Positions 1 through 64,000 of a stretch of DNA of 64,000 nt are shown one piece after another. The stretch lies in sequence record OR844650.1. The stretch is one strand, 5' to 3'. The notes beneath the pieces are model-generated. The model ran no database searches. It saw only the letters and a program-made list of their open reading frames with translations, and had not been told where the DNA came from. Each line of letters opens with the position of its first letter. Positions within the stretch are counted from its first letter, which is position 1. The position numbers and the translations under genes were made by a program.

Positions 1-543
1 AAAAAGCATACTAAACGGTGGCAGCATGTCCGATAACTCTTTAGCTAAATTGATTTCTGCTCTTAACTCTTGAACATCAATGATATCATGTACTAAAGAT
101 AATTGAAACATGAATGCATCTACATCTTCATTCATTTCTGAATTGTAATATAACTCTTCAGGGAATTTGTCGGTTTCGTAATAATAAAAAACTTTATTGT
201 TGAACACACCACTAATAGGAACATCATTTTCATCTTTCTTTGAAATGTTTGTTTCCCATGACTCTATATTATTAGGAACAAAAAAATCATAGGCTGATTT
301 TGAACCCTGAACTGAATCCAACTTTATTCCATAATATTCCGTATCCATGTATTTCTGCTGTAATGTAATACCACGTGTACTGACATTCACTTGGAATATA
401 TCATCTTTATCTGGAACGCTAAATGGAATACATAACACTGAATTCTCAGGGTATTTGGCAATGAATGCATCCAGCACTTTATTAAGCACTGGAATGGCAA
501 TTTTACTGTACTGCATCAAATCATACATTTTAATTCTGGTCAT
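1..543 (-). CDS. Hypothetical protein, FQxSLVxD-motif family (runs off left edge)
   Basis: Hand translation from ATG at 543 (MTRIKMYDL...) is open to position 1 and contains DAFMFQLSLVHD; absent from ORF track because no stop is in the window. Confidence 0.75.
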   Translation of the reverse strand, partial: MTRIKMYDLMQYSKIAIPVLNKVLDAFIAKYPENSVLCIPFSVPDKDDIFQVNVSTRGITLQQKYMDTEYYGIKLDSVQGSKSAYDFFVPNNIESWETNISKKDENDVPISGVFNNKVFYYYETDKFPEELYYNSEMNEDVDAFMFQLSLVHDIIDVQELRAEINLAKELSDMLPPFSMLF

Positions 544-544
544 A

Positions 545-1072
545 TCATTCACCTGTGTATGTTTTCACCCTTAGCGATTCAAAATCCCATACATCACTGA
601 TTGTACCATTGTGCCTGTAATCATAATATTCTACTAATACATTATACAATAACTTCAACGATACAAATTCATGATTCCACGGAGCTTTATTCTCATGAAC
701 ACATTTGGTGATATAAGGTATAATATATAAACTAAACAACACTAATGGTGAATGTATACATTGCATTTGAAAATATTCTTCTTCTTGCATACAATGTTCA
801 GGAATAATTAGATCATAATGTGTCTCAAATAAATGTAAACCTATTGTGGTTTTTTTCGTATCACATGCGTACCATATTGTACTATCCGAAATAAATGGAA
901 TGATACCATTATTGTTTGCAATGTACATCATATGGTAAGAGCGATTTGTCTTGTTAAATATCTCGATACTTTCGATATTACTACAAATCATGTATTCAAT
1001 GCAATCAATGATCTTATCTTTAAATGTACCAATTTCATTGAATGTCATTGATTTCTGCACTTCACTGCTCAT
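545..1072 (-). CDS. Hypothetical protein, FQxSLV-motif family
   Basis: 175 aa, EEEYFQMQCIH; RBS AAGGAG; overlaps neighbours. Confidence 0.8.
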   Translation of the reverse strand: MSSEVQKSMTFNEIGTFKDKIIDCIEYMICSNIESIEIFNKTNRSYHMMYIANNNGIIPFISDSTIWYACDTKKTTIGLHLFETHYDLIIPEHCMQEEEYFQMQCIHSPLVLFSLYIIPYITKCVHENKAPWNHEFVSLKLLYNVLVEYYDYRHNGTISDVWDFESLRVKTYTGE

Positions 1073-1611
1073 ATTTTCTCCTTAAAAAAATTCAAATACT
1101 CTTCATTGAAAGCATATGTATCATCTTTTTTGTTATGCACCACATAATCATAAAGAGCTATGAATGCAGGGATTATGATCTTACATGATTTATTATTGTA
1201 TTTGTACTGCTCCAAATCAACGGTATTCAATTTAGCAATAAGCATAGCAACAAAGATATCTTCATGGTGGTGTACTGTACTGTACTGAAAATATTCATCC
1301 TCTCCAATATCAGGATGATATAACGGTATATCCAAATTATTACGAATTGACATTTTATATTTTTGTAATGCAGCTAAATGCATGAACCACAATCTATCTT
1401 CATGGAAAGATGGAAAAATAATTTTGTCTGTGCTAATAAAAATTTCTTCATTTCGATTATTTGTCACAAGAGGTGCATACATTTTAATTTTTGCAGATCT
1501 AATAATTAAATTAAAAATATAATGAATCTTATGAACTGCACTTGATGCATCTTCGTATGTACTTGGGATTATGAAACTCACTATATGTTCTCCTTTAAAA
1601 TGATTACACAT
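1069..1611 (-). CDS. Hypothetical protein, FQxSLV-motif family
   Basis: 180 aa, EDEYFQYSTVH. Confidence 0.8.
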   Translation of the reverse strand: MCNHFKGEHIVSFIIPSTYEDASSAVHKIHYIFNLIIRSAKIKMYAPLVTNNRNEEIFISTDKIIFPSFHEDRLWFMHLAALQKYKMSIRNNLDIPLYHPDIGEDEYFQYSTVHHHEDIFVAMLIAKLNTVDLEQYKYNNKSCKIIIPAFIALYDYVVHNKKDDTYAFNEEYLNFFKEKI

Positions 1612-1663
1612 GATAACAGCTTTGGTCTTCTATGTCAATACCAAAACGAAAAAAGCCCATATC

Positions 1664-2170
1664 TTACGATACAGGCGTTCTGGGCATGTTTATTTGAATT
1701 TCATTGTACAAATCATCAATATATAGACATGAAAACGATACACTTTCTTTAACTATATTGTTGTGATAAAGCATTTTAAATGCAATATAGAAAAATAAAT
1801 CAATATCATCATGTACTAAATTCTGCTGGAACCACCACTCTTCTGTTAAATCTTGTGCATTAAAATCATCAGGAACTACAATTGACGACATATCAGAATC
1901 TTCTTTGTACTCAAACCACATGTCGTCATTCGGATAACGTTCATGCTTCTCTGGGTAACAATTGGTGGGATTAAATGCTAAAATATAAAATGCCGTCGAA
2001 GAATGTTCTTTATTAAAAAATGAATTATTCCACACCTGATATTTTTCACCAACATCAAGCTCTTCTGTTACTGATTTTATTGCACATAATGTACTGTATA
2101 TTGTTTCTATCTTGTGAACATATTTAAATGCAGCATCTAAGCTGAACTCTAAATCATACATGTACTGCAT
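1664..2170 (-). CDS. Hypothetical protein, FQxSLV-motif family
   Basis: 168 aa, EEWWFQQNLVHD. Confidence 0.8.
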   Translation of the reverse strand: MQYMYDLEFSLDAAFKYVHKIETIYSTLCAIKSVTEELDVGEKYQVWNNSFFNKEHSSTAFYILAFNPTNCYPEKHERYPNDDMWFEYKEDSDMSSIVVPDDFNAQDLTEEWWFQQNLVHDDIDLFFYIAFKMLYHNNIVKESVSFSCLYIDDLYNEIQINMPRTPVS

Positions 2171-2490
2171 AAAATTACCTCAACTAAAGCAAGGACTGTA
2201 TTGAATTCCACTATACTTGTAATTCCTTGAAGGTACATGTACTTTGCTACTACATATTTCTGTACTAAATTATAATTTTTAAATTCCTCAAAATTGTAAT
2301 TTAGAACAAAATCTGTACTCAAAAATAACTTATGCATCTCTAATGCACTTTGATAATACGCGTACAACTCACTGATATCAATACTGGTTAAATTATATTG
2401 TTCATATCTATGATACGGGATGGCTTCAATTTCAATACTATAAAACCATTCTCTTAACTTATTAATATCAAATGTATTATTCAGCTTCAT
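2149..2490 (-). CDS. Hypothetical protein
   Basis: 113 aa, in operon context. Confidence 0.7.
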   Translation of the reverse strand: MKLNNTFDINKLREWFYSIEIEAIPYHRYEQYNLTSIDISELYAYYQSALEMHKLFLSTDFVLNYNFEEFKNYNLVQKYVVAKYMYLQGITSIVEFNTVLALVEVILCSTCMI

Positions 2491-3043
2491 AACTCAATAT
2501 CTCCATTAAGCACTCATAAACACCATCAATCGCATAAGCACAAAAATTGAAATTAATTTTGTGATTCTTGTGTAATGGACTATTGTGTACTGTACTCATT
2601 ATGACATTATAAAATAACAAACGCACTGGTACAAGCATTGAACCTTGGAAAAATTCTTCCTCTGATTTATATGTATTGTACTCTATTGTTTTGTTCGTTT
2701 CTTTATTATATGTTACCATTACTAATGGGGAATTTTTATTATACCATGCGTACTCTAAATCATTCTTTCCAATAACAGCCCCAGGGGCAAAATCCAAAAG
2801 ACCAATAACACTACGGGCATTTGGGTTATCAGGTGTATTGAATCGTTTATCAAAATGACTCGTGCACGTAATATATGTATTGTACTTCGATGGAATAATA
2901 CCAATACATTTGTGGATGTGACGCTTGTAATCTTTCTGTGCATTATATAAGGCTGCAACAATACAAGCTAACTTTTGTCCCATAAGGATTGCATTAGCGT
3001 AGGTGTACTGAATATCATTGCTGGTACGGTACTTCGAGGTCAT
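2477..3043 (-). CDS. Hypothetical protein, FQxSLV-motif family
   Basis: 188 aa, EEEFFQGSML. Confidence 0.8.
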   Translation of the reverse strand: MTSKYRTSNDIQYTYANAILMGQKLACIVAALYNAQKDYKRHIHKCIGIIPSKYNTYITCTSHFDKRFNTPDNPNARSVIGLLDFAPGAVIGKNDLEYAWYNKNSPLVMVTYNKETNKTIEYNTYKSEEEFFQGSMLVPVRLLFYNVIMSTVHNSPLHKNHKINFNFCAYAIDGVYECLMEILSYEAE

Positions 3044-3326
3044 AATATTTCCTTTGCCATATCATGGGCTTAAAATCAATAACAGCTTTCTGTATCTTTT
3101 TTAATAATAAGACATCATAACCACCCGTGTCAATCACTAATTGCTGTTGGAACAATTCTTCATCGGATAATGTATTGAAATCTACAAAATAATCTGTAAC
3201 TATCGAATCATTTAAATGTGCCATGTACCAACCTGAACTTCTTGAATAAATCAAATTCCACCCATCGTCATCATCTTCTAATTCAACATAAATCATATCT
3301 GGGGTATACATCATTTTATACTTCAT
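3015..3326 (-). CDS. Hypothetical protein, FQxSLV-motif family
   Basis: 103 aa, DEELFQQQLVID. Confidence 0.8.
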   Translation of the reverse strand: MKYKMMYTPDMIYVELEDDDDGWNLIYSRSSGWYMAHLNDSIVTDYFVDFNTLSDEELFQQQLVIDTGGYDVLLLKKIQKAVIDFKPMIWQRKYYDLEVPYQQ

Positions 3327-3822
3327 AACTATATCCTTGCATCAAAATATCATAAACGTTTGAAAGGTACGGAATTTTGATATAAAATTTAAAACCCTTA
3401 ATTAAAGGATTCGCGTACAATGAACTGAATAACTTTAGATAATGTATTTGACGAGGACTGTATAATAACGATTTCTGAAATAATTCAGAACTACAATCTG
3501 AACTAATATCAATTAAATCAATTCGTGCTTCTACTTCATCATTTTGTTTCAAATCATAAAAGAAATAATCGTTTGTGTTGACCCACAAATACCCTTCACT
3601 ATTTTCGTATATAACAGGAGATGCTTGTTCTGGATTGCCTTGGGCAAATGCTGCAAAACAAACTTTTGCATTACTTTCATCTTTAAACAAAAACGATAAT
3701 TTATCATATCTATCTTCTATGCGTAAATCACCTATATAAATGTACTTATGCATAGAATGATTATTCTTGAGCATAAGCATTACTGTACTAATCTTGTGTG
3801 CTAATAATTCTATCTCATTCAT
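3316..3822 (-). CDS. Hypothetical protein, paralogue of 3894-4448
   Basis: Shared MNEIELLAHKIST start and LMQGYSYEV end; SELFQKSLL. Confidence 0.8.
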   Translation of the reverse strand: MNEIELLAHKISTVMLMLKNNHSMHKYIYIGDLRIEDRYDKLSFLFKDESNAKVCFAAFAQGNPEQASPVIYENSEGYLWVNTNDYFFYDLKQNDEVEARIDLIDISSDCSSELFQKSLLYSPRQIHYLKLFSSLYANPLIKGFKFYIKIPYLSNVYDILMQGYSYEV

Positions 3823-3845
3823 ATATTATTACCTATTGATGGATG

Positions 3846-3904
3846 CATCATCTTCTAATTCAACATAAATCATATCTTGGGGTATACATCATTTTATACT
3901 TCAT
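3846..3904 (-). pseudogene. Frameshifted, truncated copy of the 5' end of gene 3015-3326
   Basis: 3846-3920 nearly identical to 3269-3342; an extra base gives MKYKMMYTPRYDLC-stop. Confidence 0.65.
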
Positions 3905-4448
3905 AACTATATCCTTGCATTAATAAATCATAAACTACATGGACTAAATTTAATTGAATATAAAATTTTAAACCTTTAATTAATGGATTCAAATGCATTG
4001 TACTGAATAAAATTAGATACATCATCTCATGCGGTTTTGTGATTAATGATTTTTGAAATACTTCAGCTTCATCATAAGGGTCTATGAACTGAAATTTGTC
4101 TTCATCATAATTTGTATTGGAATGCTGATATATAAAATAATCATCATTGGTATTGTACCACAAATACCCTTCGAATCCTGTACTTACATTTCTTGTCAAT
4201 GGTGATGCTGATACTGGATTTGAACTGATTAATGCACCTACACCAACAATCCCCGTTGTATCATATTCGATTTCAACATCAATGTCAATATCAATGTATT
4301 TCCTTGCGATATCTGCGTTTATGGACAAATATAAACTACCACCTGTCCTCTGACTCAGGATTCCATCTATCTGCGATATAGGATGGTTGTTATTGAGGAT
4401 AAGCATTATTGTACTTATCTTGTGTGCTAATAACTCTATCTCATTCAT
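3894..4448 (-). CDS. Hypothetical protein, paralogue of 3316-3822
   Basis: 184 aa, EAEVFQKSLIT. Confidence 0.8.
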   Translation of the reverse strand: MNEIELLAHKISTIMLILNNNHPISQIDGILSQRTGGSLYLSINADIARKYIDIDIDVEIEYDTTGIVGVGALISSNPVSASPLTRNVSTGFEGYLWYNTNDDYFIYQHSNTNYDEDKFQFIDPYDEAEVFQKSLITKPHEMMYLILFSTMHLNPLIKGLKFYIQLNLVHVVYDLLMQGYSYEV

Positions 4449-4648
4449 AATTTACCTATCGATGGATACCTAGGATTTGTAGGATGTAAAATCCTGTCCT
4501 GTACTGAAAGGTGCTCAAATGTAATTAAACTCAAATAATAATCGTAATCATCAATACCACCCTTCAAATGTATATTGTAATACATCTTAATACTATCTAA
4601 TAATGAATCCTGTAATGCATTTAATGTTATCGTATTAATCTTTTGCAT
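4445..4648 (-). CDS. Hypothetical protein
   Basis: 67 aa, start/stop overlaps with neighbours. Confidence 0.65.
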   Translation of the reverse strand: MQKINTITLNALQDSLLDSIKMYYNIHLKGGIDDYDYYLSLITFEHLSVQDRILHPTNPRYPSIGKL

Positions 4649-4809
4649 TAATGTTCTTCTCTTAAAAATCGTTTGATAGCATAATCTAAATAAAATTCAT
4701 AACACATGCTATCTCTGTTCTTTATCCATATTTTGTAATCGGATTTTATATTACGCAACAAATAATTTGTATTAATTGTGTAATAATCTAATCGCCCTAA
4801 TCTTTCCAT
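4648..4809 (-). CDS. Small hypothetical protein (53 aa, MERLGRLDYY...)
   Basis: Hand translation; fills gap, TAATG overlap with next gene. Confidence 0.5.
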   Translation of the reverse strand: MERLGRLDYYTINTNYLLRNIKSDYKIWIKNRDSMCYEFYLDYAIKRFLREEH

Positions 4810-5183
4810 TTAATAGGATACTCCTTTCCTTGTACTATATATGACAAAATCCATCCGTAATGAATAGGATGATTTTTATCTGAATCAGGAATAAAATATA
4901 AAGCTGTACTTGGATTATGACTGAATAAATCTTTATTGTCAAATGTAAAATGTGATAATATAATTTTCCTTGTACTTGGACGAATAACATTCTTAACACT
5001 GAACTCTGTTCCTTTGTATTTCTCCGAGAATTCAAATAATGCATCTGTAATTAAATCACTGAACTCTTGGATTACAAAATTCTGATAAAATGCATTAATC
5101 TCTTTTAACTCTGTATACAATTCACTTCTGGTATTCAAAAGGAATATTACTTGTTTAAGATCCTGTACTATTGTTGGGTTCAT
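4797..5183 (-). CDS. Hypothetical protein
   Basis: 128 aa ORF in operon. Confidence 0.7.
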   Translation of the reverse strand: MNPTIVQDLKQVIFLLNTRSELYTELKEINAFYQNFVIQEFSDLITDALFEFSEKYKGTEFSVKNVIRPSTRKIILSHFTFDNKDLFSHNPSTALYFIPDSDKNHPIHYGWILSYIVQGKEYPIKWKD

Positions 5184-5442
5184 ATTTGTTTATCTCATTA
5201 TGTACCTTAAGCATAAAAATTTGCATATGAATTTTTTGTTCAAGGTGCTTGATAAATTTCTGTACTGTATCTTCTTGATCTTTTGTACCAAGATAAAATA
5301 ACATATTAAATTCAGATAATCTCAGAGAGAAATCTTCCTCTCCCCCTCGTAAACAAAAATCCCTGTACTTTGAAGCGTACAATAAAGAATCTACCTTTTT
5401 ATATATTTGGGTCTGCATTGTATCTCCATTTTCAAGGACCAT
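5155..5442 (-). CDS. LGT-motif family small protein (start may be internal MQTQ)
   Basis: FYLGTKDQE. Confidence 0.7.
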   Translation of the reverse strand: MVLENGDTMQTQIYKKVDSLLYASKYRDFCLRGGEEDFSLRLSEFNMLFYLGTKDQEDTVQKFIKHLEQKIHMQIFMLKVHNEINKYEPNNSTGS

Positions 5443-5603
5443 ATGAGCTTATCAACGCATTGATCCTGTGCTATTGTCCCTAGATAAAATAATACATCAA
5501 AATCTGATATTTTGATATTAAAAGGATCGGTGTGTACATTTTTAATAAACTCCCTGTACTTCATTTCATATGCATTAGGTATATTCTTATATGTCAATTT
5601 CAA
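5391..5603 (-). CDS. LGT-motif family small protein
   Basis: FYLGTIAQD. Confidence 0.7.
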   Translation of the reverse strand: MKLTYKNIPNAYEMKYREFIKNVHTDPFNIKISDFDVLFYLGTIAQDQCVDKLIWSLKMEIQCRPKYIKR

Positions 5604-5904
5604 TGATCCTCCCTGACATACCTTGTATTAGCTTATCATACATATCGAGCATCACTTTTTGAATACTAATTAGTACTGGCATCGTGCAAATATCAATGTC
5701 GTATACTAAGCTGTACTGGAATAATTCATCTTCCTGCATTTGTACTAAATTAGGTAAAAGATAATTGTCTGCCTCTTCATCCTGGTACTTGAAATGCATA
5801 ACACCATCCTTTTTGTACAAAAGAATGTCAATATCACCCAACTCTTCGGCATAACCAAATATACATATATTAGATGTTTTTGCTATATTAAATTTCATCT
5901 CCAC
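5587..5904 (-). CDS. Hypothetical protein, FQxSLV-motif family
   Basis: EDELFQYSLVYD. Confidence 0.8.
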   Translation of the reverse strand: MEMKFNIAKTSNICIFGYAEELGDIDILLYKKDGVMHFKYQDEEADNYLLPNLVQMQEDELFQYSLVYDIDICTMPVLISIQKVMLDMYDKLIQGMSGRIIEIDI

Positions 5905-6140
5905 CTCTCTCCGTCAGCACAAGAGTACTGGTACGTTGTCGTTAGGGTAGGGACCATGTTTGTAATGGGCATATTATTAACAATAACGGTAACAGGCATA
6001 AGAATCGTCTCTACTCTACTCTGTCCTGTCCTTGTACAATTCATCTTCTGCATTTCATCTGAATCCATGAAATACAATACAAATGGTGCAATCCCAAGAA
6101 CAATACACAAGACGATAAGGAAATTTAAAAAATTTAACAT
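5895..6140 (-). CDS. Small membrane-anchored protein
   Basis: Hydrophobic N-terminal segment (FLIVLCIVLGIAPFVLYF). Confidence 0.7.
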   Translation of the reverse strand: MLNFLNFLIVLCIVLGIAPFVLYFMDSDEMQKMNCTRTGQSRVETILMPVTVIVNNMPITNMVPTLTTTYQYSCADGERWR

Positions 6141-6199
6141 AATTTTTACCCTATGATTAACGTTAGTGTACTATATCAGTAATGAAAAGTACTGTCAAG

Positions 6200-6604
6200 C
6201 TAGTATTGCACTGTTCTAATGAAAGTACCTGAACTCATGGATTTAAGCTTATGAACCTCTTCCTGTATACCCTTGAGCAACTCTAAAGGTATAGGTACAT
6301 CATGTACTAAGCTGTACTGAAAATATTCTTCTTCAGATAAAGTACTAACATCTGGAACGCCAATTTTAGTTAGATAATCTTGATGTGTTGACCAATAAAT
6401 TATATCTTCAGTAGAATTGTACTCCCCATATACTGAACAATATTGATGAATATCTTTCCTGTACCCTTGAGCAATAAAGAACTTATCTACTGCATTACCA
6501 GCATTAATAGAATTCACTTCGATTGTCACAGTACTTGAGCTTGTATAACTCTTAATATTATCAGTACTTTTAATACTCAACTGTGTGTTCTTCATAATCA
6601 CCAT
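6200..6604 (-). CDS. Hypothetical protein, FQxSLV-motif family
   Basis: EEEYFQYSLVHD. Confidence 0.8.
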   Translation of the reverse strand: MVIMKNTQLSIKSTDNIKSYTSSSTVTIEVNSINAGNAVDKFFIAQGYRKDIHQYCSVYGEYNSTEDIIYWSTHQDYLTKIGVPDVSTLSEEEYFQYSLVHDVPIPLELLKGIQEEVHKLKSMSSGTFIRTVQY

Positions 6605-6914
6605 TAGGCTCCTGTTTAGATTCTTTCATTAGTACTATCATCTTATGTACTAATGGCATAGGAAACTCTAAATCCCATACTAATGATTCCTGAAAGTATT
6701 CCTCTGGTGATAAAGTACTTAAATCTTTAATATCAACGTGCTTGTATATTTTATTTTCGTAATTAACAAATGATATATATAAATCACTAACATAAGAATC
6801 ATAGGTAATTGTGAATGGCTTACCCTTGTAATCCATTACATCTCTACATAGACTACTTTTGATATATGTATGTTCAAATGATTTATATACCTTGAGTTGT
6901 ATATTAGTTTTCAT
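6570..6914 (-). CDS. Hypothetical protein, FQxSLV-motif family
   Basis: EEYFQESLVWD. Confidence 0.8.
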   Translation of the reverse strand: MKTNIQLKVYKSFEHTYIKSSLCRDVMDYKGKPFTITYDSYVSDLYISFVNYENKIYKHVDIKDLSTLSPEEYFQESLVWDLEFPMPLVHKMIVLMKESKQEPNGDYEEHTVEY

Positions 6915-7179
6915 ATTTCTCTTTATTAGCTTGTTTGGTTTTATAGTGAATTAAATCTATTAATGTAATCAAGTACAACGTCAAATAGTACTCTTGTTGA
7001 TCTGTACCTAATGATACAAAGAACTTGTGCTCATAGATTAAAACCTGTTTCTCTTCAAATGGACATTTAATCCTCTGTATAGGCTTAAGTAAATGATAGT
7101 ACTTATTAAATCTATGATACATTTCTAGTTCTGTCAGTACTTTCATATTAAACACATACTCCATTAGCTGTAGCATCAC
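6904..7179 (-). CDS. LGTNYQ-family protein
   Basis: SLGTDQQEYY. Confidence 0.75.
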   Translation of the reverse strand: MMLQLMEYVFNMKVLTELEMYHRFNKYYHLLKPIQRIKCPFEEKQVLIYEHKFFVSLGTDQQEYYLTLYLITLIDLIHYKTKQANKEKYEN

Positions 7180-7369
7180 GTAAAGCTGTCAAATACTTCT
7201 GTACGGCTTGCTCTTGCTTATTTGTACCTAAAAGTATATACATCCATAATTCACTGTAATGTACATCTTGTGTATAAGGGTTGTTGTAACTTTTTGATAA
7301 TATAGCATCAAATTCAGATGCATGAACCCTTGTGAACTTAAGAATATCTTGTTGTGATATGATTCTCAT
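7148..7369 (-). CDS. LGTNYQ-family protein
   Basis: LLGTNKQEQ. Confidence 0.8.
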   Translation of the reverse strand: MRIISQQDILKFTRVHASEFDAILSKSYNNPYTQDVHYSELWMYILLGTNKQEQAVQKYLTALRDATANGVCV

Positions 7370-7581
7370 ATCTTTTCCTGTACAATCTGTATAAGAATAC
7401 CTATGTGTGAATTAACAGTTCTCTCTTGATGCTGTGTTCCTAAGAGTGTCAGTACTATCATATCTGAACGCAAAAGATTTTTTTCAAGTTCACTTATATC
7501 AGTTCTTGAATCAAGTGCCATATATTTGTGATTATTCTTCCTGAATAGTGCCAAGTACTCTTGGTTTGATATTATCTTCAT
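7366..7581 (-). CDS. LGTNYQ-family protein
   Basis: LLGTQHQER. Confidence 0.8.
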   Translation of the reverse strand: MKIISNQEYLALFRKNNHKYMALDSRTDISELEKNLLRSDMIVLTLLGTQHQERTVNSHIGILIQIVQEKI

Positions 7582-7793
7582 AGTTTACTTTGAATTTCCA
7601 TTAAAAGTGCTCTAATATGCTCATTGACAAATCTCTCTTGGGAATCTGTGTCTAGGGTGAGAAGCATTCTTAAATCGGAACCTCTGATGGTATATTCTAA
7701 ATCATTCTTTGATTCTCGCATAAGTTTCTGAAAGGATGAGAAGTGTAATCCCATGAGTTCAATGTATTCTGCTGTTCCTAGTGGTTTTGGCAT
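7578..7793 (-). CDS. LGTNYQ-family protein
   Basis: TLDTDSQER. Confidence 0.8.
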   Translation of the reverse strand: MPKPLGTAEYIELMGLHFSSFQKLMRESKNDLEYTIRGSDLRMLLTLDTDSQERFVNEHIRALLMEIQSKL

Positions 7794-8005
7794 TTTAGTT
7801 CAATCGCTCGTTTAAGTGTATTAATATAATCATTAATATAGCATTCTTGATAGTTAGTCCCTAGTGTAGCTTGAACATAGATTTCATTTCTCTTAATAAT
7901 TTTATCCATATCTGGTATATCTGATGTGTTAATAACAAACAACTTCAAAAACAATCCATTTATAATTGTTAGGTATTCTTCGTCGGTAATCATTCGCATT
8001 TGCAT
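7778..8005 (-). CDS. LGTNYQ-family protein
   Basis: TLGTNYQECY. Confidence 0.8.
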   Translation of the reverse strand: MQMRMITDEEYLTIINGLFLKLFVINTSDIPDMDKIIKRNEIYVQATLGTNYQECYINDYINTLKRAIELKCQNH

Positions 8006-8211
8006 CTTCTCAGTACTGATTCTTTAAGTTCATCAATGTAGTACTCTACATATTCTTCTTGTAGGTTTGTTCCGAGATGTAACAGTACTCTTAAATCTGC
8101 TCTCAGTACTTCTTTATCATCTTCATCTATATCAGACAGTGTTATGTTTAAGAATTTACTTGAACTCTCTATAAGTAATATTACTGAATCACCTTTGCTT
8201 AAAATTTTCAT
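7990..8211 (-). CDS. LGTNYQ-family protein
   Basis: HLGTNLQEEY. Confidence 0.8.
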   Translation of the reverse strand: MKILSKGDSVILLIESSSKFLNITLSDIDEDDKEVLRADLRVLLHLGTNLQEEYVEYYIDELKESVLRRCKCE

Positions 8212-8419
8212 AATCTCTTTTTGCTTTCCTCGCCAAAAGGTACATATACGATTCTTCGTATTGTGCTTGGTAGTTTGTGTTTAAGAGTCGAAACAACTTC
8301 TGTTCTGCTAGAACTAGTTGCTTATCTTCATAACAACGATAGCGTATCAACTTTTTGTATTCGATGTTGATTACATCCATTACTATAAGCCCATGTTCAT
8401 CATCTGTCAAGTGTTTCAT
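8189..8419 (-). CDS. LGTNYQ-family protein
   Basis: LLNTNYQAQY. Confidence 0.8.
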   Translation of the reverse strand: MKHLTDDEHGLIVMDVINIEYKKLIRYRCYEDKQLVLAEQKLFRLLNTNYQAQYEESYMYLLARKAKRDYENFKQR

Positions 8420-8657
8420 GCATTTTTCTTTTTCTTATATGTTTAGTTAAAAGGTATATTAGTTTTCTATTGTATTCTTCCTGATAGTTTGTTCCTAATA
8501 GTGCAAGAAGTTTTGCTTCAACTAAAGCTAATTGACGTTCTTCAAATGTGTGTTCCAGTATGTACTTGGGGTTTGATTTTTTAGCGTAAGCACTATTAGT
8601 CTTCATTACAATCTTATGATATTCATTAGCAGTTAGGATTTTTAAATACTTGATCAT
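8400..8657 (-). CDS. LGTNYQ-family protein
   Basis: LLGTNYQEEY. Confidence 0.8.
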   Translation of the reverse strand: MIKYLKILTANEYHKIVMKTNSAYAKKSNPKYILEHTFEERQLALVEAKLLALLGTNYQEEYNRKLIYLLTKHIRKRKMHETLDR

Positions 8658-8877
8658 GTATCTTTTCCTTTATAGAGAATTTAAGATATCGAAGCATACT
8701 TTCAATGTAATACTCTTGTCTGTCAGTGCCAAGAAAGTACATGAGTTGAATGTATAAAACTTCTGCACTCCTTTCCGCTGGAGACTTGTTTGTGTCGTTT
8801 GGAAGTTGATTTGTATGTTTTCTTGATTTAATTAGTCGTTCTTTTAACTCATCGTCTGTTAAGTATTTCATTTGCAT
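8626..8877 (-). CDS. LGTNYQ-family protein
   Basis: FLGTDRQEYY; close paralogue of 8849-9103. Confidence 0.8.
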   Translation of the reverse strand: MQMKYLTDDELKERLIKSRKHTNQLPNDTNKSPAERSAEVLYIQLMYFLGTDRQEYYIESMLRYLKFSIKEKIHDQVFKNPNC

Positions 8878-9103
8878 TTACTTTTTCCTTAATAGTGATT
8901 TTAAGATATCTAATCATACGTGCAACATATTCCTCTTGTCTATCAGTTCCCAGAAGATATGGTAGTGATTGGAATAATACTTCTGCACTCCTTTCTGCTG
9001 GGGTTTGGTTTAGGTCAATTGGACGTTTATTGGTATATCTCTTGGCACGAACTAATCTCTCGACGTATTCATTATAGGTTAAGTATATCATTTCATTTTG
9101 CAT
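8849..9103 (-). CDS. LGTNYQ-family protein
   Basis: LLGTDRQEEY. Confidence 0.8.
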   Translation of the reverse strand: MQNEMIYLTYNEYVERLVRAKRYTNKRPIDLNQTPAERSAEVLFQSLPYLLGTDRQEEYVARMIRYLKITIKEKVNANEILNRR

Positions 9104-9323
9104 TTACTTTTTCCTTAATACTCATTATAAGATGTTCAATCATATTTTGAACCATAAATTCTTGTTTATCAGTTCCAAGAACGTATGGTAGCTTCTGAAA
9201 CAATACATTTGCAGATACTTCAGATATTGATTGATTTGGAACGAACTTAAGAGTAATGTTTTTGGTTTTTAACATCTTCTCTTGAAATTCTTCATTCGTT
9301 AAGTATATCATTTCATTTTGCAT
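9093..9323 (-). CDS. LGTNYQ-family protein
   Basis: VLGTDKQEF; identical MQNEMIYLT start to 8849-9103. Confidence 0.8.
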   Translation of the reverse strand: MQNEMIYLTNEEFQEKMLKTKNITLKFVPNQSISEVSANVLFQKLPYVLGTDKQEFMVQNMIEHLIMSIKEKVNAK

Positions 9324-9539
9324 TTACATTCTCTCATATATATTTTGGGTTAAAAGGTCAATCCAGATTTCCACATATCGTTGTTGGTGTTGCGTCCCTA
9401 ACAGTACACCCAACTTAGCTTCACACTCTAATAACAATCTGGTTTTGTATGGTAGACTTTGGAATCCTATAGTAGCATCTAATTTGGTAATTGCATAGTT
9501 GATTCGGATGAATCTTTCTTGCAATGTGATGTTGATCAT
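9324..9539 (-). CDS. LGTNYQ-family protein
   Basis: LLGTQHQQRY. Confidence 0.8.
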   Translation of the reverse strand: MINITLQERFIRINYAITKLDATIGFQSLPYKTRLLLECEAKLGVLLGTQHQQRYVEIWIDLLTQNIYERM

Positions 9540-9799
9540 TTCTTAGTACACCTCAGTGGTTGGGTCATTTGATGAAAGTACAGCTTACCTCTGATTTCCA
9601 GTAGCAACTCCGCGATTAAGCGATTTACTTCTGTATCTTGATAGTTTGTTCCTAAGAATACACCCATCTTTAACTCACGCATCATAATCATTTTCTTACT
9701 GTGTTGAATTTCTGGGTTGTGATAGATTGTATTACGTTTGTGCGTAATTTTTGTCATACGCTCGGTATATTCATCTTTACTTAAATTGATCATTTGCAT
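9536..9799 (-). CDS. LGTNYQ-family protein
   Basis: FLGTNYQDTE; start re-assigned to MQMINLS. Confidence 0.8.
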   Translation of the reverse strand: MQMINLSKDEYTERMTKITHKRNTIYHNPEIQHSKKMIMMRELKMGVFLGTNYQDTEVNRLIAELLLEIRGKLYFHQMTQPLRCTKK

Positions 9800-9828
9800 G
9801 TTAATTACCCTTACATTTATTTTCAATA

Positions 9829-10068
9829 CTATTCTTTAGTTTGTAGATATAGTTTTCTTCCAATGTATCTCTTAAGTGCGATTATGTATTCATCTACATA
9901 ATACTCCTGATAGTTTGTTCCTATGAATGCACCCACCTTTAACTCAAGTTTCATAATCATCTTATTTCCGTGTTTAATGACTTCTCCGTGATGGATTTCA
10001 TTAAGTCCAGGTGCAATTTTTACCAGGCGTTCTTTATATTTTGCTTGAGATAATTTAATCATTTTCAT
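9829..10068 (-). CDS. LGTNYQ-family protein
   Basis: FIGTNYQEYY; start re-assigned to MKMIKLS. Confidence 0.8.
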   Translation of the reverse strand: MKMIKLSQAKYKERLVKIAPGLNEIHHGEVIKHGNKMIMKLELKVGAFIGTNYQEYYVDEYIIALKRYIGRKLYLQTKE

Positions 10069-10069
10069 G

Positions 10070-10300
10070 TTAATTACCCTTACATTTATTTTCAATACTA
10101 TTCATGAGTTCTATAAGATAGTTTTCTACCTTACCTTCCTGATAGTTAGTCCCTAGGAAGTTGCACAACACGGCTTCTATGATTTTGATTTTCCTGATAT
10201 CAGGCTTCAATCTTTTGTTATTGAATATTTGAATCCTTATATCTCTGGATGCATTTAAACGTTTTTGATATTCATGGTAAGTTAAATTAATCATTTTCAT
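10070..10300 (-). CDS. LGTNYQ-family protein
   Basis: FLGTNYQEG. Confidence 0.8.
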   Translation of the reverse strand: MKMINLTYHEYQKRLNASRDIRIQIFNNKRLKPDIRKIKIIEAVLCNFLGTNYQEGKVENYLIELMNSIENKCKGN

Positions 10301-10515
10301 TTACGTTTAACCTCTCGCTGGAGGGCATCAATTAACATCAGTACAGCATTCTCTTGATAGTTTGTTCCTAAGACTGAAAGCATCTTTATCTCATTTACTA
10401 AAATCAACTTCTTTGAGGGTTCAATAATGTGACTATCATAAACGGCCTTACGTGCTGGATAAGTTTTCGCCAGTATAACATAAAATTCGTCTTTACTTAA
10501 ATTAATCATTTGCAT
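10297..10515 (-). CDS. LGTNYQ-family protein
   Basis: VLGTNYQEN. Confidence 0.8.
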   Translation of the reverse strand: MQMINLSKDEFYVILAKTYPARKAVYDSHIIEPSKKLILVNEIKMLSVLGTNYQENAVLMLIDALQREVKRK

Positions 10516-10763
10516 TTACTTTTAACCTCTTTCTGTAGAGCGTCAATCCATAGATCCACATACATTTGTTGATAGTTTGTGCCTAAGAGTGTTAAGACAT
10601 AAAGTTCAGTTATCATTATATACTTTCGTTCTTCGGCAATTCTTTTATCCTTTTGAATCATTCTCCTTCTGATTCCACAGGTTTGTAGAAGCTTAACATA
10701 TTCGAAACCTATTAATTTTCTCATTTTAAACTCACCGACTTCAGACGTAAGCTGCTTAACCAT
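10506..10763 (-). CDS. LGTNYQ-family protein (start uncertain)
   Basis: LLGTNYQQMY. Confidence 0.75.
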   Translation of the reverse strand: MVKQLTSEVGEFKMRKLIGFEYVKLLQTCGIRRRMIQKDKRIAEERKYIMITELYVLTLLGTNYQQMYVDLWIDALQKEVKSKCK

Positions 10764-10936
10764 GCGTCTATGTAGATACTTTGATAGTTTGTCCCAATGA
10801 AGAGTAATAGCTTCATTTCAGCTATTATAACACATCGGTCCGCTTCTGCAATAGAATTATCTAAAAAAGTCCACGAGACTTTTCCTTGTATAGTTCTTAA
10901 CCTATTGTAATACTCATGCTCAGTCAGGATTTTCAT
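10721..10936 (-). CDS. LGTNYQ-family protein
   Basis: FIGTNYQSIY; start re-assigned to MKILT. Confidence 0.8.
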   Translation of the reverse strand: MKILTEHEYYNRLRTIQGKVSWTFLDNSIAEADRCVIIAEMKLLLFIGTNYQSIYIDAWLSSLRLKSVSLK

Positions 10937-11171
10937 TCTCACGTCTCCATATCTCGGTTCTAATGTGTTGGCAGTGTGCATCGATGAACATATCTATAGA
11001 TTTGGTAATTGCTGTTTTATCAGTGCCTGTCATCAGTACAAGCATCTCTGCCTCACTATGAATTAAACGCATGATATCATAGGGTAATATTTCAGATACA
11101 GTGTCATAGTGTTTCTGTGCCAGTGTCTGTAATAGTTTACAATACATTTTGTGATTTAGTCTGTGTCGCAT
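10920..11171 (-). CDS. LGTNYQ-family protein (divergent)
   Basis: LMTGTDKT variant. Confidence 0.7.
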   Translation of the reverse strand: MRHRLNHKMYCKLLQTLAQKHYDTVSEILPYDIMRLIHSEAEMLVLMTGTDKTAITKSIDMFIDAHCQHIRTEIWRRENENPD

Positions 11172-11407
11172 TGTTTATTCCATTCTCTTCTGGCTTGACG
11201 GGTTTTATCTGATATTTCGTTTCTCAATGCAGCGATATATCGTAGAGTGAACAGTTCTTGATAGTTAGTCCCTATGAATTTATTAAGATATACATCAGCG
11301 TTGACGATATCAGCTTCACGGGAATTATAAAGTTTATTGTTCGTGCGGAGGGTGTTTAGAAGAGAGAAGAGGGCAGTCTGATACTCCACTCCTGATAAAA
11401 TCTTCAT
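11156..11407 (-). CDS. LGTNYQ-family protein
   Basis: FIGTNYQELF; start re-assigned to MKILS. Confidence 0.8.
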   Translation of the reverse strand: MKILSGVEYQTALFSLLNTLRTNNKLYNSREADIVNADVYLNKFIGTNYQELFTLRYIAALRNEISDKTRQARREWNKQCDTD

Positions 11408-11648
11408 GTTTTGTGAGCAAATAATCATCTAGTTTATCCTGTATAACATTCGTTAATTGTTCGATATATTCTGTGCAAAACTTATCTTGATATTGAGTCC
11501 CCATAAAGTACAGCAACCATAGCTCATTAACTTTAGCTCGCATTTGGTTCCATGTAAGGCTGGGGTCACCGTAGACTATCCTTGTGATGGGGGTTAGTTT
11601 ACGAATTATAGTTTCAAATTCATCATCAGTTAAGTGTTTCATTTGCAT
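11334..11648 (-). CDS. LGTNYQ-family protein with C-terminal extension
   Basis: FMGTQYQDKF. Confidence 0.75.
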   Translation of the reverse strand: MQMKHLTDDEFETIIRKLTPITRIVYGDPSLTWNQMRAKVNELWLLYFMGTQYQDKFCTEYIEQLTNVIQDKLDDYLLTKHEDFIRSGVSDCPLLSSKHPPHEQ

Positions 11649-11857
11649 TTGTCCCTTATTAAATCAGTGAGGGCAACTATGTGTGCAATAACATACTCTT
11701 CCTGGAAGTTCGTCCCCAGTACAGCCATCATGCGTTTATCGGTGGTGTTTATCCTGTGTTCCCTTACACATAAACCTTCTTTGTGAGGAAGTGTAAAATA
11801 TTTGTTTATTGCAGCTATGATAATTTTATTCTTCTCTATATTACTTAAATGTTTCAT
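11639..11857 (-). CDS. LGTNYQ-family protein
   Basis: VLGTNFQEEY. Confidence 0.8.
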   Translation of the reverse strand: MKHLSNIEKNKIIIAAINKYFTLPHKEGLCVREHRINTTDKRMMAVLGTNFQEEYVIAHIVALTDLIRDKCK

Positions 11858-12066
11858 AGTTTACTCTTAATGTAGTTCTGAAGTTCAATTAAGTATTTCC
11901 CTACATAATACTCCTGAAAGTCTGTATCCAAAAATGCACCCATAAGTAAATCCTTCTCCATTGCCCTTGATAAGTTAAGGTCTGCATTTGAAAGGTATAT
12001 AAGTAATATTTCAGTCTGGACAGAATTAAAACGTTTCTTATATTCTTCAGGTGTTAATATAATCAT
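11854..12066 (-). CDS. LGTNYQ-family protein
   Basis: FLDTDFQEYY. Confidence 0.8.
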   Translation of the reverse strand: MIILTPEEYKKRFNSVQTEILLIYLSNADLNLSRAMEKDLLMGAFLDTDFQEYYVGKYLIELQNYIKSKL

Positions 12067-12278
12067 AATTTGCTCCTGATGTATTTCTCAAGAGATGACA
12101 AATACTTTTCCTCATAATACTCCTGATAGTCTGTTCCCAAGAATGCACCCAAAAGTATTTCATTTTCCAATACCTCGGCTAAGTTTAAATCAGACGTCTC
12201 TTCGTATATTATGAGGATTTCAAGTTGTCTGGCAGCGATGCGTTCAGTATATTGATATGAGTTTTCTATAATAATCAT
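12063..12278 (-). CDS. LGTNYQ-family protein
   Basis: FLGTDYQEYY. Confidence 0.8.
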   Translation of the reverse strand: MIIIENSYQYTERIAARQLEILIIYEETSDLNLAEVLENEILLGAFLGTDYQEYYEEKYLSSLEKYIRSKL

Positions 12279-12484
12279 ATTTTACTCTTAATATCTTCTA
12301 TTAAAAATCGAATCCATTCTTCAACATAATCTTCCTGATGGTTTGTGTTCAGTACAGCCAACATGCGGATCTCTGCTCTTGCAACTTCAATTTCAGTTTT
12401 AGGCAGGTCTTTGCTGATATCCACCATTAAGTCCATGTATTTCAAGATAAGACCGTATGATTGGGTTCGTGTTATAGTTTTCAT
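12275..12484 (-). CDS. LGTNYQ-family protein
   Basis: VLNTNHQEDY. Confidence 0.8.
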   Translation of the reverse strand: MKTITRTQSYGLILKYMDLMVDISKDLPKTEIEVARAEIRMLAVLNTNHQEDYVEEWIRFLIEDIKSKI

Positions 12485-12681
12485 TGTTTCCTCGTGGACA
12501 ATATTTTATTTTTCAATGTATCCATATATTGCCACACCCATCTACCCTGATAGTTTGTTCCCAATGTAATCAAAAGGTATAACTCCATTCGTTCTACGTG
12601 TGTGTCTGTGTTGTAAATCTTTACGTAGTTTTTACGTAACAGTGATTGATATTCTTCTTTATTTAAAATACGCATTTTCAT
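12481..12681 (-). CDS. LGTNYQ-family protein
   Basis: TLGTNYQGRW. Confidence 0.8.
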   Translation of the reverse strand: MKMRILNKEEYQSLLRKNYVKIYNTDTHVERMELYLLITLGTNYQGRWVWQYMDTLKNKILSTRKQ

Positions 12682-12875
12682 AGTTTACTCGTTATATCTT
12701 CAATTAAATACCAAATCCAATCGTTGACATACCTTTCCTGAAAGTTAGTTCCAATGAATAGTGCCATAATTAATTCACGCTTATAGGCAATACCACGGTC
12801 ATGGGACTTATACATTATCATAGCCATGTTATTGATAAGTCTTTCGTGGTGCTGTTCTTTAGTTAAAATACGCAT
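12678..12875 (-). CDS. LGTNYQ-family protein, first gene of array
   Basis: FIGTNFQERY; start MRILTK after AAGGGAG RBS. Confidence 0.8.
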   Translation of the reverse strand: MRILTKEQHHERLINNMAMIMYKSHDRGIAYKRELIMALFIGTNFQERYVNDWIWYLIEDITSKL

Positions 12876-12905
12876 AGGGACTCCCTTAAAATTAATATCA
12901 ATCAT

Positions 12906-12933
12906 ATTTTATACGATTCATATAAAAAGTCAA
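12906..12933 (-). promoter_or_regulatory. sigma70-type promoter driving the LGTNYQ array
   Basis: TTGACT-16 bp-TAAAAT on minus strand. Confidence 0.6.
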
Positions 12934-13124
12934 TAACATTTTATTCGTAATACCCCTTTATCGAAGTCGCTAAGGTTACCCGCCCTTTAGCCCCCTACGC
13001 ATTTTGCCATAGTCCAATCCCTTTTATTTCAAAAAAGTCAAGGGATTACCTATGCATTTTTTTAACGCATAATTTTAAAAACGCCTTGACTTTTTTCTGA
13101 ATCAGTACTAGATCCCTTTACGCA

Positions 13125-13334
13125 TTAATCCTTCGTTACGCTAACGATTATCTGTGTATCCCCGTAGTCCTGCCATACTTCCACGCCATCGGTCGCCCTG
13201 GTTAGTCGTGCTGTCATCTGCTTAATGGTCTTAGGCTTTAGTGGAACCTGTTGCAGTACTGTACGCATAGCATCATTGACGTTATCATGTACGCCTGCAA
13301 TAGTACCTAGAACGCTGTATACTGTATAGAACAT
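13125..13334 (-). CDS. Early hypothetical protein
   Basis: 69 aa, AGGAGG RBS. Confidence 0.75.
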   Translation of the reverse strand: MFYTVYSVLGTIAGVHDNVNDAMRTVLQQVPLKPKTIKQMTARLTRATDGVEVWQDYGDTQIIVSVTKD

Positions 13335-13402
13335 ATGTATGCCCTCCTGATATAGTTAAGGCCGCTACAAGGCGGCCTATGATGTTTGGTGATGTGTAAC
13401 GC

Positions 13403-13804
13403 TTACAGTCCTAAGATAGTGCGTGCTTCGTTACGTTCCGTACACAGCTGCATGATGTGAGCAAGTAAGTCCTTGCTAATGTATCCGGTGTTCATAGCTT
13501 CACGAATAGATACATCATAAGCACCGAACCCCGTGCGAACGATACGCACATCATTCAGGTTAGTATTATAGATACCGCCGAGATCAACGGCTTCGAATAC
13601 TACATCAACAGAATATTCATTGTTGCCATCGTGGAAGTTTTCCAGTGCAATAGTATTGGATACCGCCCAACGTTTGCAGTTTCCAATGATGCGGCACTGT
13701 TCCGGTTGGATAGTACCATTACTTACAGCGTACTCCAGTGCATCTTTACCGAAAGTCCGAGCCAGTACTAAAACGTCAGCGAAGGAATTGATTGAGAAGG
13801 TCAT
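13403..13804 (-). CDS. Early hypothetical protein
   Basis: Start MTFSINS after AAGGAG, downstream of promoter/stem-loop cassette. Confidence 0.8.
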   Translation of the reverse strand: MTFSINSFADVLVLARTFGKDALEYAVSNGTIQPEQCRIIGNCKRWAVSNTIALENFHDGNNEYSVDVVFEAVDLGGIYNTNLNDVRIVRTGFGAYDVSIREAMNTGYISKDLLAHIMQLCTERNEARTILGL

Positions 13805-13893
13805 GATAAAACTCCTTAATTTAGGAGGGAGAACCATTTCCCCCTCTCTATGTAAAACATTATACTTGATTCTAAGTACTATGCAAGTACTTT

Positions 13894-14226
13894 TTACATT
13901 TTAATACCTGGATTCAGATAGCGGTGAGAACCATATTCTGGATCGGTTTCGGTCCAGTACTGTAAATCGATAGTACCTTTCGCGTTAATCTTGTCTACCA
14001 GCTTATTCATCTTAGCGTATACTACGTCAGCATCGATGCGTTTAAAGCCAGTAGCTTTAGTGAAGTAGTAGTGATTTGCTTCACTATCATTAAGGATATA
14101 CCGAGCACCGTTTGCAGTCTGTGCGATAATGATTGAGTATTCTACTTCCCGATCCAGACCGTCGATGAATACAGATGAAACATTGGTACGGATGAAAGCT
14201 TTAACGATAGCGATTGAAGTACTCAT
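13894..14226 (-). CDS. Early hypothetical protein
   Basis: 110 aa, AGGAG RBS, own promoter. Confidence 0.8.
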   Translation of the reverse strand: MSTSIAIVKAFIRTNVSSVFIDGLDREVEYSIIIAQTANGARYILNDSEANHYYFTKATGFKRIDADVVYAKMNKLVDKINAKGTIDLQYWTETDPEYGSHRYLNPGIKM

Positions 14227-14329
14227 TTTGAATCTCCTAACTTTGTGGGCCGTCGCACCATTGCCGCCCTACGAGATACATTATTGCAGTACTGATATAC
14301 TTTGTCAATACTTTTTTTATTAATAGTTT

Positions 14330-14415
14330 TCACCCCACCAGCAGATAGTTACTCACCGTTATTAACTATATATTTTAGATACACTCCTGCACCCAGTGGG
14401 CTAGTTTTTGTCTAT
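14330..14415 (-). ncRNA. Putative small RNA or leader, CCCANNGGGTGC family copy A
   Basis: TTGACT-17-TATTAT promoter at 14422-14450, no ORF downstream, GCCCACTGGGTGC at 14389-14401. Confidence 0.4.
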
Positions 14416-14472
14416 GCGTATATAATAGCAAAGGGACTGACCGGAGTCAATCCCTTTTTTTATTCTTTTTTG

Positions 14473-14673
14473 TTAGATGATTCTCCAATCTTCTACGATC
14501 ATGGTAAGATAACGGACCATCGATTCAAGTGATTCGAATTCCCGATAGTCTGCCGCTCCACCAGCGGTACAAGTACAGCCGATTAAACCATTTTGTAATT
14601 CCTTAATCTGTACATCGATAAGGTTGGCTTTAGCTTCTTTCAGTACTTCAACCAGGGCGATAGCGATAGACAT
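14473..14673 (-). CDS. Early hypothetical protein
   Basis: 66 aa behind cassette. Confidence 0.75.
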   Translation of the reverse strand: MSIAIALVEVLKEAKANLIDVQIKELQNGLIGCTCTAGGAADYREFESLESMVRYLTMIVEDWRII

Positions 14674-14762
14674 AATGTTTTACTCCAAACTATTGACGGG
14701 AGAACTATTCCCCCGCTCTATGTAAAACATTATACATTACTTGTTAGTACTGTCAAATAGTT

Positions 14763-15020
14763 TTATGAAATATCTTCGATGTAGTCGGCCCATTTCATTT
14801 TTTCAGTACTGTCAATGGCTACCGGATTATTTGGATCAAACCATTCACCATTACCGCAGTACATACCAACGGCTACGGTTTTATAGCCATCCTGGGCCGT
14901 ACTCCACGACATTGCACGATAGATATGGCCTTTAACTGGTTGCAGTACTGGTAACGTTTTATGGTCTTCTACGTAGGCCATAGCTTGAGGATTTACCCGA
15001 TATTGTGTGAATTGTTCCAT
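14763..15020 (-). CDS. Early hypothetical protein
   Basis: 85 aa, own promoter. Confidence 0.75.
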   Translation of the reverse strand: MEQFTQYRVNPQAMAYVEDHKTLPVLQPVKGHIYRAMSWSTAQDGYKTVAVGMYCGNGEWFDPNNPVAIDSTEKMKWADYIEDIS

Positions 15021-15096
15021 GATGTTTCCCCTTGTAGTTAGTAAAGTTATTACATCAGTACTATCAAGCTATGTCAATAGTACTGAAATAAAACTT

Positions 15097-15321
15097 TTAG
15101 ATTAGATTATTGATGCCGTTGATGGTAGACTCGCTTTCTTCTTTCTCCCATTGGCGGTAGTACTTCCATGCTTCATGATATGTGGCGATTAGTTCATCTT
15201 TTTGATCCTGAGTACATGCCAGTACTGAATCACGGTGAGCGGTGTTATAGATAGAATCGAATGATTTCTTCTCTTCTGCCAGGTTAGCTACTTCCCGCAT
15301 CAGTTCATCAAAGTTAGCCAT
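15097..15321 (-). CDS. Early hypothetical protein (acidic, helical)
   Basis: 74 aa behind cassette. Confidence 0.75.
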   Translation of the reverse strand: MANFDELMREVANLAEEKKSFDSIYNTAHRDSVLACTQDQKDELIATYHEAWKYYRQWEKEESESTINGINNLI

Positions 15322-15388
15322 TTTATTACTCCTTTTAGTGGGGGAGGATATCTCCCCCTATGCAAAACATTATACTTTGTTTTAGTTA

Positions 15389-15652
15389 TTATGCAAGTAC
15401 TTTTTTCATATAAAGATTATATTCTACACCGCCGTAACCTTCTACGATGATATGTTTTGCGTTATCACGTTTGCACATAGTGAAACCGTTGTTGATGTGT
15501 TCTGCATTTTCCAGGGCGACATCACCGATAGCGGCACATACGGCACTAATAACAGTATTCCGCAAAGTACTGGTATCATTAGCGGTCATAGTAGTTTGCA
15601 GTACTACGTTGTCGTATACGTGTGCATTGATAGTGATTTCGATAGTGTTCAT
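15389..15652 (-). CDS. Early hypothetical protein
   Basis: 87 aa, CAGGAG RBS behind cassette. Confidence 0.75.
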   Translation of the reverse strand: MNTIEITINAHVYDNVVLQTTMTANDTSTLRNTVISAVCAAIGDVALENAEHINNGFTMCKRDNAKHIIVEGYGGVEYNLYMKKVLA

Positions 15653-15738
15653 GGTGTATCTCCTGGACTGGCGGGAGAACTATTCCCCCGCTCTATGTAA
15701 AACATTATACGTTAATCTAACTACAATGCAAGTACTTT

Positions 15739-15930
15739 TTAAATTTTATTTCCGATATAGTCCGGTCTATTCTTTTCGGTCATACGCTTTGCTAATGTTT
15801 GCATATGGCTTATTGCGTTTAATGTGTCTTCCTCCAGGGATGAATCAACATAATCAGGATCATTCTTCACCTTGCAATGATTATGATAGCGTAGTACTGC
15901 CAGTACTTTTTTAACTTCTTCTACTGTCAT
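15739..15930 (-). CDS. Early hypothetical protein
   Basis: 63 aa, coupled to upstream gene. Confidence 0.7.
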   Translation of the reverse strand: MTVEEVKKVLAVLRYHNHCKVKNDPDYVDSSLEEDTLNAISHMQTLAKRMTEKNRPDYIGNKI

Positions 15931-16199
15931 AATAAGTACCCCACTTCGTTAGCTTTCAGGTTAGTATCAATCATCAGTGGATTTTTGTAGTTCACAAAAC
16001 GATTAGTTTTCTCGATAGCGAATCCCATATAATCCAGCTTACTAACAGTACATTCATTCTTAAAAACTTCTTTCGCTGCATCGATGGCTGATTGCATGGA
16101 TAACCGACCATCTAAATTAATGTTTCCAAATGATCCACCAGCAGAAGTAGGATTACCGTTCATATCTTTAATGATCATAGTAGCGGAGTAGCTGGACAT
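15927..16199 (-). CDS. Early hypothetical protein
   Basis: 90 aa behind cassette. Confidence 0.75.
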   Translation of the reverse strand: MSSYSATMIIKDMNGNPTSAGGSFGNINLDGRLSMQSAIDAAKEVFKNECTVSKLDYMGFAIEKTNRFVNYKNPLMIDTNLKANEVGYLL

Positions 16200-16286
16200 A
16201 ATTTTGTTTCCTTTTAGTATCGGGGAGAACTATTCTCCCCTTGATGTAAACTATTATACAGTACTGATATACTTTGTCAAATACTT

Positions 16287-16694
16287 TTATTCGCCCATAT
16301 AGATTAGATTATCATCGCCTACATAGGGATCGCAAACGTTGATTTCTTCGCAGTACTTAGTGAATACATCGCCATAGTGACCTAAACCACGATCCCAAAA
16401 ACCAGTTCCGTGACCTTCGCGGGTAAGGAACAGATCATGACCAGCTTGCTCATAACCGTAATCAATAAACATACCGCGAACTACTTCCAGATCATTACCG
16501 TGTTTCTCAATGAAGCGAGAACATGCAATCACCGCCGCTTGACGTGCTTCATCAGATAACTCATAATCTTCCAGGTAATCGCCGTTATCATTATGTACAG
16601 TACTGAATTGCATAGCTTCAATGTAAGCTACAACCATTGCAGCATGATTTTTATCGTTAGTGATGTTCCGAGCGAGATTAGTAGTAGTAGACAT
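16287..16694 (-). CDS. Conserved phage early protein with GHDLFLTREGHGTGFWDR motif
   Basis: Motif recalled from a widespread uncharacterised phage family; behind cassette. Confidence 0.8.
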   Translation of the reverse strand: MSTTTNLARNITNDKNHAAMVVAYIEAMQFSTVHNDNGDYLEDYELSDEARQAAVIACSRFIEKHGNDLEVVRGMFIDYGYEQAGHDLFLTREGHGTGFWDRGLGHYGDVFTKYCEEINVCDPYVGDDNLIYMGE

Positions 16695-16777
16695 GATTTT
16701 ATTCCTTATTGTATTGGGGAGAACTATTCTCCCCTTGATGTAAACTATTATACAGTACTGATATACTTTGTCAATAC

Positions 16778-16999
16778 TTAATTACGTTTAAAATGATATG
16801 TGCCTTTATCATCCTGTACGCCCCACACTGATTTACCATCAACACCAGTGAAACCGGATTGTAATTCAATATGGAAACCATTATTATCAACTACAAAAAC
16901 TTTTTTATTTTCATCCCGATAACATTGATATTCTGAATCAACATTAAAGGCCGCATCATTCAGAAGATTGGAAGCGTAAATGCAAGTCATTGTAGTCAT
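16778..16999 (-). CDS. Early hypothetical protein
   Basis: Start MTTMTC after AAGGAA RBS. Confidence 0.75.
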   Translation of the reverse strand: MTTMTCIYASNLLNDAAFNVDSEYQCYRDENKKVFVVDNNGFHIELQSGFTGVDGKSVWGVQDDKGTYHFKRN

Positions 17000-17094
17000 G
17001 ATTTTATTCCTTATTACCAGGGAGAACCATTTCCCCCTCTCTATGTAAAACATTATACTTGATTCTAAGTACAATGCAAGTACTTTTTATCAAA

Positions 17095-17167
17095 TAGTTT
17101 TCAGTACTGAATACTTATATAATAGATACACTTCCGCACCCTATGGGTCAGTGAGTTATCTCTCAAT
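17095..17167 (-). ncRNA. Putative small RNA or leader, CCCANNGGGTGC family copy B
   Basis: Promoter 17174-17202; ACCCATAGGGTGC at 17136-17148; TGAG-AGATAA-CTCA hairpin. Confidence 0.4.
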
Positions 17168-17220
17168 GAATATATAATAGCAAAGGGACTGACCGGAGTC
17201 AATCCCTTTTTTAATCTTTT

Positions 17221-17805
17221 TTATCGTGTTACCTTACTTGCTTCTACATCACGCTTTTTATAGTACTGATTCCAGATATTGCGGGTTAAACCGTAATCAA
17301 GTACTTTAATAAGGCCGTTGCGATCCTGGCCGATATTCTGTTTTCTGATATCTCTTATCGTTAGTGTTGACAGTGTATCATCAACGTGTTGTAGTGCATC
17401 AGCAAAGCGGTGCTGGCGTTCAATTGCATTACGTTTAATATTGTACTTTAATTCGTTGCACGCGTTAACGTGCTTTACACTGCCTTTACTTGCAGTACTC
17501 AACCGATCCATAACGATAAACATATTATCAGGATCGCATAAATGCATATGCACCTTTGCAAAGTACTGTTTCAATTGAGGGCGGTCATAGTCTAAAAAAT
17601 TCCATACCTTACATTCAGTTTCATTTTGTTCTACACCCGCATCACAATTGGCGACCTTAATCACTAACCGATCATTTAAAGCGAATACAATACGGGAAGA
17701 ACCCGCACCGATGATCTCCAGACCAGCTAACCGACAAGCTGAAAGGATCTCTTTGTTGGTTTCCATTTCTGACAGGGTACGGATGAATTTAGTATAATTA
17801 CGCAT
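17221..17805 (-). CDS. Protein kinase-like (Ser/Thr kinase fold)
   Basis: Gly loop IGAGSSRIV, VIKVA, helix-C Glu, catalytic DIRKQN, DYG; start MRNYTK. Confidence 0.8.
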   Translation of the reverse strand: MRNYTKFIRTLSEMETNKEILSACRLAGLEIIGAGSSRIVFALNDRLVIKVANCDAGVEQNETECKVWNFLDYDRPQLKQYFAKVHMHLCDPDNMFIVMDRLSTASKGSVKHVNACNELKYNIKRNAIERQHRFADALQHVDDTLSTLTIRDIRKQNIGQDRNGLIKVLDYGLTRNIWNQYYKKRDVEASKVTR

Positions 17806-17836
17806 TGCATGTTCTCCTTGAGTTAATGAAACTATC

Positions 17837-18079
17837 TTACAGTACTTTACTATCAATGGCAACCACTTTTTTCACACTAACCGCGTGAATCACTTCCTTA
17901 GTGTTTTTAGTACTGAATACTTTCGCTGTTCCTTGTTCTACTGCAATGCGATAACGACCGTTAACATCAACCATATTAATAAAGTCCGGTGTACTAAACC
18001 GAGTAGTACGGCATTTCAGTACTGTTAACAGTTCCACCAGCGATGTAGTTTCTTTGATACGTTTTTCTAAAGTAATCAT
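17837..18079 (-). CDS. Early hypothetical protein
   Basis: Start MITLEK; upstream region duplicated at 18360-18411. Confidence 0.7.
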   Translation of the reverse strand: MITLEKRIKETTSLVELLTVLKCRTTRFSTPDFINMVDVNGRYRIAVEQGTAKVFSTKNTKEVIHAVSVKKVVAIDSKVL

Positions 18080-18136
18080 TTTGTTTTCCCCGTGTTGGTA
18101 TGTACATATAGTACTAAAACATTTGAGTACTGTCAA

Positions 18137-18355
18137 TTAGATAATTGCATATTTCTTTAAAGATAATGCGTCTTGGGTTGGCTGATACTCAATGCCGTTA
18201 CCGTTATCTACTTTAACTAATAAACCTTTGTCAATTAGTTTTTTAATAGTCCTTTGGCCTTGTTGAAAATTGGTAAAATGTGAATCATTACGAAAGGTAT
18301 AACCGTGCTTAACTGCTTCATCAATAGTTTTCTTTTCGATTTTAGATAATTTCAT
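18137..18355 (-). CDS. Small basic protein, possible winged-helix
   Basis: Start MKLSK; TIKKLIDKGLLVK pattern. Confidence 0.65.
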   Translation of the reverse strand: MKLSKIEKKTIDEAVKHGYTFRNDSHFTNFQQGQRTIKKLIDKGLLVKVDNGNGIEYQPTQDALSLKKYAII

Positions 18356-18408
18356 TTTGTTTCTCCCGTGTTGGTATGTGTACATAATACTAAAACAATT
18401 GAGTACTG

Positions 18409-18663
18409 TCAACGTGATATTAGTTTTATTTTCTTATTATATTGTTGATGTTCATAAAGGTTTATCTTTCCTGTGTTCTCTATTACTATTCTGTTGTTAG
18501 TGTCTACATCGATTACACGCAGTTTTCCGTTGCTTAACTTCCTTGGTAATAGGTTACCATTAATAAACTCATTAGCAAGCTGTACGGCCTTTGTGATGAT
18601 TCTCTGTGGTGCTTTATAGTGTACCCGCAAGATATTATCTTTAGATAGTTGTACCTTAATCAT
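18409..18663 (-). CDS. Possible ParE/RelE-like small basic protein
   Basis: LRVIDV..NRIV...G....YEHQQYNK resembles prophage ParE-like proteins ending in SHExYN (recalled pattern). Confidence 0.45.
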   Translation of the reverse strand: MIKVQLSKDNILRVHYKAPQRIITKAVQLANEFINGNLLPRKLSNGKLRVIDVDTNNRIVIENTGKINLYEHQQYNKKIKLISR

Positions 18664-18725
18664 TTTAGTTTATCCTATAAAAAAGGCGGGAACTGATCCC
18701 GCCGTGTTGTTAGTACTGCAAGTTA

Positions 18726-19130
18726 TTAGATAACCTGGCGGCGTTTACTGTATACTGTTACACGATTACCCTTACGGTCGTGTCGGATCTCTTTCTGGTT
18801 GCGAACCAGTTCACTTGGACGCTTAAGGTTTGCCAGGTGATCCGCGTGAGTCCAAGCGGTATGGTTTGTCTGTACTTTGATATCAGAATCAGCGATAAAT
18901 TCATCTTGTGCGTTAAGTACTGCCGCCAGTAAATCCGCTCGTTTTAGTTCTGCTGCTGTTAGTACTGGCTCCGGTGAATTCACGATATCAGAGATTTCTT
19001 TGAACTGTACGGCCCAGCGTTGACCTTTCGGTGCATCTTTGCCCATGTCTTTAAATGCTGCTCCTTCCTCGCGTGCAACAATACGGGCAGCTTCACGGGT
19101 AGCGTAGAATTTAGTAATCATGGTATACAT
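18726..19130 (-). CDS. Early hypothetical protein, paralogue of 31151-31417
   Basis: ATRE.AR..AR..GA.FKDMG...G.RWA and DRKGNRVTVY shared. Confidence 0.8.
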   Translation of the reverse strand: MYTMITKFYATREAARIVAREEGAAFKDMGKDAPKGQRWAVQFKEISDIVNSPEPVLTAAELKRADLLAAVLNAQDEFIADSDIKVQTNHTAWTHADHLANLKRPSELVRNQKEIRHDRKGNRVTVYSKRRQVI

Positions 19131-19216
19131 CCTATTAGTTGAGTTAGTACTACAAGTTAGAGTCTATTATAAAGTACTATCTGGGCAATGTCAAATAGTA
19201 CTTTAAATGGATTCTA

Positions 19217-19540
19217 TTACATGTCTTTCTTACGTTTTACATCGTAGTAGCGAACTGTTATTTCTTTGTTAATCTCTTTTTCGATGCGGTGAATAACTTT
19301 TTCTTTCGGGTTGAAACCTATAACGGTTTCTTTAATGATCTCCAAGCCCGTGTATTCTCCTTGTGTACCGTAACCGTAAGTAAAGGTTTCATGTCCCAAG
19401 TCTTCCCAGCGGTCGCCAATTAACGCGGACACGTAGCAAGAGTGGTAAGTGTTACCGTTCCGATCAGTCCAGCGATTAACTTTAATGTCAAAGGAGGTTA
19501 CAATTTTCAGTTCTACTTTCTGGGTAAGGATCATAGCCAT
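19217..19540 (-). CDS. Early hypothetical protein, paralogue of 25604-25927
   Basis: RWTDxxGNTYHSC and FTYGY, ends VKRKKD(M/L). Confidence 0.8.
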   Translation of the reverse strand: MAMILTQKVELKIVTSFDIKVNRWTDRNGNTYHSCYVSALIGDRWEDLGHETFTYGYGTQGEYTGLEIIKETVIGFNPKEKVIHRIEKEINKEITVRYYDVKRKKDM

Positions 19541-19627
19541 TTTTATTTCTCTCTCTTTGTTAGGAGGGGAACCATTCCCCTCGCTTGATGTAAACTATTA
19601 TACAGTACTAAGATACTTTGTCAATAC

Positions 19628-19810
19628 TTATTTTTTGGAAAGTTTACGCATTAATTCTACGCTTTCTTGTGAACGTTTTGCTACCTGGCAAGCTGTATGG
19701 GCAGTAAACATTTTTGTATAGTCTGACGCTTTGCCACCAAACCGAGCGGCACGTTCACGGGCACTTGGAACTAATACTATTTCTTTCTTGCAGATAGTGC
19801 ACTTAGCCAT
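19628..19810 (-). CDS. Small Cys/His (Zn-ribbon-like) early protein
   Basis: CxxC ... HxxC. Confidence 0.75.
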   Translation of the reverse strand: MAKCTICKKEIVLVPSARERAARFGGKASDYTKMFTAHTACQVAKRSQESVELMRKLSKK

Positions 19811-19897
19811 TTTAATTTCTCTCTTTTAGTTAGGAGGGGAACCATTTCCCCGCCTTGATGTAAACTATTATACAGTACTAAGATACTTTGTCAATAC

Positions 19898-20173
19898 TTA
19901 AGTATTGTAAATGTCGTGAATAGTGATAAAGTTTTTACGCCCGTAAACCTGTAAATCGGTATTAATGTAGTGCTTATCAAGTACATCCTCGACGCTTAAC
20001 GCGGTGTCGTGAATATCTTCGTAGAATTGGGGATCTACAATCTTGCTTAAGTCATCCGGCGTTAACTTATCGTTAAGCCATTGAACCGCCTGGATATCTG
20101 CATCACGTTTCCATTGTTCCAGGTTAGTAGTCAGTACTTGCTCGATTTCGTTAGCTGTCAGTAGAATCCGCAT
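19898..20173 (-). CDS. Early hypothetical protein
   Basis: 91 aa, own promoter 20207-20234. Confidence 0.75.
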   Translation of the reverse strand: MRILLTANEIEQVLTTNLEQWKRDADIQAVQWLNDKLTPDDLSKIVDPQFYEDIHDTALSVEDVLDKHYINTDLQVYGRKNFITIHDIYNT

Positions 20174-20239
20174 TTTAATGTTTCCTTATCAGTGGTTGAT
20201 GTAAGTATTATACTCGTTTACTTTCTATTGTCAAACTAT

Positions 20240-20317
20240 TTTATCAGGGGAGTTTTTCGTATGTCTTACTCCTGGACTACTTAACGGGGTTACTTGTTTC
20301 GTTCCCCGTCCTGATGT
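20240..20317 (-). ncRNA. Putative two-hairpin small RNA or long leader, copy 1 (copy 2 at 30470-30550)
   Basis: Strong promoter with no RBS/ORF before the next promoter; ACGGGG/CCCCGT stem. Confidence 0.4.
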
Positions 20318-20364
20318 AAAACATTATACTTGATTCTAAGTACAATGCAAGTACTTTTTAAAAA

Positions 20365-20434
20365 TAGTTTTCAGTACTAGCCACCAGCAAACAATAGATA
20401 CATTTATGCACCCTGTGGGCTGATTTGTTTCTAT
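20365..20434 (-). ncRNA. Putative small RNA or leader, CCCANNGGGTGC family copy C
   Basis: Promoter 20441-20469; motif 20408-20420; Chi at 20381. Confidence 0.4.
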
Positions 20435-20487
20435 GCGTATATAATAGCAAAGGGACTGACTGGAGTCAATCCCTTTTTCAAATATTT

Positions 20488-20637
20488 TTAAACTTCTTTC
20501 GGGTTGCGATAGGTGATAGCGTTCGGGTACATTTGTTTAATGTTATTCCATGCCTGGTTAACATTATAACCACTTGAGCGAATCAGTTGGTTACTACCGA
20601 CACCTTGAAACACTACTTCGAATAAGAATTCTTTCAT
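20488..20637 (-). CDS. Small early protein (49 aa, MKEFLFEVVF...)
   Basis: Hand translation; ATGA-coupled to upstream gene. Confidence 0.65.
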   Translation of the reverse strand: MKEFLFEVVFQGVGSNQLIRSSGYNVNQAWNNIKQMYPNAITYRNPKEV

Positions 20638-20807
20638 GCTTTCACCTCGCTATCTGCTTTACCTTTACGCCAGGACATTACTAATTGTTCGCGTTGCCAT
20701 AAGTCGAGTGATACAAAAAGTTTTGCGGTATCACTTTTAGGATACTCGCCATTAGTACCTAACCGATAAAATAGATCTTTCAGTACTGATAATTCTACTT
20801 GGATCAT
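20634..20807 (-). CDS. Small early protein
   Basis: Start MIQVELS behind cassette. Confidence 0.7.
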   Translation of the reverse strand: MIQVELSVLKDLFYRLGTNGEYPKSDTAKLFVSLDLWQREQLVMSWRKGKADSEVKA

Positions 20808-20893
20808 TATACTTTCCTTTTTGTTAGGAGGGGAACTATTCCCCTCTCGATATAAAACATTATACACTTTATTCAGTACTGTGCAAGTACTTT

Positions 20894-21106
20894 TTAATCT
20901 TTCAGCCAATGATCTTGGATGAATTTTTCACCGAAGCCTTGCTGCATGGATTGTAACAGTCGTTCACGGTGAGCGGCGGCAAATTGCTCAGTACTATGCG
21001 TTACACCTGGTTGATAACGTGATTCACCATTGGGGGCGATGTATTGTACATCCCACGGTTTAGCGTTAGTATCAGACCATTTACGAACGATTAGTTGACC
21101 TTGCAT
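20894..21106 (-). CDS. Early hypothetical protein
   Basis: Start MQGQ after GAGGA. Confidence 0.7.
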   Translation of the reverse strand: MQGQLIVRKWSDTNAKPWDVQYIAPNGESRYQPGVTHSTEQFAAAHRERLLQSMQQGFGEKFIQDHWLKD

Positions 21107-21193
21107 TTTTCTTTCCTCAGTACTGGGGAGAATCATTTCTCCCCTTCATGTAACTTATTATACAGTACTATAATCTATTGTCCAGTACTTTTT

Positions 21194-21382
21194 TTACAGT
21201 TTATGAATCAATTCTTTATCTAAGCGATAGCGTACATTATTAATGGTAACAGCATTATTTTTAATGCTACGCTGTACTGGCCCACCAGCAATAACAAACG
21301 TTGCCTTATTACCCCGAACAATAATAGCACTTCCTGGATTGCTGTATTCATCTTGTACTAAAATACTTGATAAGTTTTCCAT
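21194..21382 (-). CDS. Early hypothetical protein
   Basis: 62 aa behind cassette. Confidence 0.7.
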   Translation of the reverse strand: MENLSSILVQDEYSNPGSAIIVRGNKATFVIAGGPVQRSIKNNAVTINNVRYRLDKELIHKL

Positions 21383-21463
21383 TTTTATTTCCTCTTAGTA
21401 GGGGAAGACGTTTCCCCTTGATGCAATACAGTATACACTATCTTTCAGTACTTTCAATACTTT

Positions 21464-21721
21464 TTATCTCATAGATCTATGCCAACAATTACGCGGATCT
21501 CTTTTAAAAGTACTATCATGATCCTCCTGGCAAGTTATGCAGTACTTACATCCCTTAACAGCCTGGCGGCGATTCTCAGGGATTTTATCGCCACAGTCGA
21601 GGCAATGTATCAGTGATTCTATTTGTGCGTTAATTTGCTTTCTAGCGTGGTTTACGGCGGCCTGAATCACTGCGTTAATCTCGTCTTGTTCGGCCCCGTC
21701 TTTCGCGAATCCGACAGCCAT
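21464..21721 (-). CDS. TraR/DksA C4 zinc-finger protein (YbiI-like)
   Basis: MAVGFAKDGAEQDEIN N-terminus, CLDCGDKIPENRRQAVKGCKYCITCQ. Confidence 0.9.
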   Translation of the reverse strand: MAVGFAKDGAEQDEINAVIQAAVNHARKQINAQIESLIHCLDCGDKIPENRRQAVKGCKYCITCQEDHDSTFKRDPRNCWHRSMR

Positions 21722-21918
21722 TATTTTAACCTTTTTCTATCATTAATTAATGCTTTCAGTACTATACTAATAACTTGCAATGATTCATCAATAACTATAA
21801 AATTATTTTCTTTCATTAGATGATAGTTACCATTGATATTATATTCTAACGAGTACTGTTTACGTTTAATTTTTGATAATGTTTCTATTTGTTTTTGTAC
21901 TGATTTCATGCTAATCAT
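21721..21918 (-). CDS. Early hypothetical protein
   Basis: 65 aa. Confidence 0.65.
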   Translation of the reverse strand: MISMKSVQKQIETLSKIKRKQYSLEYNINGNYHLMKENNFIVIDESLQVISIVLKALINDRKRLK

Positions 21919-21987
21919 TGGTAAACGTCCTGTAACGCATTCTAACGAGATAAACGGTTGAGTACTGACATTGTATAGGGTAATGAA

Positions 21988-22017
21988 TTAAAGCCCACCA
22001 GCGTTAACCAGTGGGCT
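21988..22017 (-). terminator. Intrinsic terminator (AGCCCAC/GTGGGCT stem) containing a Chi site
   Basis: Stem followed by short U tract on minus strand. Confidence 0.55.
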
Positions 22018-22023
22018 ATAATC

Positions 22024-22167
22024 TTACATCTTGCGGATAATCTTAACAGTATCTTTCACCGATTTACCGTCTTGCTGGCATTGCTCGATCATTGCGTATT
22101 GTTCTGCGGTCAGATCCTCGCCAGTTTTTGCCAGTACTGCGTCGATGAATGAATCCAGTGCGATCAT
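22024..22167 (-). CDS. Small early protein (47 aa, MIALDSFID...)
   Basis: Hand translation; own promoter and RBS. Confidence 0.65.
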   Translation of the reverse strand: MIALDSFIDAVLAKTGEDLTAEQYAMIEQCQQDGKSVKDTVKIIRKM

Positions 22168-22266
22168 TTTATTTCTCTCTTAGGTTAAGTTAACTACTGT
22201 TGATAAAACTTATTATACAGTACTATCAAACGTTGTCAATATCTTTAATAGTACTGGTAATATATT

Positions 22267-22446
22267 TTAGCGGTAATCGTCGTATGCTTTATTCACCTGG
22301 CGAATGTAACTTTCAAAGGCTTCGTCTACCGTTTCATACTCCCGAACATAATCACCATAGGAAACTACATACATACCTTTTTGATCTTCAAACGTCATGA
22401 TGATAGAATCCAGACCAACGATTTCAGTTTTTGCGATGATAGCCAT
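22267..22446 (-). CDS. Small early protein (59 aa, MAIIAKTE...)
   Basis: Hand translation; AAGGAA RBS and promoter. Confidence 0.7.
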   Translation of the reverse strand: MAIIAKTEIVGLDSIIMTFEDQKGMYVVSYGDYVREYETVDEAFESYIRQVNKAYDDYR

Positions 22447-22529
22447 TTTTTAATTCCTTAGTAGTGTAGTTGATAAAAGTTATTATGTCAGTACTATCAA
22501 ACTATGTCAATAGTACTGTGATAATATTT

Positions 22530-22742
22530 TTAGTTAATGATAGTCAGTGTAAAATTGTAATCACCGCAGCGATATAGCACGTTATTCCCAAATGTTCCAA
22601 CTAATCGCACATCACACAAAACGCCGGTTTTTTCTTTTACTTCCTTGATACTTGTAACTCCTGTAATATCTTTATTAAAGTATTCATGATCTGAAAATAA
22701 AACTTGTTTTGCATTTTTTAATTTCGACCGGATATTAGCCAT
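22530..22742 (-). CDS. Early hypothetical protein
   Basis: 70 aa behind cassette. Confidence 0.75.
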   Translation of the reverse strand: MANIRSKLKNAKQVLFSDHEYFNKDITGVTSIKEVKEKTGVLCDVRLVGTFGNNVLYRCGDYNFTLTIIN

Positions 22743-22838
22743 TTTGTTTTCTCTCTCTGTTAGTGGGGAGAACTATTCTCCCCTTGATGTAAACTATTAT
22801 ACAGTACTATAATCTATTGTCAAACTATTTTTTTTATA

Positions 22839-23180
22839 TTATTCGAAATCTTCTGGACCGGACTGATAATCATCTTCACCGTATGCACTTTCTAACCGCT
22901 CGCCAGTGTGATCATCAGTTAGTGAGTCATCCTCATAGTTCACGTTCACGCCCGTGATGTAAAACTGGCTATCGTCTGGATCATTGAAATTAATTTTTTG
23001 GATGTTTACAATAACTGTATTGATACCCAGGACACCGCCATCAGCCGTTACAAAGTACTGATATTTTTCGCAACCGCCTGAATTGAAACCGTAATTAATT
23101 TCGGCCCGACCATCATTTAAACGCAGTGCCTGGGCGATGATTTCATTTTCAAAGTTAGATTGAGCAATTGAGATAGTCAT
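22839..23180 (-). CDS. Acidic early hypothetical protein
   Basis: 113 aa, NVNYED..L.D.HTGE.LESAYG-type C-terminus. Confidence 0.8.
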   Translation of the reverse strand: MTISIAQSNFENEIIAQALRLNDGRAEINYGFNSGGCEKYQYFVTADGGVLGINTVIVNIQKINFNDPDDSQFYITGVNVNYEDDSLTDDHTGERLESAYGEDDYQSGPEDFE

Positions 23181-23262
23181 GATTTGTTTCCTTATTATCA
23201 GGGGAAACCGTTTCCCCTTTCGATGTAAAACATTATACGCTTATCAGGAAGTAATGCAAGTA

Positions 23263-23730
23263 CTATTTCACGTTAATTTCAAAGTACTGCTCTTTGATGT
23301 TTTCCTGTTGGTAAATCTCGTTTAATGCTTTAAGATCTAAAACCTGTTTACCTGCTGCCTGAATATACTTTTTAAGAGTCGCTAACAGCTTCTCAGGCGT
23401 GTTTGTAGTCTTACGTGTTGGGATCTTATCGTGCCCCATAGCGTAGTACTGCTTACGTGCTATAGTACTGATAACACTGCGGTACGGTTCCATGATCAGC
23501 TTGTCTGTGTATTCGTCGCTATCCCCAAACTTCATACCGTGGATCGCAAAGGTCATCATCATGCGGTCGTTATCGCGGATATTGTGGGGGCAGTCGGCAA
23601 GCTCGCGAGTCAGTGACATAGTGATCCCCACGTCGCCACCCAGCGGTAAAGGTCGGGCGATAAAGAAACCGTTAGGGAATACTTTCAGGAAGTTTTCTTG
23701 AACTGCTGCGACGAATTCGATGCTATTCAT
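23263..23730 (-). CDS. Early hypothetical protein
   Basis: 155 aa behind cassette. Confidence 0.8.
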   Translation of the reverse strand: MNSIEFVAAVQENFLKVFPNGFFIARPLPLGGDVGITMSLTRELADCPHNIRDNDRMMMTFAIHGMKFGDSDEYTDKLIMEPYRSVISTIARKQYYAMGHDKIPTRKTTNTPEKLLATLKKYIQAAGKQVLDLKALNEIYQQENIKEQYFEINVK

Positions 23731-23834
23731 AATTCATTTCCTTAATTAGTGGGGGAAGTTGTTTCCCCTCTCGATGTAAAACATTATACGCCAATTGAGA
23801 TAGTTTGCAAGTACTTTCTACAAATACTATTAAA

Positions 23835-23908
23835 ATAGTTTTCAGTACTCAATACTCATATAATAGATACACTTATGCACCCTGTGGGCTAGTGAGCTAT
23901 CTCTCAAT
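23835..23908 (-). ncRNA. Putative small RNA or leader, CCCANNGGGTGC family copy D
   Basis: Promoter 23915-23943; motif 23877-23889. Confidence 0.4.
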
Positions 23909-23952
23909 GAATATATAATAGCAAAATGGCTGACCGGAGTCAACCACTTTTT

Positions 23953-24096
23953 TCATTTATTTTTAGCTTTTAGAATCGCCGCCTTTCGTGTCATGCCTTG
24001 TTTGATGTATTCCTGTACTTTCGCTTTACGTGCATTCGCTTTATTTGCTTTCGTAAACGCCGAACAACTTTTATAGTTTAAACCTGTTGGATTCAT
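23953..24096 (-). CDS. Small basic early protein (47 aa, MNPTGLNY...)
   Basis: Hand translation. Confidence 0.6.
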   Translation of the reverse strand: MNPTGLNYKSCSAFTKANKANARKAKVQEYIKQGMTRKAAILKAKNK

Positions 24097-24186
24097 TTAA
24101 ATCACCATAAAGAATAGATAGGTTACTAACAACGCCGCGATCAATGCACCGACCAGGGCCGAACTATAGTAAGCTAATGTTTTCAT
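24097..24186 (-). CDS. 29 aa single-TM peptide (MKTLAYYSSALVGALIAALLVTYLFFMVI)
   Basis: Hand translation; abuts both neighbours. Confidence 0.55.
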   Translation of the reverse strand: MKTLAYYSSALVGALIAALLVTYLFFMVI

Positions 24187-24335
24187 TTTTTAGCCTGAAA
24201 GTAATGTTTAATTTGAGCGGCGGTCAGTGCACAATTACGCAGGAAGTTTTCTGTATAACTTTTGCGAGTACTGAAAGAGAATTGACCTTTGCCGTTACCG
24301 ATAGTAACATCAAACCGAGCGTTGTATTGTTTCAT
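24183..24335 (-). CDS. Small early protein
   Basis: Start MKQY after AGGAG. Confidence 0.65.
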   Translation of the reverse strand: MKQYNARFDVTIGNGKGQFSFSTRKSYTENFLRNCALTAAQIKHYFQAKK

Positions 24336-24416
24336 TTTGATTCTCCTGTTATTGGGGAGAATCATTTCTCCCCTTCATGTAAACTATTATACAGTACTGA
24401 AAACTAATTGCAAGTA

Positions 24417-24659
24417 TTATTTTAAACTTTGTGCGACTAATTTCGCACGGTCAATCATATACTGCCATTTTTGGATCTCTTCTGGAAGAAAACGATATTC
24501 ACCAATAACAATAGTGATACACTTTTCAGCCTGGTCAATGTATGTAGTATCAATCTCGACTTGAACGGGTACACGTTCGCCGTAATCAGTGCCAGGGATA
24601 ATACAATCATTATCATAAGTAACAGTAGTTGCAGTGTCTTTGATTAAAATGGTTTCCAT
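24417..24659 (-). CDS. Early hypothetical protein
   Basis: Start METIL after GAGGA. Confidence 0.7.
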   Translation of the reverse strand: METILIKDTATTVTYDNDCIIPGTDYGERVPVQVEIDTTYIDQAEKCITIVIGEYRFLPEEIQKWQYMIDRAKLVAQSLK

Positions 24660-24729
24660 TATACTTTCCTCGTTAGGTGTAAGGGGAAAAAGTTTCCCCT
24701 CTATGTAAACAATTATACAGTACTGAAAA

Positions 24730-24939
24730 CTAATTGCAAGTACTATTTGAAAGTAAATGCTCATACGCTGCATTAACTACGTTTTCAATAACCGACTGTA
24801 CAGAAAGATTCCCCACGTCCTGGCTATAGTAGAAATCGCTTACAGTGGTGTCATCGTATGCAAATACTTTACCAGGTACGGCATCAATCACATACATATT
24901 AACCTTTAAGATGTCGATCTTATCCTGTACAGTAAGCAT
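24730..24939 (-). CDS. Early hypothetical protein
   Basis: 69 aa. Confidence 0.6.
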   Translation of the reverse strand: MLTVQDKIDILKVNMYVIDAVPGKVFAYDDTTVSDFYYSQDVGNLSVQSVIENVVNAAYEHLLSNSTCN

Positions 24940-24944
24940 ATTAA

Positions 24945-25202
24945 TTAACCTTTTAAGTACTGGCTCAAATAGTCTTTTTGTTCTTCGGTGATTGGTGGCA
25001 TCTTCCCTAGTACTGGATTAATGATATAATCCTGATCCGCGTTCTCAGTACTAGCAACCGGACGGATACGGGCCATCGCCTGGGCTTGTTCTACGCTGTA
25101 TTGTTCGTATAGTCTGCATTCTTCCGGTGTAGGCATTACATCGCTACGCTGCATAGGTTTAATGATGCTTTCAACTTCATTCAGTACTTGATTAACGTTC
25201 AT
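24945..25202 (-). CDS. Early hypothetical protein
   Basis: 85 aa. Confidence 0.7.
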   Translation of the reverse strand: MNVNQVLNEVESIIKPMQRSDVMPTPEECRLYEQYSVEQAQAMARIRPVASTENADQDYIINPVLGKMPPITEEQKDYLSQYLKG

Positions 25203-25253
25203 GGTATAATCCCCAATATAAGCGGCCTAAATCGACCGCTAACGATGTTTTGA

Positions 25254-25523
25254 TTAATAGGTGTATGGTTGACGTTCAAACAATGATTGCACGTTGTACG
25301 CCCCGCTTATGGGCTTTGCTGGTAAATCAATTTTATATTGTTCACGCTTAAAGATAATAAAACGGCAATTGTTTTTAACATCAAAATTGATTGAACGTTC
25401 CATGAGTTTACCATCGTGCACAAATACAAGATAACCGCTCGCTACTTGTTTTGTAGTACTGGTTGCAACCATAGACCGCCGAACATGTGTACCTGCGTCG
25501 ATTAAAGTACTGATATTTTTCAT
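25254..25523 (-). CDS. Early hypothetical protein
   Basis: 89 aa, GAGGA RBS. Confidence 0.7.
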   Translation of the reverse strand: MKNISTLIDAGTHVRRSMVATSTTKQVASGYLVFVHDGKLMERSINFDVKNNCRFIIFKREQYKIDLPAKPISGAYNVQSLFERQPYTY

Positions 25524-25603
25524 TATACGTTCCTCTTAAGTTAATTTAATTTCTTTCCCCTATGCAGACACTATATCAAAGTATCTGCATAAAGTAAAGC
25601 TAA

Positions 25604-25927
25604 TTAAAGATCTTTTTTGCGTTTAACATTCTGTACAGTACAATGCAACGGGATATTAAGATCATTGCACAAACGAGTAAGGGAGGTTTCATCAGTATTA
25701 AGCCCGTCTACTGATTCCTTTAAGAGAGATAACGCCGTTTGTTGATATGCATCTTCATAGCCATAAGTAAATGATTCAACCGCCAGATCATTCAAACCGT
25801 TATCCAGTTCAACGCTTACATGACAAGAATGATAAGTATTGCCATATGAATCAGTCCAACGTTTACCGTCAACATTGATTGCACGGATTGCAGCCAGGGA
25901 AACGGTGTTAATGATAGTTTTAGCCAT
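25604..25927 (-). CDS. Early hypothetical protein, paralogue of 19217-19540
   Basis: RWTDSYGNTYHSC. Confidence 0.8.
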   Translation of the reverse strand: MAKTIINTVSLAAIRAINVDGKRWTDSYGNTYHSCHVSVELDNGLNDLAVESFTYGYEDAYQQTALSLLKESVDGLNTDETSLTRLCNDLNIPLHCTVQNVKRKKDL

Positions 25928-26016
25928 TTTTGTATTCCTTAAATTAATATGTTGTCTTGATAAAATCTATTATGCCAGTACTATCAAACTATGTCAATAG
26001 TACTGTGATAATATTT

Positions 26017-26160
26017 TTACTTACTTTTTGCTTTCTTTACTGCTTCCACCTGGTCGGCCCACTCTTTACCCCATACTTGTAAATTATAATGGTACTGGCA
26101 AAGTGCAACGCCCCGCTTTAAACCAGTAATAGATTTTTTACCACATTGACAAGTTTTCAT
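26017..26160 (-). CDS. Small Cys/His early protein (47 aa, MKTCQCGKK...)
   Basis: Hand translation; CxC...CxxH; behind cassette. Confidence 0.65.
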   Translation of the reverse strand: MKTCQCGKKSITGLKRGVALCQYHYNLQVWGKEWADQVEAVKKAKSK

Positions 26161-26246
26161 ATTAGTTTCCTCATTATCAGGGAGAACCATTTCTCCCCTT
26201 GATGTAATGTATTATACTTTATCTGATTTACTTTGCAAGTACTTTT

Positions 26247-26474
26247 TTAATTTAATTCATCAAGGCAAAGGATACGCTCAACGCCCAAATCAGTTAAACT
26301 AATCGACGGCACTTGATAGGTTTCAATGTATGCTACACTTGCCCACTGACCGAACTCATTAACGGCCCAGGTATTCATTGCATTTTGCAATTCCGCACCT
26401 TCCTTGTTGGTAATGACTGCAACTACTTGTTCGTTGCCAGTAGTACCAGATACGCGAGTAATGATAATAGCCAT
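26247..26474 (-). CDS. Early hypothetical protein
   Basis: Start MAIII after AAGGAA. Confidence 0.7.
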   Translation of the reverse strand: MAIIITRVSGTTGNEQVVAVITNKEGAELQNAMNTWAVNEFGQWASVAYIETYQVPSISLTDLGVERILCLDELN

Positions 26475-26711
26475 TGTTTTGATTCCTTTGATTTGGAAGG
26501 AGAACCGTTTCCCCCTCTCGATGTAAAACATTATACGCTAATCTCTTAATCGTGCAAGTACTTTTTATTACTTTTTGCAAAATACTTTAAACGCTCTCAA
26601 TCGCATTCTAACGACCTTAACGCCACCAGCTAGGGCGATGCATCAGATAATCAGTTTAATGCGTTAGAATCGATTCTAGGCGGTGCTGGTGGCCTGGTAA
26701 ACGATAAACAC

Positions 26712-26737
26712 AAAAAAGCCCACTTATGCAGTGGGCT
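26712..26737 (-). terminator. Intrinsic terminator
   Basis: AGCCCAC-TGCATAA-GTGGGCT then T run on minus strand. Confidence 0.75.
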
Positions 26738-26758
26738 AGTGATTCAGTACTTTAATTG

Positions 26759-27241
26759 TTATGCTTCAACTTTGCGATGAGATTCGATCCATTCCTCGCG
26801 AGTCATACCGCTGGCGTTAATCGCGTCCAGTACTACCGCAATACAGTTACCACGCACCGGAATCAGATATTCTTCCCCGTTGTCCAGTACTACCGCTACG
26901 CGTTCCTGAATCCATTTTTTGGCTTTTACTTCTGGCTTGTCTTCCCCATACTTAACCGCCAGGGCTTTTTGTGCCATCTCTGTAACTACTTCCAGATCCA
27001 ATCCAACTACTGCCGCCTGAATACTTTCGATTGTTGCTTGTAGTTCTGCTTCACGGGCCGCCTTTGCCGCTTCAATTTCTGCCGCTTTATTTGCTTGTAG
27101 TTCTTTCGCAGTACTGTACGCGATGTTAAAATTATTGCGTACCGCTTTCATGGTATCGTTATCCAGTTCAGCCAGGATCTCAGCCGCGACGTTAGTTTCA
27201 TTTGCTACCAGTGCTTTGATGAATGATTTTACATTAGCCAT
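26759..27241 (-). CDS. Coiled-coil early protein
   Basis: Start MANVK; Ala/Glu/Lys-rich helix. Confidence 0.8.
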   Translation of the reverse strand: MANVKSFIKALVANETNVAAEILAELDNDTMKAVRNNFNIAYSTAKELQANKAAEIEAAKAAREAELQATIESIQAAVVGLDLEVVTEMAQKALAVKYGEDKPEVKAKKWIQERVAVVLDNGEEYLIPVRGNCIAVVLDAINASGMTREEWIESHRKVEA

Positions 27242-27446
27242 TTTATAAATCCTCAATTAAAGTTTAGTTTACGTTTATTAGTGTATCAAAGTTTTCTCGA
27301 CGTGTCCAGTTTTTCGTTCGACTTACTGGCGGTCTACTTAGTGCTCCCCGTCTTGATGTAATACATTCTACGCTTTTCTGCGGTAATGTCAACTACTTTT
27401 TTAAAACTATTTTCAAAGTATCTCAGTACTACGATACTACAAAAAC

Positions 27447-27469
27447 AAAAAAAGCCCACCAGGTGGGCT
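27447..27469 (-). terminator. Intrinsic terminator
   Basis: AGCCCAC-CTG-GTGGGCT then long T run on minus strand. Confidence 0.75.
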
Positions 27470-27475
27470 ATGTAC

Positions 27476-27706
27476 TTAATCAGTGAGTAAAATATTAAAC
27501 ACTTTACCATTTAACGTTATTGGTGCACTGCTACCAGGCTCAAGATCCGTTAGTATACCTGCAATCGCTTTATCATTGGCGACCTTTCCAGTGTCCAACA
27601 GTACGACAGTACTGATAAGATTAACGCTCGTTTCAATATCATAATGCACGGCGTTAAGTAGTTGTGTAGTACTGCTTTCGTTAAGTAAAACAATTCGCTT
27701 AGTCAT
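27476..27706 (-). CDS. Early hypothetical protein
   Basis: 76 aa. Confidence 0.7.
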   Translation of the reverse strand: MTKRIVLLNESSTTQLLNAVHYDIETSVNLISTVVLLDTGKVANDKAIAGILTDLEPGSSAPITLNGKVFNILLTD

Positions 27707-27727
27707 GATGTTACCCCGTAGTATCTA

Positions 27728-28027
27728 TCAACGGCAATTAATAACGCCAGTATGAGTTACTTTCTCAGTATCCATAACAGTGACCGAACCGCGTTTAGTA
27801 CTTGCATCGTAATAAATTGTCGTGCTACCTTTTTCGTCTTCTTCATGGAACGGCCCGTTTTTAAATGCTTCCGGCTGGATCTCTAAATCCTTTAATACAA
27901 TCTCGCCAGTTCTTTCATCGGTCATTGCAACAGTGCACTGAATGAATTTTTCACTACTTACATCTAATGACGCATTAACAGCGAAAGAGGAAACAGATAA
28001 AGCCAGGGCGATGATTGCAATTTTCAT
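27728..28027 (-). CDS. Exported early protein with signal peptide
   Basis: MKIAIIALALSVSSFAVNA signal-peptide pattern. Confidence 0.75.
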   Translation of the reverse strand: MKIAIIALALSVSSFAVNASLDVSSEKFIQCTVAMTDERTGEIVLKDLEIQPEAFKNGPFHEEDEKGSTTIYYDASTKRGSVTVMDTEKVTHTGVINCR

Positions 28028-28111
28028 TTGATTATCCTTAGTTACCAGGGGGAACCGCTCCCCCTTGCGATGTAAAATATTATACAGTACTAAAAACTAT
28101 TATCAAGTACT

Positions 28112-28348
28112 TTATGATTTTTTATAAAACATTTCAGCAGTGATATTTTTACCCGTTGGCTGTACTTTATCCAGAATTTTTTGATGCCCTGGCCGTCCAA
28201 ATGAATATGATCCGTAAACCGTAAACCAGTAGTTACCCTCAGTGTTTACATGTACAGCACAATAGGGAACGCCCCGCGATTCATCACTAGTAAAGTGTGC
28301 TACCGTTCCCGTTACATTCGAAGACGTTGATTTGATTTGTTCGACCAT
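28112..28348 (-). CDS. Early hypothetical protein
   Basis: 78 aa behind cassette. Confidence 0.7.
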   Translation of the reverse strand: MVEQIKSTSSNVTGTVAHFTSDESRGVPYCAVHVNTEGNYWFTVYGSYSFGRPGHQKILDKVQPTGKNITAEMFYKKS

Positions 28349-28491
28349 TTTCTTATTCCTTAGTTACCAGGGGAACCGCTCCCCCTATGCAAAACATTAT
28401 ACGCGTTTAAAAACTAATTGCAAGTATTTTAATAAAAAGTATTTGAAAAATAGTTGTTGACAAGTGCATCCAGTACTGGCATAATTACTAC

Positions 28492-28600
28492 ATCAAGACG
28501 AAACAGTCACTAACCCACCGGGTGCCGAGATCCGTCTATTAAATGATTCAGTACTGAAAAAGTAACGGGGAGTTATTATCTCCCCGCGTTGTTATTTTGT
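28492..28600 (+). ncRNA. Putative plus-strand small RNA, CCCANNGGGTGC family copy G
   Basis: TTGACA-17-CATAAT at 28457-28485, motif 28513-28525, CGGGGAG/CTCCCCG hairpin 28566-28586; no ORF. Confidence 0.5.
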
Positions 28601-28813
28601 AAGGTATAAACAGAAGTCACCTTTATTTGCTACGCCGCCAGTGTAACGCGATGAATAGTTAGAAACGTCCTGGACTTCTGCTATTACCAGGGTATCATCA
28701 TTCAATTCGTCGCAGAAGCAAACGGCTGGATCTTGTACGCCGATTTTGTCGGCATGTTCCCGCATAGATTTAACCAGTGCTTCCAGTTGGGAAAGAGTAG
28801 TGATATTAGCCAT
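28592..28813 (-). CDS. Early hypothetical protein
   Basis: Start MANITT after GAGGA. Confidence 0.7.
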   Translation of the reverse strand: MANITTLSQLEALVKSMREHADKIGVQDPAVCFCDELNDDTLVIAEVQDVSNYSSRYTGGVANKGDFCLYLTK

Positions 28814-28900
28814 TTTATTTTCCTCATTACCAGGGAGAACCATTTCCCCCCTCTATGTAAACCATTATACAGTACTGAAAACTAATTGCAAGTACTTTTT

Positions 28901-29104
28901 TTAATTTAATTGCTTTAAAACATAATCAAAGACACCACGCACATCATTGATCATTGCCGTGCGGTTAGCAGGTAACGCATCAGGATCGCCACTATCCCAG
29001 GCATTGATAAAACTCCCCAAATCATGAAAGATTTTATTCTGTAAGCCGATTAACTGCAATTCTTTTTCTTCAAGCTCTTTGATACGTTCAATTAAATCAC
29101 TCAT
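28901..29104 (-). CDS. Early hypothetical protein
   Basis: Start MSDLIE after AAGGA. Confidence 0.7.
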   Translation of the reverse strand: MSDLIERIKELEEKELQLIGLQNKIFHDLGSFINAWDSGDPDALPANRTAMINDVRGVFDYVLKQLN

Positions 29105-29121
29105 TATATAATCCTTAGTAC

Positions 29122-29403
29122 TTAACTGTAAGATCCGCAACGGTCGCAGTAGTGCCCCTCGTCATCGTCAACGAATTGACCAACGAAATTATCTACTTTC
29201 GCTTTCAGGTTATTATAATCGTTTTCTACTTCCTTTAAACGCTTCTGGTAGTATTCCAGTGCTTTAAGATATGCCGCGTCAGCAGTTTTCTCCTGCATAG
29301 CTAAATTCATGCCACGCGTTTCATCGTACAGCCAAAAACCATCGGTGCACTGGCTAATAGATAATGACTTGCTTAGTACTGTATAGTTAATTACTTTACT
29401 CAT
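29122..29403 (-). CDS. Early hypothetical protein
   Basis: Start MSKVIN after GAGGG. Confidence 0.75.
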   Translation of the reverse strand: MSKVINYTVLSKSLSISQCTDGFWLYDETRGMNLAMQEKTADAAYLKALEYYQKRLKEVENDYNNLKAKVDNFVGQFVDDDEGHYCDRCGSYS

Positions 29404-29461
29404 TAGATAAACCCTCAATAAAGGCGGGAACCATTCCCCGCCATTGTTACAGTACTGAATA

Positions 29462-29701
29462 TTACATTCCAACCATTGCAGCACGGATCGCCGTAGTGCT
29501 ATACTTGAATCCGTCCGGCGTTGTAGTAGTACCGTTGGCTTTTAATCTGCGGTACATACATTCCGCAGCAATATCTTTAGTTCTACTTTGTGCGATGCAA
29601 CTTTGAGCAAGCCGATACAATGACTCACCGTTATTAATCCATAAGGAAACATTCCAATGAGTTTTGTTTTTGTGCCCGTTGTAAGTTTTAGTACTAGCCA
29701 T
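29462..29701 (-). CDS. Early protein, paralogue of 31501-31740
   Basis: GHKNKTHWNVSLWINN and identical TPDGFKYSTTAIRAAMVGM end. Confidence 0.8.
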   Translation of the reverse strand: MASTKTYNGHKNKTHWNVSLWINNGESLYRLAQSCIAQSRTKDIAAECMYRRLKANGTTTTPDGFKYSTTAIRAAMVGM

Positions 29702-29793
29702 TTTTTTTAATCCTCGTTTGAGCGGGGAACCACTCCCCGCCTCGATATAAAGTATTATACGCCTTTAAACTTAGTTTGCAAGTACTTTTTAAA

Positions 29794-30405
29794 TTAATAT
29801 TCGATTGATTCTACTACACCATCAATGACATTGAATTGATATTCGTTACCCTCAATCAGTGCCGTAATGTTTTCAGTAGTGAATTGATCCTCATATGCAT
29901 TCTCTAAATCACGGTACAACTTGCGGGACAATTCACGAATAGTGTCAGTGAGTAGTTCCTCAAGCTCATTAACTAACGTTTCTTGTTTTGCGGTTAAATC
30001 AGTGTAAGCCGATTCAATGTACCCGCTTACAGTGTTCTCATGCGAGTAGTGGGAGTGAGAACGCTTTACACTCATCGCCAAATCATCTTCATTCAGCAAG
30101 TGACGGATTGAGCGATACTTAGTTAATGCTCTTACCTTGCGTAAAAACTTCACTGCGTCAACGTGGTCAGTACTGATTGATGCACCGTCACCCTGGGACC
30201 AAAAACCACTGAATTGTATTTCAGCGTCATTAATGCCATATTCCGGTAGTACTGTTTCTTTATAGTATTCAATTTCACTTTCAGAAAAATAATCATCGTT
30301 TAAGTTTTTTTCACGTTCCCGAACCAGTTCGATAGCTGACGTTTTTTGTTCTGCGTTCAATTCAGAAAAATCCATAACGAAAGTAGTAGTAGTGATAGTT
30401 TTCAT
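29794..30405 (-). CDS. Acidic conserved phage early protein (FSGFWSQGDGAS motif)
   Basis: 203 aa, Glu/Asp-rich; motif recalled from a widespread phage family. Confidence 0.8.
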   Translation of the reverse strand: MKTITTTTFVMDFSELNAEQKTSAIELVREREKNLNDDYFSESEIEYYKETVLPEYGINDAEIQFSGFWSQGDGASISTDHVDAVKFLRKVRALTKYRSIRHLLNEDDLAMSVKRSHSHYSHENTVSGYIESAYTDLTAKQETLVNELEELLTDTIRELSRKLYRDLENAYEDQFTTENITALIEGNEYQFNVIDGVVESIEY

Positions 30406-30469
30406 TTTGTAACTCTCATTCAGTAGTTGATGTAAGTATTATACGCTTTTAAAAACATTTGTCAAACTA

Positions 30470-30550
30470 TTTTATCAGGGGAGTTTTTCGTGTGCCTTAC
30501 TCCTGGGCTACTTAACGGGGAGTTACTTATTTCGTTCCCCGTCCTGATGT
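30470..30550 (-). ncRNA. Putative two-hairpin small RNA or long leader, copy 2
   Basis: Near-identical to 20240-20317; ACGGGGA/TCCCCGT stem. Confidence 0.4.
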
Positions 30551-30664
30551 AAAACATTATACGCCTTTAAACATAGTTTGCAAGTACTTTTTAAAAATAG
30601 TTTTCAGTACTGAATATTAAAAAAAAGTATTGACAGCATTATCAAGTACTGGCATAATATACCC

Positions 30665-30767
30665 CATGACAACAGCTAACCCACCGGGTGCACAATTGTA
30701 ACTGTAATAAACTACTTTTTCTATAGATACACTCCCGCACCCTATGGGCTACGGCTTATCTGCCAAT
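30665..30767. ncRNA. Convergent pair of motif-bearing transcripts (copy H plus, copy E minus)
   Basis: Plus promoter 30630-30658 with motif 30679-30691; minus promoter 30774-30802 with motif 30737-30749. Confidence 0.45.
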
Positions 30768-30832
30768 GAATACATTATGCCAGTACTGACAAAATAAGTC
30801 AATACCGGCAATTGTAAAGATTTGTAAACTGC

Positions 30833-31063
30833 TTATACTGCAATCGCGTCCAGGCTATAATAATAATAAGTGCCGTATTGGTGTACTTTATTACCTTTTA
30901 TTTCAGTACTGAATGAATCCGAACGGTTTGCATATGATGTTAATTTAAAGTACTTTGATTTGCTGATACGTTGCCATACACCGCAGATCCGCTGTAAGTA
31001 AGTAGTTTTATTCGTGGTAGTATCTTTTACGGTTTTAACTTCAGTCATATACATATTAGTCAT
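30833..31063 (-). CDS. Early hypothetical protein
   Basis: 76 aa behind cassette. Confidence 0.7.
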   Translation of the reverse strand: MTNMYMTEVKTVKDTTTNKTTYLQRICGVWQRISKSKYFKLTSYANRSDSFSTEIKGNKVHQYGTYYYYSLDAIAV

Positions 31064-31150
31064 TTTTATTACTCCAGGTTATAGGCGGGATGTGTTCCCG
31101 CTCTAGATGTAAAACATTATACGCCATTAAACATAGTTTGCAAGTACTTT

Positions 31151-31417
31151 TTATTCAAGTACTGCAATCTTTTTAGTACGGTACACGGTCACGCGGTTGC
31201 CCTTTCGGTCGAGCTTTATTTCTACCACTCGACGCGATACACTATCGGGACTTTTTAAGGCCGCTAACCAGTACTGTAATGATCTGGCTGTACTACGCTT
31301 TACAATGGCCCAACGTTCACCACTTGCCGATCCCGCACCCATATCTTTAAACGTTGCCCCGTCCTGGCGAGCGGCGATCCGAGCTTGTTCACGCGTCGCA
31401 AAATACTTAATATTCAT
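31151..31417 (-). CDS. Early protein, paralogue of 18726-19130
   Basis: Start MNIKY. Confidence 0.75.
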   Translation of the reverse strand: MNIKYFATREQARIAARQDGATFKDMGAGSASGERWAIVKRSTARSLQYWLAALKSPDSVSRRVVEIKLDRKGNRVTVYRTKKIAVLE

Positions 31418-31500
31418 GCTGTTGCCCTTATCGTTGGTGTATGAATAAAACACTATTATAAAGTACTATCACCGTGCAATAGTACTTTAAATAAATTCTA

Positions 31501-31740
31501 TTACATTCCAACCATCGCCGCACGGATCGCAGTAGTGCTATATTTGAATCCGTCCGGTGTTTTATCTTGTCCAGTCTGTTCTAAAAATAGCATCATATGA
31601 CGGGCCGCATCATTGCGATTAGTGCTATCGTTAATAAAGTCCTGGGCCAACCGGTACAATGATTCATCGTTATTAATCCAAAGGCTTACATTCCAATGAG
31701 TTTTGTTTTTGTGACCTAAGAACATTTTTGATTTTGCCAT
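31501..31740 (-). CDS. Early protein, paralogue of 29462-29701
   Basis: Start MAKSK after GAGGA. Confidence 0.8.
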   Translation of the reverse strand: MAKSKMFLGHKNKTHWNVSLWINNDESLYRLAQDFINDSTNRNDAARHMMLFLEQTGQDKTPDGFKYSTTAIRAAMVGM

Positions 31741-31823
31741 TTTTTTTAATCCTCTTATATAGTGGGGAACTATTCCCCACCTGATGTAAAACATTATACG
31801 CTTTTAAACTTAGTTTGCAAGTA

Positions 31824-32057
31824 CTATTTTTTCAGTACTGGTAAACCTTTGATCTCACCTGGCTGTACTTCCTCAAAGGCGACCGCCATCATACGGCTAT
31901 CATCTTCCTTACATTCTTCCATCGCATCACAAAAATGATTAATAACGTCCGGTGCAACGTCAACCACATCAAACAAGCCAACCTCAGTGCAACGGCTTAA
32001 AGCGTTTAATAGGTCAGTCAGTGCAACGGATTGAGAAACAGTTAAAATAGTACTCAT
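31824..32057 (-). CDS. Early hypothetical protein
   Basis: 77 aa behind cassette. Confidence 0.7.
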   Translation of the reverse strand: MSTILTVSQSVALTDLLNALSRCTEVGLFDVVDVAPDVINHFCDAMEECKEDDSRMMAVAFEEVQPGEIKGLPVLKK

Positions 32058-32151
32058 AAAATTAATCTCTTAATTTTAGTGGGGAACTATTCCCCACCTG
32101 ATGTAAAACATTATACGCCATTAAACATAGTTTGCAAGTACTTTATTAAAC

Positions 32152-32514
32152 TTATTTGTAAATTTTGCCACTGTCAGCCCATACCAGGAAACGAGGCATA
32201 TTATCCCATGCATCTTGTTTTAAGTTTAAGCCGTGCAATTCCTCAGTTGTTGCCATCCCTGGTACTGGCTTACTACACACCGCGAAATTTTCGCCCATGT
32301 ACTGATAAACCATCGTCAAATCATTTGAGATCATTACATGGATCATTGAATCAAGCATCAAAGTAGCGGCGTATTGTTCACGCTTAAGCGGCAACATTGC
32401 AATAAGTTCCCGATAAGCTGCAATGTGAATTTTTACAGTTTCAGCCGGAAGACCTTTCATCTCTTCGCGGAAGTTTACCAGGTTAAGCATGATTTTAGTG
32501 ATTTGAGTCGCCAT
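32152..32514 (-). CDS. Early hypothetical protein
   Basis: Start MATQI behind cassette. Confidence 0.75.
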   Translation of the reverse strand: MATQITKIMLNLVNFREEMKGLPAETVKIHIAAYRELIAMLPLKREQYAATLMLDSMIHVMISNDLTMVYQYMGENFAVCSKPVPGMATTEELHGLNLKQDAWDNMPRFLVWADSGKIYK

Positions 32515-32907
32515 CGTTTTAATCTCTCTTAATGTGTAGCGGGAAGTGTTCCCGCTCTCGATGTAAAACATTATACGCCTTTAAACATAGTTTGCAAGTA
32601 CTTTCTACATGTACTTTTAAAATAGTTTTCTTTCTATATAGGGGAACTATCATTCAGTACTGCAACCATCCAGGGGAACTATCTTTCTATATAGGAGTAC
32701 TATTATTCAGTACTGAATCAACCAAATCACTACTACACCCCGTAAAACGGCCTCAGACGCATTCTAACGCATTAATACACCTAAGCTATACATTTGCACC
32801 ATTCCAATCATTCCAGGGCTTTACGGGCCGTTTAAACGCGTTAAATTATTTTCAATTATTTTGTTTTTAGGTATTGACTTGATCCTGAAAAAGCGTATAA
32901 TTACTAC

Positions 32908-33200
32908 ATAGACGCGAGAAAGCGGAAACCCCAGAGGGTGCGGAATTACGCCCAAAATTCAAGATATAAAAAAAGGATACACTCCCGCACCCTAGCAGGT
33001 AAACGCACTTTCTCAGTACTGAAATATAGTACCATAGTACGGCCCAGGATAGCAAGCAAATTAATTAAAACTTTTTTGCTTCCAGGGTATTGCTTTATTT
33101 TTTCAGTACTGTATAATAGTTCCATCAAGTCGAGAAAGACTCAAGCCCACCGGGTGCATAGTTACGCCCAAAATTCAGTACTGAAAAAATTTTTAAAAAA
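32908..33200 (+). ncRNA. Two tandem plus-strand motif-bearing transcripts (copies I, J) with opposing degenerate copy F
   Basis: Promoters 32874-32901 and 33090-33117; motifs 32929-32941 and 33145-33157, each followed by TTACGCCCAAAATTC. Confidence 0.4.
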
Positions 33201-33340
33201 TATCCGTCCAGGCCGTTGACATTGCCCCCAGTTTATAAGATAATGATTCCAGATTCAGAAAAATCTAACTTCAGATACTGCGGGGAAACTATCCCCACGC
33301 GGTAGGGGAACTATTGGAAAAACAAAATAAAATTTTGATT

Positions 33341-33452
33341 TAGCCGTCTATACTTCCAGACGTGTAACCATCTAGCCGTTTAGCCGTCCAAACGTCTAGC
33401 CATCCAGCCATCCAGAAATCTAGCCGTTTAGCCGTCTAGATGGATAGCCATC
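33341..33452 (+). repeat. 8-bp periodic array, consensus TAGCCRTC
   Basis: Units in register at 33341, 33373, 33381, 33397, 33405, 33421, 33429, 33445. Confidence 0.8.
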
Positions 33453-33650
33453 TTTACTTCCAGACTTCTGGAGGGCTAGACATATCTACGTCCAAAATCC
33501 ATCCAGGGTAACTACACCCAAAATCCGTCAGTACTATACCATAGATCTATCTTTTGAAAGGGAGTATTCAGTACTGCCATCATAGCCCTCACTATGTTAC
33601 CCTAGGAGGATGAAGACCATCATGTAGTACTGAATACTGTTAGAGGGAAT

Positions 33651-33670
33651 CCACCAGCACAAGCTGGTGG
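33651..33670. other. Inverted pair of Chi octamers
   Basis: CCACCAGC-ACAA-GCTGGTGG. Confidence 0.8.
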
Positions 33671-34549
33671 CATAATGCTTTAGATTAAAATCAGTACTGA
33701 CACCATTCTGTTAATATCAGTACTGTTATTACGATTTTCATATGAGGTTCAAAAAGATGTACCACCACAGGAGGAACTATCTTTTCTGTACTGTCTCACG
33801 ACAGGAGGTAGAGTAAATGAATTGTTCGCAGCAACTCATCACCCTATGTAGAACATTATACAGTACTGAATCATAAAGTCAATAACTTTCTTTCATCTTT
33901 CAGTACTGATATTCTTGAGAACTACCCGACTACAAACATCATTATATCCCACAAATCATAAACGTCCCAACGTAAATTTCAACTTTCGAAGATCCAACTT
34001 TTATTTCATAGGTACTCCAAAATTTTTAGGATCGAGATTTAGGATGGAGTACTAACCAACTTTTTGCTGGAGCCTCAAGGGGTAATGGAATTTTACCCCG
34101 AAGGGTAAAGGGGTAATTGAAATTAAGGTGAAAGTAATAATTCAGTACTAATCATTGCGTGATTACTTTTGATTACATTTGATGTAATTTGCAAAATGGA
34201 AAAGGAGCTTGGAAACTACAAAGTACGGCAGACTTCCTCTGCCTACTTAGTGGCATATCGACACCTTCAGTACTGAATACTTTTAGGGCAGTACTGAATC
34301 CTTCCCTAGCATTCTTGAGTAATCTTGTCTATAATAATCAGTACTGAATCATATATAATCATTCTGTGATTCTACGGTGCTCATATAAATGTTTATATAT
34401 GATTACTTATGACTACATATGATTACGGGGTTTAGCCTGGGGAGAATCCTAGTGATCGCATTTGTCCAGGCTGAATTTTAACAATTCTTCTAATTGTTAA
34501 AGCCTGTCCAATGCTTTCCCTGCGGAGCTTCCCCTGTCTATATGTTGAA

Positions 34550-34756
34550 TTACTTCCTATATATAAGCATTAACATATAGTAGTACTGATTATGCTGTAC
34601 ATTCTCTTTAATATTATAAGGGTCTATAGCAATCTCGGTACATCTGTTAAATGCATATCTATTAAATGCCAGTACTATTATAGATCTAATCCATGCTTGG
34701 TCAGTCGGTGGTAGTTTACTTATATAGTACTCTTTATAGTTTTTTATGTTCTGCAT
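34550..34756 (-). CDS. KEYY-family small protein
   Basis: KEYYISKL...MLIYRK. Confidence 0.7.
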   Translation of the reverse strand: MQNIKNYKEYYISKLPPTDQAWIRSIIVLAFNRYAFNRCTEIAIDPYNIKENVQHNQYYYMLMLIYRK

Positions 34757-34767
34757 AGTATACCTTA

Positions 34768-34959
34768 TTATTTCAAAGTACCATATAGTACTCTTAATAG
34801 GAAGTAGTACGTATTAGAGATATCATTAGTAGTTAAAACAATCTTTGTACACATATTAAATTCGTATTGAGTCATTGCCAGGGGGATTAAATTGTTAACC
34901 CATGCTTGTTCGTTTTCTTTTAGTTTACTTATATAGAAATCTTTATGTTCTTTATTCAT
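34768..34959 (-). CDS. KEYY-family small protein
   Basis: KDFYISKL. Confidence 0.7.
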   Translation of the reverse strand: MNKEHKDFYISKLKENEQAWVNNLIPLAMTQYEFNMCTKIVLTTNDISNTYYFLLRVLYGTLK

Positions 34960-35161
34960 ATAGGAATAGTATACCTATGATGCCGGAGTACATATTAGTA
35001 CTGTTATTATTGTCGTTTGCGTTTAAAGTCATTTGAATACAATTATTGTAGCATACTCTGCCGAAATATGTATCAGTACTTAAAGGTGCTGTAGTCCTTA
35101 GAAACATTTGTTCTGTGGGGCTGAGGTGTTTGGAGTAGAATTCTTTATGTTCTTTATTCAT
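34952..35161 (-). CDS. KEYY-family small protein
   Basis: Close paralogue of 35535-35741. Confidence 0.75.
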   Translation of the reverse strand: MNKEHKEFYSKHLSPTEQMFLRTTAPLSTDTYFGRVCYNNCIQMTLNANDNNNSTNMYSGIIGILFLYE

Positions 35162-35166
35162 ATTAG

Positions 35167-35352
35167 TTAGTGTCTGTATATAAGTAATAGTAAGAATACG
35201 TACTGCACCTGTTCATCTTTAGTATTGAGTACTGTACGTATTGCGTCATGGAACAAGAATATAGTACTTGGGTCATTAGAATTTAAGGGGTTTACGGGGA
35301 CGGCGTGTTTGTAGTTCCCTTTAACAAATTGTATATAGTATTCTCTATGCAT
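35167..35352 (-). CDS. KEYY-family small protein
   Basis: LLLIYRH. Confidence 0.7.
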   Translation of the reverse strand: MHREYYIQFVKGNYKHAVPVNPLNSNDPSTIFLFHDAIRTVLNTKDEQVQYVFLLLLIYRH

Positions 35353-35353
35353 A

Positions 35354-35542
35354 TCAGTACCTATATATTAGGGCGAGAATGTAGTACAGTTTATATGTAT
35401 TATAATCTGGGTTGATAGCACATAGTGTGTGGTAGTGGAATTGTTTGGTATTTTTCTTATCCTTGATATCTATTGGGTTTAGTGGTATAAGCATTTGGGA
35501 GTTTAGTTCCAGATGGTTTAAGTAGAATTCTTTGTTATTCAT
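35354..35542 (-). CDS. KEYY-family small protein
   Basis: ALIYRY. Confidence 0.7.
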   Translation of the reverse strand: MNNKEFYLNHLELNSQMLIPLNPIDIKDKKNTKQFHYHTLCAINPDYNTYKLYYILALIYRY

Positions 35543-35741
35543 AGAAGAATATTAGTCCCATTACGCCTGAGTACTGAATATTTTTGTTATTGTTTTCTAA
35601 AGCTTCTAGAGTAATACGTATACAATTATTAAAGCAATCTCTGGCGTGTGGTGTATCTAAACGTAAAGGTGATACACTCCTTAGAAACATTTGTTCTGAT
35701 GCACTGAGGTGTTTGGTGTAAAATTCTTTCTGTTCGTTCAT
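35535..35741 (-). CDS. KEYY-family small protein
   Basis: KEFYTKHLS. Confidence 0.75.
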   Translation of the reverse strand: MNEQKEFYTKHLSASEQMFLRSVSPLRLDTPHARDCFNNCIRITLEALENNNKNIQYSGVMGLIFFYE

Positions 35742-35751
35742 ATTGGCCTCT

Positions 35752-35940
35752 TTAGTACACGAAAGCTAGGTACAGTGTATGATACAGTACTCGATGATAG
35801 CTATCAAAATCTAGTATACATGCTTTAGTGCACATAGTAAAGTACACTTTATCGTTTTGAGCATTGATACCGCGAGGTTTATCTAATAGATTAGTACTGA
35901 GGTACATTGGGAAATATTTTGTGTAGTATTCTTTATGCAT
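35752..35940 (-). CDS. KEYY-family small protein
   Basis: Start MHKEYY. Confidence 0.7.
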   Translation of the reverse strand: MHKEYYTKYFPMYLSTNLLDKPRGINAQNDKVYFTMCTKACILDFDSYHRVLYHTLYLAFVY

Positions 35941-35941
35941 A

Positions 35942-36124
35942 TTAGTACCTGAATATAAGTAGGATAGTGTTATATAATTGGTCATAGCTACTACTATTTT
36001 CTATACTGCGTTCTATGCAATTATTGAATCCCAGTACTGCCAAATCGTTATCCAGGGGGACTTTATATCTGGCGTAGTGTTCAAATATACTGGGGAGAAA
36101 TTGTGTGTAGTATTCTTTGTGCAT
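35942..36124 (-). CDS. KEYY-family small protein
   Basis: MHKEYY...LIFRY. Confidence 0.7.
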   Translation of the reverse strand: MHKEYYTQFLPSIFEHYARYKVPLDNDLAVLGFNNCIERSIENSSSYDQLYNTILLIFRY

Positions 36125-36125
36125 A

Positions 36126-36317
36126 TTAGTACCTATATATTAGTAAAAGGATGTGATACAGTACTCGATTATAGTCTTCAATATATATCGAGGATTTAGT
36201 GCACTGAATGAAGTAGTCTTTTTCGTAGTTTTTTTCTATACCCAATGGTTCTGTTGGTAGAAGGTGTTGGAGATACATTGGGAGTTTCTCTATGTAGTAT
36301 TCTTTGTGGTTATTCAT
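36126..36317 (-). CDS. KEYY-family small protein
   Basis: KEYY...LLIYRY. Confidence 0.7.
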   Translation of the reverse strand: MNNHKEYYIEKLPMYLQHLLPTEPLGIEKNYEKDYFIQCTKSSIYIEDYNRVLYHILLLIYRY

Positions 36318-36325
36318 ATTATGTG

Positions 36326-36505
36326 TTATTTCGTGAAAACAAGGGTTAGTACTGCATAGTACAAGTCATACGTATCTTTAGGGTTAATAGCACCTTTAAT
36401 ACATTCTTTCATTACTTCATTATAGATAATTTTAGTACTGAATGTATTGGATGTTACTATATCGGAATTAAGGTACGAGAGGTAGAATTCTTTATAAGTA
36501 TTCAT
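36326..36505 (-). CDS. KEYY-family small protein (59 aa, MNTYKEFY...)
   Basis: Hand translation. Confidence 0.65.
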   Translation of the reverse strand: MNTYKEFYLSYLNSDIVTSNTFSTKIIYNEVMKECIKGAINPKDTYDLYYAVLTLVFTK

Positions 36506-36506
36506 A

Positions 36507-36689
36507 TTAGTACCTGAATGTTAGCATTACTACGTAGTACAGCATATATGGATTATCATCGTATATGAGCGTGTACTTAGTACATTGTTGGAACATTATC
36601 TTTGCGTGATCTTTGATACCCAATGCAACGTTTGGTATATGGTGTTGTAGATGCATTGGGATTTTATCTTTGTAGTATTCTTTATACAT
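36507..36689 (-). CDS. KEYY-family small protein
   Basis: Start MYKEYY. Confidence 0.7.
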   Translation of the reverse strand: MYKEYYKDKIPMHLQHHIPNVALGIKDHAKIMFQQCTKYTLIYDDNPYMLYYVVMLTFRY

Positions 36690-37341
36690 AGTTTGAAATA
36701 TACGTAATGAGGTGATGAAATTTCTTATCAGTACTGATAAGTTCCTGTACATGTTTTGTTAGTTTGTACGCGTTTTTATAGAGTCCTGGATTATCGATTA
36801 CAGTACTGTACATGAATTCTTCTTCCTCGGATAATTCTTTGTGTTCTAGTTCTTTGAGGAATTGCAGTACTGTATCAGTTTCGTTAGTACGTTGCTTTTG
36901 GAAGAAGTGCATGTTATTGTGTATTTTTTCTGAACCCATGCAGTACATATCGCCGATTTGGAATTGTGCAGTACTGATATCATGGGTGCTATTACAATTC
37001 CCGAAGAAGTATACATTCCCGAAAGATAGAATTATAGTGCACGGGATATTATCCATGTGTATATAGATAGATGCATTCTTTAGTGCTTTTGTGCTGGTAT
37101 TAGTACTCAATACTTTTAAATCAGTATTATAGATATTAATAAAAGCAAGAGCTATATTATTTTTCTTCAAGTACGATTTGAGGTTCTTAGATACGAGAAC
37201 ATTTCTGGATTTTTTCTTTTTATTTCGTTTCTTTAGTACACACGGGTCGTAAGTATATGCTGGTGTAAAAGATTCTGCTTGAATACTGTTGAGGTATTTA
37301 AAGTGCTTAAGGTATTGTTTGCTGTGTGCATTAAGTTTCAT
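36682..37341 (-). CDS. Basic hypothetical protein with FQxSLV-like motif
   Basis: 219 aa, EEEEFMYSTVID. Confidence 0.75.
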   Translation of the reverse strand: MKLNAHSKQYLKHFKYLNSIQAESFTPAYTYDPCVLKKRNKKKKSRNVLVSKNLKSYLKKNNIALAFINIYNTDLKVLSTNTSTKALKNASIYIHMDNIPCTIILSFGNVYFFGNCNSTHDISTAQFQIGDMYCMGSEKIHNNMHFFQKQRTNETDTVLQFLKELEHKELSEEEEFMYSTVIDNPGLYKNAYKLTKHVQELISTDKKFHHLITYISNYV

Positions 37342-37351
37342 TTGGTTTCCT

Positions 37352-37531
37352 TTATACAGATGCGAGAGCGAGGATTTCCCTGAAGGGATTATCTTTTGTT
37401 AGTGCGTGATGAATGCAGCTATTGAGATTAATATTTTTAGTACTATTAGTTGCCAGGTTGTAGTACTTCACGAAGGTGTCGTACATGAAACGGTCTTTAA
37501 TGCTTATGTGTTCTATATAGTATTCTTGCAT
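37352..37531 (-). CDS. KEYY-family small protein (59 aa, MQEYYIE...)
   Basis: Hand translation; AAGGAA RBS. Confidence 0.65.
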   Translation of the reverse strand: MQEYYIEHISIKDRFMYDTFVKYYNLATNSTKNINLNSCIHHALTKDNPFREILALASV

Positions 37532-37539
37532 ATTATTCC

Positions 37540-37728
37540 TTACATAGAGATGAGTTTCAGTACATCAATATACATATAACGTTCAGATGACAGTACACGG
37601 GTAGTGATAATCTCAATCGATATATTTTTAATTCCATGTGCAGATGATTGATGGTGCTGAATAAATGAGTTGTGCATACTTTGTTCTATGTGGTTTAGTT
37701 TATTGAAGTAGTACTCAAAAGTGTTCAT
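37540..37728 (-). CDS. KEYY-family small protein
   Basis: MNTFEYY...VLKLISM. Confidence 0.7.
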   Translation of the reverse strand: MNTFEYYFNKLNHIEQSMHNSFIQHHQSSAHGIKNISIEIITTRVLSSERYMYIDVLKLISM

Positions 37729-37735
37729 GTCTACC

Positions 37736-37915
37736 TTAGATTGAGATTAGTTTAAGTACTTCTCTGTACGTGTACTTTTCGTTTTGTGCTTCTACTGTAC
37801 ACGAGAGTAGATAACGTTTTTTATCTCTTTTGTTCCCGACTGTGTAGTACCTTTGGAATTTATTATAGTTGTATCTATCTTTGTGCTGGAGGTTATAGAT
37901 ATAGAATTCTTGCAT
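37736..37915 (-). CDS. KEYY-family small protein (59 aa, MQEFYIY...)
   Basis: Hand translation; C-terminal AQNEKYTYREVLKLISI identical to 38118-38300. Confidence 0.7.
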   Translation of the reverse strand: MQEFYIYNLQHKDRYNYNKFQRYYTVGNKRDKKRYLLSCTVEAQNEKYTYREVLKLISI

Positions 37916-37923
37916 AGAGTACC

Positions 37924-38109
37924 TTAGATTGCTATCAGTTTGAGTACTTCAATATATGTGCGGTACTCTGCTTTAATTAAATTTGTACACACTGTAAGGG
38001 AATTTCTTTGTATAAGTTTATTGCCGCTTTTATACGCATTTCTCCACACATAGAGATGAGATCTTTCAGGCATAGATAGTTTATTTGTATAGTACTCAAA
38101 TGTATTCAT
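37924..38109 (-). CDS. KEYY-family small protein
   Basis: MNTFEYY...VLKLIAI. Confidence 0.7.
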   Translation of the reverse strand: MNTFEYYTNKLSMPERSHLYVWRNAYKSGNKLIQRNSLTVCTNLIKAEYRTYIEVLKLIAI

Positions 38110-38117
38110 ATATTACC

Positions 38118-38300
38118 TCAAATAGAGATTAGTTTAAGTACTTCTCTGTATGTGTACTTTTCGTTTTGTGCATCTCTTGTGCTTGTATATAGGTATCCTC
38201 GACGATATTTGTTGCTCCCGTTCTTGTAGTTGAATTCGAACTTATTGTAGATGAATCTATCGCCAGGCTGTAATTTACTTAAGTACAATTCAATGCTCAT
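38118..38300 (-). CDS. KEYY-family small protein
   Basis: Start MSIELY. Confidence 0.7.
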   Translation of the reverse strand: MSIELYLSKLQPGDRFIYNKFEFNYKNGSNKYRRGYLYTSTRDAQNEKYTYREVLKLISI

Positions 38301-38310
38301 AGTATTCTCT

Positions 38311-38496
38311 TTACATATCAATAAGTTTCAGTACTGCTCTGTACGTGTACTTAGTTGTTAGTACTTCTGTTATAGCAGCACTGAAGTAATGATGTTTGTC
38401 TCTTATACTGCCGCGTTTGTAGTACCACACATGGGAGTTGTGGGTGTACTTGTCCCTGTCGGATAGTTGTTGGTAGTAGTAGCTTATGTGATTCAT
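38311..38496 (-). CDS. KEYY-family small protein
   Basis: KYTYRAVLKLIDM. Confidence 0.7.
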   Translation of the reverse strand: MNHISYYYQQLSDRDKYTHNSHVWYYKRGSIRDKHHYFSAAITEVLTTKYTYRAVLKLIDM

Positions 38497-38697
38497 GGTA
38501 GTGTAATTAGCCTTACTATATTAAAGTACTCGGTCCCTGGTACACCTTGTAGAATATTATCAACTACATTTTCTTGGTGCAGGATTAATACATTCGGTGC
38601 GGTTCTTTTAAGGTTTTTTTAAAGTACTGTATTCTTGTTTAAGGATGAACTGTACATCTTTAGGGAGAATATCTAAGTAGTACTGGTGTATGTTCAT
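38493..38697 (-). pseudogene. KEYY-family gene with +1 frameshift in an A7 run
   Basis: Removing one A at 38614-38620 restores a 67 aa ORF ending YFNIVRLITLP with ATGA coupling to the next gene. Confidence 0.6.
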
Positions 38698-38717
38698 AGT
38701 TTTCATATAGTACTCTT

Positions 38718-38903
38718 TTAGAACTTAAAGATGAGGTTCATGATAGATAAGTACTTAGTTTCAGGAAATTGATGTTCTATTGCATAACGTGTCTCCAGTC
38801 TGAAGTCAAATTTATAAAAGGGACTATTCATATCCATAGGTTCATTGGGAAATGAATCTCTGTATTGTTTGTGCAGCTTACTACAGTAGAATTCTTTATA
38901 CAT
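38718..38903 (-). CDS. KEYY-family small protein
   Basis: MYKEFY...LIFKF. Confidence 0.7.
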   Translation of the reverse strand: MYKEFYCSKLHKQYRDSFPNEPMDMNSPFYKFDFRLETRYAIEHQFPETKYLSIMNLIFKF

Positions 38904-38904
38904 A

Positions 38905-39117
38905 TTAGTGCTCGATTAAAAGGGTTAGGATGTAATAGTATTGCATACTTTCTACCCCTTGTACAGCATTTCTTATTTTATTATTCCTGTACGAGTTCAA
39001 GAGTTTAGGACAATGTTTGAAGTTTATATAATTATTTTGTGTATACAGTAGGCTTTCTCGTAGACCTTTTGTTGGTAGTGCATCAATGTAGTACTGTTCA
39101 ATGTTCATAGTGTTCAT
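38905..39117 (-). CDS. KEYY-family small protein
   Basis: EQYYIDAL...ILTLLIEH. Confidence 0.7.
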   Translation of the reverse strand: MNTMNIEQYYIDALPTKGLRESLLYTQNNYINFKHCPKLLNSYRNNKIRNAVQGVESMQYYYILTLLIEH

Positions 39118-39341
39118 AGAGCTACCAGTACTAAGATTTTTGATAATTGTTTGTTTCTATCCCCGCAGATGTTGTTGTGTAAAATGCTCACTACAAGGGT
39201 ATCAAGTGCATTGTTCAGCATAAGGTTACATCCAGTACTGTTATGTGTTTTTAGCTCAATTAGCCACGAACAATCCGCGAGAAATTTCCCGTACTCTAGT
39301 TCATTTAGCGTATTAATGTAGTACTTAAGTGCATTTGTCAT
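39114..39341 (-). CDS. KEYY-family-like small protein, first in array
   Basis: AAGGAG RBS; downstream of promoter 39367-39395. Confidence 0.7.
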   Translation of the reverse strand: MTNALKYYINTLNELEYGKFLADCSWLIELKTHNSTGCNLMLNNALDTLVVSILHNNICGDRNKQLSKILVLVAL

Positions 39342-39366
39342 GTACAGTTCTCCTTATATTCCTTCT

Positions 39367-39443
39367 ATAGTACATCAGTACTGAAAGGTTGTCAAGGGTT
39401 TTCTTTTTGGGGTAAATATGATATAATGAATAAAGGAGGAAAT
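39367..39443. promoter_or_regulatory. Divergent promoters: leftward sigma70, rightward TAAATA-type
   Basis: Minus TTGACA-17-TACTAT (39367-39395); plus TAAATATGATATAAT then AAGGAGG. Confidence 0.65.
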
Positions 39444-40592
39444 ATGTTACCTTTTGTTAGAATGTTTGATTATGGGAATGAAGCACCTACCAACTCTGGG
39501 CGTTTTAAAATATATTCCAGTGATTCTATGTATCTTCATGATACTTATACTGACAAGTTGTATGCATCTTCTGCGACGAATTGGGGTACTGGTACAGGTG
39601 TAGCATCGAGTAAATTTATTCTTTGTGCGGAGAATGTTAAACGAGTTCTATTGGAAGATAACAGTAGTGATTGTCAATTGTATGAAGAGAAAGGTACTGG
39701 AAAAGTTTTTATCACTGGTAACACGAAGGCATTCACTGGTGTAACTGATAGAAAAACTTTGTGGACGGACTGTACTACGTGGATAACATCAAGTGGTATT
39801 AATGTTTCTGATATAAAATACATGAGTAGTTTTTATGATATGAAGGTGAATTTGATAACAAACGATGGTACATTGTATTGTTGTGGAGCTAACAATATAT
39901 CGAACATATCATCATTTGGTGATGGCACAAACATTAATTCTTTTAACACATTCAAAAGAGTAGATACTATAACTTCGGTTAAAAAGGCAGTTGGTAACAT
40001 TTATTTGCGAGAAGATAATACTTTATGGGGTTGTGGTTTTAACTATTACTACCAGTTGGGCACGGGTAATCAAACTTCTATTACTGGGGTGACGATGATT
40101 TCTTCGGATGTTATAGATTTTAATGTAAGTTATCAGAGTACATTTTTTATCAAATCGGATAATAATTTGTACGCTTGTGGTAAACAGTTCGGTGCACAAT
40201 ATGGGAACGAATTTGGTACAGGTGGTACTTCCTCTTCTACTGATATACAATATAAAACTCCCACATTATTGAGTGCAGGTGTTTATAGTTTATATACTTG
40301 TGTTGGTAACATGGCATCACATATAGTTAAAGGTGATGAAGTACTTTATGCATCTGGAAGCAACTCGTCTGGTCAATTAGGTGTTGGTAATAATAATAAT
40401 CAGTACTCCTATACTCCTTCATATACTTCGTTTAATACCTCTTGTAATTTGGTACGCACCCCATCTGGTTCACTTATACTTACTGATACTGGAAAATTAT
40501 ATTATTGTGGCCTTGCAATAGTAGTAATGGGTGGTATTTCTGGACAGAACGTTCTTAATTATACAGAAGTCGATATGTCATTTTTGCAGTAA
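39444..40592 (+). CDS. MLPF-leader RCC1/BLIP-II-like beta-propeller protein 1
   Basis: GxNxxGQLG-type repeats (CGFNYYYQLGTG, SGSNSSGQLGVG); 382 aa. Confidence 0.85.
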   Translation: MLPFVRMFDYGNEAPTNSGRFKIYSSDSMYLHDTYTDKLYASSATNWGTGTGVASSKFILCAENVKRVLLEDNSSDCQLYEEKGTGKVFITGNTKAFTGVTDRKTLWTDCTTWITSSGINVSDIKYMSSFYDMKVNLITNDGTLYCCGANNISNISSFGDGTNINSFNTFKRVDTITSVKKAVGNIYLREDNTLWGCGFNYYYQLGTGNQTSITGVTMISSDVIDFNVSYQSTFFIKSDNNLYACGKQFGAQYGNEFGTGGTSSSTDIQYKTPTLLSAGVYSLYTCVGNMASHIVKGDEVLYASGSNSSGQLGVGNNNNQYSYTPSYTSFNTSCNLVRTPSGSLILTDTGKLYYCGLAIVVMGGISGQNVLNYTEVDMSFLQ

Positions 40593-40600
40593 ATTAATAT

Positions 40601-40660
40601 GCCAGTACTTGATACTGGCTTTTTTTGATTAAATATAGTATAATGAATAAAGGAGGAAAT
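40601..40660 (+). promoter_or_regulatory. Terminator + TAAATA promoter + RBS cassette
   Basis: GCCAGTA-CTTGA-TACTGGC-T7, TTAAATATAGTATAATGAATAAAGGAGG. Confidence 0.85.
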
Positions 40661-41770
40661 ATGTTACCTTTTGTAAGAATGGTTAAGTACGGGAATATTG
40701 CACCAGTACCGAAAAAAATAAAGAAAGTTATAGCAGGATATGATAATTTATATGTACTATATGGTGATGGTTCGCTATATGGTTGTGGAATCAATAACTA
40801 TCAACAGTTAAATATTGATGGAACTGCTACACAAAATAATTGGGTACTAATTACCAATGGTGTTAGTAATGCATGGGCTGGTGGATACAATATTTTATAT
40901 TTGAAAGAAGATAAATTTATAATGCACGGAACTAATGTCTCATTAGGTTTAGGAAATACTACAATTCCATTAGGTGGAGTAGATGTAACTTCTTCATTCC
41001 CAGATATCTCTAATATTAAAATGATATCCATTGGTTTTGATTCAATGCACTATGTTAGTGCTGATGGTACAACTGTATATGGAAGAGGTATGAACACAAA
41101 TGGTTCTGTTGGTTCAGGTAGTACTTACTCACAGAGTACTTTCACTTCAGTACTGAATAATGGAACTAATCAGGTTATTGATATATTTGGTAACGTTAAT
41201 AATACAGTGCTTCTAACATCGAATGGTGAGCTTCGAGCATGTGGGACAAGTGCTTATGGTTCTATAGGAAATGAAACTGGTAAGTGGACATCGTTTGGTT
41301 TAAAATTATCTGGCACTAAAATAATGGGTGGTAATGGGTATAGTACGCTTGCATATACAAATTCGGGAATGTACCACTCAGGGTGGCAGTTAAATGGGGA
41401 ACTAGGAAATGGTTTAGATACTAACGTACAGGTATATCCATTTCAATTTAACTCTAAAACGATAGATAGCAAGATAGATAAAATTGCCAAATCATCATCT
41501 GGGTCATATGTTAACATGTACTCAACAACAGAAGGAAAGATATATACGACAGGTTCGTTTGGTAAAAACGGGTCAACTACTGCATTGAATTTGTTCACCA
41601 ATACATTAACACTTATAAATTACAATCCAGATACCGCCTCGTTGTATACGTGCACAAACTTCAGTGTTGTGTATGATGGTAATGAAACTATTGCTGTAAG
41701 TGGTAGTCCTACATATGTACCAGGGGGCGTTGCCGCTAATAGATGGACTACAATTCCATTACCCAAGTAA
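40661..41770 (+). CDS. MLPF-leader RCC1-like protein 2
   Basis: 369 aa; close paralogue of 54854-55963. Confidence 0.85.
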   Translation: MLPFVRMVKYGNIAPVPKKIKKVIAGYDNLYVLYGDGSLYGCGINNYQQLNIDGTATQNNWVLITNGVSNAWAGGYNILYLKEDKFIMHGTNVSLGLGNTTIPLGGVDVTSSFPDISNIKMISIGFDSMHYVSADGTTVYGRGMNTNGSVGSGSTYSQSTFTSVLNNGTNQVIDIFGNVNNTVLLTSNGELRACGTSAYGSIGNETGKWTSFGLKLSGTKIMGGNGYSTLAYTNSGMYHSGWQLNGELGNGLDTNVQVYPFQFNSKTIDSKIDKIAKSSSGSYVNMYSTTEGKIYTTGSFGKNGSTTALNLFTNTLTLINYNPDTASLYTCTNFSVVYDGNETIAVSGSPTYVPGGVAANRWTTIPLPK

Positions 41771-41774
41771 TACT

Positions 41775-41841
41775 ATGCCAGTACTTGATGCTGGCATTTC
41801 TTTTTGTATTAAATATAGTATAATGTATAAAGGAGGAAAAT
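41775..41841 (+). promoter_or_regulatory. Terminator + TAAATA promoter + RBS cassette
   Basis: Same repeat. Confidence 0.85.
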
Positions 41842-43023
41842 ATGTTACCTTTTGTTAGAATGTTTGATTATGGGAACGTCGTTGAGCCACCTGTGGGTAC
41901 ACGTTATACCTGTAGTGACTATAGTGCGACTTATAGTTTAATAAAGGATGGTGTGTTATATGTATCTGGGATGAATAACTATTATCAGTTAGGTAATAAC
42001 ACTAACGTAACACGTTACAACGAGTGGTTAAAAGTTCCAGAGACTGATAGTGTTAAGTTTTGTAGTACTGGTTATAGTCAGACAATGTATCTGACTAACA
42101 ATGGTAGGATAATGATAGCAGGTGAAGATCCTACTTCCAGTGCGACTTCGGTAAGTGTAAAGGTTTGGACGGATATAACTTCTAGATTTCGTGCAGTTGA
42201 TACTAAAAAGATTGTTTATATTTCAATAGAACGCTTTGGTGTAATGATGATCATGGAAGATGGTTCAGTATGGGCGTGTGGTGTTGATAATACTGGTTGG
42301 AGTGGACAAGGGAGTAAGACTGTTGGTTTCTTTACTTTCAGACAAATATACACCGGAAGTGCAGGAAGTGCAGTTGCTTGTACTGCTGGTACTGGTACTG
42401 CGAGAATTCTGTTAGCTAATGGAACAATCTTGTCCTCTGGTACTAATACATATCATCAATGTAATGCTAGTACTAATCCGGCTGTTCTAACATTCACTGA
42501 ATCATTCCCTGGGGTTGATCCTTCATTGATATATCAAATCAAGATGTGTAATAACAACTGTATTATATTTTTGAGTGATAAGAGATATTACGGTACTGGC
42601 TGGGGAAGTTTTGGTGCATTGGGTGATGGTGATATTACGGGTTCGAATAATAAATTCTATGCAGGTACATTGTCAGTTGCTCCTAAAAACATGCGTGCTT
42701 ATATGTCGTATCTATGTAGTTCTTCTGGGGATTCTAGTATGTACATAGGCGATGATAATTTCATATACACCTGCGGTTATCGTGGGAGGAACTTAATAAA
42801 TGCCACTACAGATATTGGTACGTTCACGAAATGCATTCAAAGTGCACAAGGATACAAGAATGGACTTATATATAGTGGGAATTATTGTGCTGTAGTTTTT
42901 GATCCAGATTTGGGTTCAGGAATGTCATATGCGGTTTCATCACCAAAATTGAATTCTCCAGCACCACAGGCTAGTGTTCCAGCATTGGGTATGAGTTCGT
43001 TACAATCTATCATTTTACCATAA
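41842..43023 (+). CDS. MLPF-leader RCC1-like protein 3
   Basis: 393 aa; SGMNNYYQLGN. Confidence 0.85.
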   Translation: MLPFVRMFDYGNVVEPPVGTRYTCSDYSATYSLIKDGVLYVSGMNNYYQLGNNTNVTRYNEWLKVPETDSVKFCSTGYSQTMYLTNNGRIMIAGEDPTSSATSVSVKVWTDITSRFRAVDTKKIVYISIERFGVMMIMEDGSVWACGVDNTGWSGQGSKTVGFFTFRQIYTGSAGSAVACTAGTGTARILLANGTILSSGTNTYHQCNASTNPAVLTFTESFPGVDPSLIYQIKMCNNNCIIFLSDKRYYGTGWGSFGALGDGDITGSNNKFYAGTLSVAPKNMRAYMSYLCSSSGDSSMYIGDDNFIYTCGYRGRNLINATTDIGTFTKCIQSAQGYKNGLIYSGNYCAVVFDPDLGSGMSYAVSSPKLNSPAPQASVPALGMSSLQSIILP

Positions 43024-43026
43024 ATG

Positions 43027-43098
43027 ATACCAGTACTGAAATATGTGCTGGTATTTTTTTTGTAAATACATTATAATTATTATATGGAGATTTTAGTT
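43027..43098 (+). promoter_or_regulatory. Divergent terminator + TAAATA promoter cassette
   Basis: ATACCAGTAC/GTGCTGGTAT stem, T tract, TAAATA at 43063. Confidence 0.7.
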
Positions 43099-44229
43099 AT
43101 GTTACCTTTTGTTAGAATGTTTGATTATGGGAATACAGTGGCTGCTCCCACTGGTATAAAGGATTTCCAAGCAAATGGAAGCCACTGTATGGCACTAACA
43201 TATAGTGGTGAGATGTGGGCTTATGGTACAAGTACAAGTGGATCAATGGGAACCGGATTCACGGTGGGTGCTGCTGAGAAGGGTTGGTACAAGTCTAACA
43301 TTAGTAATGTTAAATCATTCAGTTCTAATATGCAGACTAGCACAGTGGCTTTGACAAATGATGATAGAGTGCTAGTTTGTGGCTCAACTAGATTTGACAA
43401 ATTCAGTACTCCAGATATTGCATCATCTAACCTTGATTGGTTGGATGTTACTGATCATATTCCACAGGAAGTTATTGATGCTGGGATGAAGCAAGTTATT
43501 AACCACGCATATTATGTTGCCATTCTTACTGAAAACAATCTATTATATAGTGTGGCATTATCTTTGGGTAATACTAGTACTATAATAGATAGAACATGGC
43601 GAAGAAATACATTTGGTGATATACAAGTTGAACGTGTTGTTTCGTTGACACAAACCCCAAGTGGTCCTTTGTGTATAGTTCAAGATGCTGCCGGATACCA
43701 GTATGGTATTGGATATAATGGTAATAAGATTATTGATAATACTTCCACTAATTCATATTCTGTATATACCAAAATGGGTACACTTCCTTACAATGAATTT
43801 GCCATATCGAATAGCGGGAAATTCAGTTCAGCGGTATTATCAGATGGGAGAAGTGTTTATAGTGGTACATTTCCAAAGTCATTCAATAATAGTTTTGGTT
43901 CATTTTTGAAAGTTGGTGCGGTATCAGATACTGTGTTTGGTTTAGATGCAAAAAATATGCGTGGTCAATATGGTCAAAATCAATTACCAATTGCGTCGGC
44001 TGATAACAATGCAAGTAATGGTGTTGTGAACCTTCGTAATGTTCCAGCGGGAACACAAACGAAAGACATTCGATTTATATGCGGAAATGATGTAAAGAAC
44101 GTTTATATCATATACACAAATGAAGACGGCATTAGCTCATTTTATGGATTGGGACCAAACTTTGATCAAAATTCCTCAGCATATGCACAATTCGTCAAAG
44201 TGGATTTGCCAGGGGCATTATTAAATTAA
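43099..44229 (+). CDS. MLPF-leader RCC1-like protein 4 (divergent)
   Basis: 376 aa; YGTSTSGSMGTG, NMRGQYGQ. Confidence 0.8.
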   Translation: MLPFVRMFDYGNTVAAPTGIKDFQANGSHCMALTYSGEMWAYGTSTSGSMGTGFTVGAAEKGWYKSNISNVKSFSSNMQTSTVALTNDDRVLVCGSTRFDKFSTPDIASSNLDWLDVTDHIPQEVIDAGMKQVINHAYYVAILTENNLLYSVALSLGNTSTIIDRTWRRNTFGDIQVERVVSLTQTPSGPLCIVQDAAGYQYGIGYNGNKIIDNTSTNSYSVYTKMGTLPYNEFAISNSGKFSSAVLSDGRSVYSGTFPKSFNNSFGSFLKVGAVSDTVFGLDAKNMRGQYGQNQLPIASADNNASNGVVNLRNVPAGTQTKDIRFICGNDVKNVYIIYTNEDGISSFYGLGPNFDQNSSAYAQFVKVDLPGALLN

Positions 44230-44239
44230 GGAGAGAAAT

Positions 44240-45382
44240 ATGTTACCTTTTGTGAGGATGGTTAAGTTCGGGAATATTGCACCTGCACAAATAGGTAGAT
44301 ATAAAATATACAGTTCATCTTCTTCAATATTTTTATTGGATACCCAAAAACACAATTTGTATAGTACATCGAACATTAATTATACTAGTGGTACAGGTAA
44401 TGTTGAGCCTAAATTTGTGTTAAGTGCAACTAATGTTAAAAGATTATTACTTTCAGATAATAGTTGTGCAATGCAAATATATGAAGATATGAATGGACGT
44501 GCAGCGATGTGTGGTACAAGAACTGCATATAGTGGGGTTACAAATGATAATGTACTGGTATGGACGGATTGCACTACATGGTTCACAAATGTAGGGTTGA
44601 ATGTATCAGATATTCAGTACATGTCTGGTTTTTATAATTTGAAACTAAACATAGTTATGAATAATGGTGATTTGTGGTGTAGTGGGAAAAACAACACTAC
44701 TACTATGTCATCATTTGGTAATGGCACAAATATCGATTCATTTAATCAGTTTACCAAAATAACAACCATATCAAATGTTATTAAAGCAACCGGAAATATA
44801 TACTTATGTGCAGATAATACTTTATGGGGATGTGGTTTAAACTCTTATTATCAGTTAGGGACAGGTACTCAAACATCCAGTATTAATTTGATTATGATGG
44901 CTTCTAATGTTATCGACTCTAATGTTGGTCTTCAAAATACTTATTACTTGACTAATAATAAAGAACTTTATGGTTGTGGTACACAATTTGGTACAACTTA
45001 CGGGAATGAATTTGGAACAGGAAGGCAGGGAACAGCAATACAGTATAAGACTCCTACTATAATTTTCACAAATGCAGATGGTATGGCTGTTTGTGTCGGT
45101 AATATGTCTACTCATGTTATTCAATATGATAAAGTTTTTAGTTCTGGTAATAATGCCCTTGCACAGTTAGGTGTAGGCAACCGTGACAATGTGTACACAT
45201 ATACACAATCATTTGATAATTTCAAAATGGATTCTTCTATAGTACGTGCAAACGTTGGAACATTGATACTGACAGCAGACAATAAGTTATATTACAGTGG
45301 GCGAAATGATGTTGTTATGGGTGGAACAAGCACACAATACACAATGGTTTTCAGTGAAGTTAATATGTCATTTATACAATGA
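44240..45382 (+). CDS. MLPF-leader RCC1-like protein 5
   Basis: 380 aa; close paralogue of protein 1. Confidence 0.85.
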   Translation: MLPFVRMVKFGNIAPAQIGRYKIYSSSSSIFLLDTQKHNLYSTSNINYTSGTGNVEPKFVLSATNVKRLLLSDNSCAMQIYEDMNGRAAMCGTRTAYSGVTNDNVLVWTDCTTWFTNVGLNVSDIQYMSGFYNLKLNIVMNNGDLWCSGKNNTTTMSSFGNGTNIDSFNQFTKITTISNVIKATGNIYLCADNTLWGCGLNSYYQLGTGTQTSSINLIMMASNVIDSNVGLQNTYYLTNNKELYGCGTQFGTTYGNEFGTGRQGTAIQYKTPTIIFTNADGMAVCVGNMSTHVIQYDKVFSSGNNALAQLGVGNRDNVYTYTQSFDNFKMDSSIVRANVGTLILTADNKLYYSGRNDVVMGGTSTQYTMVFSEVNMSFIQ

Positions 45383-45388
45383 ATTAAT

Positions 45389-45453
45389 GCCAGTACTCAA
45401 GTACTGGCTTTTATTTTTTATTAAATATAGTATAATGAATAAAGGAGGGAAAT
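45389..45453 (+). promoter_or_regulatory. Terminator + TAAATA promoter + RBS cassette
   Basis: GCCAGTAC-TCAA-GTACTGGC. Confidence 0.85.
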
Positions 45454-46656
45454 ATGTTACCTTTTGCTAGAATGGTTAAGTACGCGAATATTGCACCAGG
45501 GCCAGAACCTATAGAGTTCTCAAATGTTTTACAACAACATTATACAAACTGTATGTATCTACATAGCCCAACTAATACTTTATATGGTTATGGTAGTAAT
45601 AACTTTTATCAATTTGGTCTTGGGAATTCAGCAGCAGTTGCGTCATTTACAGTACTTGCAACGCGATGTGCAGCCTTTTGGCTTGGTGTTCAAGGTTCAT
45701 TGATGATTGATTTGGATAATAAAATATACTACACTGGGTCGGTTGGTGCATTTTCTGATTATGGAGATGCAACACCTGTTAATGGTTATTTGAGAACATG
45801 GACTGATGTTACTGCTTCATTTAATAAAATTGGTGTTATGGCTAATATGATCAAGTGTGTGTATATAGGTGAAAGTACTAGAATATTATTAACCGATGGT
45901 AGAGTAATTGCGTGTGGAAGAAATACCAATGGTGAATGTGGGTCTGGTAATCAAAATTCCATACCTACACTAACAGTTATGACTAATATGGGTGAAGTTA
46001 CACATATGGCATGTTCATTACAAGGAACGCACTATATTAAATCAAATAAAAAGGCATGGTTTTGTGGTAAGGATAACTTCGGTGAAAGTGGTTGTGGTGC
46101 TAGTTCTATGATATATTTGAACAAATATGTGATGAGTGATGTCGAACATATTAGTACTACATACGATGTTACTTGGTGGTTTACTACTGGTGGGCCTGTA
46201 TATTATAGCGGGGCTAACAGTACTGGACAAGCTGGTAATGGTACGACTACATCGGTAAATCAGCTAACACCAATTAGGAACACATCGGTCACGGTTGATG
46301 TAAGTAAGTACAGTACTTTTATTTGTCCAAGTAATATGGGAAATGCATCAATTGGTGCACCTATGGCACAATACGCACCATATGTTAGAAGTAGTGGTGC
46401 TAACGGATACGGTCAAGAAGGTAATGGAACTAATACATTAGTTAGGACTTGGAATATTTTTAATCTTAATGCAATAAGTGGTGGTTATGACAATGTTCTT
46501 ATGGCATCTAAAGATTGGAGCAGAACCATAATAATTACTAAAGATTATAAATTATATGCATGTGGTGGCTGGAATGGTAATGGTGGTAGATTGCCTGATG
46601 GCACTTATAGTATTACTACACTAACATTAATGCCAACGCAGTTATGGCAACAATAG
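45454..46656 (+). CDS. MLPF-leader RCC1-like protein 6
   Basis: 400 aa; CGRNTNGECGSG, SGANSTGQAGNG. Confidence 0.85.
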   Translation: MLPFARMVKYANIAPGPEPIEFSNVLQQHYTNCMYLHSPTNTLYGYGSNNFYQFGLGNSAAVASFTVLATRCAAFWLGVQGSLMIDLDNKIYYTGSVGAFSDYGDATPVNGYLRTWTDVTASFNKIGVMANMIKCVYIGESTRILLTDGRVIACGRNTNGECGSGNQNSIPTLTVMTNMGEVTHMACSLQGTHYIKSNKKAWFCGKDNFGESGCGASSMIYLNKYVMSDVEHISTTYDVTWWFTTGGPVYYSGANSTGQAGNGTTTSVNQLTPIRNTSVTVDVSKYSTFICPSNMGNASIGAPMAQYAPYVRSSGANGYGQEGNGTNTLVRTWNIFNLNAISGGYDNVLMASKDWSRTIIITKDYKLYACGGWNGNGGRLPDGTYSITTLTLMPTQLWQQ

Positions 46657-46664
46657 GAGGAATT

Positions 46665-47774
46665 ATGTTACCTTTTGTAAGACTATTTGATTATGGGAAT
46701 ATTACACCTGGTCCTAAAAATATAATAAAAGTTGGTGCTTCTACACAAGGTCAATTCGTATTGACTGATTCACATGAATTATATTACATAGGCAGAAATC
46801 AAGGTGGTGAATCTGGAAATGGTAATAAAAACACGGTATCTTCTTGGACATTAGTAAGTGCAGATGTTTCTAATTTTTTCACTGGAGGACGAACACTTGT
46901 TATTATTAAAAATGACAATACGATATGGACATCAGGTGAAACATATTGGTTCACATCATCAACAACAACTTCTTACAGTACTACATTAGTTGATAGAACG
47001 GAGTGGTTTACAAATACAATTCCTGTGAATCAAATTGCTAATATTGTATGCAATGGTGGTGTAATATTTGTACTCAGTTCAAGTTCAGTACTCTATGGTG
47101 CTGGGGCTAATGGATACCGTGGTGTATTGGGGATTGGTTCTTCATCAATATATACATTAACACTATGTGCTTCTAATGTGCGTAAAGTTATGTCTACTCC
47201 TAATGATAGTATGTATATTAGCATAGATAATAAGTTATATAGTTCAGGGTGGAATGACCGTGGATTACATGGCACAGGGAACAGAACACAAGTTAACATT
47301 TGGGGACTGCGTAGTTCTGGTGTAATAGATGCAGCTATTGGTGGACATACACTCAATTACTATAATGGTACATCATATTTCACATGTGGTACAACTCCAA
47401 ACTTTCTTAGTTCAGATTCAACTACATTCAAAGCAGTTCCTGTAAGTACTTTACCTAATAATTCACCTTTGTTTATGACAAATTCAGAGGCAACAAGCAC
47501 GGCTACGCAAATTATATTAACTAGTGCATATCAGAAAGGTATTGGGGGAAACCGTGGTTTGGGATTAAACAATTCTCAAACGGGTGCTATCTATAGTGCT
47601 GCTAATTTACAATTACCTGTAGAAGTTAGTGAGATTAGTGATGTTGCTTTTAGTGACGGATTAACATCATTATTAACCAAAGACGGGAATGTATATAGTA
47701 CTGGATCGTATTACGCCATTCCAGGTGCAAGTGCAGATGTTGCAGTCTTTACTAAAATTGATTTACCAAAATAA
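46665..47774 (+). CDS. MLPF-leader RCC1-like protein 7
   Basis: 369 aa; IGRNQGGESGNG. Confidence 0.85.
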   Translation: MLPFVRLFDYGNITPGPKNIIKVGASTQGQFVLTDSHELYYIGRNQGGESGNGNKNTVSSWTLVSADVSNFFTGGRTLVIIKNDNTIWTSGETYWFTSSTTTSYSTTLVDRTEWFTNTIPVNQIANIVCNGGVIFVLSSSSVLYGAGANGYRGVLGIGSSSIYTLTLCASNVRKVMSTPNDSMYISIDNKLYSSGWNDRGLHGTGNRTQVNIWGLRSSGVIDAAIGGHTLNYYNGTSYFTCGTTPNFLSSDSTTFKAVPVSTLPNNSPLFMTNSEATSTATQIILTSAYQKGIGGNRGLGLNNSQTGAIYSAANLQLPVEVSEISDVAFSDGLTSLLTKDGNVYSTGSYYAIPGASADVAVFTKIDLPK

Positions 47775-47780
47775 CATAAT

Positions 47781-47844
47781 GCCAGTACTCAGTACTGGCT
47801 TTTCTTTTTTATTAAATATAGTATAATGAATAAAGGAGGAATAT
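47781..47844 (+). promoter_or_regulatory. Terminator + TAAATA promoter + RBS cassette
   Basis: Same repeat. Confidence 0.85.
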
Positions 47845-49024
47845 ATGTTACCTTTTGTTAGATTATTTGATTATGGGAATATTGCCCCTGTCAAAGATAC
47901 TGTTGTTAAAATTAATAGTGATGAAAATTCAATAAGCGTATTATACAGTGATGGGTCATTATATATGCGTGGACGGAAACCAATCAGCAAAAATGGGAGT
48001 TACTGGTTCATCTTTTTTGGATAGATGGGTTTTATGTCCTTATAGTGTTGATGATTTCTGGAGTTCTCTATATTGTACTATAATTAGAACAAAACAAGGG
48101 GAATTGTACTATAGTGGGACTAACTCAGTTTTTGGTATATCATCTTCGGTTTCAACATGGACTCGTTGTGAATCATATTTTGGATCTATTTCTCCGAGTT
48201 CAATAAAAGATATAAAAATAACATCATCAACCGGAACTAACAATTCCATGTTAATACTAACAAGTGACGGGCAGTTATATGGTATAGGCATGAATGGTGC
48301 AAGTGAATTGGGTACAGCAACTGCACCAATTACATCTCCACTCTTAATTGACACTAGTGTATCTGCAATTGCATCTAGTGAAATGAGCAGAAACTTTCAC
48401 TATATAAAAGATGGTATATATTATCGTTGTGGTGAGAATACTTTTTATCAATTAGGAACCGGTGATAATAAGCCTATTACTAGTTTTACTGCATTGAATC
48501 TTGGTAGTTCTCATGTAATTGCAGTACAAGCTACACGATGGGTAACACGTTTGATTGTTCAAAGTAGTACATCTGCTTTGTCTTTAATGGCGGCTGGTTG
48601 GAACACACAGTTGACTATAGGTGGTTCTGAAAATACTGGTATAATAAGGTCATCATTTACTACCAATCCCTATACCGATATAACAGCAAATTCATTCGAT
48701 AAACTTTCACCAGTATCCTATGTTAATGCAATAAAATCCAGTACTAACATTATTAATACGAATGGTAAGGGATATAATTCTAATGGTGCTGGTTTAGGCC
48801 GCAACGCAGTCTCTGGGAATTATGGTTCAATATTACCAATAGAATTCTTTGATGATAGTGTTGACTTATCACATGTTGAGTGGTTTGGTACGATTGGTAA
48901 TGGTTCAGTATCGGTAGTTAGTATAGGTGAGGATTTATACTGGACTGGAAACCCTGGGTATTTTACTGAACAAGGTGAGACTGGATATATATATAAATTC
49001 AAAAAGTGCGTTCCTTTTAGATAA
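47845..49024 (+). pseudogene. MLPF-leader RCC1-like protein 8, +1 frameshift
   Basis: ATG 47845 reads MLPFVRLFDYGN and stops at 48024; deleting one A at 47977-47979 gives MRGRNQSAKMG and a 392 aa product paralogous to protein 15. Confidence 0.75.
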
Positions 49025-49029
49025 ACACA

Positions 49030-49094
49030 ATGCCAGTACTTGAGTACTGGCATTCTTTTTGATTAAATATAGTATAATGAATAAAGGAGGAAAT
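49030..49094 (+). promoter_or_regulatory. Terminator + TAAATA promoter + RBS cassette
   Basis: Same repeat. Confidence 0.85.
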
Positions 49095-50249
49095 ATGTTA
49101 CCTTTTGTTAGAATGTTTGATTATGGGAATGAAGCACCTGTACCAGTTGGTATAAAGATGGTAAAAGTTTTACAGAATAATGTGTTTATTTTATTAGAAG
49201 ACGGAAGATTATATGGCAGAGGGCATAATTTTTACTATCAATTAGGTACTGGTAGTAGTTCTCCTACTATAGTTGAAGAGTGGGTTTTATGTTTAACTGA
49301 TGTAAAGGAATTTTGGACTACTGGTGATACACAAGGAATATTAGTACGTAAAAATGATGGCACATGGTGGAGTACTGGTACTCAAATCTATCGTGGTGTT
49401 AATACTACTTATCGTGTATGGACAGAAATACTTGGTATTTTTAATAATGTGAATGACACATATAGTAAAATAGTTATAGGAAACGGCGTTACATTATTAT
49501 TAACAATAGATAATAAATTATATAAGATGGGTGACAATAACAACGGTGAAGTTTTTACTGGGGCTGTTGGACAAAGAGTATCAGTACTGACATTGACACC
49601 TGAAGTTGATGTTAAAGATATTGGTGTAACCGCGAATAATGCTTCATTTGTATTATACAATGATGGGACATTAAAGTACAGTGGGAATAAATCTAGTATT
49701 GGTTCGACTGGTACGACTAGTACAACTACCACATTGACTACTGTTACTACTGGAGTATTACAGATAAATTCAGAAAATGCATATAGTGCTAATTACGTAT
49801 TAAAGAGTGATGGGCTATATGTATTCGGTTCACAAATAGATGGACAGTTGGGTGATGGCACTGATGGCACTATTAACAGTCTTAGAACAATCACAAAGAT
49901 ACCAGCTTCTAGTATTCCTAGTACTGCGATTGATTACATAGGTGGTTCTAATTATGAAGCACACGTTAGAGCAGGTGGTATATGGTATTTCGCTGGGCGT
50001 GGAAACGCTTCTGGAGATGGAATAACGAACTCTAATGTTATTAAAACATGGCGTGCATGTACTAATATAACTGAACCAGTTCCATATGATAAAATGACAC
50101 ATGGTTATATGATAACATTCATGTTAAAAAACGGTGAATTATATGGTTCAGGGAATGGTAGTAGAACTGCTGGTATGGGTACAATTCCGTATGAAGAAGA
50201 AAATGCCGGAAATACAGGATTATTTAAAAAAATAGTTACACCGAGTTAA
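49095..50249 (+). CDS. MLPF-leader RCC1-like protein 9
   Basis: 384 aa; GRGHNFYYQLGTG. Confidence 0.85.
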   Translation: MLPFVRMFDYGNEAPVPVGIKMVKVLQNNVFILLEDGRLYGRGHNFYYQLGTGSSSPTIVEEWVLCLTDVKEFWTTGDTQGILVRKNDGTWWSTGTQIYRGVNTTYRVWTEILGIFNNVNDTYSKIVIGNGVTLLLTIDNKLYKMGDNNNGEVFTGAVGQRVSVLTLTPEVDVKDIGVTANNASFVLYNDGTLKYSGNKSSIGSTGTTSTTTTLTTVTTGVLQINSENAYSANYVLKSDGLYVFGSQIDGQLGDGTDGTINSLRTITKIPASSIPSTAIDYIGGSNYEAHVRAGGIWYFAGRGNASGDGITNSNVIKTWRACTNITEPVPYDKMTHGYMITFMLKNGELYGSGNGSRTAGMGTIPYEEENAGNTGLFKKIVTPS

Positions 50250-50256
50250 AATTAAA

Positions 50257-50325
50257 ATGCCAGTACTCAAGTACTGGCATTTCTTTTTTTGATTAAATAT
50301 AGTATAATGAATAAAGGAGGAAAAT
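50257..50325 (+). promoter_or_regulatory. Terminator + TAAATA promoter + RBS cassette
   Basis: Same repeat. Confidence 0.85.
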
Positions 50326-51516
50326 ATGTTACCTTTTGTTAGATTGTTTGATTATGGGAATATCACACCTGAACCTCTTCTAATTAAGAAAATAATACCA
50401 ACTGATACTGATGTGGTTGTACTTTATACTGACGGTCAACTATACGCACGAGGAAATAATAGTTATGGGAAGTTCGGTCGCGGAAATAATAATGCAGTAA
50501 GGTCGTGGACATTAATTAGAGAAAATGTCAAAGATTGCTGGATGACACAAGGAACTTTGTTAGTTCAAGATAAGGACTTAAATTATTTTTATTGTGGATA
50601 TGGTGGTCATATTGGTTTAGAAACTAGTACTACATCATTTTTAAGTTATAACCAATATATTGAAAATTTGTACACACAAAGTTCAGGTACTTCAATTAAA
50701 CAGATGTATGCAGGTACTACGTGGTTTACTTTCTTAATGGATAATAATACAATATGGAGTACTGGTTGGAGTGGGGCTAGACAATTCGCTGATGGTACTG
50801 GTAGTACTCAACAAATAACAGATGGATCATTTGTAAAAGCTGTCACGCCTAATGTTGATATTGCACGAATACAGTCAACAAATAGCTGTGTAATGTTTTA
50901 TGATACACAAAATAATTTATATATTGGTGGTAGTACATCAGGTATAAGTACTACTGATACATGGACTCCATACAATCAATATACTTTATATCAGCCAAGT
51001 ACAACATATACAAAAACATTACAATATGTTGTATGTACAATTGGTGCAGTCAGTGCTTTAGTGGAGAATCCAAGTACAGGAGCACGTCAGTTCCTAGTGG
51101 GTGGGAACGCCAATAATGGGGCATGGGGTAATAACACTACGTCTAGTACAGCACGAGCAGTATTAGGAAATAATAGTACAACCTTACCACCCGGTACTTT
51201 GTATTCAATTCATACTGGATACCCAGCACAATCTAGTATACTAGTTACGAGTTCTGGTGTATATGCAACAGGTTTAAATGCGAGTAGTTATGCTGGTTCA
51301 TTGGGTGTTGGTTCTAATGTTACCATTGGTAAATTTACTGCATGTCCATTGCCGTCAGAAATAACATATTCTATGTATGATAAAATAAAAATATATCGAG
51401 GGTCGTTACGTACTTTCCTAACTGCTGATATGAAAAATATATATTCAACCGGAACTTATGATGATGGTGGTCCTAGTACAAATAGATATGTACTTGATAC
51501 TCCAAGACAACTATAA
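50326..51516 (+). CDS. MLPF-leader RCC1-like protein 10
   Basis: 396 aa; RGNNSYGKFGRG. Confidence 0.85.
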   Translation: MLPFVRLFDYGNITPEPLLIKKIIPTDTDVVVLYTDGQLYARGNNSYGKFGRGNNNAVRSWTLIRENVKDCWMTQGTLLVQDKDLNYFYCGYGGHIGLETSTTSFLSYNQYIENLYTQSSGTSIKQMYAGTTWFTFLMDNNTIWSTGWSGARQFADGTGSTQQITDGSFVKAVTPNVDIARIQSTNSCVMFYDTQNNLYIGGSTSGISTTDTWTPYNQYTLYQPSTTYTKTLQYVVCTIGAVSALVENPSTGARQFLVGGNANNGAWGNNTTSSTARAVLGNNSTTLPPGTLYSIHTGYPAQSSILVTSSGVYATGLNASSYAGSLGVGSNVTIGKFTACPLPSEITYSMYDKIKIYRGSLRTFLTADMKNIYSTGTYDDGGPSTNRYVLDTPRQL

Positions 51517-51523
51517 CAATAAT

Positions 51524-51589
51524 GCCAGTACTTTGTACTGGCTTTTATTTTTTTTGATTAAATATAGTATAATGAATAAAGGAGGAAAT
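51524..51589 (+). promoter_or_regulatory. Terminator + TAAATA promoter + RBS cassette
   Basis: Same repeat. Confidence 0.85.
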
Positions 51590-52777
51590 ATGTTACCTTT
51601 TGCAAGAATGGTTAAGTACGGGAATAAAGTCATTCCATATGTTCCCAATTTTACTAAATTAGTCACCCCAGCAGTTGGTTATTCATTTACATGCACAATG
51701 CTGCTTGATGTAAATGGATCAGTGTGGGCTATGGGTCTTCAGAATGCAGGAATTTTTGGGTTAGGTAATACTACACAGGTTACTGAATGGACAAAAATAT
51801 ATAACAATGTTAAAGATTTTTGGTGCAGCACGGGGAATGGTTTTTGTCTAATACGAACAAATGATGATAGATTCTTTTATAGTGGTTTAGATAAATGGCT
51901 AGGTAACAATACAACAAATACTGTAACAACATTCACTGAATGTACGAGTTATTTTACACAATTTGGTATTTCAAAAATCAAAGAGATATATGTAGGTCTT
52001 GATTATGCTTTGATTTTAGGTACTGATAATAGTTTATATTTGTTAGGTGATAATAAAAATTCAAAGTTTGGTTTAAACACTGCATCATATTTTAATAAAT
52101 TTACATTTTTAGTCGATAATGTTAAAAAATTCTGTTCATCCATCACACCATCTAACTGGATTATTAAACTAGATAATACAATATGGCGTACTGGGACAAC
52201 ATCTCATGGAACGTTGGGAAATGGAGTTCAAAACACATATATATTTCCTTGGGTTCAATATAAGGGCACACCTGTTACCGAAGCTATAGACGTTTTTTGT
52301 AGTGCGAGTTATATTGGTATTATAACTAAAGGTACACCAGAATCATGTCCTATGTATACACTAGGCTATCAAGCTGATGGTCAGTTGGGTAATAATACTA
52401 CAGCAGGGGGTTATAAATTAACGCCAACATTATCGAAAACCGTTCCAGATGATAGTGAATTCATTCGAATTGAAAACATCTCATCCCGTGGTCTGGTATA
52501 TTATAGCTCTGGTAAAATTTATAGTACTGGTTATAATAACAATGGTCAGTTGGCAAATAATACTAAAATCAATTCTGGTTCATTTGTTGAAGCAATTTTA
52601 CCTAATGGTGTTAACTTTAAGAAAAGTGAATCACTTGTAGCTGGGAACGATGCAACGTTGTATATGTACATTAATAATAAATTATACTACGCGGGGAAAT
52701 CTCCTGATAATATTTCAGCAAGTAGTTCGTCTGTCATGAAAGAATTCCCACTTCCAACAATTAATGCCAGTACTTGA
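51590..52777 (+). CDS. MLPF-leader RCC1-like protein 11
   Basis: 395 aa; TGYNNNGQLAN; stop codon lies inside the next terminator stem. Confidence 0.85.
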   Translation: MLPFARMVKYGNKVIPYVPNFTKLVTPAVGYSFTCTMLLDVNGSVWAMGLQNAGIFGLGNTTQVTEWTKIYNNVKDFWCSTGNGFCLIRTNDDRFFYSGLDKWLGNNTTNTVTTFTECTSYFTQFGISKIKEIYVGLDYALILGTDNSLYLLGDNKNSKFGLNTASYFNKFTFLVDNVKKFCSSITPSNWIIKLDNTIWRTGTTSHGTLGNGVQNTYIFPWVQYKGTPVTEAIDVFCSASYIGIITKGTPESCPMYTLGYQADGQLGNNTTAGGYKLTPTLSKTVPDDSEFIRIENISSRGLVYYSSGKIYSTGYNNNGQLANNTKINSGSFVEAILPNGVNFKKSESLVAGNDATLYMYINNKLYYAGKSPDNISASSSSVMKEFPLPTINAST

Positions 52778-52830
52778 TACTGGCTTTCTTATTTGTATTA
52801 AATATAGTATAATGAATAAGGAGGGGAATT
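52766..52830 (+). promoter_or_regulatory. Terminator + TAAATA promoter + RBS cassette
   Basis: Identical to 53980-54044. Confidence 0.85.
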
Positions 52831-53973
52831 ATGTTACCTTTTGCAAGAATGGTTAAGTACGGGAATATAGCACCAGTTCCAGTAGTTCCTACAATAAAAG
52901 ATTTTAAGATTGGCTTTTCACATGAAGTGTTATTGGACAGTGCAGGTGATGCATGGGGTATTGGATACAATACAGATGGGCAGTTAGGCTTTTTGGATGC
53001 AAATACAAATTCACTAGGTGCGTGGTCTAAGATATATACTGATGTTCGATTAATTGGAGTTACTGCTAGATATACAGTGGTAGTTACTAATAATAATAGA
53101 ATACTATATGCAGGAAATAACTTAATTTCTAGTACTACTACTCTTGGGTGGACCGATATAACTGCCAGTATGGGTCCGGTTGCGGTGGATAGCATCGATG
53201 CATTATATTGCACAGATGGTATGATGCATATTAAAACTTCAGATGGTTCTTTATATGCATATGGTCGTAACATGAACGCAAACAGTGGTGTTACTGGCGG
53301 TGTTATTAGTGTTGCAACTAAGGTTAATTTGCCTTCTGCTGTAAATGACATGCGATATACGTTTAGTTATGGTTCAGTACTATGTCGCTTGGATACAACT
53401 TCTATATACGCATGGGGACGAAACACAAATGGTGAATTAGGCCAGGGTAATACAACAGCTATCGTTACACCAAAACTATTGTCTGGTGCTTCTATTGCAA
53501 TGGGTACTTCGTATAATGCTACTGCAATTGTTTCTGGTTCTGCATTGTTGCTTACATGTGGTGGACAAAGCAGTGGGCAGTTAGGTAATGGTATTACAAC
53601 TGATGGTAATGTATACACCTTTGGTGTCAGGACATACCCAGGCGATCTTAATACAATAAGAAGTCCAGTGGATTGCAGTACAACTTACACCTCTGCATTT
53701 ATGAGTCCAGATGGTATATATTACACTGGTGCTAACCGAAGTATGTTTGGTGGTATTAGTGGTGCTTCTACCGTTGCTGTATATACTAAATGTAGTGATT
53801 TACCAATAACATATTCTAATATAATTCAGTGGAGTAGTGGTACTATAGGTGGTGCTATATGTAGTAGTACAGAGTTATACCAATGTGGTATAGGTAGATA
53901 CATTGCTGGTGATGGTGCGAGCACAACCAGGTATGGATTTAGGAAGACACCATTACCTTGGGATACTTATTGA
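52831..53973 (+). CDS. MLPF-leader RCC1-like protein 12
   Basis: 380 aa; WGRNTNGELGQG. Confidence 0.85.
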   Translation: MLPFARMVKYGNIAPVPVVPTIKDFKIGFSHEVLLDSAGDAWGIGYNTDGQLGFLDANTNSLGAWSKIYTDVRLIGVTARYTVVVTNNNRILYAGNNLISSTTTLGWTDITASMGPVAVDSIDALYCTDGMMHIKTSDGSLYAYGRNMNANSGVTGGVISVATKVNLPSAVNDMRYTFSYGSVLCRLDTTSIYAWGRNTNGELGQGNTTAIVTPKLLSGASIAMGTSYNATAIVSGSALLLTCGGQSSGQLGNGITTDGNVYTFGVRTYPGDLNTIRSPVDCSTTYTSAFMSPDGIYYTGANRSMFGGISGASTVAVYTKCSDLPITYSNIIQWSSGTIGGAICSSTELYQCGIGRYIAGDGASTTRYGFRKTPLPWDTY

Positions 53974-53979
53974 CATTAC

Positions 53980-54044
53980 GCCAGTACTTGATACTGGCTT
54001 TCTTATTTGTATTAAATATAGTATAATGAATAAGGAGGGGAATT
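53980..54044 (+). promoter_or_regulatory. Terminator + TAAATA promoter + RBS cassette
   Basis: Same repeat. Confidence 0.85.
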
Positions 54045-54782
54045 ATGTTACCTTTTGGAAGAATGGTTAAGTACGGGAATAAAATTGAATATAAGCCACA
54101 TGGTGAACAATTAATCACGACAATAGGAACAACACAATTTACAGTTCCTGCTGGCGTTACCGAAATATCAGTATGTGTTATTTCGCCGGGTGGTCAACGT
54201 GGTGCTGGTGGCGGCTTATCGTGGCGTAATAATATTCCGGTTACTAGTGGTGAGTACTTAAGTGTTTCTCTTACACATCCCAACACTACTACACCAGTTG
54301 AAAACGGTTTATATCGTGGAACTGAAAAACTATGTGTTAGCTTCACTGGTGAATATAGGGTTGGTGGACTAGGTGGGAAAGCTGCTAACGCTATTAATGA
54401 TGGTGGTGGTAATGGGGGCAACGCTGGTGTAAGTGGTGGTGCAGTCATTGGTGGTGGTGCTGGTGGCTACACTGGTAAAGGTGGTAACGGAGATGCAATC
54501 ACTGGTGAAAATGGTGCTGGGGGCGGCGGTGGTGGTGGTGCATTCTATAATACCTCGTTCATTGGTACGGGTGGTGGTACTGGTATCATTGTTCAAGGTG
54601 CTAATGGTATTGGCGGTAGATACGATGGTTCATATAATGGTGGTGCTGGTAGTGGTGGTGCTGGTAAGATGTATGGTGGTGGTGGTAGTATATGGGATAA
54701 TTTTTCTTATACGGCTGCTGGTGGTGGTGCTGTGCGAATAATATGGGGACGTGGGAGATATTATCCTAACAATTCAGTCTAA
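54045..54782 (+). CDS. MLPF-leader glycine-rich protein (virion fibre-type Gly-rich domain), array member 13
   Basis: MLPFGRMVKYGN leader, then GTTQFTVPAGVTEISVCVI..GG and GGGAVRIIWG typical of phage Gly-rich structural domains. Confidence 0.8.
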   Translation: MLPFGRMVKYGNKIEYKPHGEQLITTIGTTQFTVPAGVTEISVCVISPGGQRGAGGGLSWRNNIPVTSGEYLSVSLTHPNTTTPVENGLYRGTEKLCVSFTGEYRVGGLGGKAANAINDGGGNGGNAGVSGGAVIGGGAGGYTGKGGNGDAITGENGAGGGGGGGAFYNTSFIGTGGGTGIIVQGANGIGGRYDGSYNGGAGSGGAGKMYGGGGSIWDNFSYTAAGGGAVRIIWGRGRYYPNNSV

Positions 54783-54789
54783 AATATAG

Positions 54790-54853
54790 GCCAGTACTTG
54801 ATACTGGCTTTCTTATTTGTATTAAATATAGTATAATGAATAAGGAGGGAAAT
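54790..54853 (+). promoter_or_regulatory. Terminator + TAAATA promoter + RBS cassette
   Basis: Same repeat. Confidence 0.85.
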
Positions 54854-55963
54854 ATGTTACCTTTTGTTAGAATGATTAAGTACGGAAATATTGCACCTGA
54901 AGCACCAAAGATAAAGAAAGTACTGTGCGGTCTTGATAATTTGTACGTCCTCTATGGCGATGGCTCACTTTATGGTTGTGGGGTTAATACGTATTTGCAG
55001 TTAAACGTTGAAAATACAGCAACAAGAAATACTTGGATATTAATTTCAGAAGGTGTTACTGATGCATGGGCTGGTGCGTACAATATTCTTTATCTCAAGG
55101 GTGAAGAATTCATAATGCATGGAGTTACCACACAATTAGGCACAGGAAATACTATGATTCCGTTGGGTGGTTTGAATGTTACTTCTTCATTTCCACATAT
55201 ATCTAATATTAAAATGATATCAATTGGTGCAGATACAATGCACTACGTTGATGCTAGTGGTTCGATTGTTTATGGTAGAGGCATGAATGGTAACTATTCA
55301 CTCGGTGGTGGGTATTCCACGGCTCAGAGTACTTTTGTTTCAGTTATTAATACCGGAGCTAATACAGTTCTTGATATATTGGGTACACAGAATAACACAT
55401 TAATATTAACATCAAATAATGAACTTCTCGGTTGCGGGAGCAGTGGGTATGGTTCACTTGGCGTAAGTCCAGGACAGTATACTACACTAGTAAGCAGGTT
55501 AACAAGTGTTAAACTATTTGGTGGTAACAGTACTGGTACTCTTGCTTATTCAGCCAGCAATATATACAACGCAGGTTGGCAGTATATTGGTCAACTTGGT
55601 AACGGTATTACAACGAACACACAAGTATATCCATTTGCATTTAACTCCACTACTATTGATAGTAAGATACATAAAATATCAAAATCAAGTGCGACTTCAT
55701 ATGTTAATATGTACGCAACAACCGAAGGAAAGATATACAGTACTGGTGAATTTGGTAGAAATGGTTCGGGAGGTGGTTTGAGTAGATTCACCAATACACT
55801 AACTTTAGATAATTACAACCCAGAAAAATCATCATTATACACATGTGCACATTTTAGTATAGTATTTGATGGTAATAATCAAATTTATGCTTGTGGTTCT
55901 TTTTTGTATGTACCAGGTCCTATTACCACGAACTCATGGTCTGCAATTACAATGCCGAAATAA
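54854..55963 (+). CDS. MLPF-leader RCC1-like protein 14
   Basis: 369 aa; close paralogue of protein 2. Confidence 0.85.
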   Translation: MLPFVRMIKYGNIAPEAPKIKKVLCGLDNLYVLYGDGSLYGCGVNTYLQLNVENTATRNTWILISEGVTDAWAGAYNILYLKGEEFIMHGVTTQLGTGNTMIPLGGLNVTSSFPHISNIKMISIGADTMHYVDASGSIVYGRGMNGNYSLGGGYSTAQSTFVSVINTGANTVLDILGTQNNTLILTSNNELLGCGSSGYGSLGVSPGQYTTLVSRLTSVKLFGGNSTGTLAYSASNIYNAGWQYIGQLGNGITTNTQVYPFAFNSTTIDSKIHKISKSSATSYVNMYATTEGKIYSTGEFGRNGSGGGLSRFTNTLTLDNYNPEKSSLYTCAHFSIVFDGNNQIYACGSFLYVPGPITTNSWSAITMPK

Positions 55964-55977
55964 TACTATAAAACTAT

Positions 55978-56041
55978 GCCAGTACTTTGTACTGGCTTTC
56001 TTATTTGTATTAAATATAGTATAATGAATAAAGGAGGAATT
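55978..56041 (+). promoter_or_regulatory. Terminator + TAAATA promoter + RBS cassette
   Basis: Same repeat. Confidence 0.85.
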
Positions 56042-57211
56042 ATGTTACCTTTTGGAAGAATGTTCAAGTACGGAAATATTAAACCAACTCTTCCTGAAAT
56101 AAAGAAATTGGATGGTAGTCAATTACATGTCGGATTACTTTATAGTACAGGGAATATGTACATGCGTGGTTCTGGTTCGAACTATAAATTAGGTACAGGG
56201 GATGCTAGTGATGTATTAGGTGGTTGGGTACATGTACCCTATGAAGTTGATGATTTTTGGGCGTGTGTATCCGGTACATTAATAAAGACTGTTGATAATA
56301 AATTATATTGTGCAGGTCTATACATGGGTGGATATTTTGGGGCTAGTGGTTCATATGTTAACTGGACTGAAGTAACTTCATTATTTGTAGGTATTGACGT
56401 GTCGCAAATAAAGAATATAGAATTTACGTCAGCGGGTACTTCCGGTAGTACACTAATATTGATGTTAGATGGTCGTTTATATGGGTTCGGTATGAACAGT
56501 AGATCTGAGTTAGGTGTTAATAACAAAGTTGTATCTCCCATTCTCATAGATACTGAGGTAAGTGCAATAGGAGCACATAAGTTAGGGGGTTCATCGTTCC
56601 ATTATATAAAAGGCGGTAAGTACTACAGATGTGGAACATCGGTTGGTAGTAATATTGGAAGTTCTTCTTTAACTACTTTTACGGTATTGAGTATTCCTGA
56701 TAACGTTATATCTATGCAAATATTATATGACAACGTACAGTTATTATGTTTAGGAAGTTCTGGATATAGTATCTATATGGCTGGTTCTAATGATTATGGT
56801 GGAAGAGGTGGTGGTGGTTCTACTGTTTACACTACATTCAGGAAAATAGATCTTACAGGATTTGGTGTTGCTCCCAGTGAAATACTATTTGAAAATGCCG
56901 GGAATGGTTATGTTAATATATCAACTGATAGTACTGGGGTATATACATGTGGTGGTGGGGCTGGTGTTAATGGTTTAGGTAGACCAACTGATGTGATACC
57001 AAGTTCACAGTTGGGTTCGGTTCAGTTCAGTACTGGAGTAGAACCATCAAATATAAGTCGTGTGTATTCACAGAGTTCGAGTTCTGTTATATATTGTATA
57101 GTTAATAATGAATTGTACTGGGCTGGTAGTAATTCATATTTTACTGATCAAACCACAAATACTGGTACACAATTTTCATTTATTAAGATGAAGGATATGC
57201 CTTCTGCTTAG
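56042..57211 (+). CDS. MLPF-leader RCC1-like protein 15
   Basis: 389 aa; FGMNSRSELG; paralogue of protein 8. Confidence 0.85.
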   Translation: MLPFGRMFKYGNIKPTLPEIKKLDGSQLHVGLLYSTGNMYMRGSGSNYKLGTGDASDVLGGWVHVPYEVDDFWACVSGTLIKTVDNKLYCAGLYMGGYFGASGSYVNWTEVTSLFVGIDVSQIKNIEFTSAGTSGSTLILMLDGRLYGFGMNSRSELGVNNKVVSPILIDTEVSAIGAHKLGGSSFHYIKGGKYYRCGTSVGSNIGSSSLTTFTVLSIPDNVISMQILYDNVQLLCLGSSGYSIYMAGSNDYGGRGGGGSTVYTTFRKIDLTGFGVAPSEILFENAGNGYVNISTDSTGVYTCGGGAGVNGLGRPTDVIPSSQLGSVQFSTGVEPSNISRVYSQSSSSVIYCIVNNELYWAGSNSYFTDQTTNTGTQFSFIKMKDMPSA

Positions 57212-57216
57212 ATTTT

Positions 57217-57282
57217 ATGCCAGTGCCTTGTACTGGCATTTTTTGTCCTAAATATAATAACGATTTACATTTGGAGGATACA
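57217..57282 (+). promoter_or_regulatory. Divergent terminator + TAAATA promoter cassette
   Basis: ATGCCAGTG-CCT-TGTACTGGCAT stem, TAAATA at 57249. Confidence 0.7.
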
Positions 57283-57706
57283 ATGCTACCCTTTCGAAGA
57301 ATTATCACATCATCAAAAAAGAACATACAACCTTCTGTTACAAAAATAGCTTCATCTGATACGACAGTTTTTGCCCTTATGTCAGATGGTACGTTGTACA
57401 GTAGAGAATCTCAAGAGTTTGGGTTATTCATATTTTTCTAATCATATTATAACTTCATTGGGTGTTTACGCAACTGGTAATAACACAGGCGATAACGCAG
57501 GTCAATTGGGTATAGGTACACAAACAGATGTGTCGGCCTATACCAAATGTGTACTACCAATAGAGATGAATATGAATAACGTATATGTTACAGCAACTTT
57601 ATACAGAACTTACTTAACCGATGGTATACAAATTTACAGTACTGGACAATATATTACAGACGGTGGAGTTGCCAGTACTGTATTTGTTAAAGATTCACCA
57701 TTTTAG
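57283..57706 (+). pseudogene. Internally deleted MLPF/RCC1 relic (member 16)
   Basis: MLPFRR... N-terminal about 40 aa joined out of frame to about 95 aa resembling the C-terminus of protein 10. Confidence 0.7.
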
Positions 57707-58349
57707 GAATATTGTACAAAGTGTATGCAGTTATTTTAGAACTCTTTTTAAATTCATCATAGAGAAAATTCAAAATTCTGGAGCATTCAATATACTTTTC
57801 AATATCTTTATGGATTAATGAGTACTGAAACATTAAATCAGATGATATAGTGTAGGTACTACCTTTTAAACTGTTTAAAATATCACAGATTTCAGGGTTT
57901 ACTGGTACTTCGTCAAAATTATCATCTAAAACATTTATTTCAAAATCAAAGCTATCTTTGTTTTTGATTAATTTGATAATAGAATCACCATAAACATTAT
58001 ATTGTTTTAATGGATTTACTACAATGTTAAAAAGATTGGATGTATTACAATCAATATCCATAAAGTATGTATTATCATTGTACTTAATATTGAAACATCC
58101 GTACTCAATAAAATCACCAGGAGTTATTGATGAGTTTCTTCTCGTTTCAACATAAGAAGCTTTAATTTTGTTTTTATGTAAAAGAGTAATAAATTTCTTA
58201 GACTGTTTAGCACCAGCTAAGTAAGTATTATAACTTGGTCTTTTAAAGATTATAGGACTAGACTTCTCGCCAGAGAAATATTTTTTTATAAATTTACGTT
58301 GTTTAACAAAATAGTTTTTATAAAACAAACCTAATTTTGATTTCATCAT
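57687..58349 (-). CDS. Hypothetical protein, FQxSLV-motif family
   Basis: 220 aa; DLMFQYSLIHKD; AAGGAG RBS. Confidence 0.8.
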   Translation of the reverse strand: MMKSKLGLFYKNYFVKQRKFIKKYFSGEKSSPIIFKRPSYNTYLAGAKQSKKFITLLHKNKIKASYVETRRNSSITPGDFIEYGCFNIKYNDNTYFMDIDCNTSNLFNIVVNPLKQYNVYGDSIIKLIKNKDSFDFEINVLDDNFDEVPVNPEICDILNSLKGSTYTISSDLMFQYSLIHKDIEKYIECSRILNFLYDEFKKSSKITAYTLYNIPKMVNL

Positions 58350-58361
58350 AACTCCTTATAC

Positions 58362-58390
58362 ATCCAGTACTTAATAGTACTGGATTTTTT
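58362..58390 (+). terminator. Intrinsic terminator with AGTACT stem
   Basis: ATCCAGTAC-TTAATA-GTACTGGAT-TTTTT. Confidence 0.7.
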
Positions 58391-58391
58391 A

Positions 58392-58763
58392 TTATGACAT
58401 ACGCTTATTATGAATGGAATTATGAATGGATTTTAAATAATTATATAATTTTATCAATCCACTACCAGTAGCTACAAACAGTAGTGCTGTTGGTATCATA
58501 CATCCAAACATGGTTATTAATTCATGTATTTCCATACCATCACTATTTGGTCCCACATCAAATATAACAACCAAAACAACACCTAAAATGCTTAGACAAT
58601 AATATCCCATAAAGACCATAAAAGTGATATATCCGGCACTTGATTTAATATTACATAACATATTATACACTGGATTAATACAGAAGAAGTATAATAACCA
58701 TACCAGTGTTCCAGTACTGAACATAATAATTGAAATAATGGAAAATATCTCACGGTAACTCAT
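58392..58763 (-). CDS. Small multi-TM membrane protein
   Basis: Three hydrophobic segments. Confidence 0.75.
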   Translation of the reverse strand: MSYREIFSIISIIMFSTGTLVWLLYFFCINPVYNMLCNIKSSAGYITFMVFMGYYCLSILGVVLVVIFDVGPNSDGMEIHELITMFGCMIPTALLFVATGSGLIKLYNYLKSIHNSIHNKRMS

Positions 58764-58764
58764 A

Positions 58765-59127
58765 TTATTTCCTCATACCCAAACGTTGGTGGATTTCAGA
58801 GATCTTTATATACAATAGTACCACAAGGTGCAGTACTAAACAACATATAATTACGGCTAATACCAATGAACATATCATAAGACCGAAGGTTATTGTATTC
58901 AAAGAGGATGTGAACAGTCCAATTATTAATACAATAAAACCAAAATTGAATACTGTACCCAACACAGTATATGCTGGACTATATCTCTTTTGGATTACAT
59001 CATATATATTTGATAATGGTCGCTTATGGAAGTACTTCCCAATGCACACGAATGCATTCAGTGAGAAGATAAATGTATACGCCATTACTAGTAATTGACC
59101 AACGAAAGATAATTCTATCCCGTTCAT
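58765..59127 (-). CDS. Small multi-TM membrane protein
   Basis: Start MNGIE after GAGGT; three hydrophobic segments. Confidence 0.75.
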   Translation of the reverse strand: MNGIELSFVGQLLVMAYTFIFSLNAFVCIGKYFHKRPLSNIYDVIQKRYSPAYTVLGTVFNFGFIVLIIGLFTSSLNTITFGLMICSLVLAVIICCLVLHLVVLLYIKISEIHQRLGMRK

Positions 59128-59128
59128 A

Positions 59129-59497
59129 CTAACCTCGTTTACGTTTTTTAATTGTACTGTGCATCTTTTCGAAATAGGGAACCAAAACATATTGAACAGT
59201 TTGCCAGATAACCATTAGATTATGCACTGCACCACCAAGGATACCAAACACTAGAACAATAATTGCCATAATAGGATCACCGTCTACCATACCCCATTTA
59301 AAGATATGTAAAATCCAAGCAATGACTAGACAAAATAAACTAAGCCAATACGTAATGAAAAATCCGGCTTGTAGTTCATAATCATCAGCAATTTCATCGT
59401 ATACCGTTTCTAAAAATGATACACAAAAGAATTTACCAATTATAACCACAGTACTAATAAACAACATAGCAGTTAAGATAATAAGAGCAATTTCCAT
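59129..59497 (-). CDS. Small multi-TM membrane protein
   Basis: Three hydrophobic segments, basic C-terminus. Confidence 0.75.
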   Translation of the reverse strand: MEIALIILTAMLFISTVVIIGKFFCVSFLETVYDEIADDYELQAGFFITYWLSLFCLVIAWILHIFKWGMVDGDPIMAIIVLVFGILGGAVHNLMVIWQTVQYVLVPYFEKMHSTIKKRKRG

Positions 59498-59811
59498 TAC
59501 ATCCCTCGTTTACGCTTTTGATTGCGTCTAAATTCTGTTAGTCCACGGCTAATCGGCGGCATCAGACTACATAAAAAAGTAACAGTTGTTGGTAGTAACA
59601 TCAAGTCAATCATTGCAGTGTTATCTGGTGGATCAAAAACCAAAAAATACACACAAGAAACACTAATAATGGTTGAACCGATAAAAGGAATACAAAATTC
59701 TTTTATCTGTTTTTCAACATAATCAAACATCTTGAGTACAAATAAAAATCCAACCCAACACATAATGAAATAGAATGAATACAACGTGTAAATCAATGTT
59801 ACTATATCCAT
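59497..59811 (-). CDS. Small multi-TM membrane protein
   Basis: Three hydrophobic segments. Confidence 0.75.
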   Translation of the reverse strand: MDIVTLIYTLYSFYFIMCWVGFLFVLKMFDYVEKQIKEFCIPFIGSTIISVSCVYFLVFDPPDNTAMIDLMLLPTTVTFLCSLMPPISRGLTEFRRNQKRKRGM

Positions 59812-60149
59812 TAGTACCTCGCATCAGGAACTTTAGCACGTAACTTATGAACGACTGGGAACAACAACAAACTTACATATGCAATAGTTGAACCCCAATA
59901 GAATACTAATACAATTGGTTCACCATTAGAACGGAAACCTCTACTAATCATTGAGTAGTGAATAATAGGCATAATCATCGCCATACCAAACCATGCGTGT
60001 AATTTTAATTGCAGCATGTTATCAGCGATGAATACTGAAATTGGTCGTTTAAAGAACCACATCAGAAAGTAGAATCCAGCACTAATAATATAGTACATGG
60101 TACTAACTTTCATATACCACGGCAGTAAGTGTAAAAAATATTCCATCAT
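59811..60149 (-). CDS. Small multi-TM membrane protein
   Basis: Three hydrophobic segments. Confidence 0.75.
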   Translation of the reverse strand: MMEYFLHLLPWYMKVSTMYYIISAGFYFLMWFFKRPISVFIADNMLQLKLHAWFGMAMIMPIIHYSMISRGFRSNGEPIVLVFYWGSTIAYVSLLLFPVVHKLRAKVPDARY

Positions 60150-60493
60150 TCCTCCGGTATCTTGTTTCGAAGGTCAATCATAACACAACAAAGTTTAATG
60201 ATCAAGTGAAAAACTACACATATCATACCAATTGTTCCATAAACGACTGAAAAAGCAGGTAGTGCTTTTCCGGCTAGAACAGCCACAATACATGCAATCA
60301 ATGTTGATGCAAACAACGATTGATTAATGAAAGAATTCATAAAATCTTCACCATTACGCTTATAGAATTGTCGTTTAAAATACCATCCTAGAAACATAAC
60401 TACCCAAAATGTTACATAACCTGTTAGAATAATCCCTGCAATTGAATGTGCAACTGGACTACTCCTTAAAAACTCAAGATAAGCTTCAAACAT
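60146..60493 (-). CDS. Small multi-TM membrane protein
   Basis: WYFKR motif after TM1. Confidence 0.75.
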   Translation of the reverse strand: MFEAYLEFLRSSPVAHSIAGIILTGYVTFWVVMFLGWYFKRQFYKRNGEDFMNSFINQSLFASTLIACIVAVLAGKALPAFSVVYGTIGMICVVFHLIIKLCCVMIDLRNKIPEE

Positions 60494-60831
60494 TAGAAGT
60501 CTCCGCGAATTTTATCTCTACCATGAATAATGAGATGGATTAAGTATACAACTAACCAAATGAACAACCCAAAGAATACAATATATTGTGAGATTGAGTT
60601 CAAGTGAGGATTAGCACAATAAATTAAGTGTGCCATAAGACCAACAATTGCAAACAAACCTTGAACAAGTGTGTAAAGAACTAGTGATGAATTCCTCACT
60701 GGATACAGTTTAAAAACAATTTTCTTTTTAAAATACCATAGTACTACAACTAGTGCATGATAAAAGAAAAAACCAAACAGATAAATCAAAGTAATACTAA
60801 GCATTGTATCTGACTTAAAGAATGTTAACAT
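60493..60831 (-). CDS. Small multi-TM membrane protein, paralogue of 60831-61172
   Basis: SDTML.ITLIY, WYFK.KIVFKLY, RD.I.GDF shared. Confidence 0.8.
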   Translation of the reverse strand: MLTFFKSDTMLSITLIYLFGFFFYHALVVVLWYFKKKIVFKLYPVRNSSLVLYTLVQGLFAIVGLMAHLIYCANPHLNSISQYIVFFGLFIWLVVYLIHLIIHGRDKIRGDF

Positions 60832-61172
60832 TAGAAATCCCCTTTAATTCTATCACGAGCTTTAATAATAAAGTACATGCTACACACCAACAACCACACG
60901 ATTAGACCTGAAAACACAAGATATTGTGTAATGTGTGGTGTATTATCAATTTGTAACATGTAAATCGCATATGTCATCACACCAAATAAAATAAACCCAC
61001 CTTGGATAATACTATATAAAACTAAGACTACATTATCATCCGAATACAATTTAAAAACAATTTTCCTTTTAAAATACCACAGACTAATTACAATTGAATG
61101 ATAACACAAAAATACAAACATGTAAATTAGCGTGATACCAAGCATTGTATCTGAATTAAAAAACTCAAGCAT
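60831..61172 (-). CDS. Small multi-TM membrane protein
   Basis: Paralogue of 60493-60831. Confidence 0.8.
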   Translation of the reverse strand: MLEFFNSDTMLGITLIYMFVFLCYHSIVISLWYFKRKIVFKLYSDDNVVLVLYSIIQGGFILFGVMTYAIYMLQIDNTPHITQYLVFSGLIVWLLVCSMYFIIKARDRIKGDF

Positions 61173-61201
61173 ATCGTATCTCCGGTGGTGAATATTAAGT
61201 T

Positions 61202-61230
61202 ATAGTACTACACGATGGTAGTACTGTCAA
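61202..61230 (-). promoter_or_regulatory. sigma70 promoter for membrane-protein cluster
   Basis: TTGACA-17-TACTAT containing two AGTACT sites. Confidence 0.7.
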
Positions 61231-61239
61231 TACATGTAA

Positions 61240-62013
61240 TTAAATTTTCTCAAGGAACATATTCTCTGCCATTGACTCCCAATCGTATGGGAATTTATTA
61301 TACAGACCAGCGATCAGTACTGGCATACGCAGTGATGGACTACGCAGACGTTCTTCGTTGTTCAGCATCCAGTTCAGAATTGCTCTACATCCATTCTTGT
61401 TAACACCATTGTTTTCAAGGATGTTTGTTTTGTTCATGATGTTCTCAATGTGAATCATCACTTCTTCGTTGGTGAACAGTTGTAAGTCAACAAAGATGCT
61501 ACGAGTGATCAGTGCATCAATATGTGGTGCTAAACCACTTTTACCTTTAGCCAGTTGTGACAGGTTTTTGTTCGTCAGGAAGATAACCTTACCACGGAAT
61601 TCAAACTGCTTAGGGATACCCTGCTGTTCCAGGTACTTAGCAGAAGTCGCGTAAGAAACTACACGCTTTTCTGACGTATCCAACACAGCTTTAAGCAAAT
61701 CAATATTAGTCTCATCAGAGAAGATATCAACATCATCAAGTAACAGTACTGATGCGGCATGACGTGAACGATACAGTGCTTCGTACAGACCCAAAGTAGT
61801 TACTTTACCACTGATTTTCTTGTAGTCGATTTCAAAGTTATCATCAGCTTTCCGTAAACGCTGGTCCACGTTGTATGTCTTACCAACACCACCTTTACCT
61901 GATACGATCAGAGAGTTGATAGAGTTAGCTTGTGTATCCAGAAGACATTCAAGTGCTGCCATCATGGAGTTGAAGTTCTTTTCGATTTGGATTGCTTTCT
62001 CTGTACGGTTCAT
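61240..62013 (-). CDS. AAA+ family P-loop ATPase
   Basis: Walker A GKGGVGKT, Walker B LLLDDVD, sensor VIFLTN. Confidence 0.9.
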   Translation of the reverse strand: MNRTEKAIQIEKNFNSMMAALECLLDTQANSINSLIVSGKGGVGKTYNVDQRLRKADDNFEIDYKKISGKVTTLGLYEALYRSRHAASVLLLDDVDIFSDETNIDLLKAVLDTSEKRVVSYATSAKYLEQQGIPKQFEFRGKVIFLTNKNLSQLAKGKSGLAPHIDALITRSIFVDLQLFTNEEVMIHIENIMNKTNILENNGVNKNGCRAILNWMLNNEERLRSPSLRMPVLIAGLYNKFPYDWESMAENMFLEKI

Positions 62014-62103
62014 TTCGTTACCCTCTCTAGTTGATGAAATAATTATAGCAAACGAATGGCATATACGTCAAGTACTAAATACATTTTTATTAAGGGGAGA
62101 GAT

Positions 62104-63081
62104 ATGGCAGGTAAAATATCACATGAAGAGGCTAAAGTAATAGTTGATAGTATATGTGAAAATATAAATTTCAAGCTTAATAGCTTTGAATATATAGGTT
62201 CATTGAAAACAATTTTAGATTTAACATGCCCCAATGGACACGCATGTAACACTACCACTTATGCAAAGTTTGTTAGTAGAAAGGGTTTAAAATGTCGAGA
62301 ATGTTTAGGAATAAAAAAGAAATCACAAGAAGATGCGGAAATGGAATTAATAGAAAGATGCAAAGAAAGTGGTTATTCCTATGACAATTTCAAATATATT
62401 GGTGTTGATAAAACTAAATTAAACTTAACTTGCAACAAAGGTCATCAATGGGATACAACAACATATATAAGTTTTGTTAACGATAAAACTGGATGTCCAT
62501 TTTGTGCAGGGAATGTAAAACACACACAATCTTATTGTGAGAAAGTTGTGAATGAGTTGTGTTCTCTATATGGATATTCATGTGAACCATTTGAATACAT
62601 TGGTGTGGATGAAACGTTTTTATCACTAACATGCAATAAAGGTCACACATGGTCTAGTACAGATTTTTATCATTTTACCAAGAAAGGAAACAAATGTCCA
62701 GAATGTCAATCCAACGAATCATACAAATTGAAAGAAATTATTGATCCAATGCTACCTGAATTTGAAAAAGAAAAACGTTTTGATGATTGTAGGTTAGTTC
62801 GCCCATTACCGTTTGATAGATATGTTCCAAGTTTGAATCTACTTATAGAGTATGATGGTGAGCAACATTTTAAATACCGAGAATATATGCATGGTGATAT
62901 AGAATCATACAATAAAATGAAAGAAAGAGATGAAATTAAAACAAAATACGCAATAGATAATGGTTTTAATTTTATCAGGATTGCGTATTTTGAAGATTGT
63001 AATTATACATTACTCGATATTATTAAACAAATTATTGGTTCTTATAATCAATTAATCAAGATTCATGGTGTATATCTTTAA
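62104..63081 (+). mobile_element. Homing endonuclease-like gene: CxxGHxW zinc-ribbon repeats + C-terminal PD-(D/E)XK/Vsr-like nuclease domain
   Basis: Repeated LTC(P/N)(N/K)GH..C(P)xC; LPFDRY..LNLLIEYDGEQHF; TAAATA at 62076 upstream. Confidence 0.75.
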
Positions 63082-63236
63082 TACACCCATCCTTTTTGTT
63101 TACAATACGCTTCAGCAGCGGTGCGGGTTGAAAAACGTAATCTACCTTCACCGTTTTCAGGTTTAACAACAACACCATTTTTCCATATACTATAACGTTC
63201 ATTTCCAAATGCTTCGTCTCTTATTTCTACTTTCAT
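63078..63236 (-). CDS. Small protein (52 aa, MKVEIRDEAF...)
   Basis: Hand translation; GAGGA RBS. Confidence 0.6.
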   Translation of the reverse strand: MKVEIRDEAFGNERYSIWKNGVVVKPENGEGRLRFSTRTAAEAYCKQKGWVY

Positions 63237-63254
63237 TGCATATTTCCTCTATTG

Positions 63255-64000
63255 TTATAAAATTACTTCACCAAAAATGCCATTGATATCACGTTCAATG
63301 ATGTATTCACCTTCATGTTCTTCTAAGAACTTTTTAATGGCTTCATTAACTTTAGGACGATGCATGTTGTTGAATGTTTCAGTACATCCGTCACCTTTTT
63401 CATAATAACCACTTTTGTGATGTGGATTACCGCAGAACGCAATTGTATGTGTAATACGTTCTAACTCAGCAGCAAGATGCCCCCCATTGTCTTTGTTAAA
63501 GAAAATGGAAATTTCATTTTTCCAAAATACTTCAACTTGATATATTTTTTTAAAAGAACTATTAATGCGTTTCAAACGCTTATCGTTATCACCTGCAATA
63601 CCGGCTTTATCTGATTCATTATATACATCGTTATGTATATAATAATAAGCTGTTTTGTCTTTTTTAAAACCACTTGGTGTTCTGTTCGGATGTCCTTGTC
63701 CTCGAAGGAATGCATTAGGTGTAATCTGAAACTCACCGAAATCAGGATCAATTATAGTTACTTTTGTATGTGCATTAATATAATTGGCTTTACTATAATC
63801 ATAATTAATATCAGTTCTTTTTTCCTTTCCTTCAGTGACGAATTGTTCTGTGGTTTTCGATTGTGCTTGCATACTGTTTTTAATAGCTCGCATTGGATGT
63901 CCACCACCAAACAAAAAATCCGAAGGTGTAATCTGAAACTCACCGAAATCAGGATCAATTATAGTTACTTTTGTATATGCATTAATATAATTGGCTTTAC
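63255..64000 (-). mobile_element. Homing endonuclease-like gene, 5' part beyond window; repeated YSKANYINAxTKVTIIDPDFGEFQITP units + GIY-YIG/Seg-like C-terminus
   Basis: Frame open to 64000; 63717-63793 repeats at 63924-64000 (1 mismatch); AYYYIH...KAGIAG...RLKRIN. Confidence 0.65.

Follow-up and report, generated by a model that had tools for sequence, protein, structure and literature searches.

Chi octamers clustered in the direct terminal repeat of a jumbo coliphage (Asteriusvirus): a putative array for the use of host RecBCD

The octamer GCTGGTGG is the Chi word used by enteric bacteria. In the DNA analysed here (a stretch of 64,000 nucleotides from sequence record OR844650.1, hereafter the window) it is crowded into a single block of genes, which a preliminary description had called an early island and had taken to mimic host DNA, a device that would guard the genome ends ahead of the synthesis of any anti-RecBCD protein. 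The questions raised by this locus are whether the cluster exceeds chance, what the block is, and whether its Chi sites hide phage DNA from RecBCD or put the enzyme to use.

The window was identified as Escherichia phage EC22.5-2, an Asteriusvirus jumbo coliphage, at 100% identity. Across the block identity to fEgEco12 and vB_Ec-M-J was 93-97%, and alignment placed position 1 of fEgEco12 at window position 34247 and its position 20993 at 12973. The termini of fEgEco12 were confirmed by PhageTerm and restriction digests (PMC13070987). Both copies of its direct terminal repeat (DTR) are 100% identical across 20,993 bp, the annotated DTR of vB_Ec-M-J measures 21,525 bp and that of Sharanji 20,668 bp; a DTR of ~21 kb at the homologous place, by which membership in the Asteriusvirus / Rak2-like phages was judged, was found here as well. 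Placed by homology to these relatives and not from reads of the isolate, the "early island" is most probably the long DTR of EC22.5-2, so that its two edges would be the physical termini of the virion DNA; the mapping of termini proposed in the preliminary description thereby gave 34247 and 12973, by way of the verified ends of fEgEco12. Relative to the virion the window is reverse-complemented, with the left terminus at 34247 and the right boundary of the DTR at 12973. The EC22.5-2 assembly is collapsed and contains a single DTR copy, and the DTR is the only DNA present at both physical virion ends and in two copies. Its ~50 genes are small and lie without exception on the minus strand; its GC content is 38.8% vs 33.8% in the remaining genome. 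For counting purposes the whole genome (352 kb) was put together piecewise; it comprises the 21.3-kb DTR and another 331 kb. Features are listed in Table 1.

Table 1. Features of the window discussed in the text (window coordinates; right and left refer to the virion orientation).
Feature	Position	Strand	Evidence or remark
DTR, 21,275 bp	12973..34247	-	homology to the fEgEco12 DTR
Sigma-70-type promoter array	14260..33982	-	promoter-like site scan
Chi, intergenic	14335..14342	-	1.36 kb from right virion terminus; ~27 nt upstream of a -35 box
Chi in 66-aa ORF, frame 0	14558..14565	-	1.59 kb from right terminus
Chi in 90-aa ORF, frame 0	16135..16142	-	3.16 kb from right terminus
Kinase-like early gene, 213 aa	17221..17862	-	weak Pfam Pkinase match
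Chi in 99-aa ORF, frame 2	18034..18041	-	just upstream of kinase-like gene; 5.06 kb from right terminus
Chi, intergenic	20381..20388	-	7.41 kb from right terminus
Chi in 62-aa ORF, frame 2	21282..21289	-	8.31 kb from right terminus
Chi, intergenic	21995..22002	-	9.02 kb from right terminus
Convergent Chi pair, 9-bp arms around 54 nt, intergenic	26623..26692	26623 (-), 26685 (+)	7.56 kb from left end
Double-Chi hairpin CCACCAGC-ttgt-GCTGGTGG (virion orientation, window minus strand)	33651..33670	33651 (-), 33663 (+)	578-597 nt from left terminus
Chi outside the DTR	40877, 54204, 54459, 54717	+	exact-octamer search of the window

An exact search recovered all 11 Chi sites that had been reported for the block, nine on the minus and two on the plus strand, and likewise found none between 1 and 13 kb or between 34 and 39 kb. 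In the whole window there are 15 sites against 0.76 expected (sd 0.94; dinucleotide shuffles), a count that no shuffle reached, and the 11 sites of the DTR compare with 0.18-0.38 expected under order-1 to order-4 Markov models of the 21.3-kb region (~30-fold). Outside the DTR, the 331 kb contain 17 Chi vs 8.6 expected. The check whether Chi is equally frequent elsewhere, also proposed beforehand, was run on these counts and gave unequal densities, 0.52 per kb in the DTR vs 0.051 per kb in the rest of the 352-kb genome. Because of this residual density, confinement to the block means a tenfold difference and not absolute absence: the earlier claim holds for a cluster far above chance in one block, but not as regards the 17 Chi elsewhere in the genome, among them four plus-strand sites of the window that had gone unreported. 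These four are background occurrences and not members of the array; those at 54204, 54459 and 54717 sit in GGTGGT-rich sequence.

Among the 11,664 octamers present in the DTR, Chi ranked 7th by p-value, behind promoter words and CAGTACTG words, and its observed/expected ratio (28.7) was the highest among the 15 most significantly over-represented octamers. Its 11 occurrences exceeded those of every one of 167 anagrams (mean 0.34), and it was top among its anagrams in 4/4 lineages tested. The enrichment is specific to the exact octamer, one-mismatch variants not being enriched on the top (3 vs 6.8 expected) or the bottom strand (0 vs 2.7). The flanks of the sites are unrelated (mean identity 29%). 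As had been remarked, many sites are intergenic (7/11, against an intergenic share of ~30% in the region; p = 0.02), and the coding ones fall in frames 0 and 2.

Comparison of four Asteriusvirus relatives, by a statistic that ignores their shared ancestry, found 2 changes in 320 octamer positions vs 5.5% in the +/-100-bp flanks (p = 2.5e-6), i.e. ~nine times fewer; the octamers are under purifying selection. To locate DTRs in distant relatives the kinase-like gene was used as an anchor. Chi-dense DTRs recur in six diverged lineages at non-homologous positions, with turnover of sites, and the unique DNA flanking the relatives' DTRs is nearly free of Chi. The top:bottom counts were 12:2 in the Klebsiella phage fENko-Kae01 (where Chi is the rank-1 octamer and four Chi lie within promoter spacers, between -35 and -10), 7:1 in the Klebsiella phage Muenster, 8:1 in OU509535, 7:1 in EJP2 (E. 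coli) and 7:2 in the 17,581-bp DTR of XbC2. E. coli and Klebsiella are the recorded hosts, with the exception of XbC2, which was isolated on Xanthomonas, a host not known to use this octamer as Chi. In PA5oct, a Pseudomonas relative with a host outside the Enterobacterales, the 39-kb DTR contains 0 Chi. Density concentrated at the ends, non-coding occurrence and conservation, the traits of a terminally clustered and selected Chi array, were thus all found.

Chi acts on RecBCD that comes from the 3' side of the octamer. In virion orientation nine of the DTR Chi are correctly oriented for RecBCD entry from the right end (at 1.4, 1.6, 3.2, 5.1, 7.4, 8.3, 9.0, 13.7 and 20.7 kb) and two for entry from the left end (at 0.58 and 7.6 kb). 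This bears out the geometry proposed earlier, in which minus-strand sites face RecBCD coming from 12973 and the plus-strand site 33663 faces entry at 34247. The first Chi met by RecBCD coming in at the right terminus is 14335. Among 42 sites, 30 lie in the DTR half closest to the end they face (p = 0.004). The left end is faced by just 1-2 Chi, and in Muenster by none at <6.4 kb. The polarity itself was compared with base composition: the 9:2 split is real, but it is no stronger than predicted by the composition of the DTR sense strand, which is G-rich. Over four lineages the split of 35:7 (42 sites) equals the prediction from strand composition (p = 0.73), and Chi is enriched ~20-fold on either strand. 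Since the strand bias matches composition, polarity is not independent evidence of design. Overall, the earlier interpretation was supported in its above-chance cluster in one block and its end geometry, and weakened as regards the strand bias and the absence of Chi elsewhere.

Two Chi pairs were examined for folding. The double-Chi hairpin near the left end has a predicted 8-bp stem and 4-nt loop (-9.8 kcal/mol, z = -4.0); it supplies both the sole outward-facing Chi near that end (33663, plus strand) and, on the minus strand, the last Chi that an enzyme from the right end would meet (33651). In fEgEco12, vB_Ec-M-J, TH47 and 121Q an equivalent palindrome has the same location, and fENko-Kae01 has one at 484-503. 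The convergent pair at 26623..26692 folds weakly (z = -2.2), is kept in fEgEco12, vB_Ec-M-J and TH47 and lacks one arm in 121Q; a search of it for tRNA and Rfam matches returned none.

The block also carries 106 promoter-like sites vs 64.8 +/- 9.0 in shuffles, with 12/12 matches on the minus strand only; ten are perfect TTGACA-16/17-TATAAT and many more have the form TTGCAA-16-TATAAT. The promoter array points to the DTR as a region that host RNA polymerase transcribes, presumably early, and in PA5oct the DTR genes were early in RNA-seq (bioRxiv 10.1101/679506). The kinase-like gene matched Pkinase at E = 0.003, below the curated cut-off, and had tblastn matches in 54 jumbo-phage records. The 30 DTR proteins screened (20 by PHROGs, 10 by Pfam) belonged mostly to families of unknown function, and none to the known anti-RecBCD families. 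The DTR is full of further conserved short motifs, e.g. CAGTACTG.

Chi does not simply stop RecBCD but turns it into a RecA loader. The cluster is probably a selected array of host Chi built into the 21-kb DTR, by which RecBCD would be stopped within redundant DNA, RecA would be loaded and one repeat would recombine with the other; we infer both that RecBCD is the reader of the DTR Chi and that recombination is the outcome. RecBCD would load at an injected double-strand end and degrade inward, and with Chi arranged in series nearly every enzyme should switch, before it leaves the redundant sequence, to producing a 3' tail coated with RecA. This tail would be homologous to the other DTR copy, so that the end would be both saved and used, and the copies could recombine or anneal into a circle, sigma form or concatemer that feeds replication. 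A search of the available literature found no published tests of a RecBCD or RecA effect on the growth of these phages. Rak2-like phages encode UvsX, gp46/47, UvsW and gp32 homologues (PMC5259590), and Sharanji is also annotated with recombination homologues of its own (the UvsX/recombinase A, gp46/47, UvsW and gp32 set of its relatives); with such genes Rak2-like phages have no obvious need for host recombination, which counts against the proposed role, as do the small number of Chi facing the left end and the isolation of XbC2 on Xanthomonas.

The closest precedents are phages in which Chi lies near virion DNA ends. P1 contains 50 Chi in 95 kb, concentrated in or near the terminal redundancy, and its circularisation needs RecA and RecBCD (Subramaniam and Smith, bioRxiv 10.1101/2021.07.08.451572). 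In P1 (and P7 and D6), as in the jumbo-phage DTR, Chi is among the most over-represented octamers and is found at virion DNA ends in terminally repeated DNA; in P1 it is equally frequent in non-coding and coding sequence, and its suggested role is to promote recombination between the terminal repeats by RecA and RecBCD. P1 differs, however, in being temperate and packaged by headful from pac, with ends spread over 20-40 kb and Chi distributed genome-wide in nearly random orientation, and its dependence on recA and recBC was demonstrated, whereas EC22.5-2 is virulent, has exact ends and carries Chi in a fixed 21-kb DTR mostly on one strand. In LLS, 23 Chi are clustered at the right end, 20 of them in active orientation for RecBCD entry there, and RecBCD enhances growth; Pseudomonas phage MD8 has GCTGGCGC as its host-matching word (both Zheng et al., Genome Res 2025, PMC12315714). 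LLS-type lambdoid phages resemble the jumbo phages in having polarised Chi near a genome end with a word matching that of the host, but they are cos-type and temperate and lack both recombination genes of their own and a RecBCD inhibitor. The want of an own recombination module that defines the LLS class does not apply to the jumbo phages, whose relatives carry UvsX/recombinase A, gp46/47, UvsW and gp32 homologues, which have long DTRs and not cohesive ends, whose Chi lie in an early-gene repeat, and which therefore break the lambdoid rule of "no Rec module, high Chi". T5 is similar in being virulent with a long exact DTR that brings host-transcribed early genes to both ends (first-step-transfer DNA, pre-early genes), but in its DTR (10.2 kb) Chi occurs only twice, and the following 40 kb lack it. 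We know of no described role for Chi in T5 and of no T5-like two-step transfer in Rak2-like phages. Levy et al. in 2015 reportedly found that Chi limits CRISPR spacer acquisition and RecBCD degradation of "self" DNA. By such an effect, a correctly oriented Chi close to a double-strand end would reduce the length of DNA that RecBCD degrades and that supplies Cas1-Cas2; this is a property of any Chi and no described phage strategy, and Subramaniam and Smith dispute the self/non-self reading of Chi.

Other explanations of the cluster were weighed against this array for RecBCD use. An unselected origin of the word, through composition, codon use, a repeated element or recent uptake of host DNA, would fit the higher GC of the DTR (38.8% vs 33.8% elsewhere), the G-rich sense strand that accounts for the strand bias and, in XbC2, the use of the common CTG-GTG frame by 5/6 top-strand coding Chi. 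It is nevertheless so improbable as to be close to refuted: Markov models from the DTR's own composition gave 0.18-0.38 (near the ~0.2 estimated at the outset) against 11 sites, anagrams averaged 0.34, 7/11 sites are intergenic with unrelated flanks, the GC of the DTR (39%) is far from that of E. coli (roughly 51%), conservation of the octamers exceeds that of their flanks ~ninefold, and diverged lineages show the density again at positions that are not homologous. We also regard it as improbable, if less extremely so, that the octamer is a cis signal unrelated to RecBCD that merely coincides with Chi, such as a DNA or sense-strand early-RNA site through which a factor of the phage or the host acts in transcription, anti-termination, packaging or replication. 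The position of 35/42 sites on the transcribed sense strand in four lineages, of four fENko-Kae01 sites in promoter spacers and of two Chi pairs in hairpins, and the other conserved motifs such as CAGTACTG that fill the DTR, are in keeping with such a signal. The contexts of the sites are unrelated, however (different coding frames, upstream of promoters, spacers, leaders, hairpins), the lack of enriched near matches would be unusual for a protein-binding motif, the ~20-fold enrichment of bottom-strand copies would not be explained by an RNA motif, and in six lineages with hosts of enteric type the word equals exactly the presumed Chi of the host, and the Pseudomonas relative lacks it.

A more serious competitor, although still an unlikely one, is that Chi acts purely as a shield, attenuating RecBCD degradation of the first-injected DNA and limiting spacer capture until a phage RecBCD inhibitor or end-protecting protein acts, with repeat recombination not the selected outcome; the idea of protection before an inhibitor is made, put forward in the preliminary description, is compatible with the data. 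Shield and array share one geometry, the DTR is promoter-dense and read by host RNA polymerase (and early in PA5oct), and a phage with its own recombination genes may not need RecBCD-mediated exchange. In T5 the first-entering repeat has its pre-early genes transcribed towards the entering end, and by analogy the right end with its nine Chi could enter first; were the left end first, as in T7, the dense array would instead face the last-arriving end. Against a pure shield, no known anti-RecBCD family was found among the 30 DTR proteins screened, and P1 and LLS, as the nearest precedents, speak for an active use of RecBCD and not for passive shielding. Because Chi makes RecBCD a RecA loader, moreover, one would expect the switched enzyme to bring about recombination with the second DTR copy.

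The selected array thus suggests that the phage uses host RecBCD at its DNA ends and does not only hide from it. If the switch occurs, end protection and a shorter zone of CRISPR spacer capture would follow as consequences.

The early island in which the preliminary description had placed a Chi cluster (14-34 kb) was 100% identical to Escherichia phage EC22.5-2 (OR845138.1, 351,992 bp) and 93-97% identical to other Asteriusvirus jumbo coliphages. Its counterpart in vB_Ec-M-J carries the annotation of a 21,525-bp direct terminal repeat (DTR), the terminal copies of fEgEco12, whose termini were established by PhageTerm and restriction digests (PMC13070987), are 100% identical across 20,993 bp, and the close relative Sharanji has a DTR of 20,668 bp according to PhageTerm (PMC11895373). 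In the alignment, position 1 of fEgEco12 fell at window position 34247, a point at which two other records, E9.1 and ELP-22, likewise start, and position 20993 fell at 12973. Because these annotated or confirmed DTRs align to the block, the early island is, by homology, the DTR, present as a single copy in a collapsed assembly; its boundaries in the EC22.5-2 isolate were set by homology to the relatives. Relative to the window, the virion map is reverse-complemented: its left end corresponds to 34247, and the right-hand DTR copy has its right end at 12973. The G+C content of the DTR is 38.8% vs. 33.8% in the rest of the genome, every DTR gene is on the window minus strand, and the same strand carries ten perfect TTGACA-16/17-TATAAT promoters besides many near-perfect ones. 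In the relative PA5oct the DTR genes belong to the early class as determined by RNA-seq (bioRxiv 10.1101/679506).

An exact search for Chi, the host RecBCD recombination octamer (GCTGGTGG), recovered all 11 sites of the preliminary description with the same positions and strands, and likewise returned 0 sites in 1-13 kb and 34-39 kb, which had been described as free of Chi. Together with four plus-strand sites that the description did not list, the window holds 15 Chi, as compared to 0.76 ± 0.94 in dinucleotide-preserving shuffles, none of which reached 15. Three of these additional sites lie inside 520 bp of GGTGGT-rich DNA, where GCTGGTGG is preceded by runs such as GGTGGTGGT; this trio is probably a coding by-product with no relation to the DTR array. 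For a genome-wide count the remaining 288 kb of the genome were added to the window, which brought the total to 28 Chi; the DTR accounts for 11 of them (0.52 per kb) and the other 330.7 kb for 17 (0.051 per kb). The proposed confinement of Chi to the block thus holds as a difference in density but not as an absence of sites elsewhere.

Markov models of orders 1-4 trained on the DTR predicted 0.18-0.38 Chi vs. the 11 observed, and for the rest of the genome an order-3 model predicted 8.6 vs. 17 observed. The maximal-order expectation (10.2 vs. 11 observed) was set aside as uninformative because the 7-mers occur almost exclusively within Chi. The DTR contains 11,664 different octamers, among which Chi ranked 7th by p-value, and its observed/expected ratio of 28.7 was the highest within the 15 most significant octamers; those outranking it by p-value were the CAGTACTG palindrome family and promoter words containing TATAAT. 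The 167 anagrams of Chi, which have the same base composition, averaged 0.34 occurrences in the DTR vs. 11 for Chi itself, and one-mismatch neighbors were not enriched on the top strand (3 vs. 6.8 expected) or the bottom strand (0 vs. 2.7). No context common to the sites was seen (flank identity averages 29%, best pair 43%), and Chi as a piece of a longer repeat was ruled out, the flanks being unrelated. Many of the sites had been called intergenic, and indeed seven of the 11 are, more than the intergenic share of the DTR, about 30%, would suggest (p = 0.02); the remaining four, in coding sequence, occupy two distinct frames. Neither composition nor codon use, a repeat family, or a degenerate binding motif accounts well for the Chi sites in the DTR.

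Within Asteriusvirus (fEgEco12, vB_Ec-M-J, TH47, and 121Q) the octamer was intact in 39 of 40 alignable site-by-relative comparisons, and it changed at 2 of 320 positions vs. 440 of 7,972 (5.5%) in the flanking ±100 bp (p = 2.5e-6, kinship ignored). The DTRs of other genera were located via the kinase-like early gene, and their Chi counts are listed in the table. Chi was the most over-represented octamer of all in the DTR of fENko-Kae01, and in XbC2, 22.9 kb of unique sequence from the opposite end of the record contained one Chi. Chi density is kept between genera at positions that are not homologous, which argues that selection acts to keep the word in this repeat. For PA5oct, a candidate Pseudomonas Chi (GCTGGCGC) was considered as the host-matched word and rejected, as its DTR has a single copy only.

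Positions of features in the window (coordinates and strands of the window unless another phage is named) and Chi counts in the terminal repeats of relatives
Phage (host)	Feature	Position or length	Chi top:bottom	Chi in adjoining DNA
EC22.5-2	DTR, by homology	12973-34247, 21,275 bp		
EC22.5-2	Chi not listed in the preliminary description	40877, 54204, 54459, 54717 (+)		
EC22.5-2	Chi trio	54204-54724 (+)		
EC22.5-2	Kinase-like early gene	17221-17862 (-)		
EC22.5-2	Gene of 165-aa DTR protein	26759-27256 (-)		
EC22.5-2	Inverted Chi pair	26623/26685		
EC22.5-2	CAGTACTG, examples	33692-33725, 33608, 33876		
EC22.5-2	Hairpin AAAGGGATTGACTCCGGTCAGTCCCTTT then GCTATTATAT	14457-14430, 17209-17182, 20476-20449, 23950-23923 (-)		
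EC22.5-2	Region without convincing ORF	32572-34247		
EC22.5-2	Promoter TTGACT-16-TATAAT	33882-33855		
EC22.5-2	Runs of small ORFs	7148-12905, 34550-39341 (-)		
fENko-Kae01 (Klebsiella)	DTR, PhageTerm	19,736 bp	12:2	2 in following 30 kb
fENko-Kae01	Chi in promoter spacers	3711, 9192, 16840, 18721		
fENko-Kae01	Double-Chi palindrome	484-503		
Muenster (Klebsiella)	DTR	20,030 bp	7:1	0 in following 17.8 kb
OU509535 (Klebsiella)	Block, DTR not defined		8:1	0 in sampled flanks
XbC2, OP292654.1 (isolated on Xanthomonas)	DTR, PhageTerm (PMC11273794)	1-17581, 17,581 bp	7:2	0 in following 8.7 kb
EJP2 (E. coli)	High-GC block	~21.8 kb	7:1	0 in flanking 21 kb
TH47 (E. coli)	Homologous block		8:2	0 in sampled flanks
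CMSTMSU (E. coli)	Homologous block		10:1	0 in sampled flanks
PA5oct (Pseudomonas)	DTR	39,080 bp	0:0	0 GCTGGTGG in following 10.9 kb
T5, AY543070.1	Chi in 10.2-kb terminal repeat	8127, 8689 (top)		0 in 40 kb beyond

XbC2 was isolated on Xanthomonas vesicatoria and has nine Chi of the enteric type in its DTR; either the same word is read by the RecBCD of Xanthomonas, or the sites are a relic of, or an adaptation to, an enterobacterial host. The intergenomic similarity of XbC2 with phages of Enterobacterales exceeds 50% (PMC11273794). In fENko-Kae01, four Chi are in the interval that separates the -35 box of early promoters from the -10 box; this is either a cost-free non-coding placement or a sign of some connection with transcription.

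RecBCD is established to recognize 5'-GCTGGTGG-3' when coming from the 3' side (restated in bioRxiv 10.1101/2021.07.08.451572). The nine minus-strand sites face the right virion end, at 1.36, 1.59, 3.16, 5.06, 7.41, 8.31, 9.02, 13.65, and 20.68 kb, and the two plus-strand sites face the left end, 0.58 and 7.56 kb inward. Correctly oriented Chi were absent from the 29.8 kb of unique DNA past the inner edge of the DTR in the window, and the array therefore covers the redundant DNA exactly. The polarity emphasized in the preliminary description is present as a bias of 35:7 summed over four lineages (expected 1.83 + 0.31, i.e., about 20-fold enrichment on either strand), but it is explained by the G-rich sense strand (p = 0.73). 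We rejected it as independent evidence of design because the strand-specific expectation alone puts 85% of the sites on the top strand. Site position, unlike polarity, does add something, with 30 of the 42 sites of the four lineages in the DTR half closer to the end that they face (p = 0.004). Muenster has no left-facing Chi close to its left end.

The outermost left-facing Chi and the innermost right-facing one form the two arms of a perfect hairpin (8-bp stem, 4-nt loop), and the same double-Chi palindrome with another loop is found in fENko-Kae01. A scan of IMG/VR for the CCACCAGC-N4-GCTGGTGG palindrome gave 46 loci, approximately the number expected by chance (rough estimate), with 121Q as the sole jumbo phage, and this candidate was dropped. 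The inverted Chi pair further inward was considered as a tRNA or known RNA and also dropped, as ARAGORN and Rfam returned nothing and the predicted fold is weak. The two Chi in the terminal repeat of phage T5 face the right end, as most of the jumbo-phage sites do, in numbers too small to interpret.

The best-supported reading is that a selected Chi array in the DTR engages RecBCD at the chromosome ends. Degradation by RecBCD would be limited to DNA that has a second copy, after which the Chi-modified enzyme would coat a 3' tail with RecA. This tail would be homologous to the repeat at the opposite end, the resected ends of the chromosome would be mutually complementary across the repeat, and the expected product would be a circle, a sigma form, or a concatemer. 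The same mechanism has been proposed for two other phages: P1, with 50 Chi near its terminal redundancy and a demonstrated requirement for recA and recBC (bioRxiv 10.1101/2021.07.08.451572), and the lambdoid LLS, in which 20 of the 23 Chi near the right end are active and RecBCD improves growth (PMC12315714). A bolder version, which we regard as rather improbable, is that enterobacterial Rak2-like phages depend on host RecBCD, Chi, and RecA to take the first step in replication: on its way into the right-hand DTR copy, RecBCD would become a RecA loader at the Chi array, and the 3' tail would invade the left-hand copy to give a circular or sigma template and subsequently concatemers. Against an obligatory role of host recombination stand the homologs of UvsX, gp46/47, UvsW, and gp32 that Rak2-like phages encode themselves (PMC5259590; PMC11895373).

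The preliminary description regarded the array as a shield: until an inhibitor of RecBCD is made, Chi would guard the ends and restrict the capture of spacers; such protection may follow from the conversion of RecBCD at Chi. The shield reading would become more credible if the right end is the first to enter, and in the first-entering repeat of T5 the genes are indeed transcribed towards the entering end, whereas T7 is the opposite case. No known anti-RecBCD family was recognized in a screen of 30 of the about 50 DTR proteins (20 searched against PHROGs, 10 against Pfam), which yielded families of unknown function and sub-threshold matches to a kinase and to Tox-PL-2. The latter Pfam match, to a papain-fold toxin domain in a 165-aa protein (E = 0.0068, 17.1 bits vs. 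a cut-off of 25), is probably without meaning. It is unlikely that a regulatory DNA or RNA motif merely coincides with Chi, because the contexts of the sites are heterogeneous, the enrichment is equal on the bottom strand, and near-matches are missing.

Further elements were observed in and beside the DTR. The CAGTACTG palindrome is its top over-represented octamer (39 copies vs. about 4.5 expected), is chiefly intergenic upstream of early promoters, and ranks first or nearly so in three other DTRs, those of Muenster (61 copies), XbC2 (28), and fENko-Kae01 (13). A hairpin with a 12-bp stem (AAAGGGATTGACTCCGGTCAGTCCCTTT followed by GCTATTATAT) occurs in four copies, with a -35-like TTGACT in the stem and a -10-like TATTAT after it, which makes it a repeated promoter element with secondary structure. 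The first DTR gene is separated from the left terminus by about 1.7 kb that lack a convincing ORF, and a near-consensus promoter is directed into this region; it gave no match in an Rfam search and could be a non-coding leader or RNA, by analogy with the lncRNAs of the PA5oct DTR. The DTR is flanked by dense runs of overlapping ORFs of 60-90 aa that look like arrays of small paralogous genes; in the run at 34.5-39.3 kb the plus-strand GC skew is positive, the reverse of the DTR and the 7-13 kb run.

Terminal Chi clustering is an already known kind of feature in phages, described so far from temperate ones, namely P1-like phages and lambdoids without recombination genes (bioRxiv 10.1101/2021.07.08.451572; PMC12315714), where it has been read as a sign that the phage borrows RecBCD. 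The jumbo-phage case differs in four respects: the phages are virulent; their Chi are confined to an exact long DTR (17.6-21.5 kb), the same block as the early genes; the array exists alongside their own recombination system, against the link between high Chi content and lack of a Rec module reported for lambdoids; and it is kept across Asteriusvirus, Alcyoneusvirus, the fENko-Kae01 lineage, Mimasvirus, and EJP2. A full-text literature search found no paper tying Chi to Asteriusvirus, Rak2-like phages, or long DTRs of virulent phages, and the fEgEco12 paper discusses circularization via the DTR with RecBCD and Chi sites unmentioned (PMC13070987).

The terminal Chi idea is hereby extended to another lifestyle and genome architecture, that of virulent phages with an exact DTR, and the DTR is a spot where host-specific nuclease signals become visible in the sequence alone. 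This provides a handle on how 350-kb linear genomes with long DTRs withstand RecBCD, how they circularize or start replication, and whether the repeat is an expendable buffer. If the bolder version of the mechanism is true, RecBCD would be a host factor needed by a lytic jumbo phage, and unknown Chi words of other hosts could be readable from DTR octamer statistics. Since these phages are therapy candidates against E. coli and Klebsiella, a dependence on rec genes would be a practical determinant of host range and resistance.

Follow-up and report, generated by a model that had tools for sequence, protein, structure and literature searches.

AGTACT is the commonest hexamer in the genome of Escherichia phage ECO103 4-12-1, with 919 copies against 119 expected, and it is under DNA-level selection genome-wide, in genes, promoters and terminators. 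We tentatively propose that it is the site of an abundant, two-fold-symmetric putative DNA-binding factor, specific to one clade of phages, for which it would be both a self mark and an early-promoter operator. ECO103 4-12-1 is an Asteriusvirus, a 121Q/PBECO4-like jumbo myovirus infecting E. coli. The stretch of DNA analysed here (64,000 nucleotides, called the window below) corresponds with 100% identity to the last 64 kb of its genome (OR844650, 351,992 bp). The genome-wide counts were made on the rest of the record joined to the window (352 kb).

Abundance and shape of the motif

There are 268 copies of AGTACT in the window, where it is again the commonest hexamer. Dinucleotide shuffles of the window contain 21.3±4.7 copies, and 0 of 100 shuffles reach 268. 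The maximal-order Markov expectation for the hexamer is 225, a value of no use here, since the motif inflates the pentamer counts as well. The preliminary description of this DNA had reported 12 copies, often with extended flanks, in the 816 bp between positions 33530 and 34345. Exactly 12 were counted, against about 0.28 expected; the extended forms TCAGTACT, CAGTACTG and TCAGTACTGA account for 8, 7 and 4 of the 12, respectively. The excess is stronger than that description had it.

The same description treated GTAC as a possible core, which the counts do not bear out: the core is AGTACT or CAGTACTG. From the flank statistics, the full unit is the octamer CAGTACTG, a palindrome that is present at 10 or more times the level expected from composition (204 copies in the genome; 3.5 expected). 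Longer forms are rarer, with 48 copies of TCAGTACTGA (0.37 expected) and 16 of TTCAGTACTGAA (0.04 expected) per genome; the optimum is most likely CAGTACTG, with a weak extension to TTCAGTACTGAA. Taken together, (C)AGTACT(G) is present in about 900 copies per genome, 8 to 58 times the number expected by chance.

The effects of the flanks on the two half-sites multiply, being about 7.6-fold for C at −1 or G at +1, about 2-fold for A/T and about 1-fold for G at −1 or C at +1. Relative to the orientation of the genes the flanks are dyad-symmetric (285 sites have C at −1 and 326 have G at +1), and there is little information beyond ±1. Such a pattern points to recognition of double-stranded DNA by a putative symmetric dimer, and its graded character suits binding affinity better than a strict enzyme site. 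Among the distances between neighbouring sites, only the 20–24 bp spacing found in promoters stands out.

Codon usage, dipeptides and repeats

A codon-corrected count had been chosen beforehand as the test on which the excess should stand or fall, and the excess withstood it. The coding sequences of the window contain 165 AGTACT, compared with about 53 after synonymous-codon shuffling; for the whole genome there are 674, compared with 191.7±12.1 after synonymous shuffling within genes. The corrected excess is present in all three frames and in all five sub-regions of the window. It is visible, for example, in the packed small genes at 34248–39341 (minus strand; paralogue families of 11 and 6), with 34 AGTACT in 4.4 kb of coding sequence and 9.2 in the synonymous shuffle.

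Codon choice is shifted towards the word. Ser-Thr pairs are encoded as AGT-ACT in 345 of 663 cases (52%; 106 or 16% expected), permissive Val-Leu pairs as GTA-CTN in 207 of 334 (59 expected), and Tyr is written with its minor codon TAC in 122 of 152 permissive contexts (80%; 46 expected). The dipeptides Ser-Thr and Val-Leu are themselves 1.4-fold over-represented; Thr-Ser and Leu-Val are not. The DNA word has therefore marked the proteins.

An artefactual excess, due to repeats, gene duplication or codon usage, is extremely improbable. The promoter and terminator cassettes and the paralogue arrays do hold copies by descent. Against this, 851 of the 919 sites in the genome (93%) and 215 of the 268 in the window lie in distinct contexts, counted after contexts with ±15-bp flanks at least 67% identical had been collapsed into one, and the synonymous shuffles reach only 192 of the 674 coding copies observed. 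In the small paralogue arrays between 34.5 and 39.1 kb, the positions and frames of AGTACT differ from copy to copy. Codon usage and repeats were rejected as the cause on the basis of the shuffles and context counts. A dispersed repeat or MITE was ruled out by the unique contexts and by the low similarity beyond the core.

Conservation and selection

In a comparison with the Asteriusvirus TH47 (89% identity over 31.7 kb), AGTACT is kept at 83 of 104 coding sites (80%) and 78 of 81 non-coding sites (96%). The corresponding fractions for control hexamers are 0.60 and 0.665, and composition-matched controls gave the same result. Between genera, in orthologues from RaK2, fHe-Yen9-03, GAP32 and CBB with 44–66% amino-acid identity, 15–26% of the sites coincide exactly in codon and frame, against at most 0.14 coincidences expected by chance. 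The remaining sites are lineage-specific and turn over while the density holds. A genome-wide signal at the DNA level, as claimed earlier, is thus borne out by the dyad flanks, the codon and dipeptide distortion, the conservation of sites and the enrichment across four genera (see below).

The excess might also be a functionless by-product of biased mutation or repair, such as very-short-patch-like conversion. Very-short-patch-type bias accounts for the CCWGG excess in E. coli, which is a precedent. Directional repair bias has likewise been proposed for HIP elements (PMC4390886). However, the words one mismatch away from AGTACT lie at 0.51–1.98, mostly at 1 or above, and none is strongly depleted, which argues against directional repair; very-short-patch-like repair was rejected for want of a depleted neighbour word. 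The sites are also kept well above background, and their fixed promoter positions and end cluster are conserved between genera. We consider such an origin very unlikely.

Promoters and terminators

The density of AGTACT is 9.5 per kb in non-coding DNA and 3.1 per kb in coding DNA. The intergenic regions of the terminal repeat are built as cassettes, in the order promoter, 5′ hairpin and ribosome-binding site. In the early sigma-70 promoters, AGTACT abuts or overlaps the −35 box (aaAGTACTTGCA, AGTACTaTTGACA), directly precedes the −10 box (AGTACT-N-TATAAT), or does both; the promoter contexts given in the preliminary description (aaAGTACTTGCA and AGTACTgTATAAT) were confirmed. Both sites are present in the early promoter at 28844–28900 (minus strand), with AGTACT abutting the −35 box TTGCAA and AGTACT-G-TATAAT at the −10 box. 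A second example, at 22447–22529 (minus strand), has AGTACT-a-TTGACA, a spacer and AGTACT directly before the −10 box.

Measured from the −10 hexamer, AGTACT lies at −27 to −29 and at −7 in the window, in TH47 and also in two distantly related Mimasviruses, GAP32 and CBB. Neither offset is found in PA5oct or in a Justusliebigvirus. The two promoter positions are about two helical turns apart. The two fixed offsets are shared by two genera, and a dyad site that overlaps the promoter core is what characterizes an operator.

Fifteen RCC1-like paralogues occupy positions 39444–57211 (plus strand), separated by terminators with GCCAGTACT..AGTACTGGC stems that are followed by late-type promoters; an example with AGTACT in each stem arm is found at 49025–49094 (plus strand). 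The earlier statement that all late terminator stems contain the word is slightly overstated: such stems are present in 11 of the 13 intergenic terminators between 39 and 57 kb, and the other two are without them. The coding copies in the RCC1-like array are mostly AGT-ACT (Ser-Thr).

Physical ends of the genome

The genomes of Asteriusviruses end in direct repeats of about 21 kb, which PhageTerm analysis, confirmed by digests, has established for fEgEco12 (PMC13070987). Position 1 of fEgEco12 maps to position 34247 of the window, on the minus strand, with 98% identity, and the end of its repeat maps to about 12973. For a close relative (public run X1), the contig depth is 23.8 up to about 34284 and 11.9–13.9 past that, which is the two-fold step expected for a repeat boundary. 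GC content and AGTACT density both shift at this boundary. The left physical end is accordingly placed at 34247 (34240–34255), with the virion DNA being read on the minus strand. The direct terminal repeat covers 12973–34247 (minus strand; about 21.3 kb, the inner boundary being approximate) and carries small early genes, with a GC content of 38–39% and 6–7 AGTACT per kb.

Because the end mapping and the depth step place the genome end within it, the cluster of 12 copies at 33530–34345, which is non-coding, spans the concatemer junction. Nine sites belong to the terminal repeat, where they fall in the opening 700 bp of virion DNA, and the other three immediately precede the right-hand copy of the repeat. 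No open reading frame was called in the first 1.1 kb of virion DNA (33126–34247, minus strand), where the AGTACT cluster is followed by a Chi site facing the end (33663–33670) and by an iteron array with an 8-bp period (33341–33439). The repeat of phage CBB starts with the same elements in the same order. A search of the window between 12 and 40 kb against Rfam gave no significant match.

Distribution along the genome

In virion orientation, the first 20 kb carry 6.7 AGTACT per kb, the stretch between 120 and 260 kb carries 1.4–1.9 per kb and the last 33 kb carry 5.7–6.6 per kb. The profile is thus U-shaped, falling from 6–7 sites per kb in the terminal repeats of 21 kb to about 1.5 in mid-genome, and the gradient from the ends to the middle holds in coding DNA alone.

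The mean spacing of sites is 380 bp, and there are only two long AGTACT-free gaps in the whole genome, of 8.3 and 5.0 kb, both just inside the inner repeat boundary. The longer one (record positions 285378–293664) enters the window at 1–5671 (minus strand), in genes without assigned function. The shorter one (8111–13103, minus strand) abuts the inner repeat boundary and is conserved in TH47; it falls in a tandem array of 24 paralogous genes of about 70 aa (phrog_4148; 6907–12905, minus strand). Since these two stretches carry no site, the description of the motif as iterated across the whole window is not literally true. The two AGTACT-free stretches beside the repeat are left unexplained by the proposed factor.

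Distribution among phages

AGTACT is also enriched about 7-fold in RaK2 (Alcyoneusvirus) and fHe-Yen9-03 (Eneladusvirus), 15–16-fold in GAP32 and CBB (Mimasvirus) and 14–22-fold in samples of the Asteriusviruses TH47 and BF17. There is no enrichment in Pseudomonas phage PA5oct (4 copies; 17 expected), Agrobacterium phage Atu_ph07 (1; 6.7 expected), Xanthomonas phage XacN1 (0; 4.7 expected), a Vequintavirus (11; 13.8 expected) or a Justusliebigvirus sample (0; 16.7 expected). Among the sampled genomes, the trait is therefore restricted to Asteriusvirus, Alcyoneusvirus, Mimasvirus and Eneladusvirus, the enterobacterial Rak2-like genera. The trait may have arisen only once among them, and they would then represent one evolutionary event, not independent support. 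Other hyperabundant palindromes, which could have pointed to a co-varying reader, were sought in the non-enriched genomes and were not found there.

A second compositional trait follows the same distribution. The tetramer GCGC is absent from the genome of ECO103 4-12-1 (0; 297 expected) and from all five other AGTACT-rich samples, and it is present in all the AGTACT-poor genomes. The non-enteric relatives and the rV5-like coliphages have neither the AGTACT excess nor the absence of GCGC. A 50-kb sample of E. coli K-12 contains 3 AGTACT (11.6 expected) and 342 GCGC. Because the host, as represented by this one sample, is poor in AGTACT, the word could serve as a self mark.

It is conceivable, although somewhat doubtful, that the enterobacterial Rak2-like phages carry in their sequence a modification-free system of self and non-self, with AGTACT read by a putative phage factor and GCGC exposing host DNA. 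The positive mark would be (C)AGTACT(G), at about 2.6 per kb in the phage and about 0.06 per kb in the host sample; the factor reading it would protect, organize or license phage DNA and gate early promoters. The negative mark would be GCGC, with 0 in the phage and about 7 per kb in the host sample, so that only host DNA would be open to a putative GCGC-directed activity.

A putative DNA-binding factor and the alternatives

A binding factor is the reading we favour because the motif is palindromic, graded, dyad-symmetric, symmetric with respect to transcription direction, fixed at the promoter core and concentrated at the ends. The putative factor, probably phage-encoded, would coat phage DNA, nucleating at the ends, and so mark the DNA as self. 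Paired AGTACT sites at early promoters might act as operators, most simply for the shut-off of early transcription. A site of this size and symmetry could be read by one ribbon-helix-helix dimer, as in the MetJ box. The nucleoid or binding protein for which a search of the full genome had been recommended did not emerge from the 373 open reading frames of 45–165 aa compared with Pfam, in which Pfam recognizes no HTH, RHH, AbrB or HU domain. The neighbour of a ParE-like gene had no match in a protein atlas. Several considerations count against the factor. The fixed promoter positions could result from descent of the cassettes combined with a general pressure to keep AGTACT, about 900 sites per genome copy would require a very abundant protein, and most of the observations would suit a host factor or a modification enzyme too.

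It is doubtful that AGTACT is the target of a base-modifying enzyme, with the modified site as the functional mark. In format the word resembles the site of a type II enzyme, the phage encodes two orphan methyltransferases, and the link of HIP1 to orphan methylases (PMC4390886) is a precedent. The Justusliebigvirus sample, with none of the 16.7 copies expected, avoids the word entirely, and because another coliphage does so, a phage with 919 sites would seem to need protection from restriction of the ScaI/Eco255I type. However, the methylase for GTAC or AGTACT that the preliminary description had led us to seek was not found in the full genome; motif scans gave only a predicted CpG-type (C5) and a predicted Dam-type enzyme, which makes an AGTACT-specific methylase less probable. 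The former is DNMT3-like with a minimal target-recognition region; the latter is an adenine methyltransferase of 173 aa of the Dam family (PF05869) with the sole amino-methyltransferase motif in the genome. RaK2 DNA is CpG-methylated according to bisulfite sequencing (PMC3622015), and the C of AGTACT is not within a CpG. The deamination neighbours AGTATT/AATACT are not depleted (O/E 1.06), the graded flank preferences are unlike those of a strict enzyme site, and fEgEco12 DNA is cut normally by ten enzymes, a set with neither ScaI nor RsaI. The methylase version of the earlier proposal is thereby weakened. Unlike a restriction–modification target, the site is enriched 8-fold and has no recognized cognate methylase or endonuclease.

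The concentration of sites at the ends would also suit an orientation-independent, Chi-like signal that attenuates a helicase–nuclease entering at DNA ends, an explanation we regard as unlikely. A palindrome would serve both ends of the direct terminal repeat; the density peaks in the terminal 20–33 kb at both ends, and sites cluster 100–700 bp from the left end. The Chi sequence of E. coli is itself enriched 15-fold (28 copies; 1.9 expected) and is densest in the repeat, with copies directed at either end; this suggests that attack on the ends matters to ECO103 4-12-1. Yet we know of no nuclease that recognizes AGTACT, the fixed promoter offsets are left unaccounted for, and the graded dyad flanks suggest double-stranded recognition by a dimer. 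Chi is an asymmetric word with an orientation bias; AGTACT is a palindrome with symmetric flanks. A recombination system, also named in the preliminary description, might use the sites. Quite unlikely, in turn, is binding by a conserved host protein of Enterobacterales, for example a nucleoid or division factor recruited or titrated by the phage. The trait is confined to relatives infecting Enterobacterales, but this restriction may stem from one ancestral event, and apart from SlmA we know of no host factor with an AGTACT site. The SlmA consensus GTGAGTACTCAC is centred on AGTACT (PMC3020112), and infection by the Asteriusvirus Sharanji makes cells filament (PMC11895373). Against this, SlmA needs G, T, purine, A and G at positions 1–5 of its 12-bp palindrome (PMC3020112). 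The 352 kb contain 0 matches to the SlmA pattern GTRAGYRCTYAC, the phage prefers a pyrimidine at SlmA position 3 (YAGTACTR 432, RAGTACTY 107), and GAGTACTC is not enriched; a hijack of SlmA is excluded by the lack of sites and by flanks opposite to those that SlmA needs. Finally, AGUACU might act in RNA as a processing or binding site, as early transcripts are rich in the word and terminator stems are formed by it. This is highly improbable: an RNA signal has no evident need of a palindrome, the flank symmetry is independent of gene direction, promoter DNA upstream of the start of transcription contains the word just as well, and there are no Rfam matches between 12 and 40 kb of the window.

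Comparison with known systems

The papers searched on Asteriusvirus, RaK2 and CBB make no mention of AGTACT, and searches of the literature for AGTACT with phage or GAP32, or for over-represented palindromes, gave nothing relevant. The closest functional analogues of the putative factor may be TF1 of SPO1 and p6 of phi29. These are abundant phage proteins that bind along the phage genome, with a preference for the early promoters of the terminal repeat (TF1) or for the ends (p6), and repress early promoters. In contrast to the word-reading proposed here, TF1 recognizes hydroxymethyluracil DNA and p6 recognizes bendability, and ECO103 4-12-1 has no recognized HU-like or p6-like gene. Operators of the MetJ/Arc type resemble the AGTACT sites in being short perfect dyads of 8 bp, the size read by one dimer, with paired sites that overlap the promoter core. 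They are few per genome, as against about 900 AGTACT, and no ribbon-helix-helix gene was found in the 373 small open reading frames. The central hexamer of the SlmA site GTGAGTACTCAC is identical to AGTACT, but its outer bases are absent here (0 matches in 352 kb).

Chi (GCTGGTGG) and DUS/USS, short words by which 'own' DNA is recognized, are over-represented like AGTACT. Copies of USS/DUS also lie inside genes and, as inverted pairs, form terminators. Chi and DUS/USS are asymmetric, orientation-biased and read by RecBCD or a competence receptor, whereas AGTACT is palindromic and has no known reader. The ScaI/Eco255I site is the same hexamer, which is here 8-fold enriched. Phages normally avoid restriction targets and shed short palindromes under restriction pressure. 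The largest coliphages, as a whole clade, have gone the other way: the word of the ScaI site has become their commonest hexamer, and every GCGC has been removed. In practical terms, these genomes have about 900 ScaI sites and zero HhaI sites, and the AGTACT excess is a simple sequence diagnostic for the clade. The excess implies a reader with about 900 sites per genome. It offers a handle on how jumbo phages that do not form a nucleus mark, protect or organize a 350-kb chromosome and switch off their early genes.

The nearest known phenomenon is HIP1 (GCGATCGC) of cyanobacteria, the function of which is still unsettled (PMC5861425, PMC4390886). Unlike HIP1, AGTACT is carried by a virus, is AT-rich and has no evident cognate methylase; it is built into promoters and terminators, is denser towards the genome ends and is coupled with the total loss of GCGC. 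Both are hyperabundant 8-bp palindromes found in coding and non-coding DNA, and both survive codon correction and are conserved above the neutral level. The AGTACT phages are also a tractable system for finding out what hyperabundant palindromes such as HIP1 do.

Architecture of the terminal repeat

The direct terminal repeat (window about 12973–34247, minus strand) has its outer boundary at window 34247, the left physical end of the virion DNA. About 800–900 bp in from this end lies an array of approximately 12 iterons with an 8-bp period (TAGCCGTC-like; window 33341–33439). A similar array occupies the matching relative place in phage CBB (L010:660–830), and we consider the array a candidate packaging or replication signal. 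The Chi site of E. coli (GCTGGTGG) occurs 28 times genome-wide, against 1.9 copies expected, and 11 of the 28 fall inside the terminal repeat (window 33663–33670 and nine more within 14335–33650, for example). In virion orientation, nine of the terminal-repeat sites face the right end, the nearest being 1370 bp in, and two face the left end, the nearest 578 bp in.

The intergenic regions of the repeat contain repeated cassettes of 170–430 bp (window about 14227–14472, 17054–17220, 20174–20487, 23731–23952, 30406–30832 and 32572–33100). These share a conserved long hairpin, AGCCCACAGGGTGCGG ... CCGCACCCTGTGGGT, which is also carried by CBB (L010:1000–1100) and has no match in Rfam. Almost all early promoters in these regions are followed by the word gttttacatc and a GC-rich stem-loop of the GGGGAGAA-TAGT-TCTCCCC type (e.g. 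window 16200–16286 and 22743–22838). This stem-loop lacks a T-run and sits 5' of the ribosome-binding site, which makes it a 5'-UTR hairpin and not a terminator.

Three ORFs of the repeat (window 18412–18663, 21467–21721 and 17224–17805, all on the minus strand) have matches to known families. Their products include a ParE-like toxin-domain protein and a zinc-finger protein of the DksA/TraR type; the third ORF gives a weak protein-kinase-like match, under the threshold of Pfam. The DUF7249 gene (window 31501–31794) is common to many rV5-like and Phapecoctavirus coliphages, and its nucleotide identity of 83–90% with these phages suggests recent horizontal exchange. This part of the window is also matched by seven records labelled Campylobacter phage. 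One of them, MG065689 (146 kb), matches at the same positions as a coliphage does, and its label may be wrong.

Tandem gene families flanking the repeat

The inner boundary of the repeat adjoins an array of 24 tandem paralogous genes of about 70 amino acids (phrog_4148; window 6907–12905), which have a conserved LGTNYQE-like motif and from which AGTACT is nearly missing. Two further tandem families of about 60-aa genes (window 34553–36317, 38721–39117 and 37355–38496), one of 11 members (probably the 11-member phrog_11711) and one of six, are tightly packed, with intergenic gaps of 8–11 bp. The 15 tandem paralogues of about 380 amino acids with RCC1-like repeats (window 39444–57211) are followed 3' by a terminator with AGTACT in its stem (in 11 of the 13 intergenic terminators) and then a late-type promoter (TAAATATAGTATAAT).

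Missing words and candidate enzymes

The word GCGC is absent from the whole 352-kb genome, where 297 copies are expected. It is also absent from the samples of the relatives RaK2, GAP32, CBB, TH47 and fHe-Yen9-03 and is found in PA5oct, Atu_ph07, XacN1 and rV5-like phages. The absence is shared by phages of different host genera; this may point to something intrinsic to the phage, for instance a nuclease directed at GCGC, no less than to restriction by the host. CCATGG, AGGCCT and CAGCTC/GAGCTG are further words with zero copies.

Among the small ORFs of L004–L007, segments of the same genome, one encodes a TnsA-like endonuclease N-terminal domain (endonuclease-like according to the Pfam description) and another a T5orf172/MUG113 domain (alignment A3); both are possible site-specific nucleases. 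The phage also encodes a C5 methyltransferase of 286 amino acids (L002:43771–44631, minus strand). The solved structures nearest to it are the catalytic domains of DNMT3A/B/C, followed by M.HaeIII and M.HhaI, and this DNMT3-like resemblance agrees with the CpG methylation reported for RaK2.

What the first reader, a model, noticed from the sequence alone, without database searches (positions are those of the whole stretch)
39444..57706. 18 kb cassette array of 16 genes: constant leader plus hyperdivergent RCC1/BLIP-II-like beta-propellers
Seen: 14 genes of 369-400 aa with RCC1-type GxNxxG(Q/E)LG repeats (one frameshifted), one Gly-rich gene and one relic, all starting MLPF and mostly individually promoted. 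Non-adjacent close pairs (1/5, 2/14, 8/15, 10/16) show repeated reshuffling. Established: RCC1/BLIP-II seven-bladed propellers are protein- or ligand-binding platforms, and BLIP-II is an enzyme inhibitor. Inference: a late-expressed, virion-associated repertoire of interchangeable binders, either receptor/glycan-sensing tips on fibres or co-injected inhibitors of host defences. I know of no functional description.
Basis: partly seen in the sequence, partly recalled or inferred. Interest (0 to 1): 0.88.

Follow-up and report, generated by a model that had tools for sequence, protein, structure and literature searches.

The report
Shuffled array of tagged virion binders
A giant E. coli phage carries sixteen tandem gene cassettes that put one fixed 12-residue N-terminal tag on very different binding domains (mostly RCC1-type propellers); related phages swap whole cassettes and package these proteins into their particles, so this is probably a repertoire of alternative surface binders whose exact role is still untested.

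Summary
Window 39444-57706 (+ strand) holds 16 cassettes that all start MLPF-x-R: 13 intact RCC1-type propeller genes of 369-400 aa, one split propeller gene, one Gly-rich gene and one terminal relic. The window is an Asteriusvirus jumbo coliphage, 100% identical to phage ECO103 4-12-1.

New here:
- Thirteen junctions carry a hairpin terminator; eleven of these, plus the junction upstream of gene 1 (twelve cassettes in all), also carry a private -10-like box and Shine-Dalgarno sequence, followed by the 12-codon leader.
- Homology blocks against eight relatives begin and end in this module (58 of 63 ends), so whole cassettes are exchanged.
- Nine phages hold 42 cassette types among 117 cassettes, in different orders.
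- Orthologous cassettes are under purifying selection (pooled pN/pS 0.27).
- The leader is predicted to be a free tail outside the propeller. It is conserved across Rak2-like jumbo phage genera and also sits on Gly-rich and ConA-like proteins.

Every leader protein with proteomic evidence is virion-associated (published MS for phAPEC6 and GAP32_001; record annotation for GAP32_002 and CBB).

Best reading: a virion-docking tag carrying interchangeable binders, probably displayed externally. The main rival is a T4-like capsid-targeting tag on ejected proteins. "Late expression" and the BLIP-II likeness are not supported. "DNA condensation" is unlikely.

The parts
39416..39443 (+). Junction upstream of gene 1: -10-like box plus Shine-Dalgarno (variant, no array-type hairpin)
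   Evidence: (2 mismatches to the 24-nt box)
39444..40592 (+). Gene 1: leader plus RCC1-type propeller, 382 aa (cluster D)
   Evidence: 95% identical to phAPEC6 gp549, which was detected in virions (PMC7247149)
40601..40660 (+). Junction module: hairpin terminator, T-run, -10-like box, SD
40661..41770 (+). Gene 2: leader plus RCC1-type propeller, 369 aa (64% identical to gene 14)
41775..41841 (+). Junction module
41842..43023 (+). Gene 3: leader plus RCC1-type propeller, 393 aa
43026..43098 (+). Junction module, diverged variant (hairpin present, box not within 3 mismatches)
43099..44229 (+). Gene 4: leader plus RCC1-type propeller, 376 aa; no terminator after it
44240..45382 (+). Gene 5: leader plus RCC1-type propeller, 380 aa; no own module, probably co-transcribed with gene 4; 53% identical to gene 1
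45389..45453 (+). Junction module
45454..46656 (+). Gene 6: leader plus RCC1-type propeller, 400 aa; no terminator after it
46665..47774 (+). Gene 7: leader plus RCC1-type propeller, 369 aa; no own module, probably co-transcribed with gene 6
47781..47844 (+). Junction module
47845..49024 (+). Gene 8: split RCC1-type cassette. The leader-bearing 5' part and the propeller body lie in different frames (one frameshift would explain it; no stop within either piece). Closest paralogue is gene 15 at 39%
   Evidence: the same split state occurs in all 5 phages that carry this cassette
49029..49094 (+). Junction module
49095..50249 (+). Gene 9: leader plus RCC1-type propeller, 384 aa
50255..50325 (+). 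Junction module
50326..51516 (+). Gene 10: leader plus RCC1-type propeller, 396 aa
51524..51589 (+). Junction module
51590..52777 (+). Gene 11: leader plus RCC1-type propeller, 395 aa. This is the modelled member: a seven-bladed propeller with residues 1-13 as an unstructured tail
52766..52830 (+). Junction module (the hairpin overlaps the end of gene 11)
52831..53973 (+). Gene 12: leader plus RCC1-type propeller, 380 aa
   Evidence: 84% identical to phAPEC6 gp005, which was detected in virions
53980..54044 (+). Junction module
54045..54782 (+). Gene 13: the same leader on a Gly-rich domain protein, 245 aa (phrog_4474; homologues carry Pfam Gly_rich_2)
54788..54853 (+). Junction module
54854..55963 (+). 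Gene 14: leader plus RCC1-type propeller, 369 aa
   Evidence: 99% identical to phAPEC6 gp009, which was detected in virions
55978..56041 (+). Junction module
56042..57211 (+). Gene 15: leader plus RCC1-type propeller, 389 aa
   Evidence: 99% identical to phAPEC6 gp010, which was detected in virions
57217..57284 (+). Junction, hairpin terminator only (box diverged)
57285..57706 (+). Gene 16: terminal relic. The leader and the remaining body are out of frame (at least one frameshift), and most of the body is missing relative to the copies in relatives, which are also split (one large deletion). Its 3' end overlaps the convergent gene 57687-58349

Best explanation
The locus is a recombination-ready array of expression cassettes. 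Each makes a protein built as a 12-residue N-terminal tag (MLPF-x-R-h-x-x-Y-G-N), a short Pro-rich linker and a variable binding domain. The domain is usually an RCC1-type seven-bladed propeller and once a Gly-rich domain. The tag is a virion-incorporation (docking) signal shared by all cassettes. The variable domains are alternative binders. They are most likely displayed on the outside of the particle, on fibres, whiskers or the baseplate periphery, where they would recognise different host-surface or environmental ligands. The repeated junction (hairpin terminator, private -10-like box, SD, leader codons) gives each cassette its own expression signals. It also supplies about 130 nt of shared sequence in which homologous recombination swaps, adds, deletes and reorders whole cassettes between co-infecting relatives. 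Shown: cassette anatomy, whole-cassette mosaicism, purifying selection, the propeller fold, the leader lying outside the fold, portability of the leader across folds and genera, and virion presence in relatives (published MS). Inferred: that the leader is what causes incorporation, that the proteins are external, and that they bind host-surface ligands.
For: Anatomy. Leader codons 1-12 have 87% mean pairwise nucleotide identity against about 30-40% in the gene bodies. M1, L2, P3, F4 and R6 are invariant in 117 of 117 Asteriusvirus cassettes. Leader outside the fold: AF2 of gene 11 gives pLDDT 84 overall, but residues 1-13 score below 50 and have no secondary structure. Peptide-level selection: the same peptide is kept in Salmonella phage Munch with varied synonymous codons. 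Variants of it occur in GAP32, CBB, Serratia BF, Yersinia Yen9-04 and Xanthomonas XaC1. A tblastn search with the leader finds only 56 records, all Rak2-like jumbo phages. Portability: the leader also sits on a Gly-rich protein (gene 13; Munch_544), on phrog_6011 'virion structural protein' (GAP32_002, Munch_540, CBB gp442 and gp443, BF gp372) and on a Laminin_G_3/ConA-like protein (Munch_534, 36.7 bits against a 27.6 cut-off). Most non-jumbo homologues of gene 13 carry a different short tag, M[LI]E[LM]L. Virion presence: eight phAPEC6 leader proteins by MS (PMC7247149), GAP32_001 (PMC5259590), and record annotations for GAP32_002 and CBB gp442/443. Support for external binders: RCC1 propellers occur inside annotated tail-fibre proteins of Pseudomonas phages Littlefix and PollyC, the latter with a T7 tail-fibre N-terminal domain. 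The best PDB fold match of gene 13 is the cyanophage Pam3 fibre (probability 0.94-0.96), whose Gly-rich tip is described as receptor-binding (PMC9608196). The ConA-like member matches C-terminal parts of giant virion and baseplate proteins. In phage W70 a distant homologue carrying a leader variant (W70_106: hhalign probability 94%, E 1.3e-7) is a virion protein encoded directly after tail-fibre gene W70_107 (PMC11370258). The array proteins are not basic (pI 5.1-8.6). Shuffling: 42 types among 117 cassettes in 9 phages, in different orders. Of 63 homology-block ends inside the array, 58 lie -77 to +56 nt from a cassette ATG. Within one phage pair, pS ranges from 0 to 0.39 between cassettes.
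Against: No experiment places any of these proteins on the outside of a particle. MS coverage in phAPEC6 is low (1-5 unique peptides). The array is not in the structural module: it sits about 5 kb from the terminal repeat, among small genes. Its promoter box differs from the late motif of the capsid genes. A short constant N-terminal peptide on otherwise unrelated proteins is also the hallmark of T4 internal proteins, which are packaged inside the head. The Pam3 match has a poor global superposition (TM 0.28). CBB has whiskers but no RCC1 gene, so the propellers are not required for whiskers. No docking partner was identified.
Confidence: 0.5

Rival explanations
1. The leader is a capsid-targeting sequence of the T4 internal-protein type. 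It would take the proteins into the prohead core, and they would then be ejected with the DNA to act inside the cell, for example as inhibitors of host defence proteins. On this reading the array is a counter-defence repertoire.
For: [quoted passage not shown] The leader is a short N-terminal tail outside the fold. The proteins are in virions at low MS coverage (PMC7247149). phAPEC6 has an inner body whose components are unknown (PMC7247149). The array lies beside the terminal repeat and small early-type genes, not in the tail module. A Gly-rich homologue with the other tag is encoded directly upstream of the terminase, portal, protease and capsid genes.
Against: The proteins are 40-kDa closed propellers that are near neutral in charge, unlike small basic internal proteins. 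The other folds that share the leader (ConA-like, Gly-rich) are typical extracellular binding modules, and one matches external baseplate and fibre proteins. RCC1 propellers occur in bona fide tail-fibre proteins. W70_106 is encoded in the tail-fibre module. No acidic cleavage-type residue is conserved at the end of the leader. The cleavage rule of this phage's protease is unknown, so that last point is weak.
Confidence: 0.25
2. The proteins are 'DNA condensation proteins' that organise the packaged genome or build the inner body. This is the reading behind the database names, and the phAPEC6 paper suggests it.
For: They are present in virions. phAPEC6 has an inner body of unassigned composition (PMC7247149). 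They have RCC1 similarity.
Against: The name is transferred from eukaryotic RCC1, and the fold is a general binding platform. The proteins are not basic. Content and order differ between phages that are otherwise 80-99% identical, which is not expected of a packaging scaffold. CBB lacks RCC1 genes altogether (PMC5259590). The 137-kb phage W70 has them (PMC11370258). The same leader carries unrelated folds.
Confidence: 0.05
3. The constant 5' end is only a nucleotide-level element (translation initiation region plus recombination site). The proteins act in the infected cell, and their detection in virions is incidental carry-over.
For: Within Asteriusvirus, synonymous positions of codons 2, 3, 4 and 6 are 93-100% conserved. 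The whole junction, non-coding part included, is repeated. The promoter box is not the late type.
Against: In Munch the peptide is kept while codons vary. Variants of the peptide persist across genera with 23-30% genome similarity (PMC13070987, Table 2). Leader proteins were found in virions in independent studies: phAPEC6 and GAP32_001 by published MS, and W70_106 in W70. GAP32_002 and the CBB leader proteins are annotated as virion structural proteins in their records. The three W70 RCC1 proteins that carry the other tag gave 141-233 spectra (PMC11370258).
Confidence: 0.07

Closest known systems
RCC1-like 'DNA condensation' gene clusters already reported in Rak2-like jumbo phages (phAPEC6, 121Q, PBECO4, GAP32)
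   Same: These are the same genes. Eleven RCC1-like proteins are noted in phAPEC6, eight of them in the virion proteome (PMC7247149). Multiple copies in 121Q and PBECO4, and GAP32_001 as a virion protein, are noted in PMC5259590.
   Different: Those papers do not describe the constant leader, its presence on non-RCC1 folds, the junction module or the whole-cassette shuffling. They propose DNA ordering, which the present data do not favour.
T-even internal protein (IP) loci with a capsid targeting sequence
   Same: A short constant N-terminal peptide is joined to otherwise unrelated, fast-turning-over proteins that end up in the virion (PMC3012670).
   Different: IPs are small, basic and inside the head, and their leader is cut off by the prohead protease. 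Here the cargo is a 25-43 kDa near-neutral binding domain. Cleavage and location are unknown. I made no sequence comparison with the T4 leader.
PeSL composite promoter-terminator motifs that mediate modular shuffling in T4-like phages (PMC2839356, PMC4122927)
   Same: A repeated stem-loop terminator plus promoter motif lies between variable genes, and recombination breakpoints between related genomes fall in the motif.
   Different: The repeat here extends through the SD and the first 12 codons, so the exchanged unit always keeps the protein tag. The promoter has no recognisable -35 and is private to the array. The cargo is one protein family and not miscellaneous small ORFs.
Distal tail-fibre adhesins and multi-RBP systems (T-even/S16 gp38, cyanophage Pam3 gp24 Gly-rich tip; tail fibres with RCC1 propellers in Pseudomonas phages Littlefix and PollyC)
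   Same: They use the same kinds of binding domain. The Gly-rich domain of gene 13 has the Pam3 fibre as its best PDB match. RCC1 propellers occur as domains of annotated tail-fibre proteins. In W70 a leader-bearing relative is encoded directly after a tail-fibre gene.
   Different: Those are fused to, or encoded beside, their fibre. Here a dozen free-standing binders are encoded far from the tail module and would have to dock through a 12-residue tag. No fibre partner is known.
Eukaryotic RCC1-like domains (RCC1, UVR8, HERC2 RLD, RPGR RLD) and BLIP-II
   Same: Seven-bladed RCC1-type propeller: PDB profile E 8e-33 to the RPGR RLD, and TM 0.73-0.80 to UVR8.
   Different: There is no evidence of Ran-GEF or chromatin functions. 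BLIP-II was not returned by either search.

Membership tests
RCC1-like domain (RLD) propeller superfamily | Sequence match to RCC1 repeat or RLD profiles | tested here: met
   Pfam RCC1 or RCC1_2 is above the curated cut-off in 12 of 14 propeller genes; the genes at 46665 and 56042 are sub-threshold. The family profile hits RPGR, UVR8, HERC and RCC1 chains at E 8e-33 to 1e-15.
RCC1-like domain (RLD) propeller superfamily | Seven-bladed beta-propeller fold | tested here: met
   AF2 model of gene 11: pLDDT 84.1, pTM 0.84. Foldseek TM 0.73-0.80 to UVR8 and 0.62-0.66 to RCC1, HERC2 and RPGR. Only one member was modelled.
RCC1 proper (Ran GEF / chromatin binder, the source of the 'DNA condensation' name) | Guanine-nucleotide exchange on Ran and nucleosome binding | not testable with these tools
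   Bacteria have no Ran or nucleosomes. The proteins are near neutral (pI 5.1-8.6), which does not suggest DNA binding.
BLIP-II | Specific sequence or structural similarity to BLIP-II | tested here: not met
   BLIP-II is not among the 35 PDB profile hits at E <= 0.01 nor among the top 50 Foldseek PDB matches. It may share the broad fold class (the InterPro name is quoted in PMC5259590), but no specific link was recovered.
T4-type internal proteins with capsid targeting sequence | Short conserved N-terminal peptide on otherwise unrelated virion proteins | tested here: met
   virion MS in PMC7247149 and PMC5259590.
T4-type internal proteins with capsid targeting sequence | Leader removed by the prohead protease; protein located inside the head and ejected | not testable with these tools
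   No N-terminal peptide data or localisation were available.
T4-type internal proteins with capsid targeting sequence | Small, basic proteins | tested here: not met
   25-43 kDa, net charge -5 to +5.
PeSL-type shuffling motifs | Repeated terminator stem-loop plus promoter motif between variable genes | tested here: met
   Thirteen + strand hairpin terminators and 12 boxes.
PeSL-type shuffling motifs | Breakpoints between related genomes coincide with the motif | tested here: met
   58 of 63 homology-block ends lie -77 to +56 nt from a cassette ATG, against about 12% expected by position alone.
PeSL-type shuffling motifs | Early sigma-70 promoter with -35 and -10 | tested here: not met
   No -35 at proper spacing. 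The sigma-70 scan shows no enrichment, 101 against 98.5. Expression timing is unknown.
Phage fibre-tip Gly-rich receptor-binding domains (Pam3 gp24 / S16 gp38 type), gene 13 only | Gly-rich domain fold | tested here: inconclusive
   Homologues carry Pfam Gly_rich_2. AF2 pLDDT 92.9. The best PDB matches are the Pam3 fibre at probability 0.94-0.96 but TM 0.28, and the ALK GRD at E 0.08. There was no PDB sequence-profile hit.
Phage receptor-binding proteins in general | Gene in or next to the tail-fibre/baseplate module | tested here: not met
   In the window and its relatives the array is flanked by small genes near the terminal repeat. This feature is met only for the distant relative W70_106.
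Phage receptor-binding proteins in general | Located at the distal end of a fibre and binds a host receptor | not testable with these tools
   No structural or binding data exist.

The most novel reading that the evidence does not exclude
Large myophages may use a general 'tag-and-dock' system. A lineage-specific N-terminal tag of about 10 residues loads interchangeable, structurally unrelated binder domains (RCC1 propeller, Gly-rich, ConA-like) onto a common socket on the virion. The tag is MLPF...YGN or MLPFPIIS in Rak2-like jumbo phages and M[LI]E[LM]L in Vequintavirinae-like phages. One particle would then carry a dozen alternative adhesins, and tropism would evolve by shuffling cassettes at a repeat that always preserves the tag.
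Probability: 0.35. Interest if true: 0.8.

Novelty: new variant of a known kind. Interest (0 to 1): 0.62.

Why it matters
These genes fill about 5% of a 350-kb phage genome. They recur in a whole group of jumbo phages that infect enterobacteria and plant pathogens, and they are annotated everywhere as 'chromosome condensation' proteins on the strength of a name. Three results replace that label with a testable model of how very large phages diversify what their particles bind: the genes are tagged, the tag is portable between folds, and whole cassettes are shuffled at a dedicated junction. If the tag proves to be a docking signal, it would explain how a single particle can carry many alternative binders. 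It would also give a sequence rule for finding virion-associated binders in jumbo phage genomes, where more than 80% of genes have no assigned function.

Tried and rejected
- The exhaustive profile search with the array alignment gave 125,601 hits headed by giant multi-RCC1 proteins. It said nothing about the leader.
- The word-indexed homologue search for gene 11 gave only 15 hits.
- The PDB sequence-profile search for the Gly-rich family gave no hit.
- Literature: the only discussion of function I found is the phAPEC6 paper's DNA-ordering suggestion, echoed in the W70 paper. The Sharanji paper and the 2026 jumbo-phage review do not mention these genes. The JP4 paper only labels them on its genome map, and its held supplements have no hit.
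- There is no tRNA and no Rfam family in the window.
- A sigma-70 promoter with a -35 was rejected. A T4-like late promoter was rejected.
- The leader as the propeller's closing strand was rejected: AF2 leaves residues 1-13 unstructured, and the same leader sits on non-propeller folds.
- Hypermutation or strong positive selection was rejected: pN/pS is 0.15-0.4.
- DNA condensation was rejected as the main reading (see rivals).
- I did not scan the whole genome of this phage for leader genes outside the array, and I did not identify a docking partner.

Full report
IDENTITY AND OBSERVATION

The window is 100% identical over the queried 19 kb to Escherichia phages ECO103 4-12-1 and EC22.5-2. It is 87-98% identical, in patches, to 35 other roughly 350-kb Asteriusvirus-type jumbo phages.

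On the + strand between 39444 and 57706 there are 15 ORFs that open with MLPF[VAG]R[ML], and none elsewhere in the window. A sixteenth leader at 57285 opens the terminal relic.
- Thirteen are intact propeller genes of 369-400 aa.
- One cassette (47845-49024) has its leader part and its body in different frames.
- One (54045-54782) is a 245-aa protein with 28.6% Gly.
- The last (57285-57706) is a remnant.

All 14 propeller genes hit Pfam RCC1-type models. The family profile hits solved RCC1-like domains at E 8e-33. The strict GxNxxG(Q/E)LG string is rare, so the RCC1 call rests on the profiles.

CASSETTE ANATOMY

Upstream of 12 of the 15 genes lies the same module:
- a perfect or near-perfect hairpin followed by a T-run;
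- a conserved box containing a TATAAT-like element and a GGAGG Shine-Dalgarno sequence (12 matches within 3 mismatches, 0 expected);
- then the ATG.

Terminator-like sites number 27 against 7.5 +/- 2.6 expected. They follow 13 of the 15 genes. Genes 4-5 and 6-7 look bicistronic. The box has no -35 partner.

It is also not the (T)ATAAATA motif that I found upstream of the phAPEC6 major capsid, scaffold, baseplate-wedge and other virion genes. None of the 15 array genes has that motif within 100 nt. The array's box is absent from 49 kb of the phAPEC6 structural region but present in the arrays of phAPEC6, fEgEco12 and even Salmonella phage Munch. So 'individually promoted' is a sound motif statement, while 'late' is not shown.

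THE LEADER IS A PEPTIDE MODULE

Codons 1-12 have 87% mean pairwise nucleotide identity against about 30-40% in the bodies. M1, L2, P3, F4 and R6 are invariant in 117 cassettes from nine phages; Y10, G11 and N12 are nearly so.

AF2 modelling of gene 11 gives a confident seven-bladed propeller (pLDDT 84, pTM 0.84; TM 0.73-0.80 to UVR8). Residues 1-13 are an unstructured tail, so the leader is not the propeller's closing strand.

In Munch the peptide (MIPF-x-R/K...Y-G/A-N) is kept although synonymous codons vary. That points to selection on the peptide. Variants occur in GAP32, CBB, Serratia BF, Yersinia fHe-Yen9-04 (MLPFPIIS...) and Xanthomonas XaC1. A tblastn search with the 24-residue N-terminus finds only 56 records, all Rak2-like jumbo phages.

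THE LEADER IS PORTABLE BETWEEN FOLDS

- Gene 13 belongs to a large Gly-rich family (phrog_4474; many homologues carry Pfam Gly_rich_2). Most members from other phages start with a different short tag, M[LI]E[LM]L.
- GAP32_002, Munch_540, BF gp372 and CBB gp442/gp443 carry the leader on a roughly 215-aa phrog_6011 'virion structural protein'.
- Munch_534 carries it on a Laminin_G_3/ConA-like domain that also matches the C-terminal parts of giant virion and baseplate proteins.

VIRION ASSOCIATION (PUBLISHED DATA, RELATIVES)

The phAPEC6 virion proteome lists gp003, 005, 006, 007, 009, 010, 549 and 551 (PMC7247149, Table 1). All eight start MLPF. Four are 84-99% identical to window genes 1, 12, 14 and 15. 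GAP32_001 was a virion MS hit (PMC5259590). GAP32_002 and CBB gp442/443 are annotated as virion structural proteins in their records.

In the unrelated 137-kb phage W70, three RCC1 proteins of the same PHROG are in the virion proteome with 141-233 spectra (PMC11370258). They start with the other tag, MLEM.... W70_106 is also a virion protein. It starts MIPFPII..., it is a distant homologue of the array family (hhalign probability 94%, E 1.3e-7), and it is encoded immediately after tail-fibre gene W70_107.

SHUFFLING

Across the window and eight relatives there are 10-16 cassettes per phage, falling into 42 types (>= 70% identity) among 117 cassettes. Their orders differ. For example, type D is first in the window but fourth in PBECO4 and seventh in slurp01.

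Blocks of >= 90% nucleotide identity between the window and each relative start -77 to -1 nt from a cassette ATG and end +19 to +56 nt into the next cassette's leader. Of 63 ends inside the array, 58 behave this way. The other five lie in the terminal relic.

Orthologous cassettes have pN/pS of 0.15-0.4 (pooled 0.27). Between one pair of phages, pS ranges from 0 to 0.39 from cassette to cassette. The diversity is therefore old paralogy plus allelic replacement by whole-cassette recombination, under purifying selection. It is not hypermutation.

WHAT THE PROTEINS MOST LIKELY DO

The tag as a virion-incorporation signal is the simplest account of three facts: a constant free N-terminal peptide, its portability across folds, and the virion presence of every member that has been examined.

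Where the proteins sit is not known. I lean towards external display for these reasons:
- RCC1 propellers occur as domains of annotated tail-fibre proteins, in Pseudomonas phages Littlefix and PollyC.
- The best PDB matches of gene 13 are the cyanophage Pam3 fibre, whose Gly-rich tip is described as receptor-binding (PMC9608196), and the ALK glycine-rich domain. The global superposition is poor, TM 0.28.
- The ConA-like member resembles external baseplate and fibre proteins.
- W70_106 is in a tail-fibre module.
- The proteins are near neutral in charge.

Against this reading:
- The array lies about 5 kb from the terminal repeat among small genes, not in the tail module (PMC13070987).
- Its promoter is not the late type.
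- The architecture is exactly that described for T-even internal proteins with a capsid targeting sequence (PMC3012670).

The 'DNA condensation' reading is unlikely. Content varies between near-identical phages, CBB lacks RCC1 genes, and the proteins are not basic.

COMPARISON WITH WHAT IS KNOWN

The multi-copy RCC1 genes and their presence in virions are published. I found no description of the leader, its portability, the junction module, the whole-cassette exchange or the second tag in the library searched.

The junction works like a PeSL motif (PMC2839356, PMC4122927) extended into the coding region. The tag works like a capsid targeting sequence or a fibre-docking peptide. I file the locus as a new variant of known kinds.

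BROKEN GENES

Two of the 16 cassettes are broken.
- Gene 8: one frameshift suffices, with no stops within either piece. The same state occurs in all five phages that carry this cassette, and no intact copy exists among the nine sampled.
- Gene 16: at least one frameshift and one large deletion. The terminal cassette is also split in the relatives.

Noticed in passing
window 34550-39341 (- strand): About 20 tandem, tiny paralogous genes (59-81 aa, similar N-termini) and a 219-aa ORF (36682-37341) are transcribed divergently from the array. Relatives have different copy numbers (fEgEco12 g596-g613, WPEC3 CDS077-096, 121Q 249-265). This is a second expandable gene family next to the first.
   Followed up: partly
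window 47845-49024: The split cassette is split in the same way in all five phages that carry it (window, PBECO4, EC.P1, WPEC3, slurp01). The body is 97-100% identical and free of stops, with pN/pS 0.3-0.4 on about 20 differences. It is either an old tolerated break or some form of recoding or internal initiation.
   Followed up: partly
L016:15543-19041 and L020:32932-34167 (Escherichia phage W70): A second short N-terminal tag, M[LI]E[LM]L, heads three RCC1 virion proteins of W70 and most Gly_rich_2 homologues of gene 13 from roughly 150-kb phage contigs. W70_106 carries a variant of the jumbo-phage leader (MIPFPII) and sits directly after a tail-fibre gene.
   Followed up: partly
L002 (fEgEco12), L004 (EC.P1), L005 (WPEC3), compared with window 57687-58763: In these relatives one more RCC1 cassette lies beyond the convergent roughly 220-aa gene that ends the array. 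The window has none there.
   Followed up: no
window 7000-34000: There are very few ORFs of 100 aa or more and many small - strand genes. By comparison with fEgEco12, whose direct terminal repeat starts at about 353.7 kb, this stretch corresponds to the small-gene region that includes the terminal repeat. GC skew changes sign near 34 kb and near 58 kb, where the coding strand switches.
   Followed up: partly
L018:8001-16744 (150-kb contig from a Plesiomonas assembly): A Gly-rich homologue of gene 13 with the MIELL-type tag is encoded directly upstream of the terminase, portal, protease and capsid genes. This context would fit a head-associated role for that family.
   Followed up: no
window 60493-61172 (- strand): Two adjacent 112-113 aa genes are 54% identical paralogues. 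The neighbouring small genes correspond in position to genes annotated as membrane proteins in CBB.
   Followed up: no
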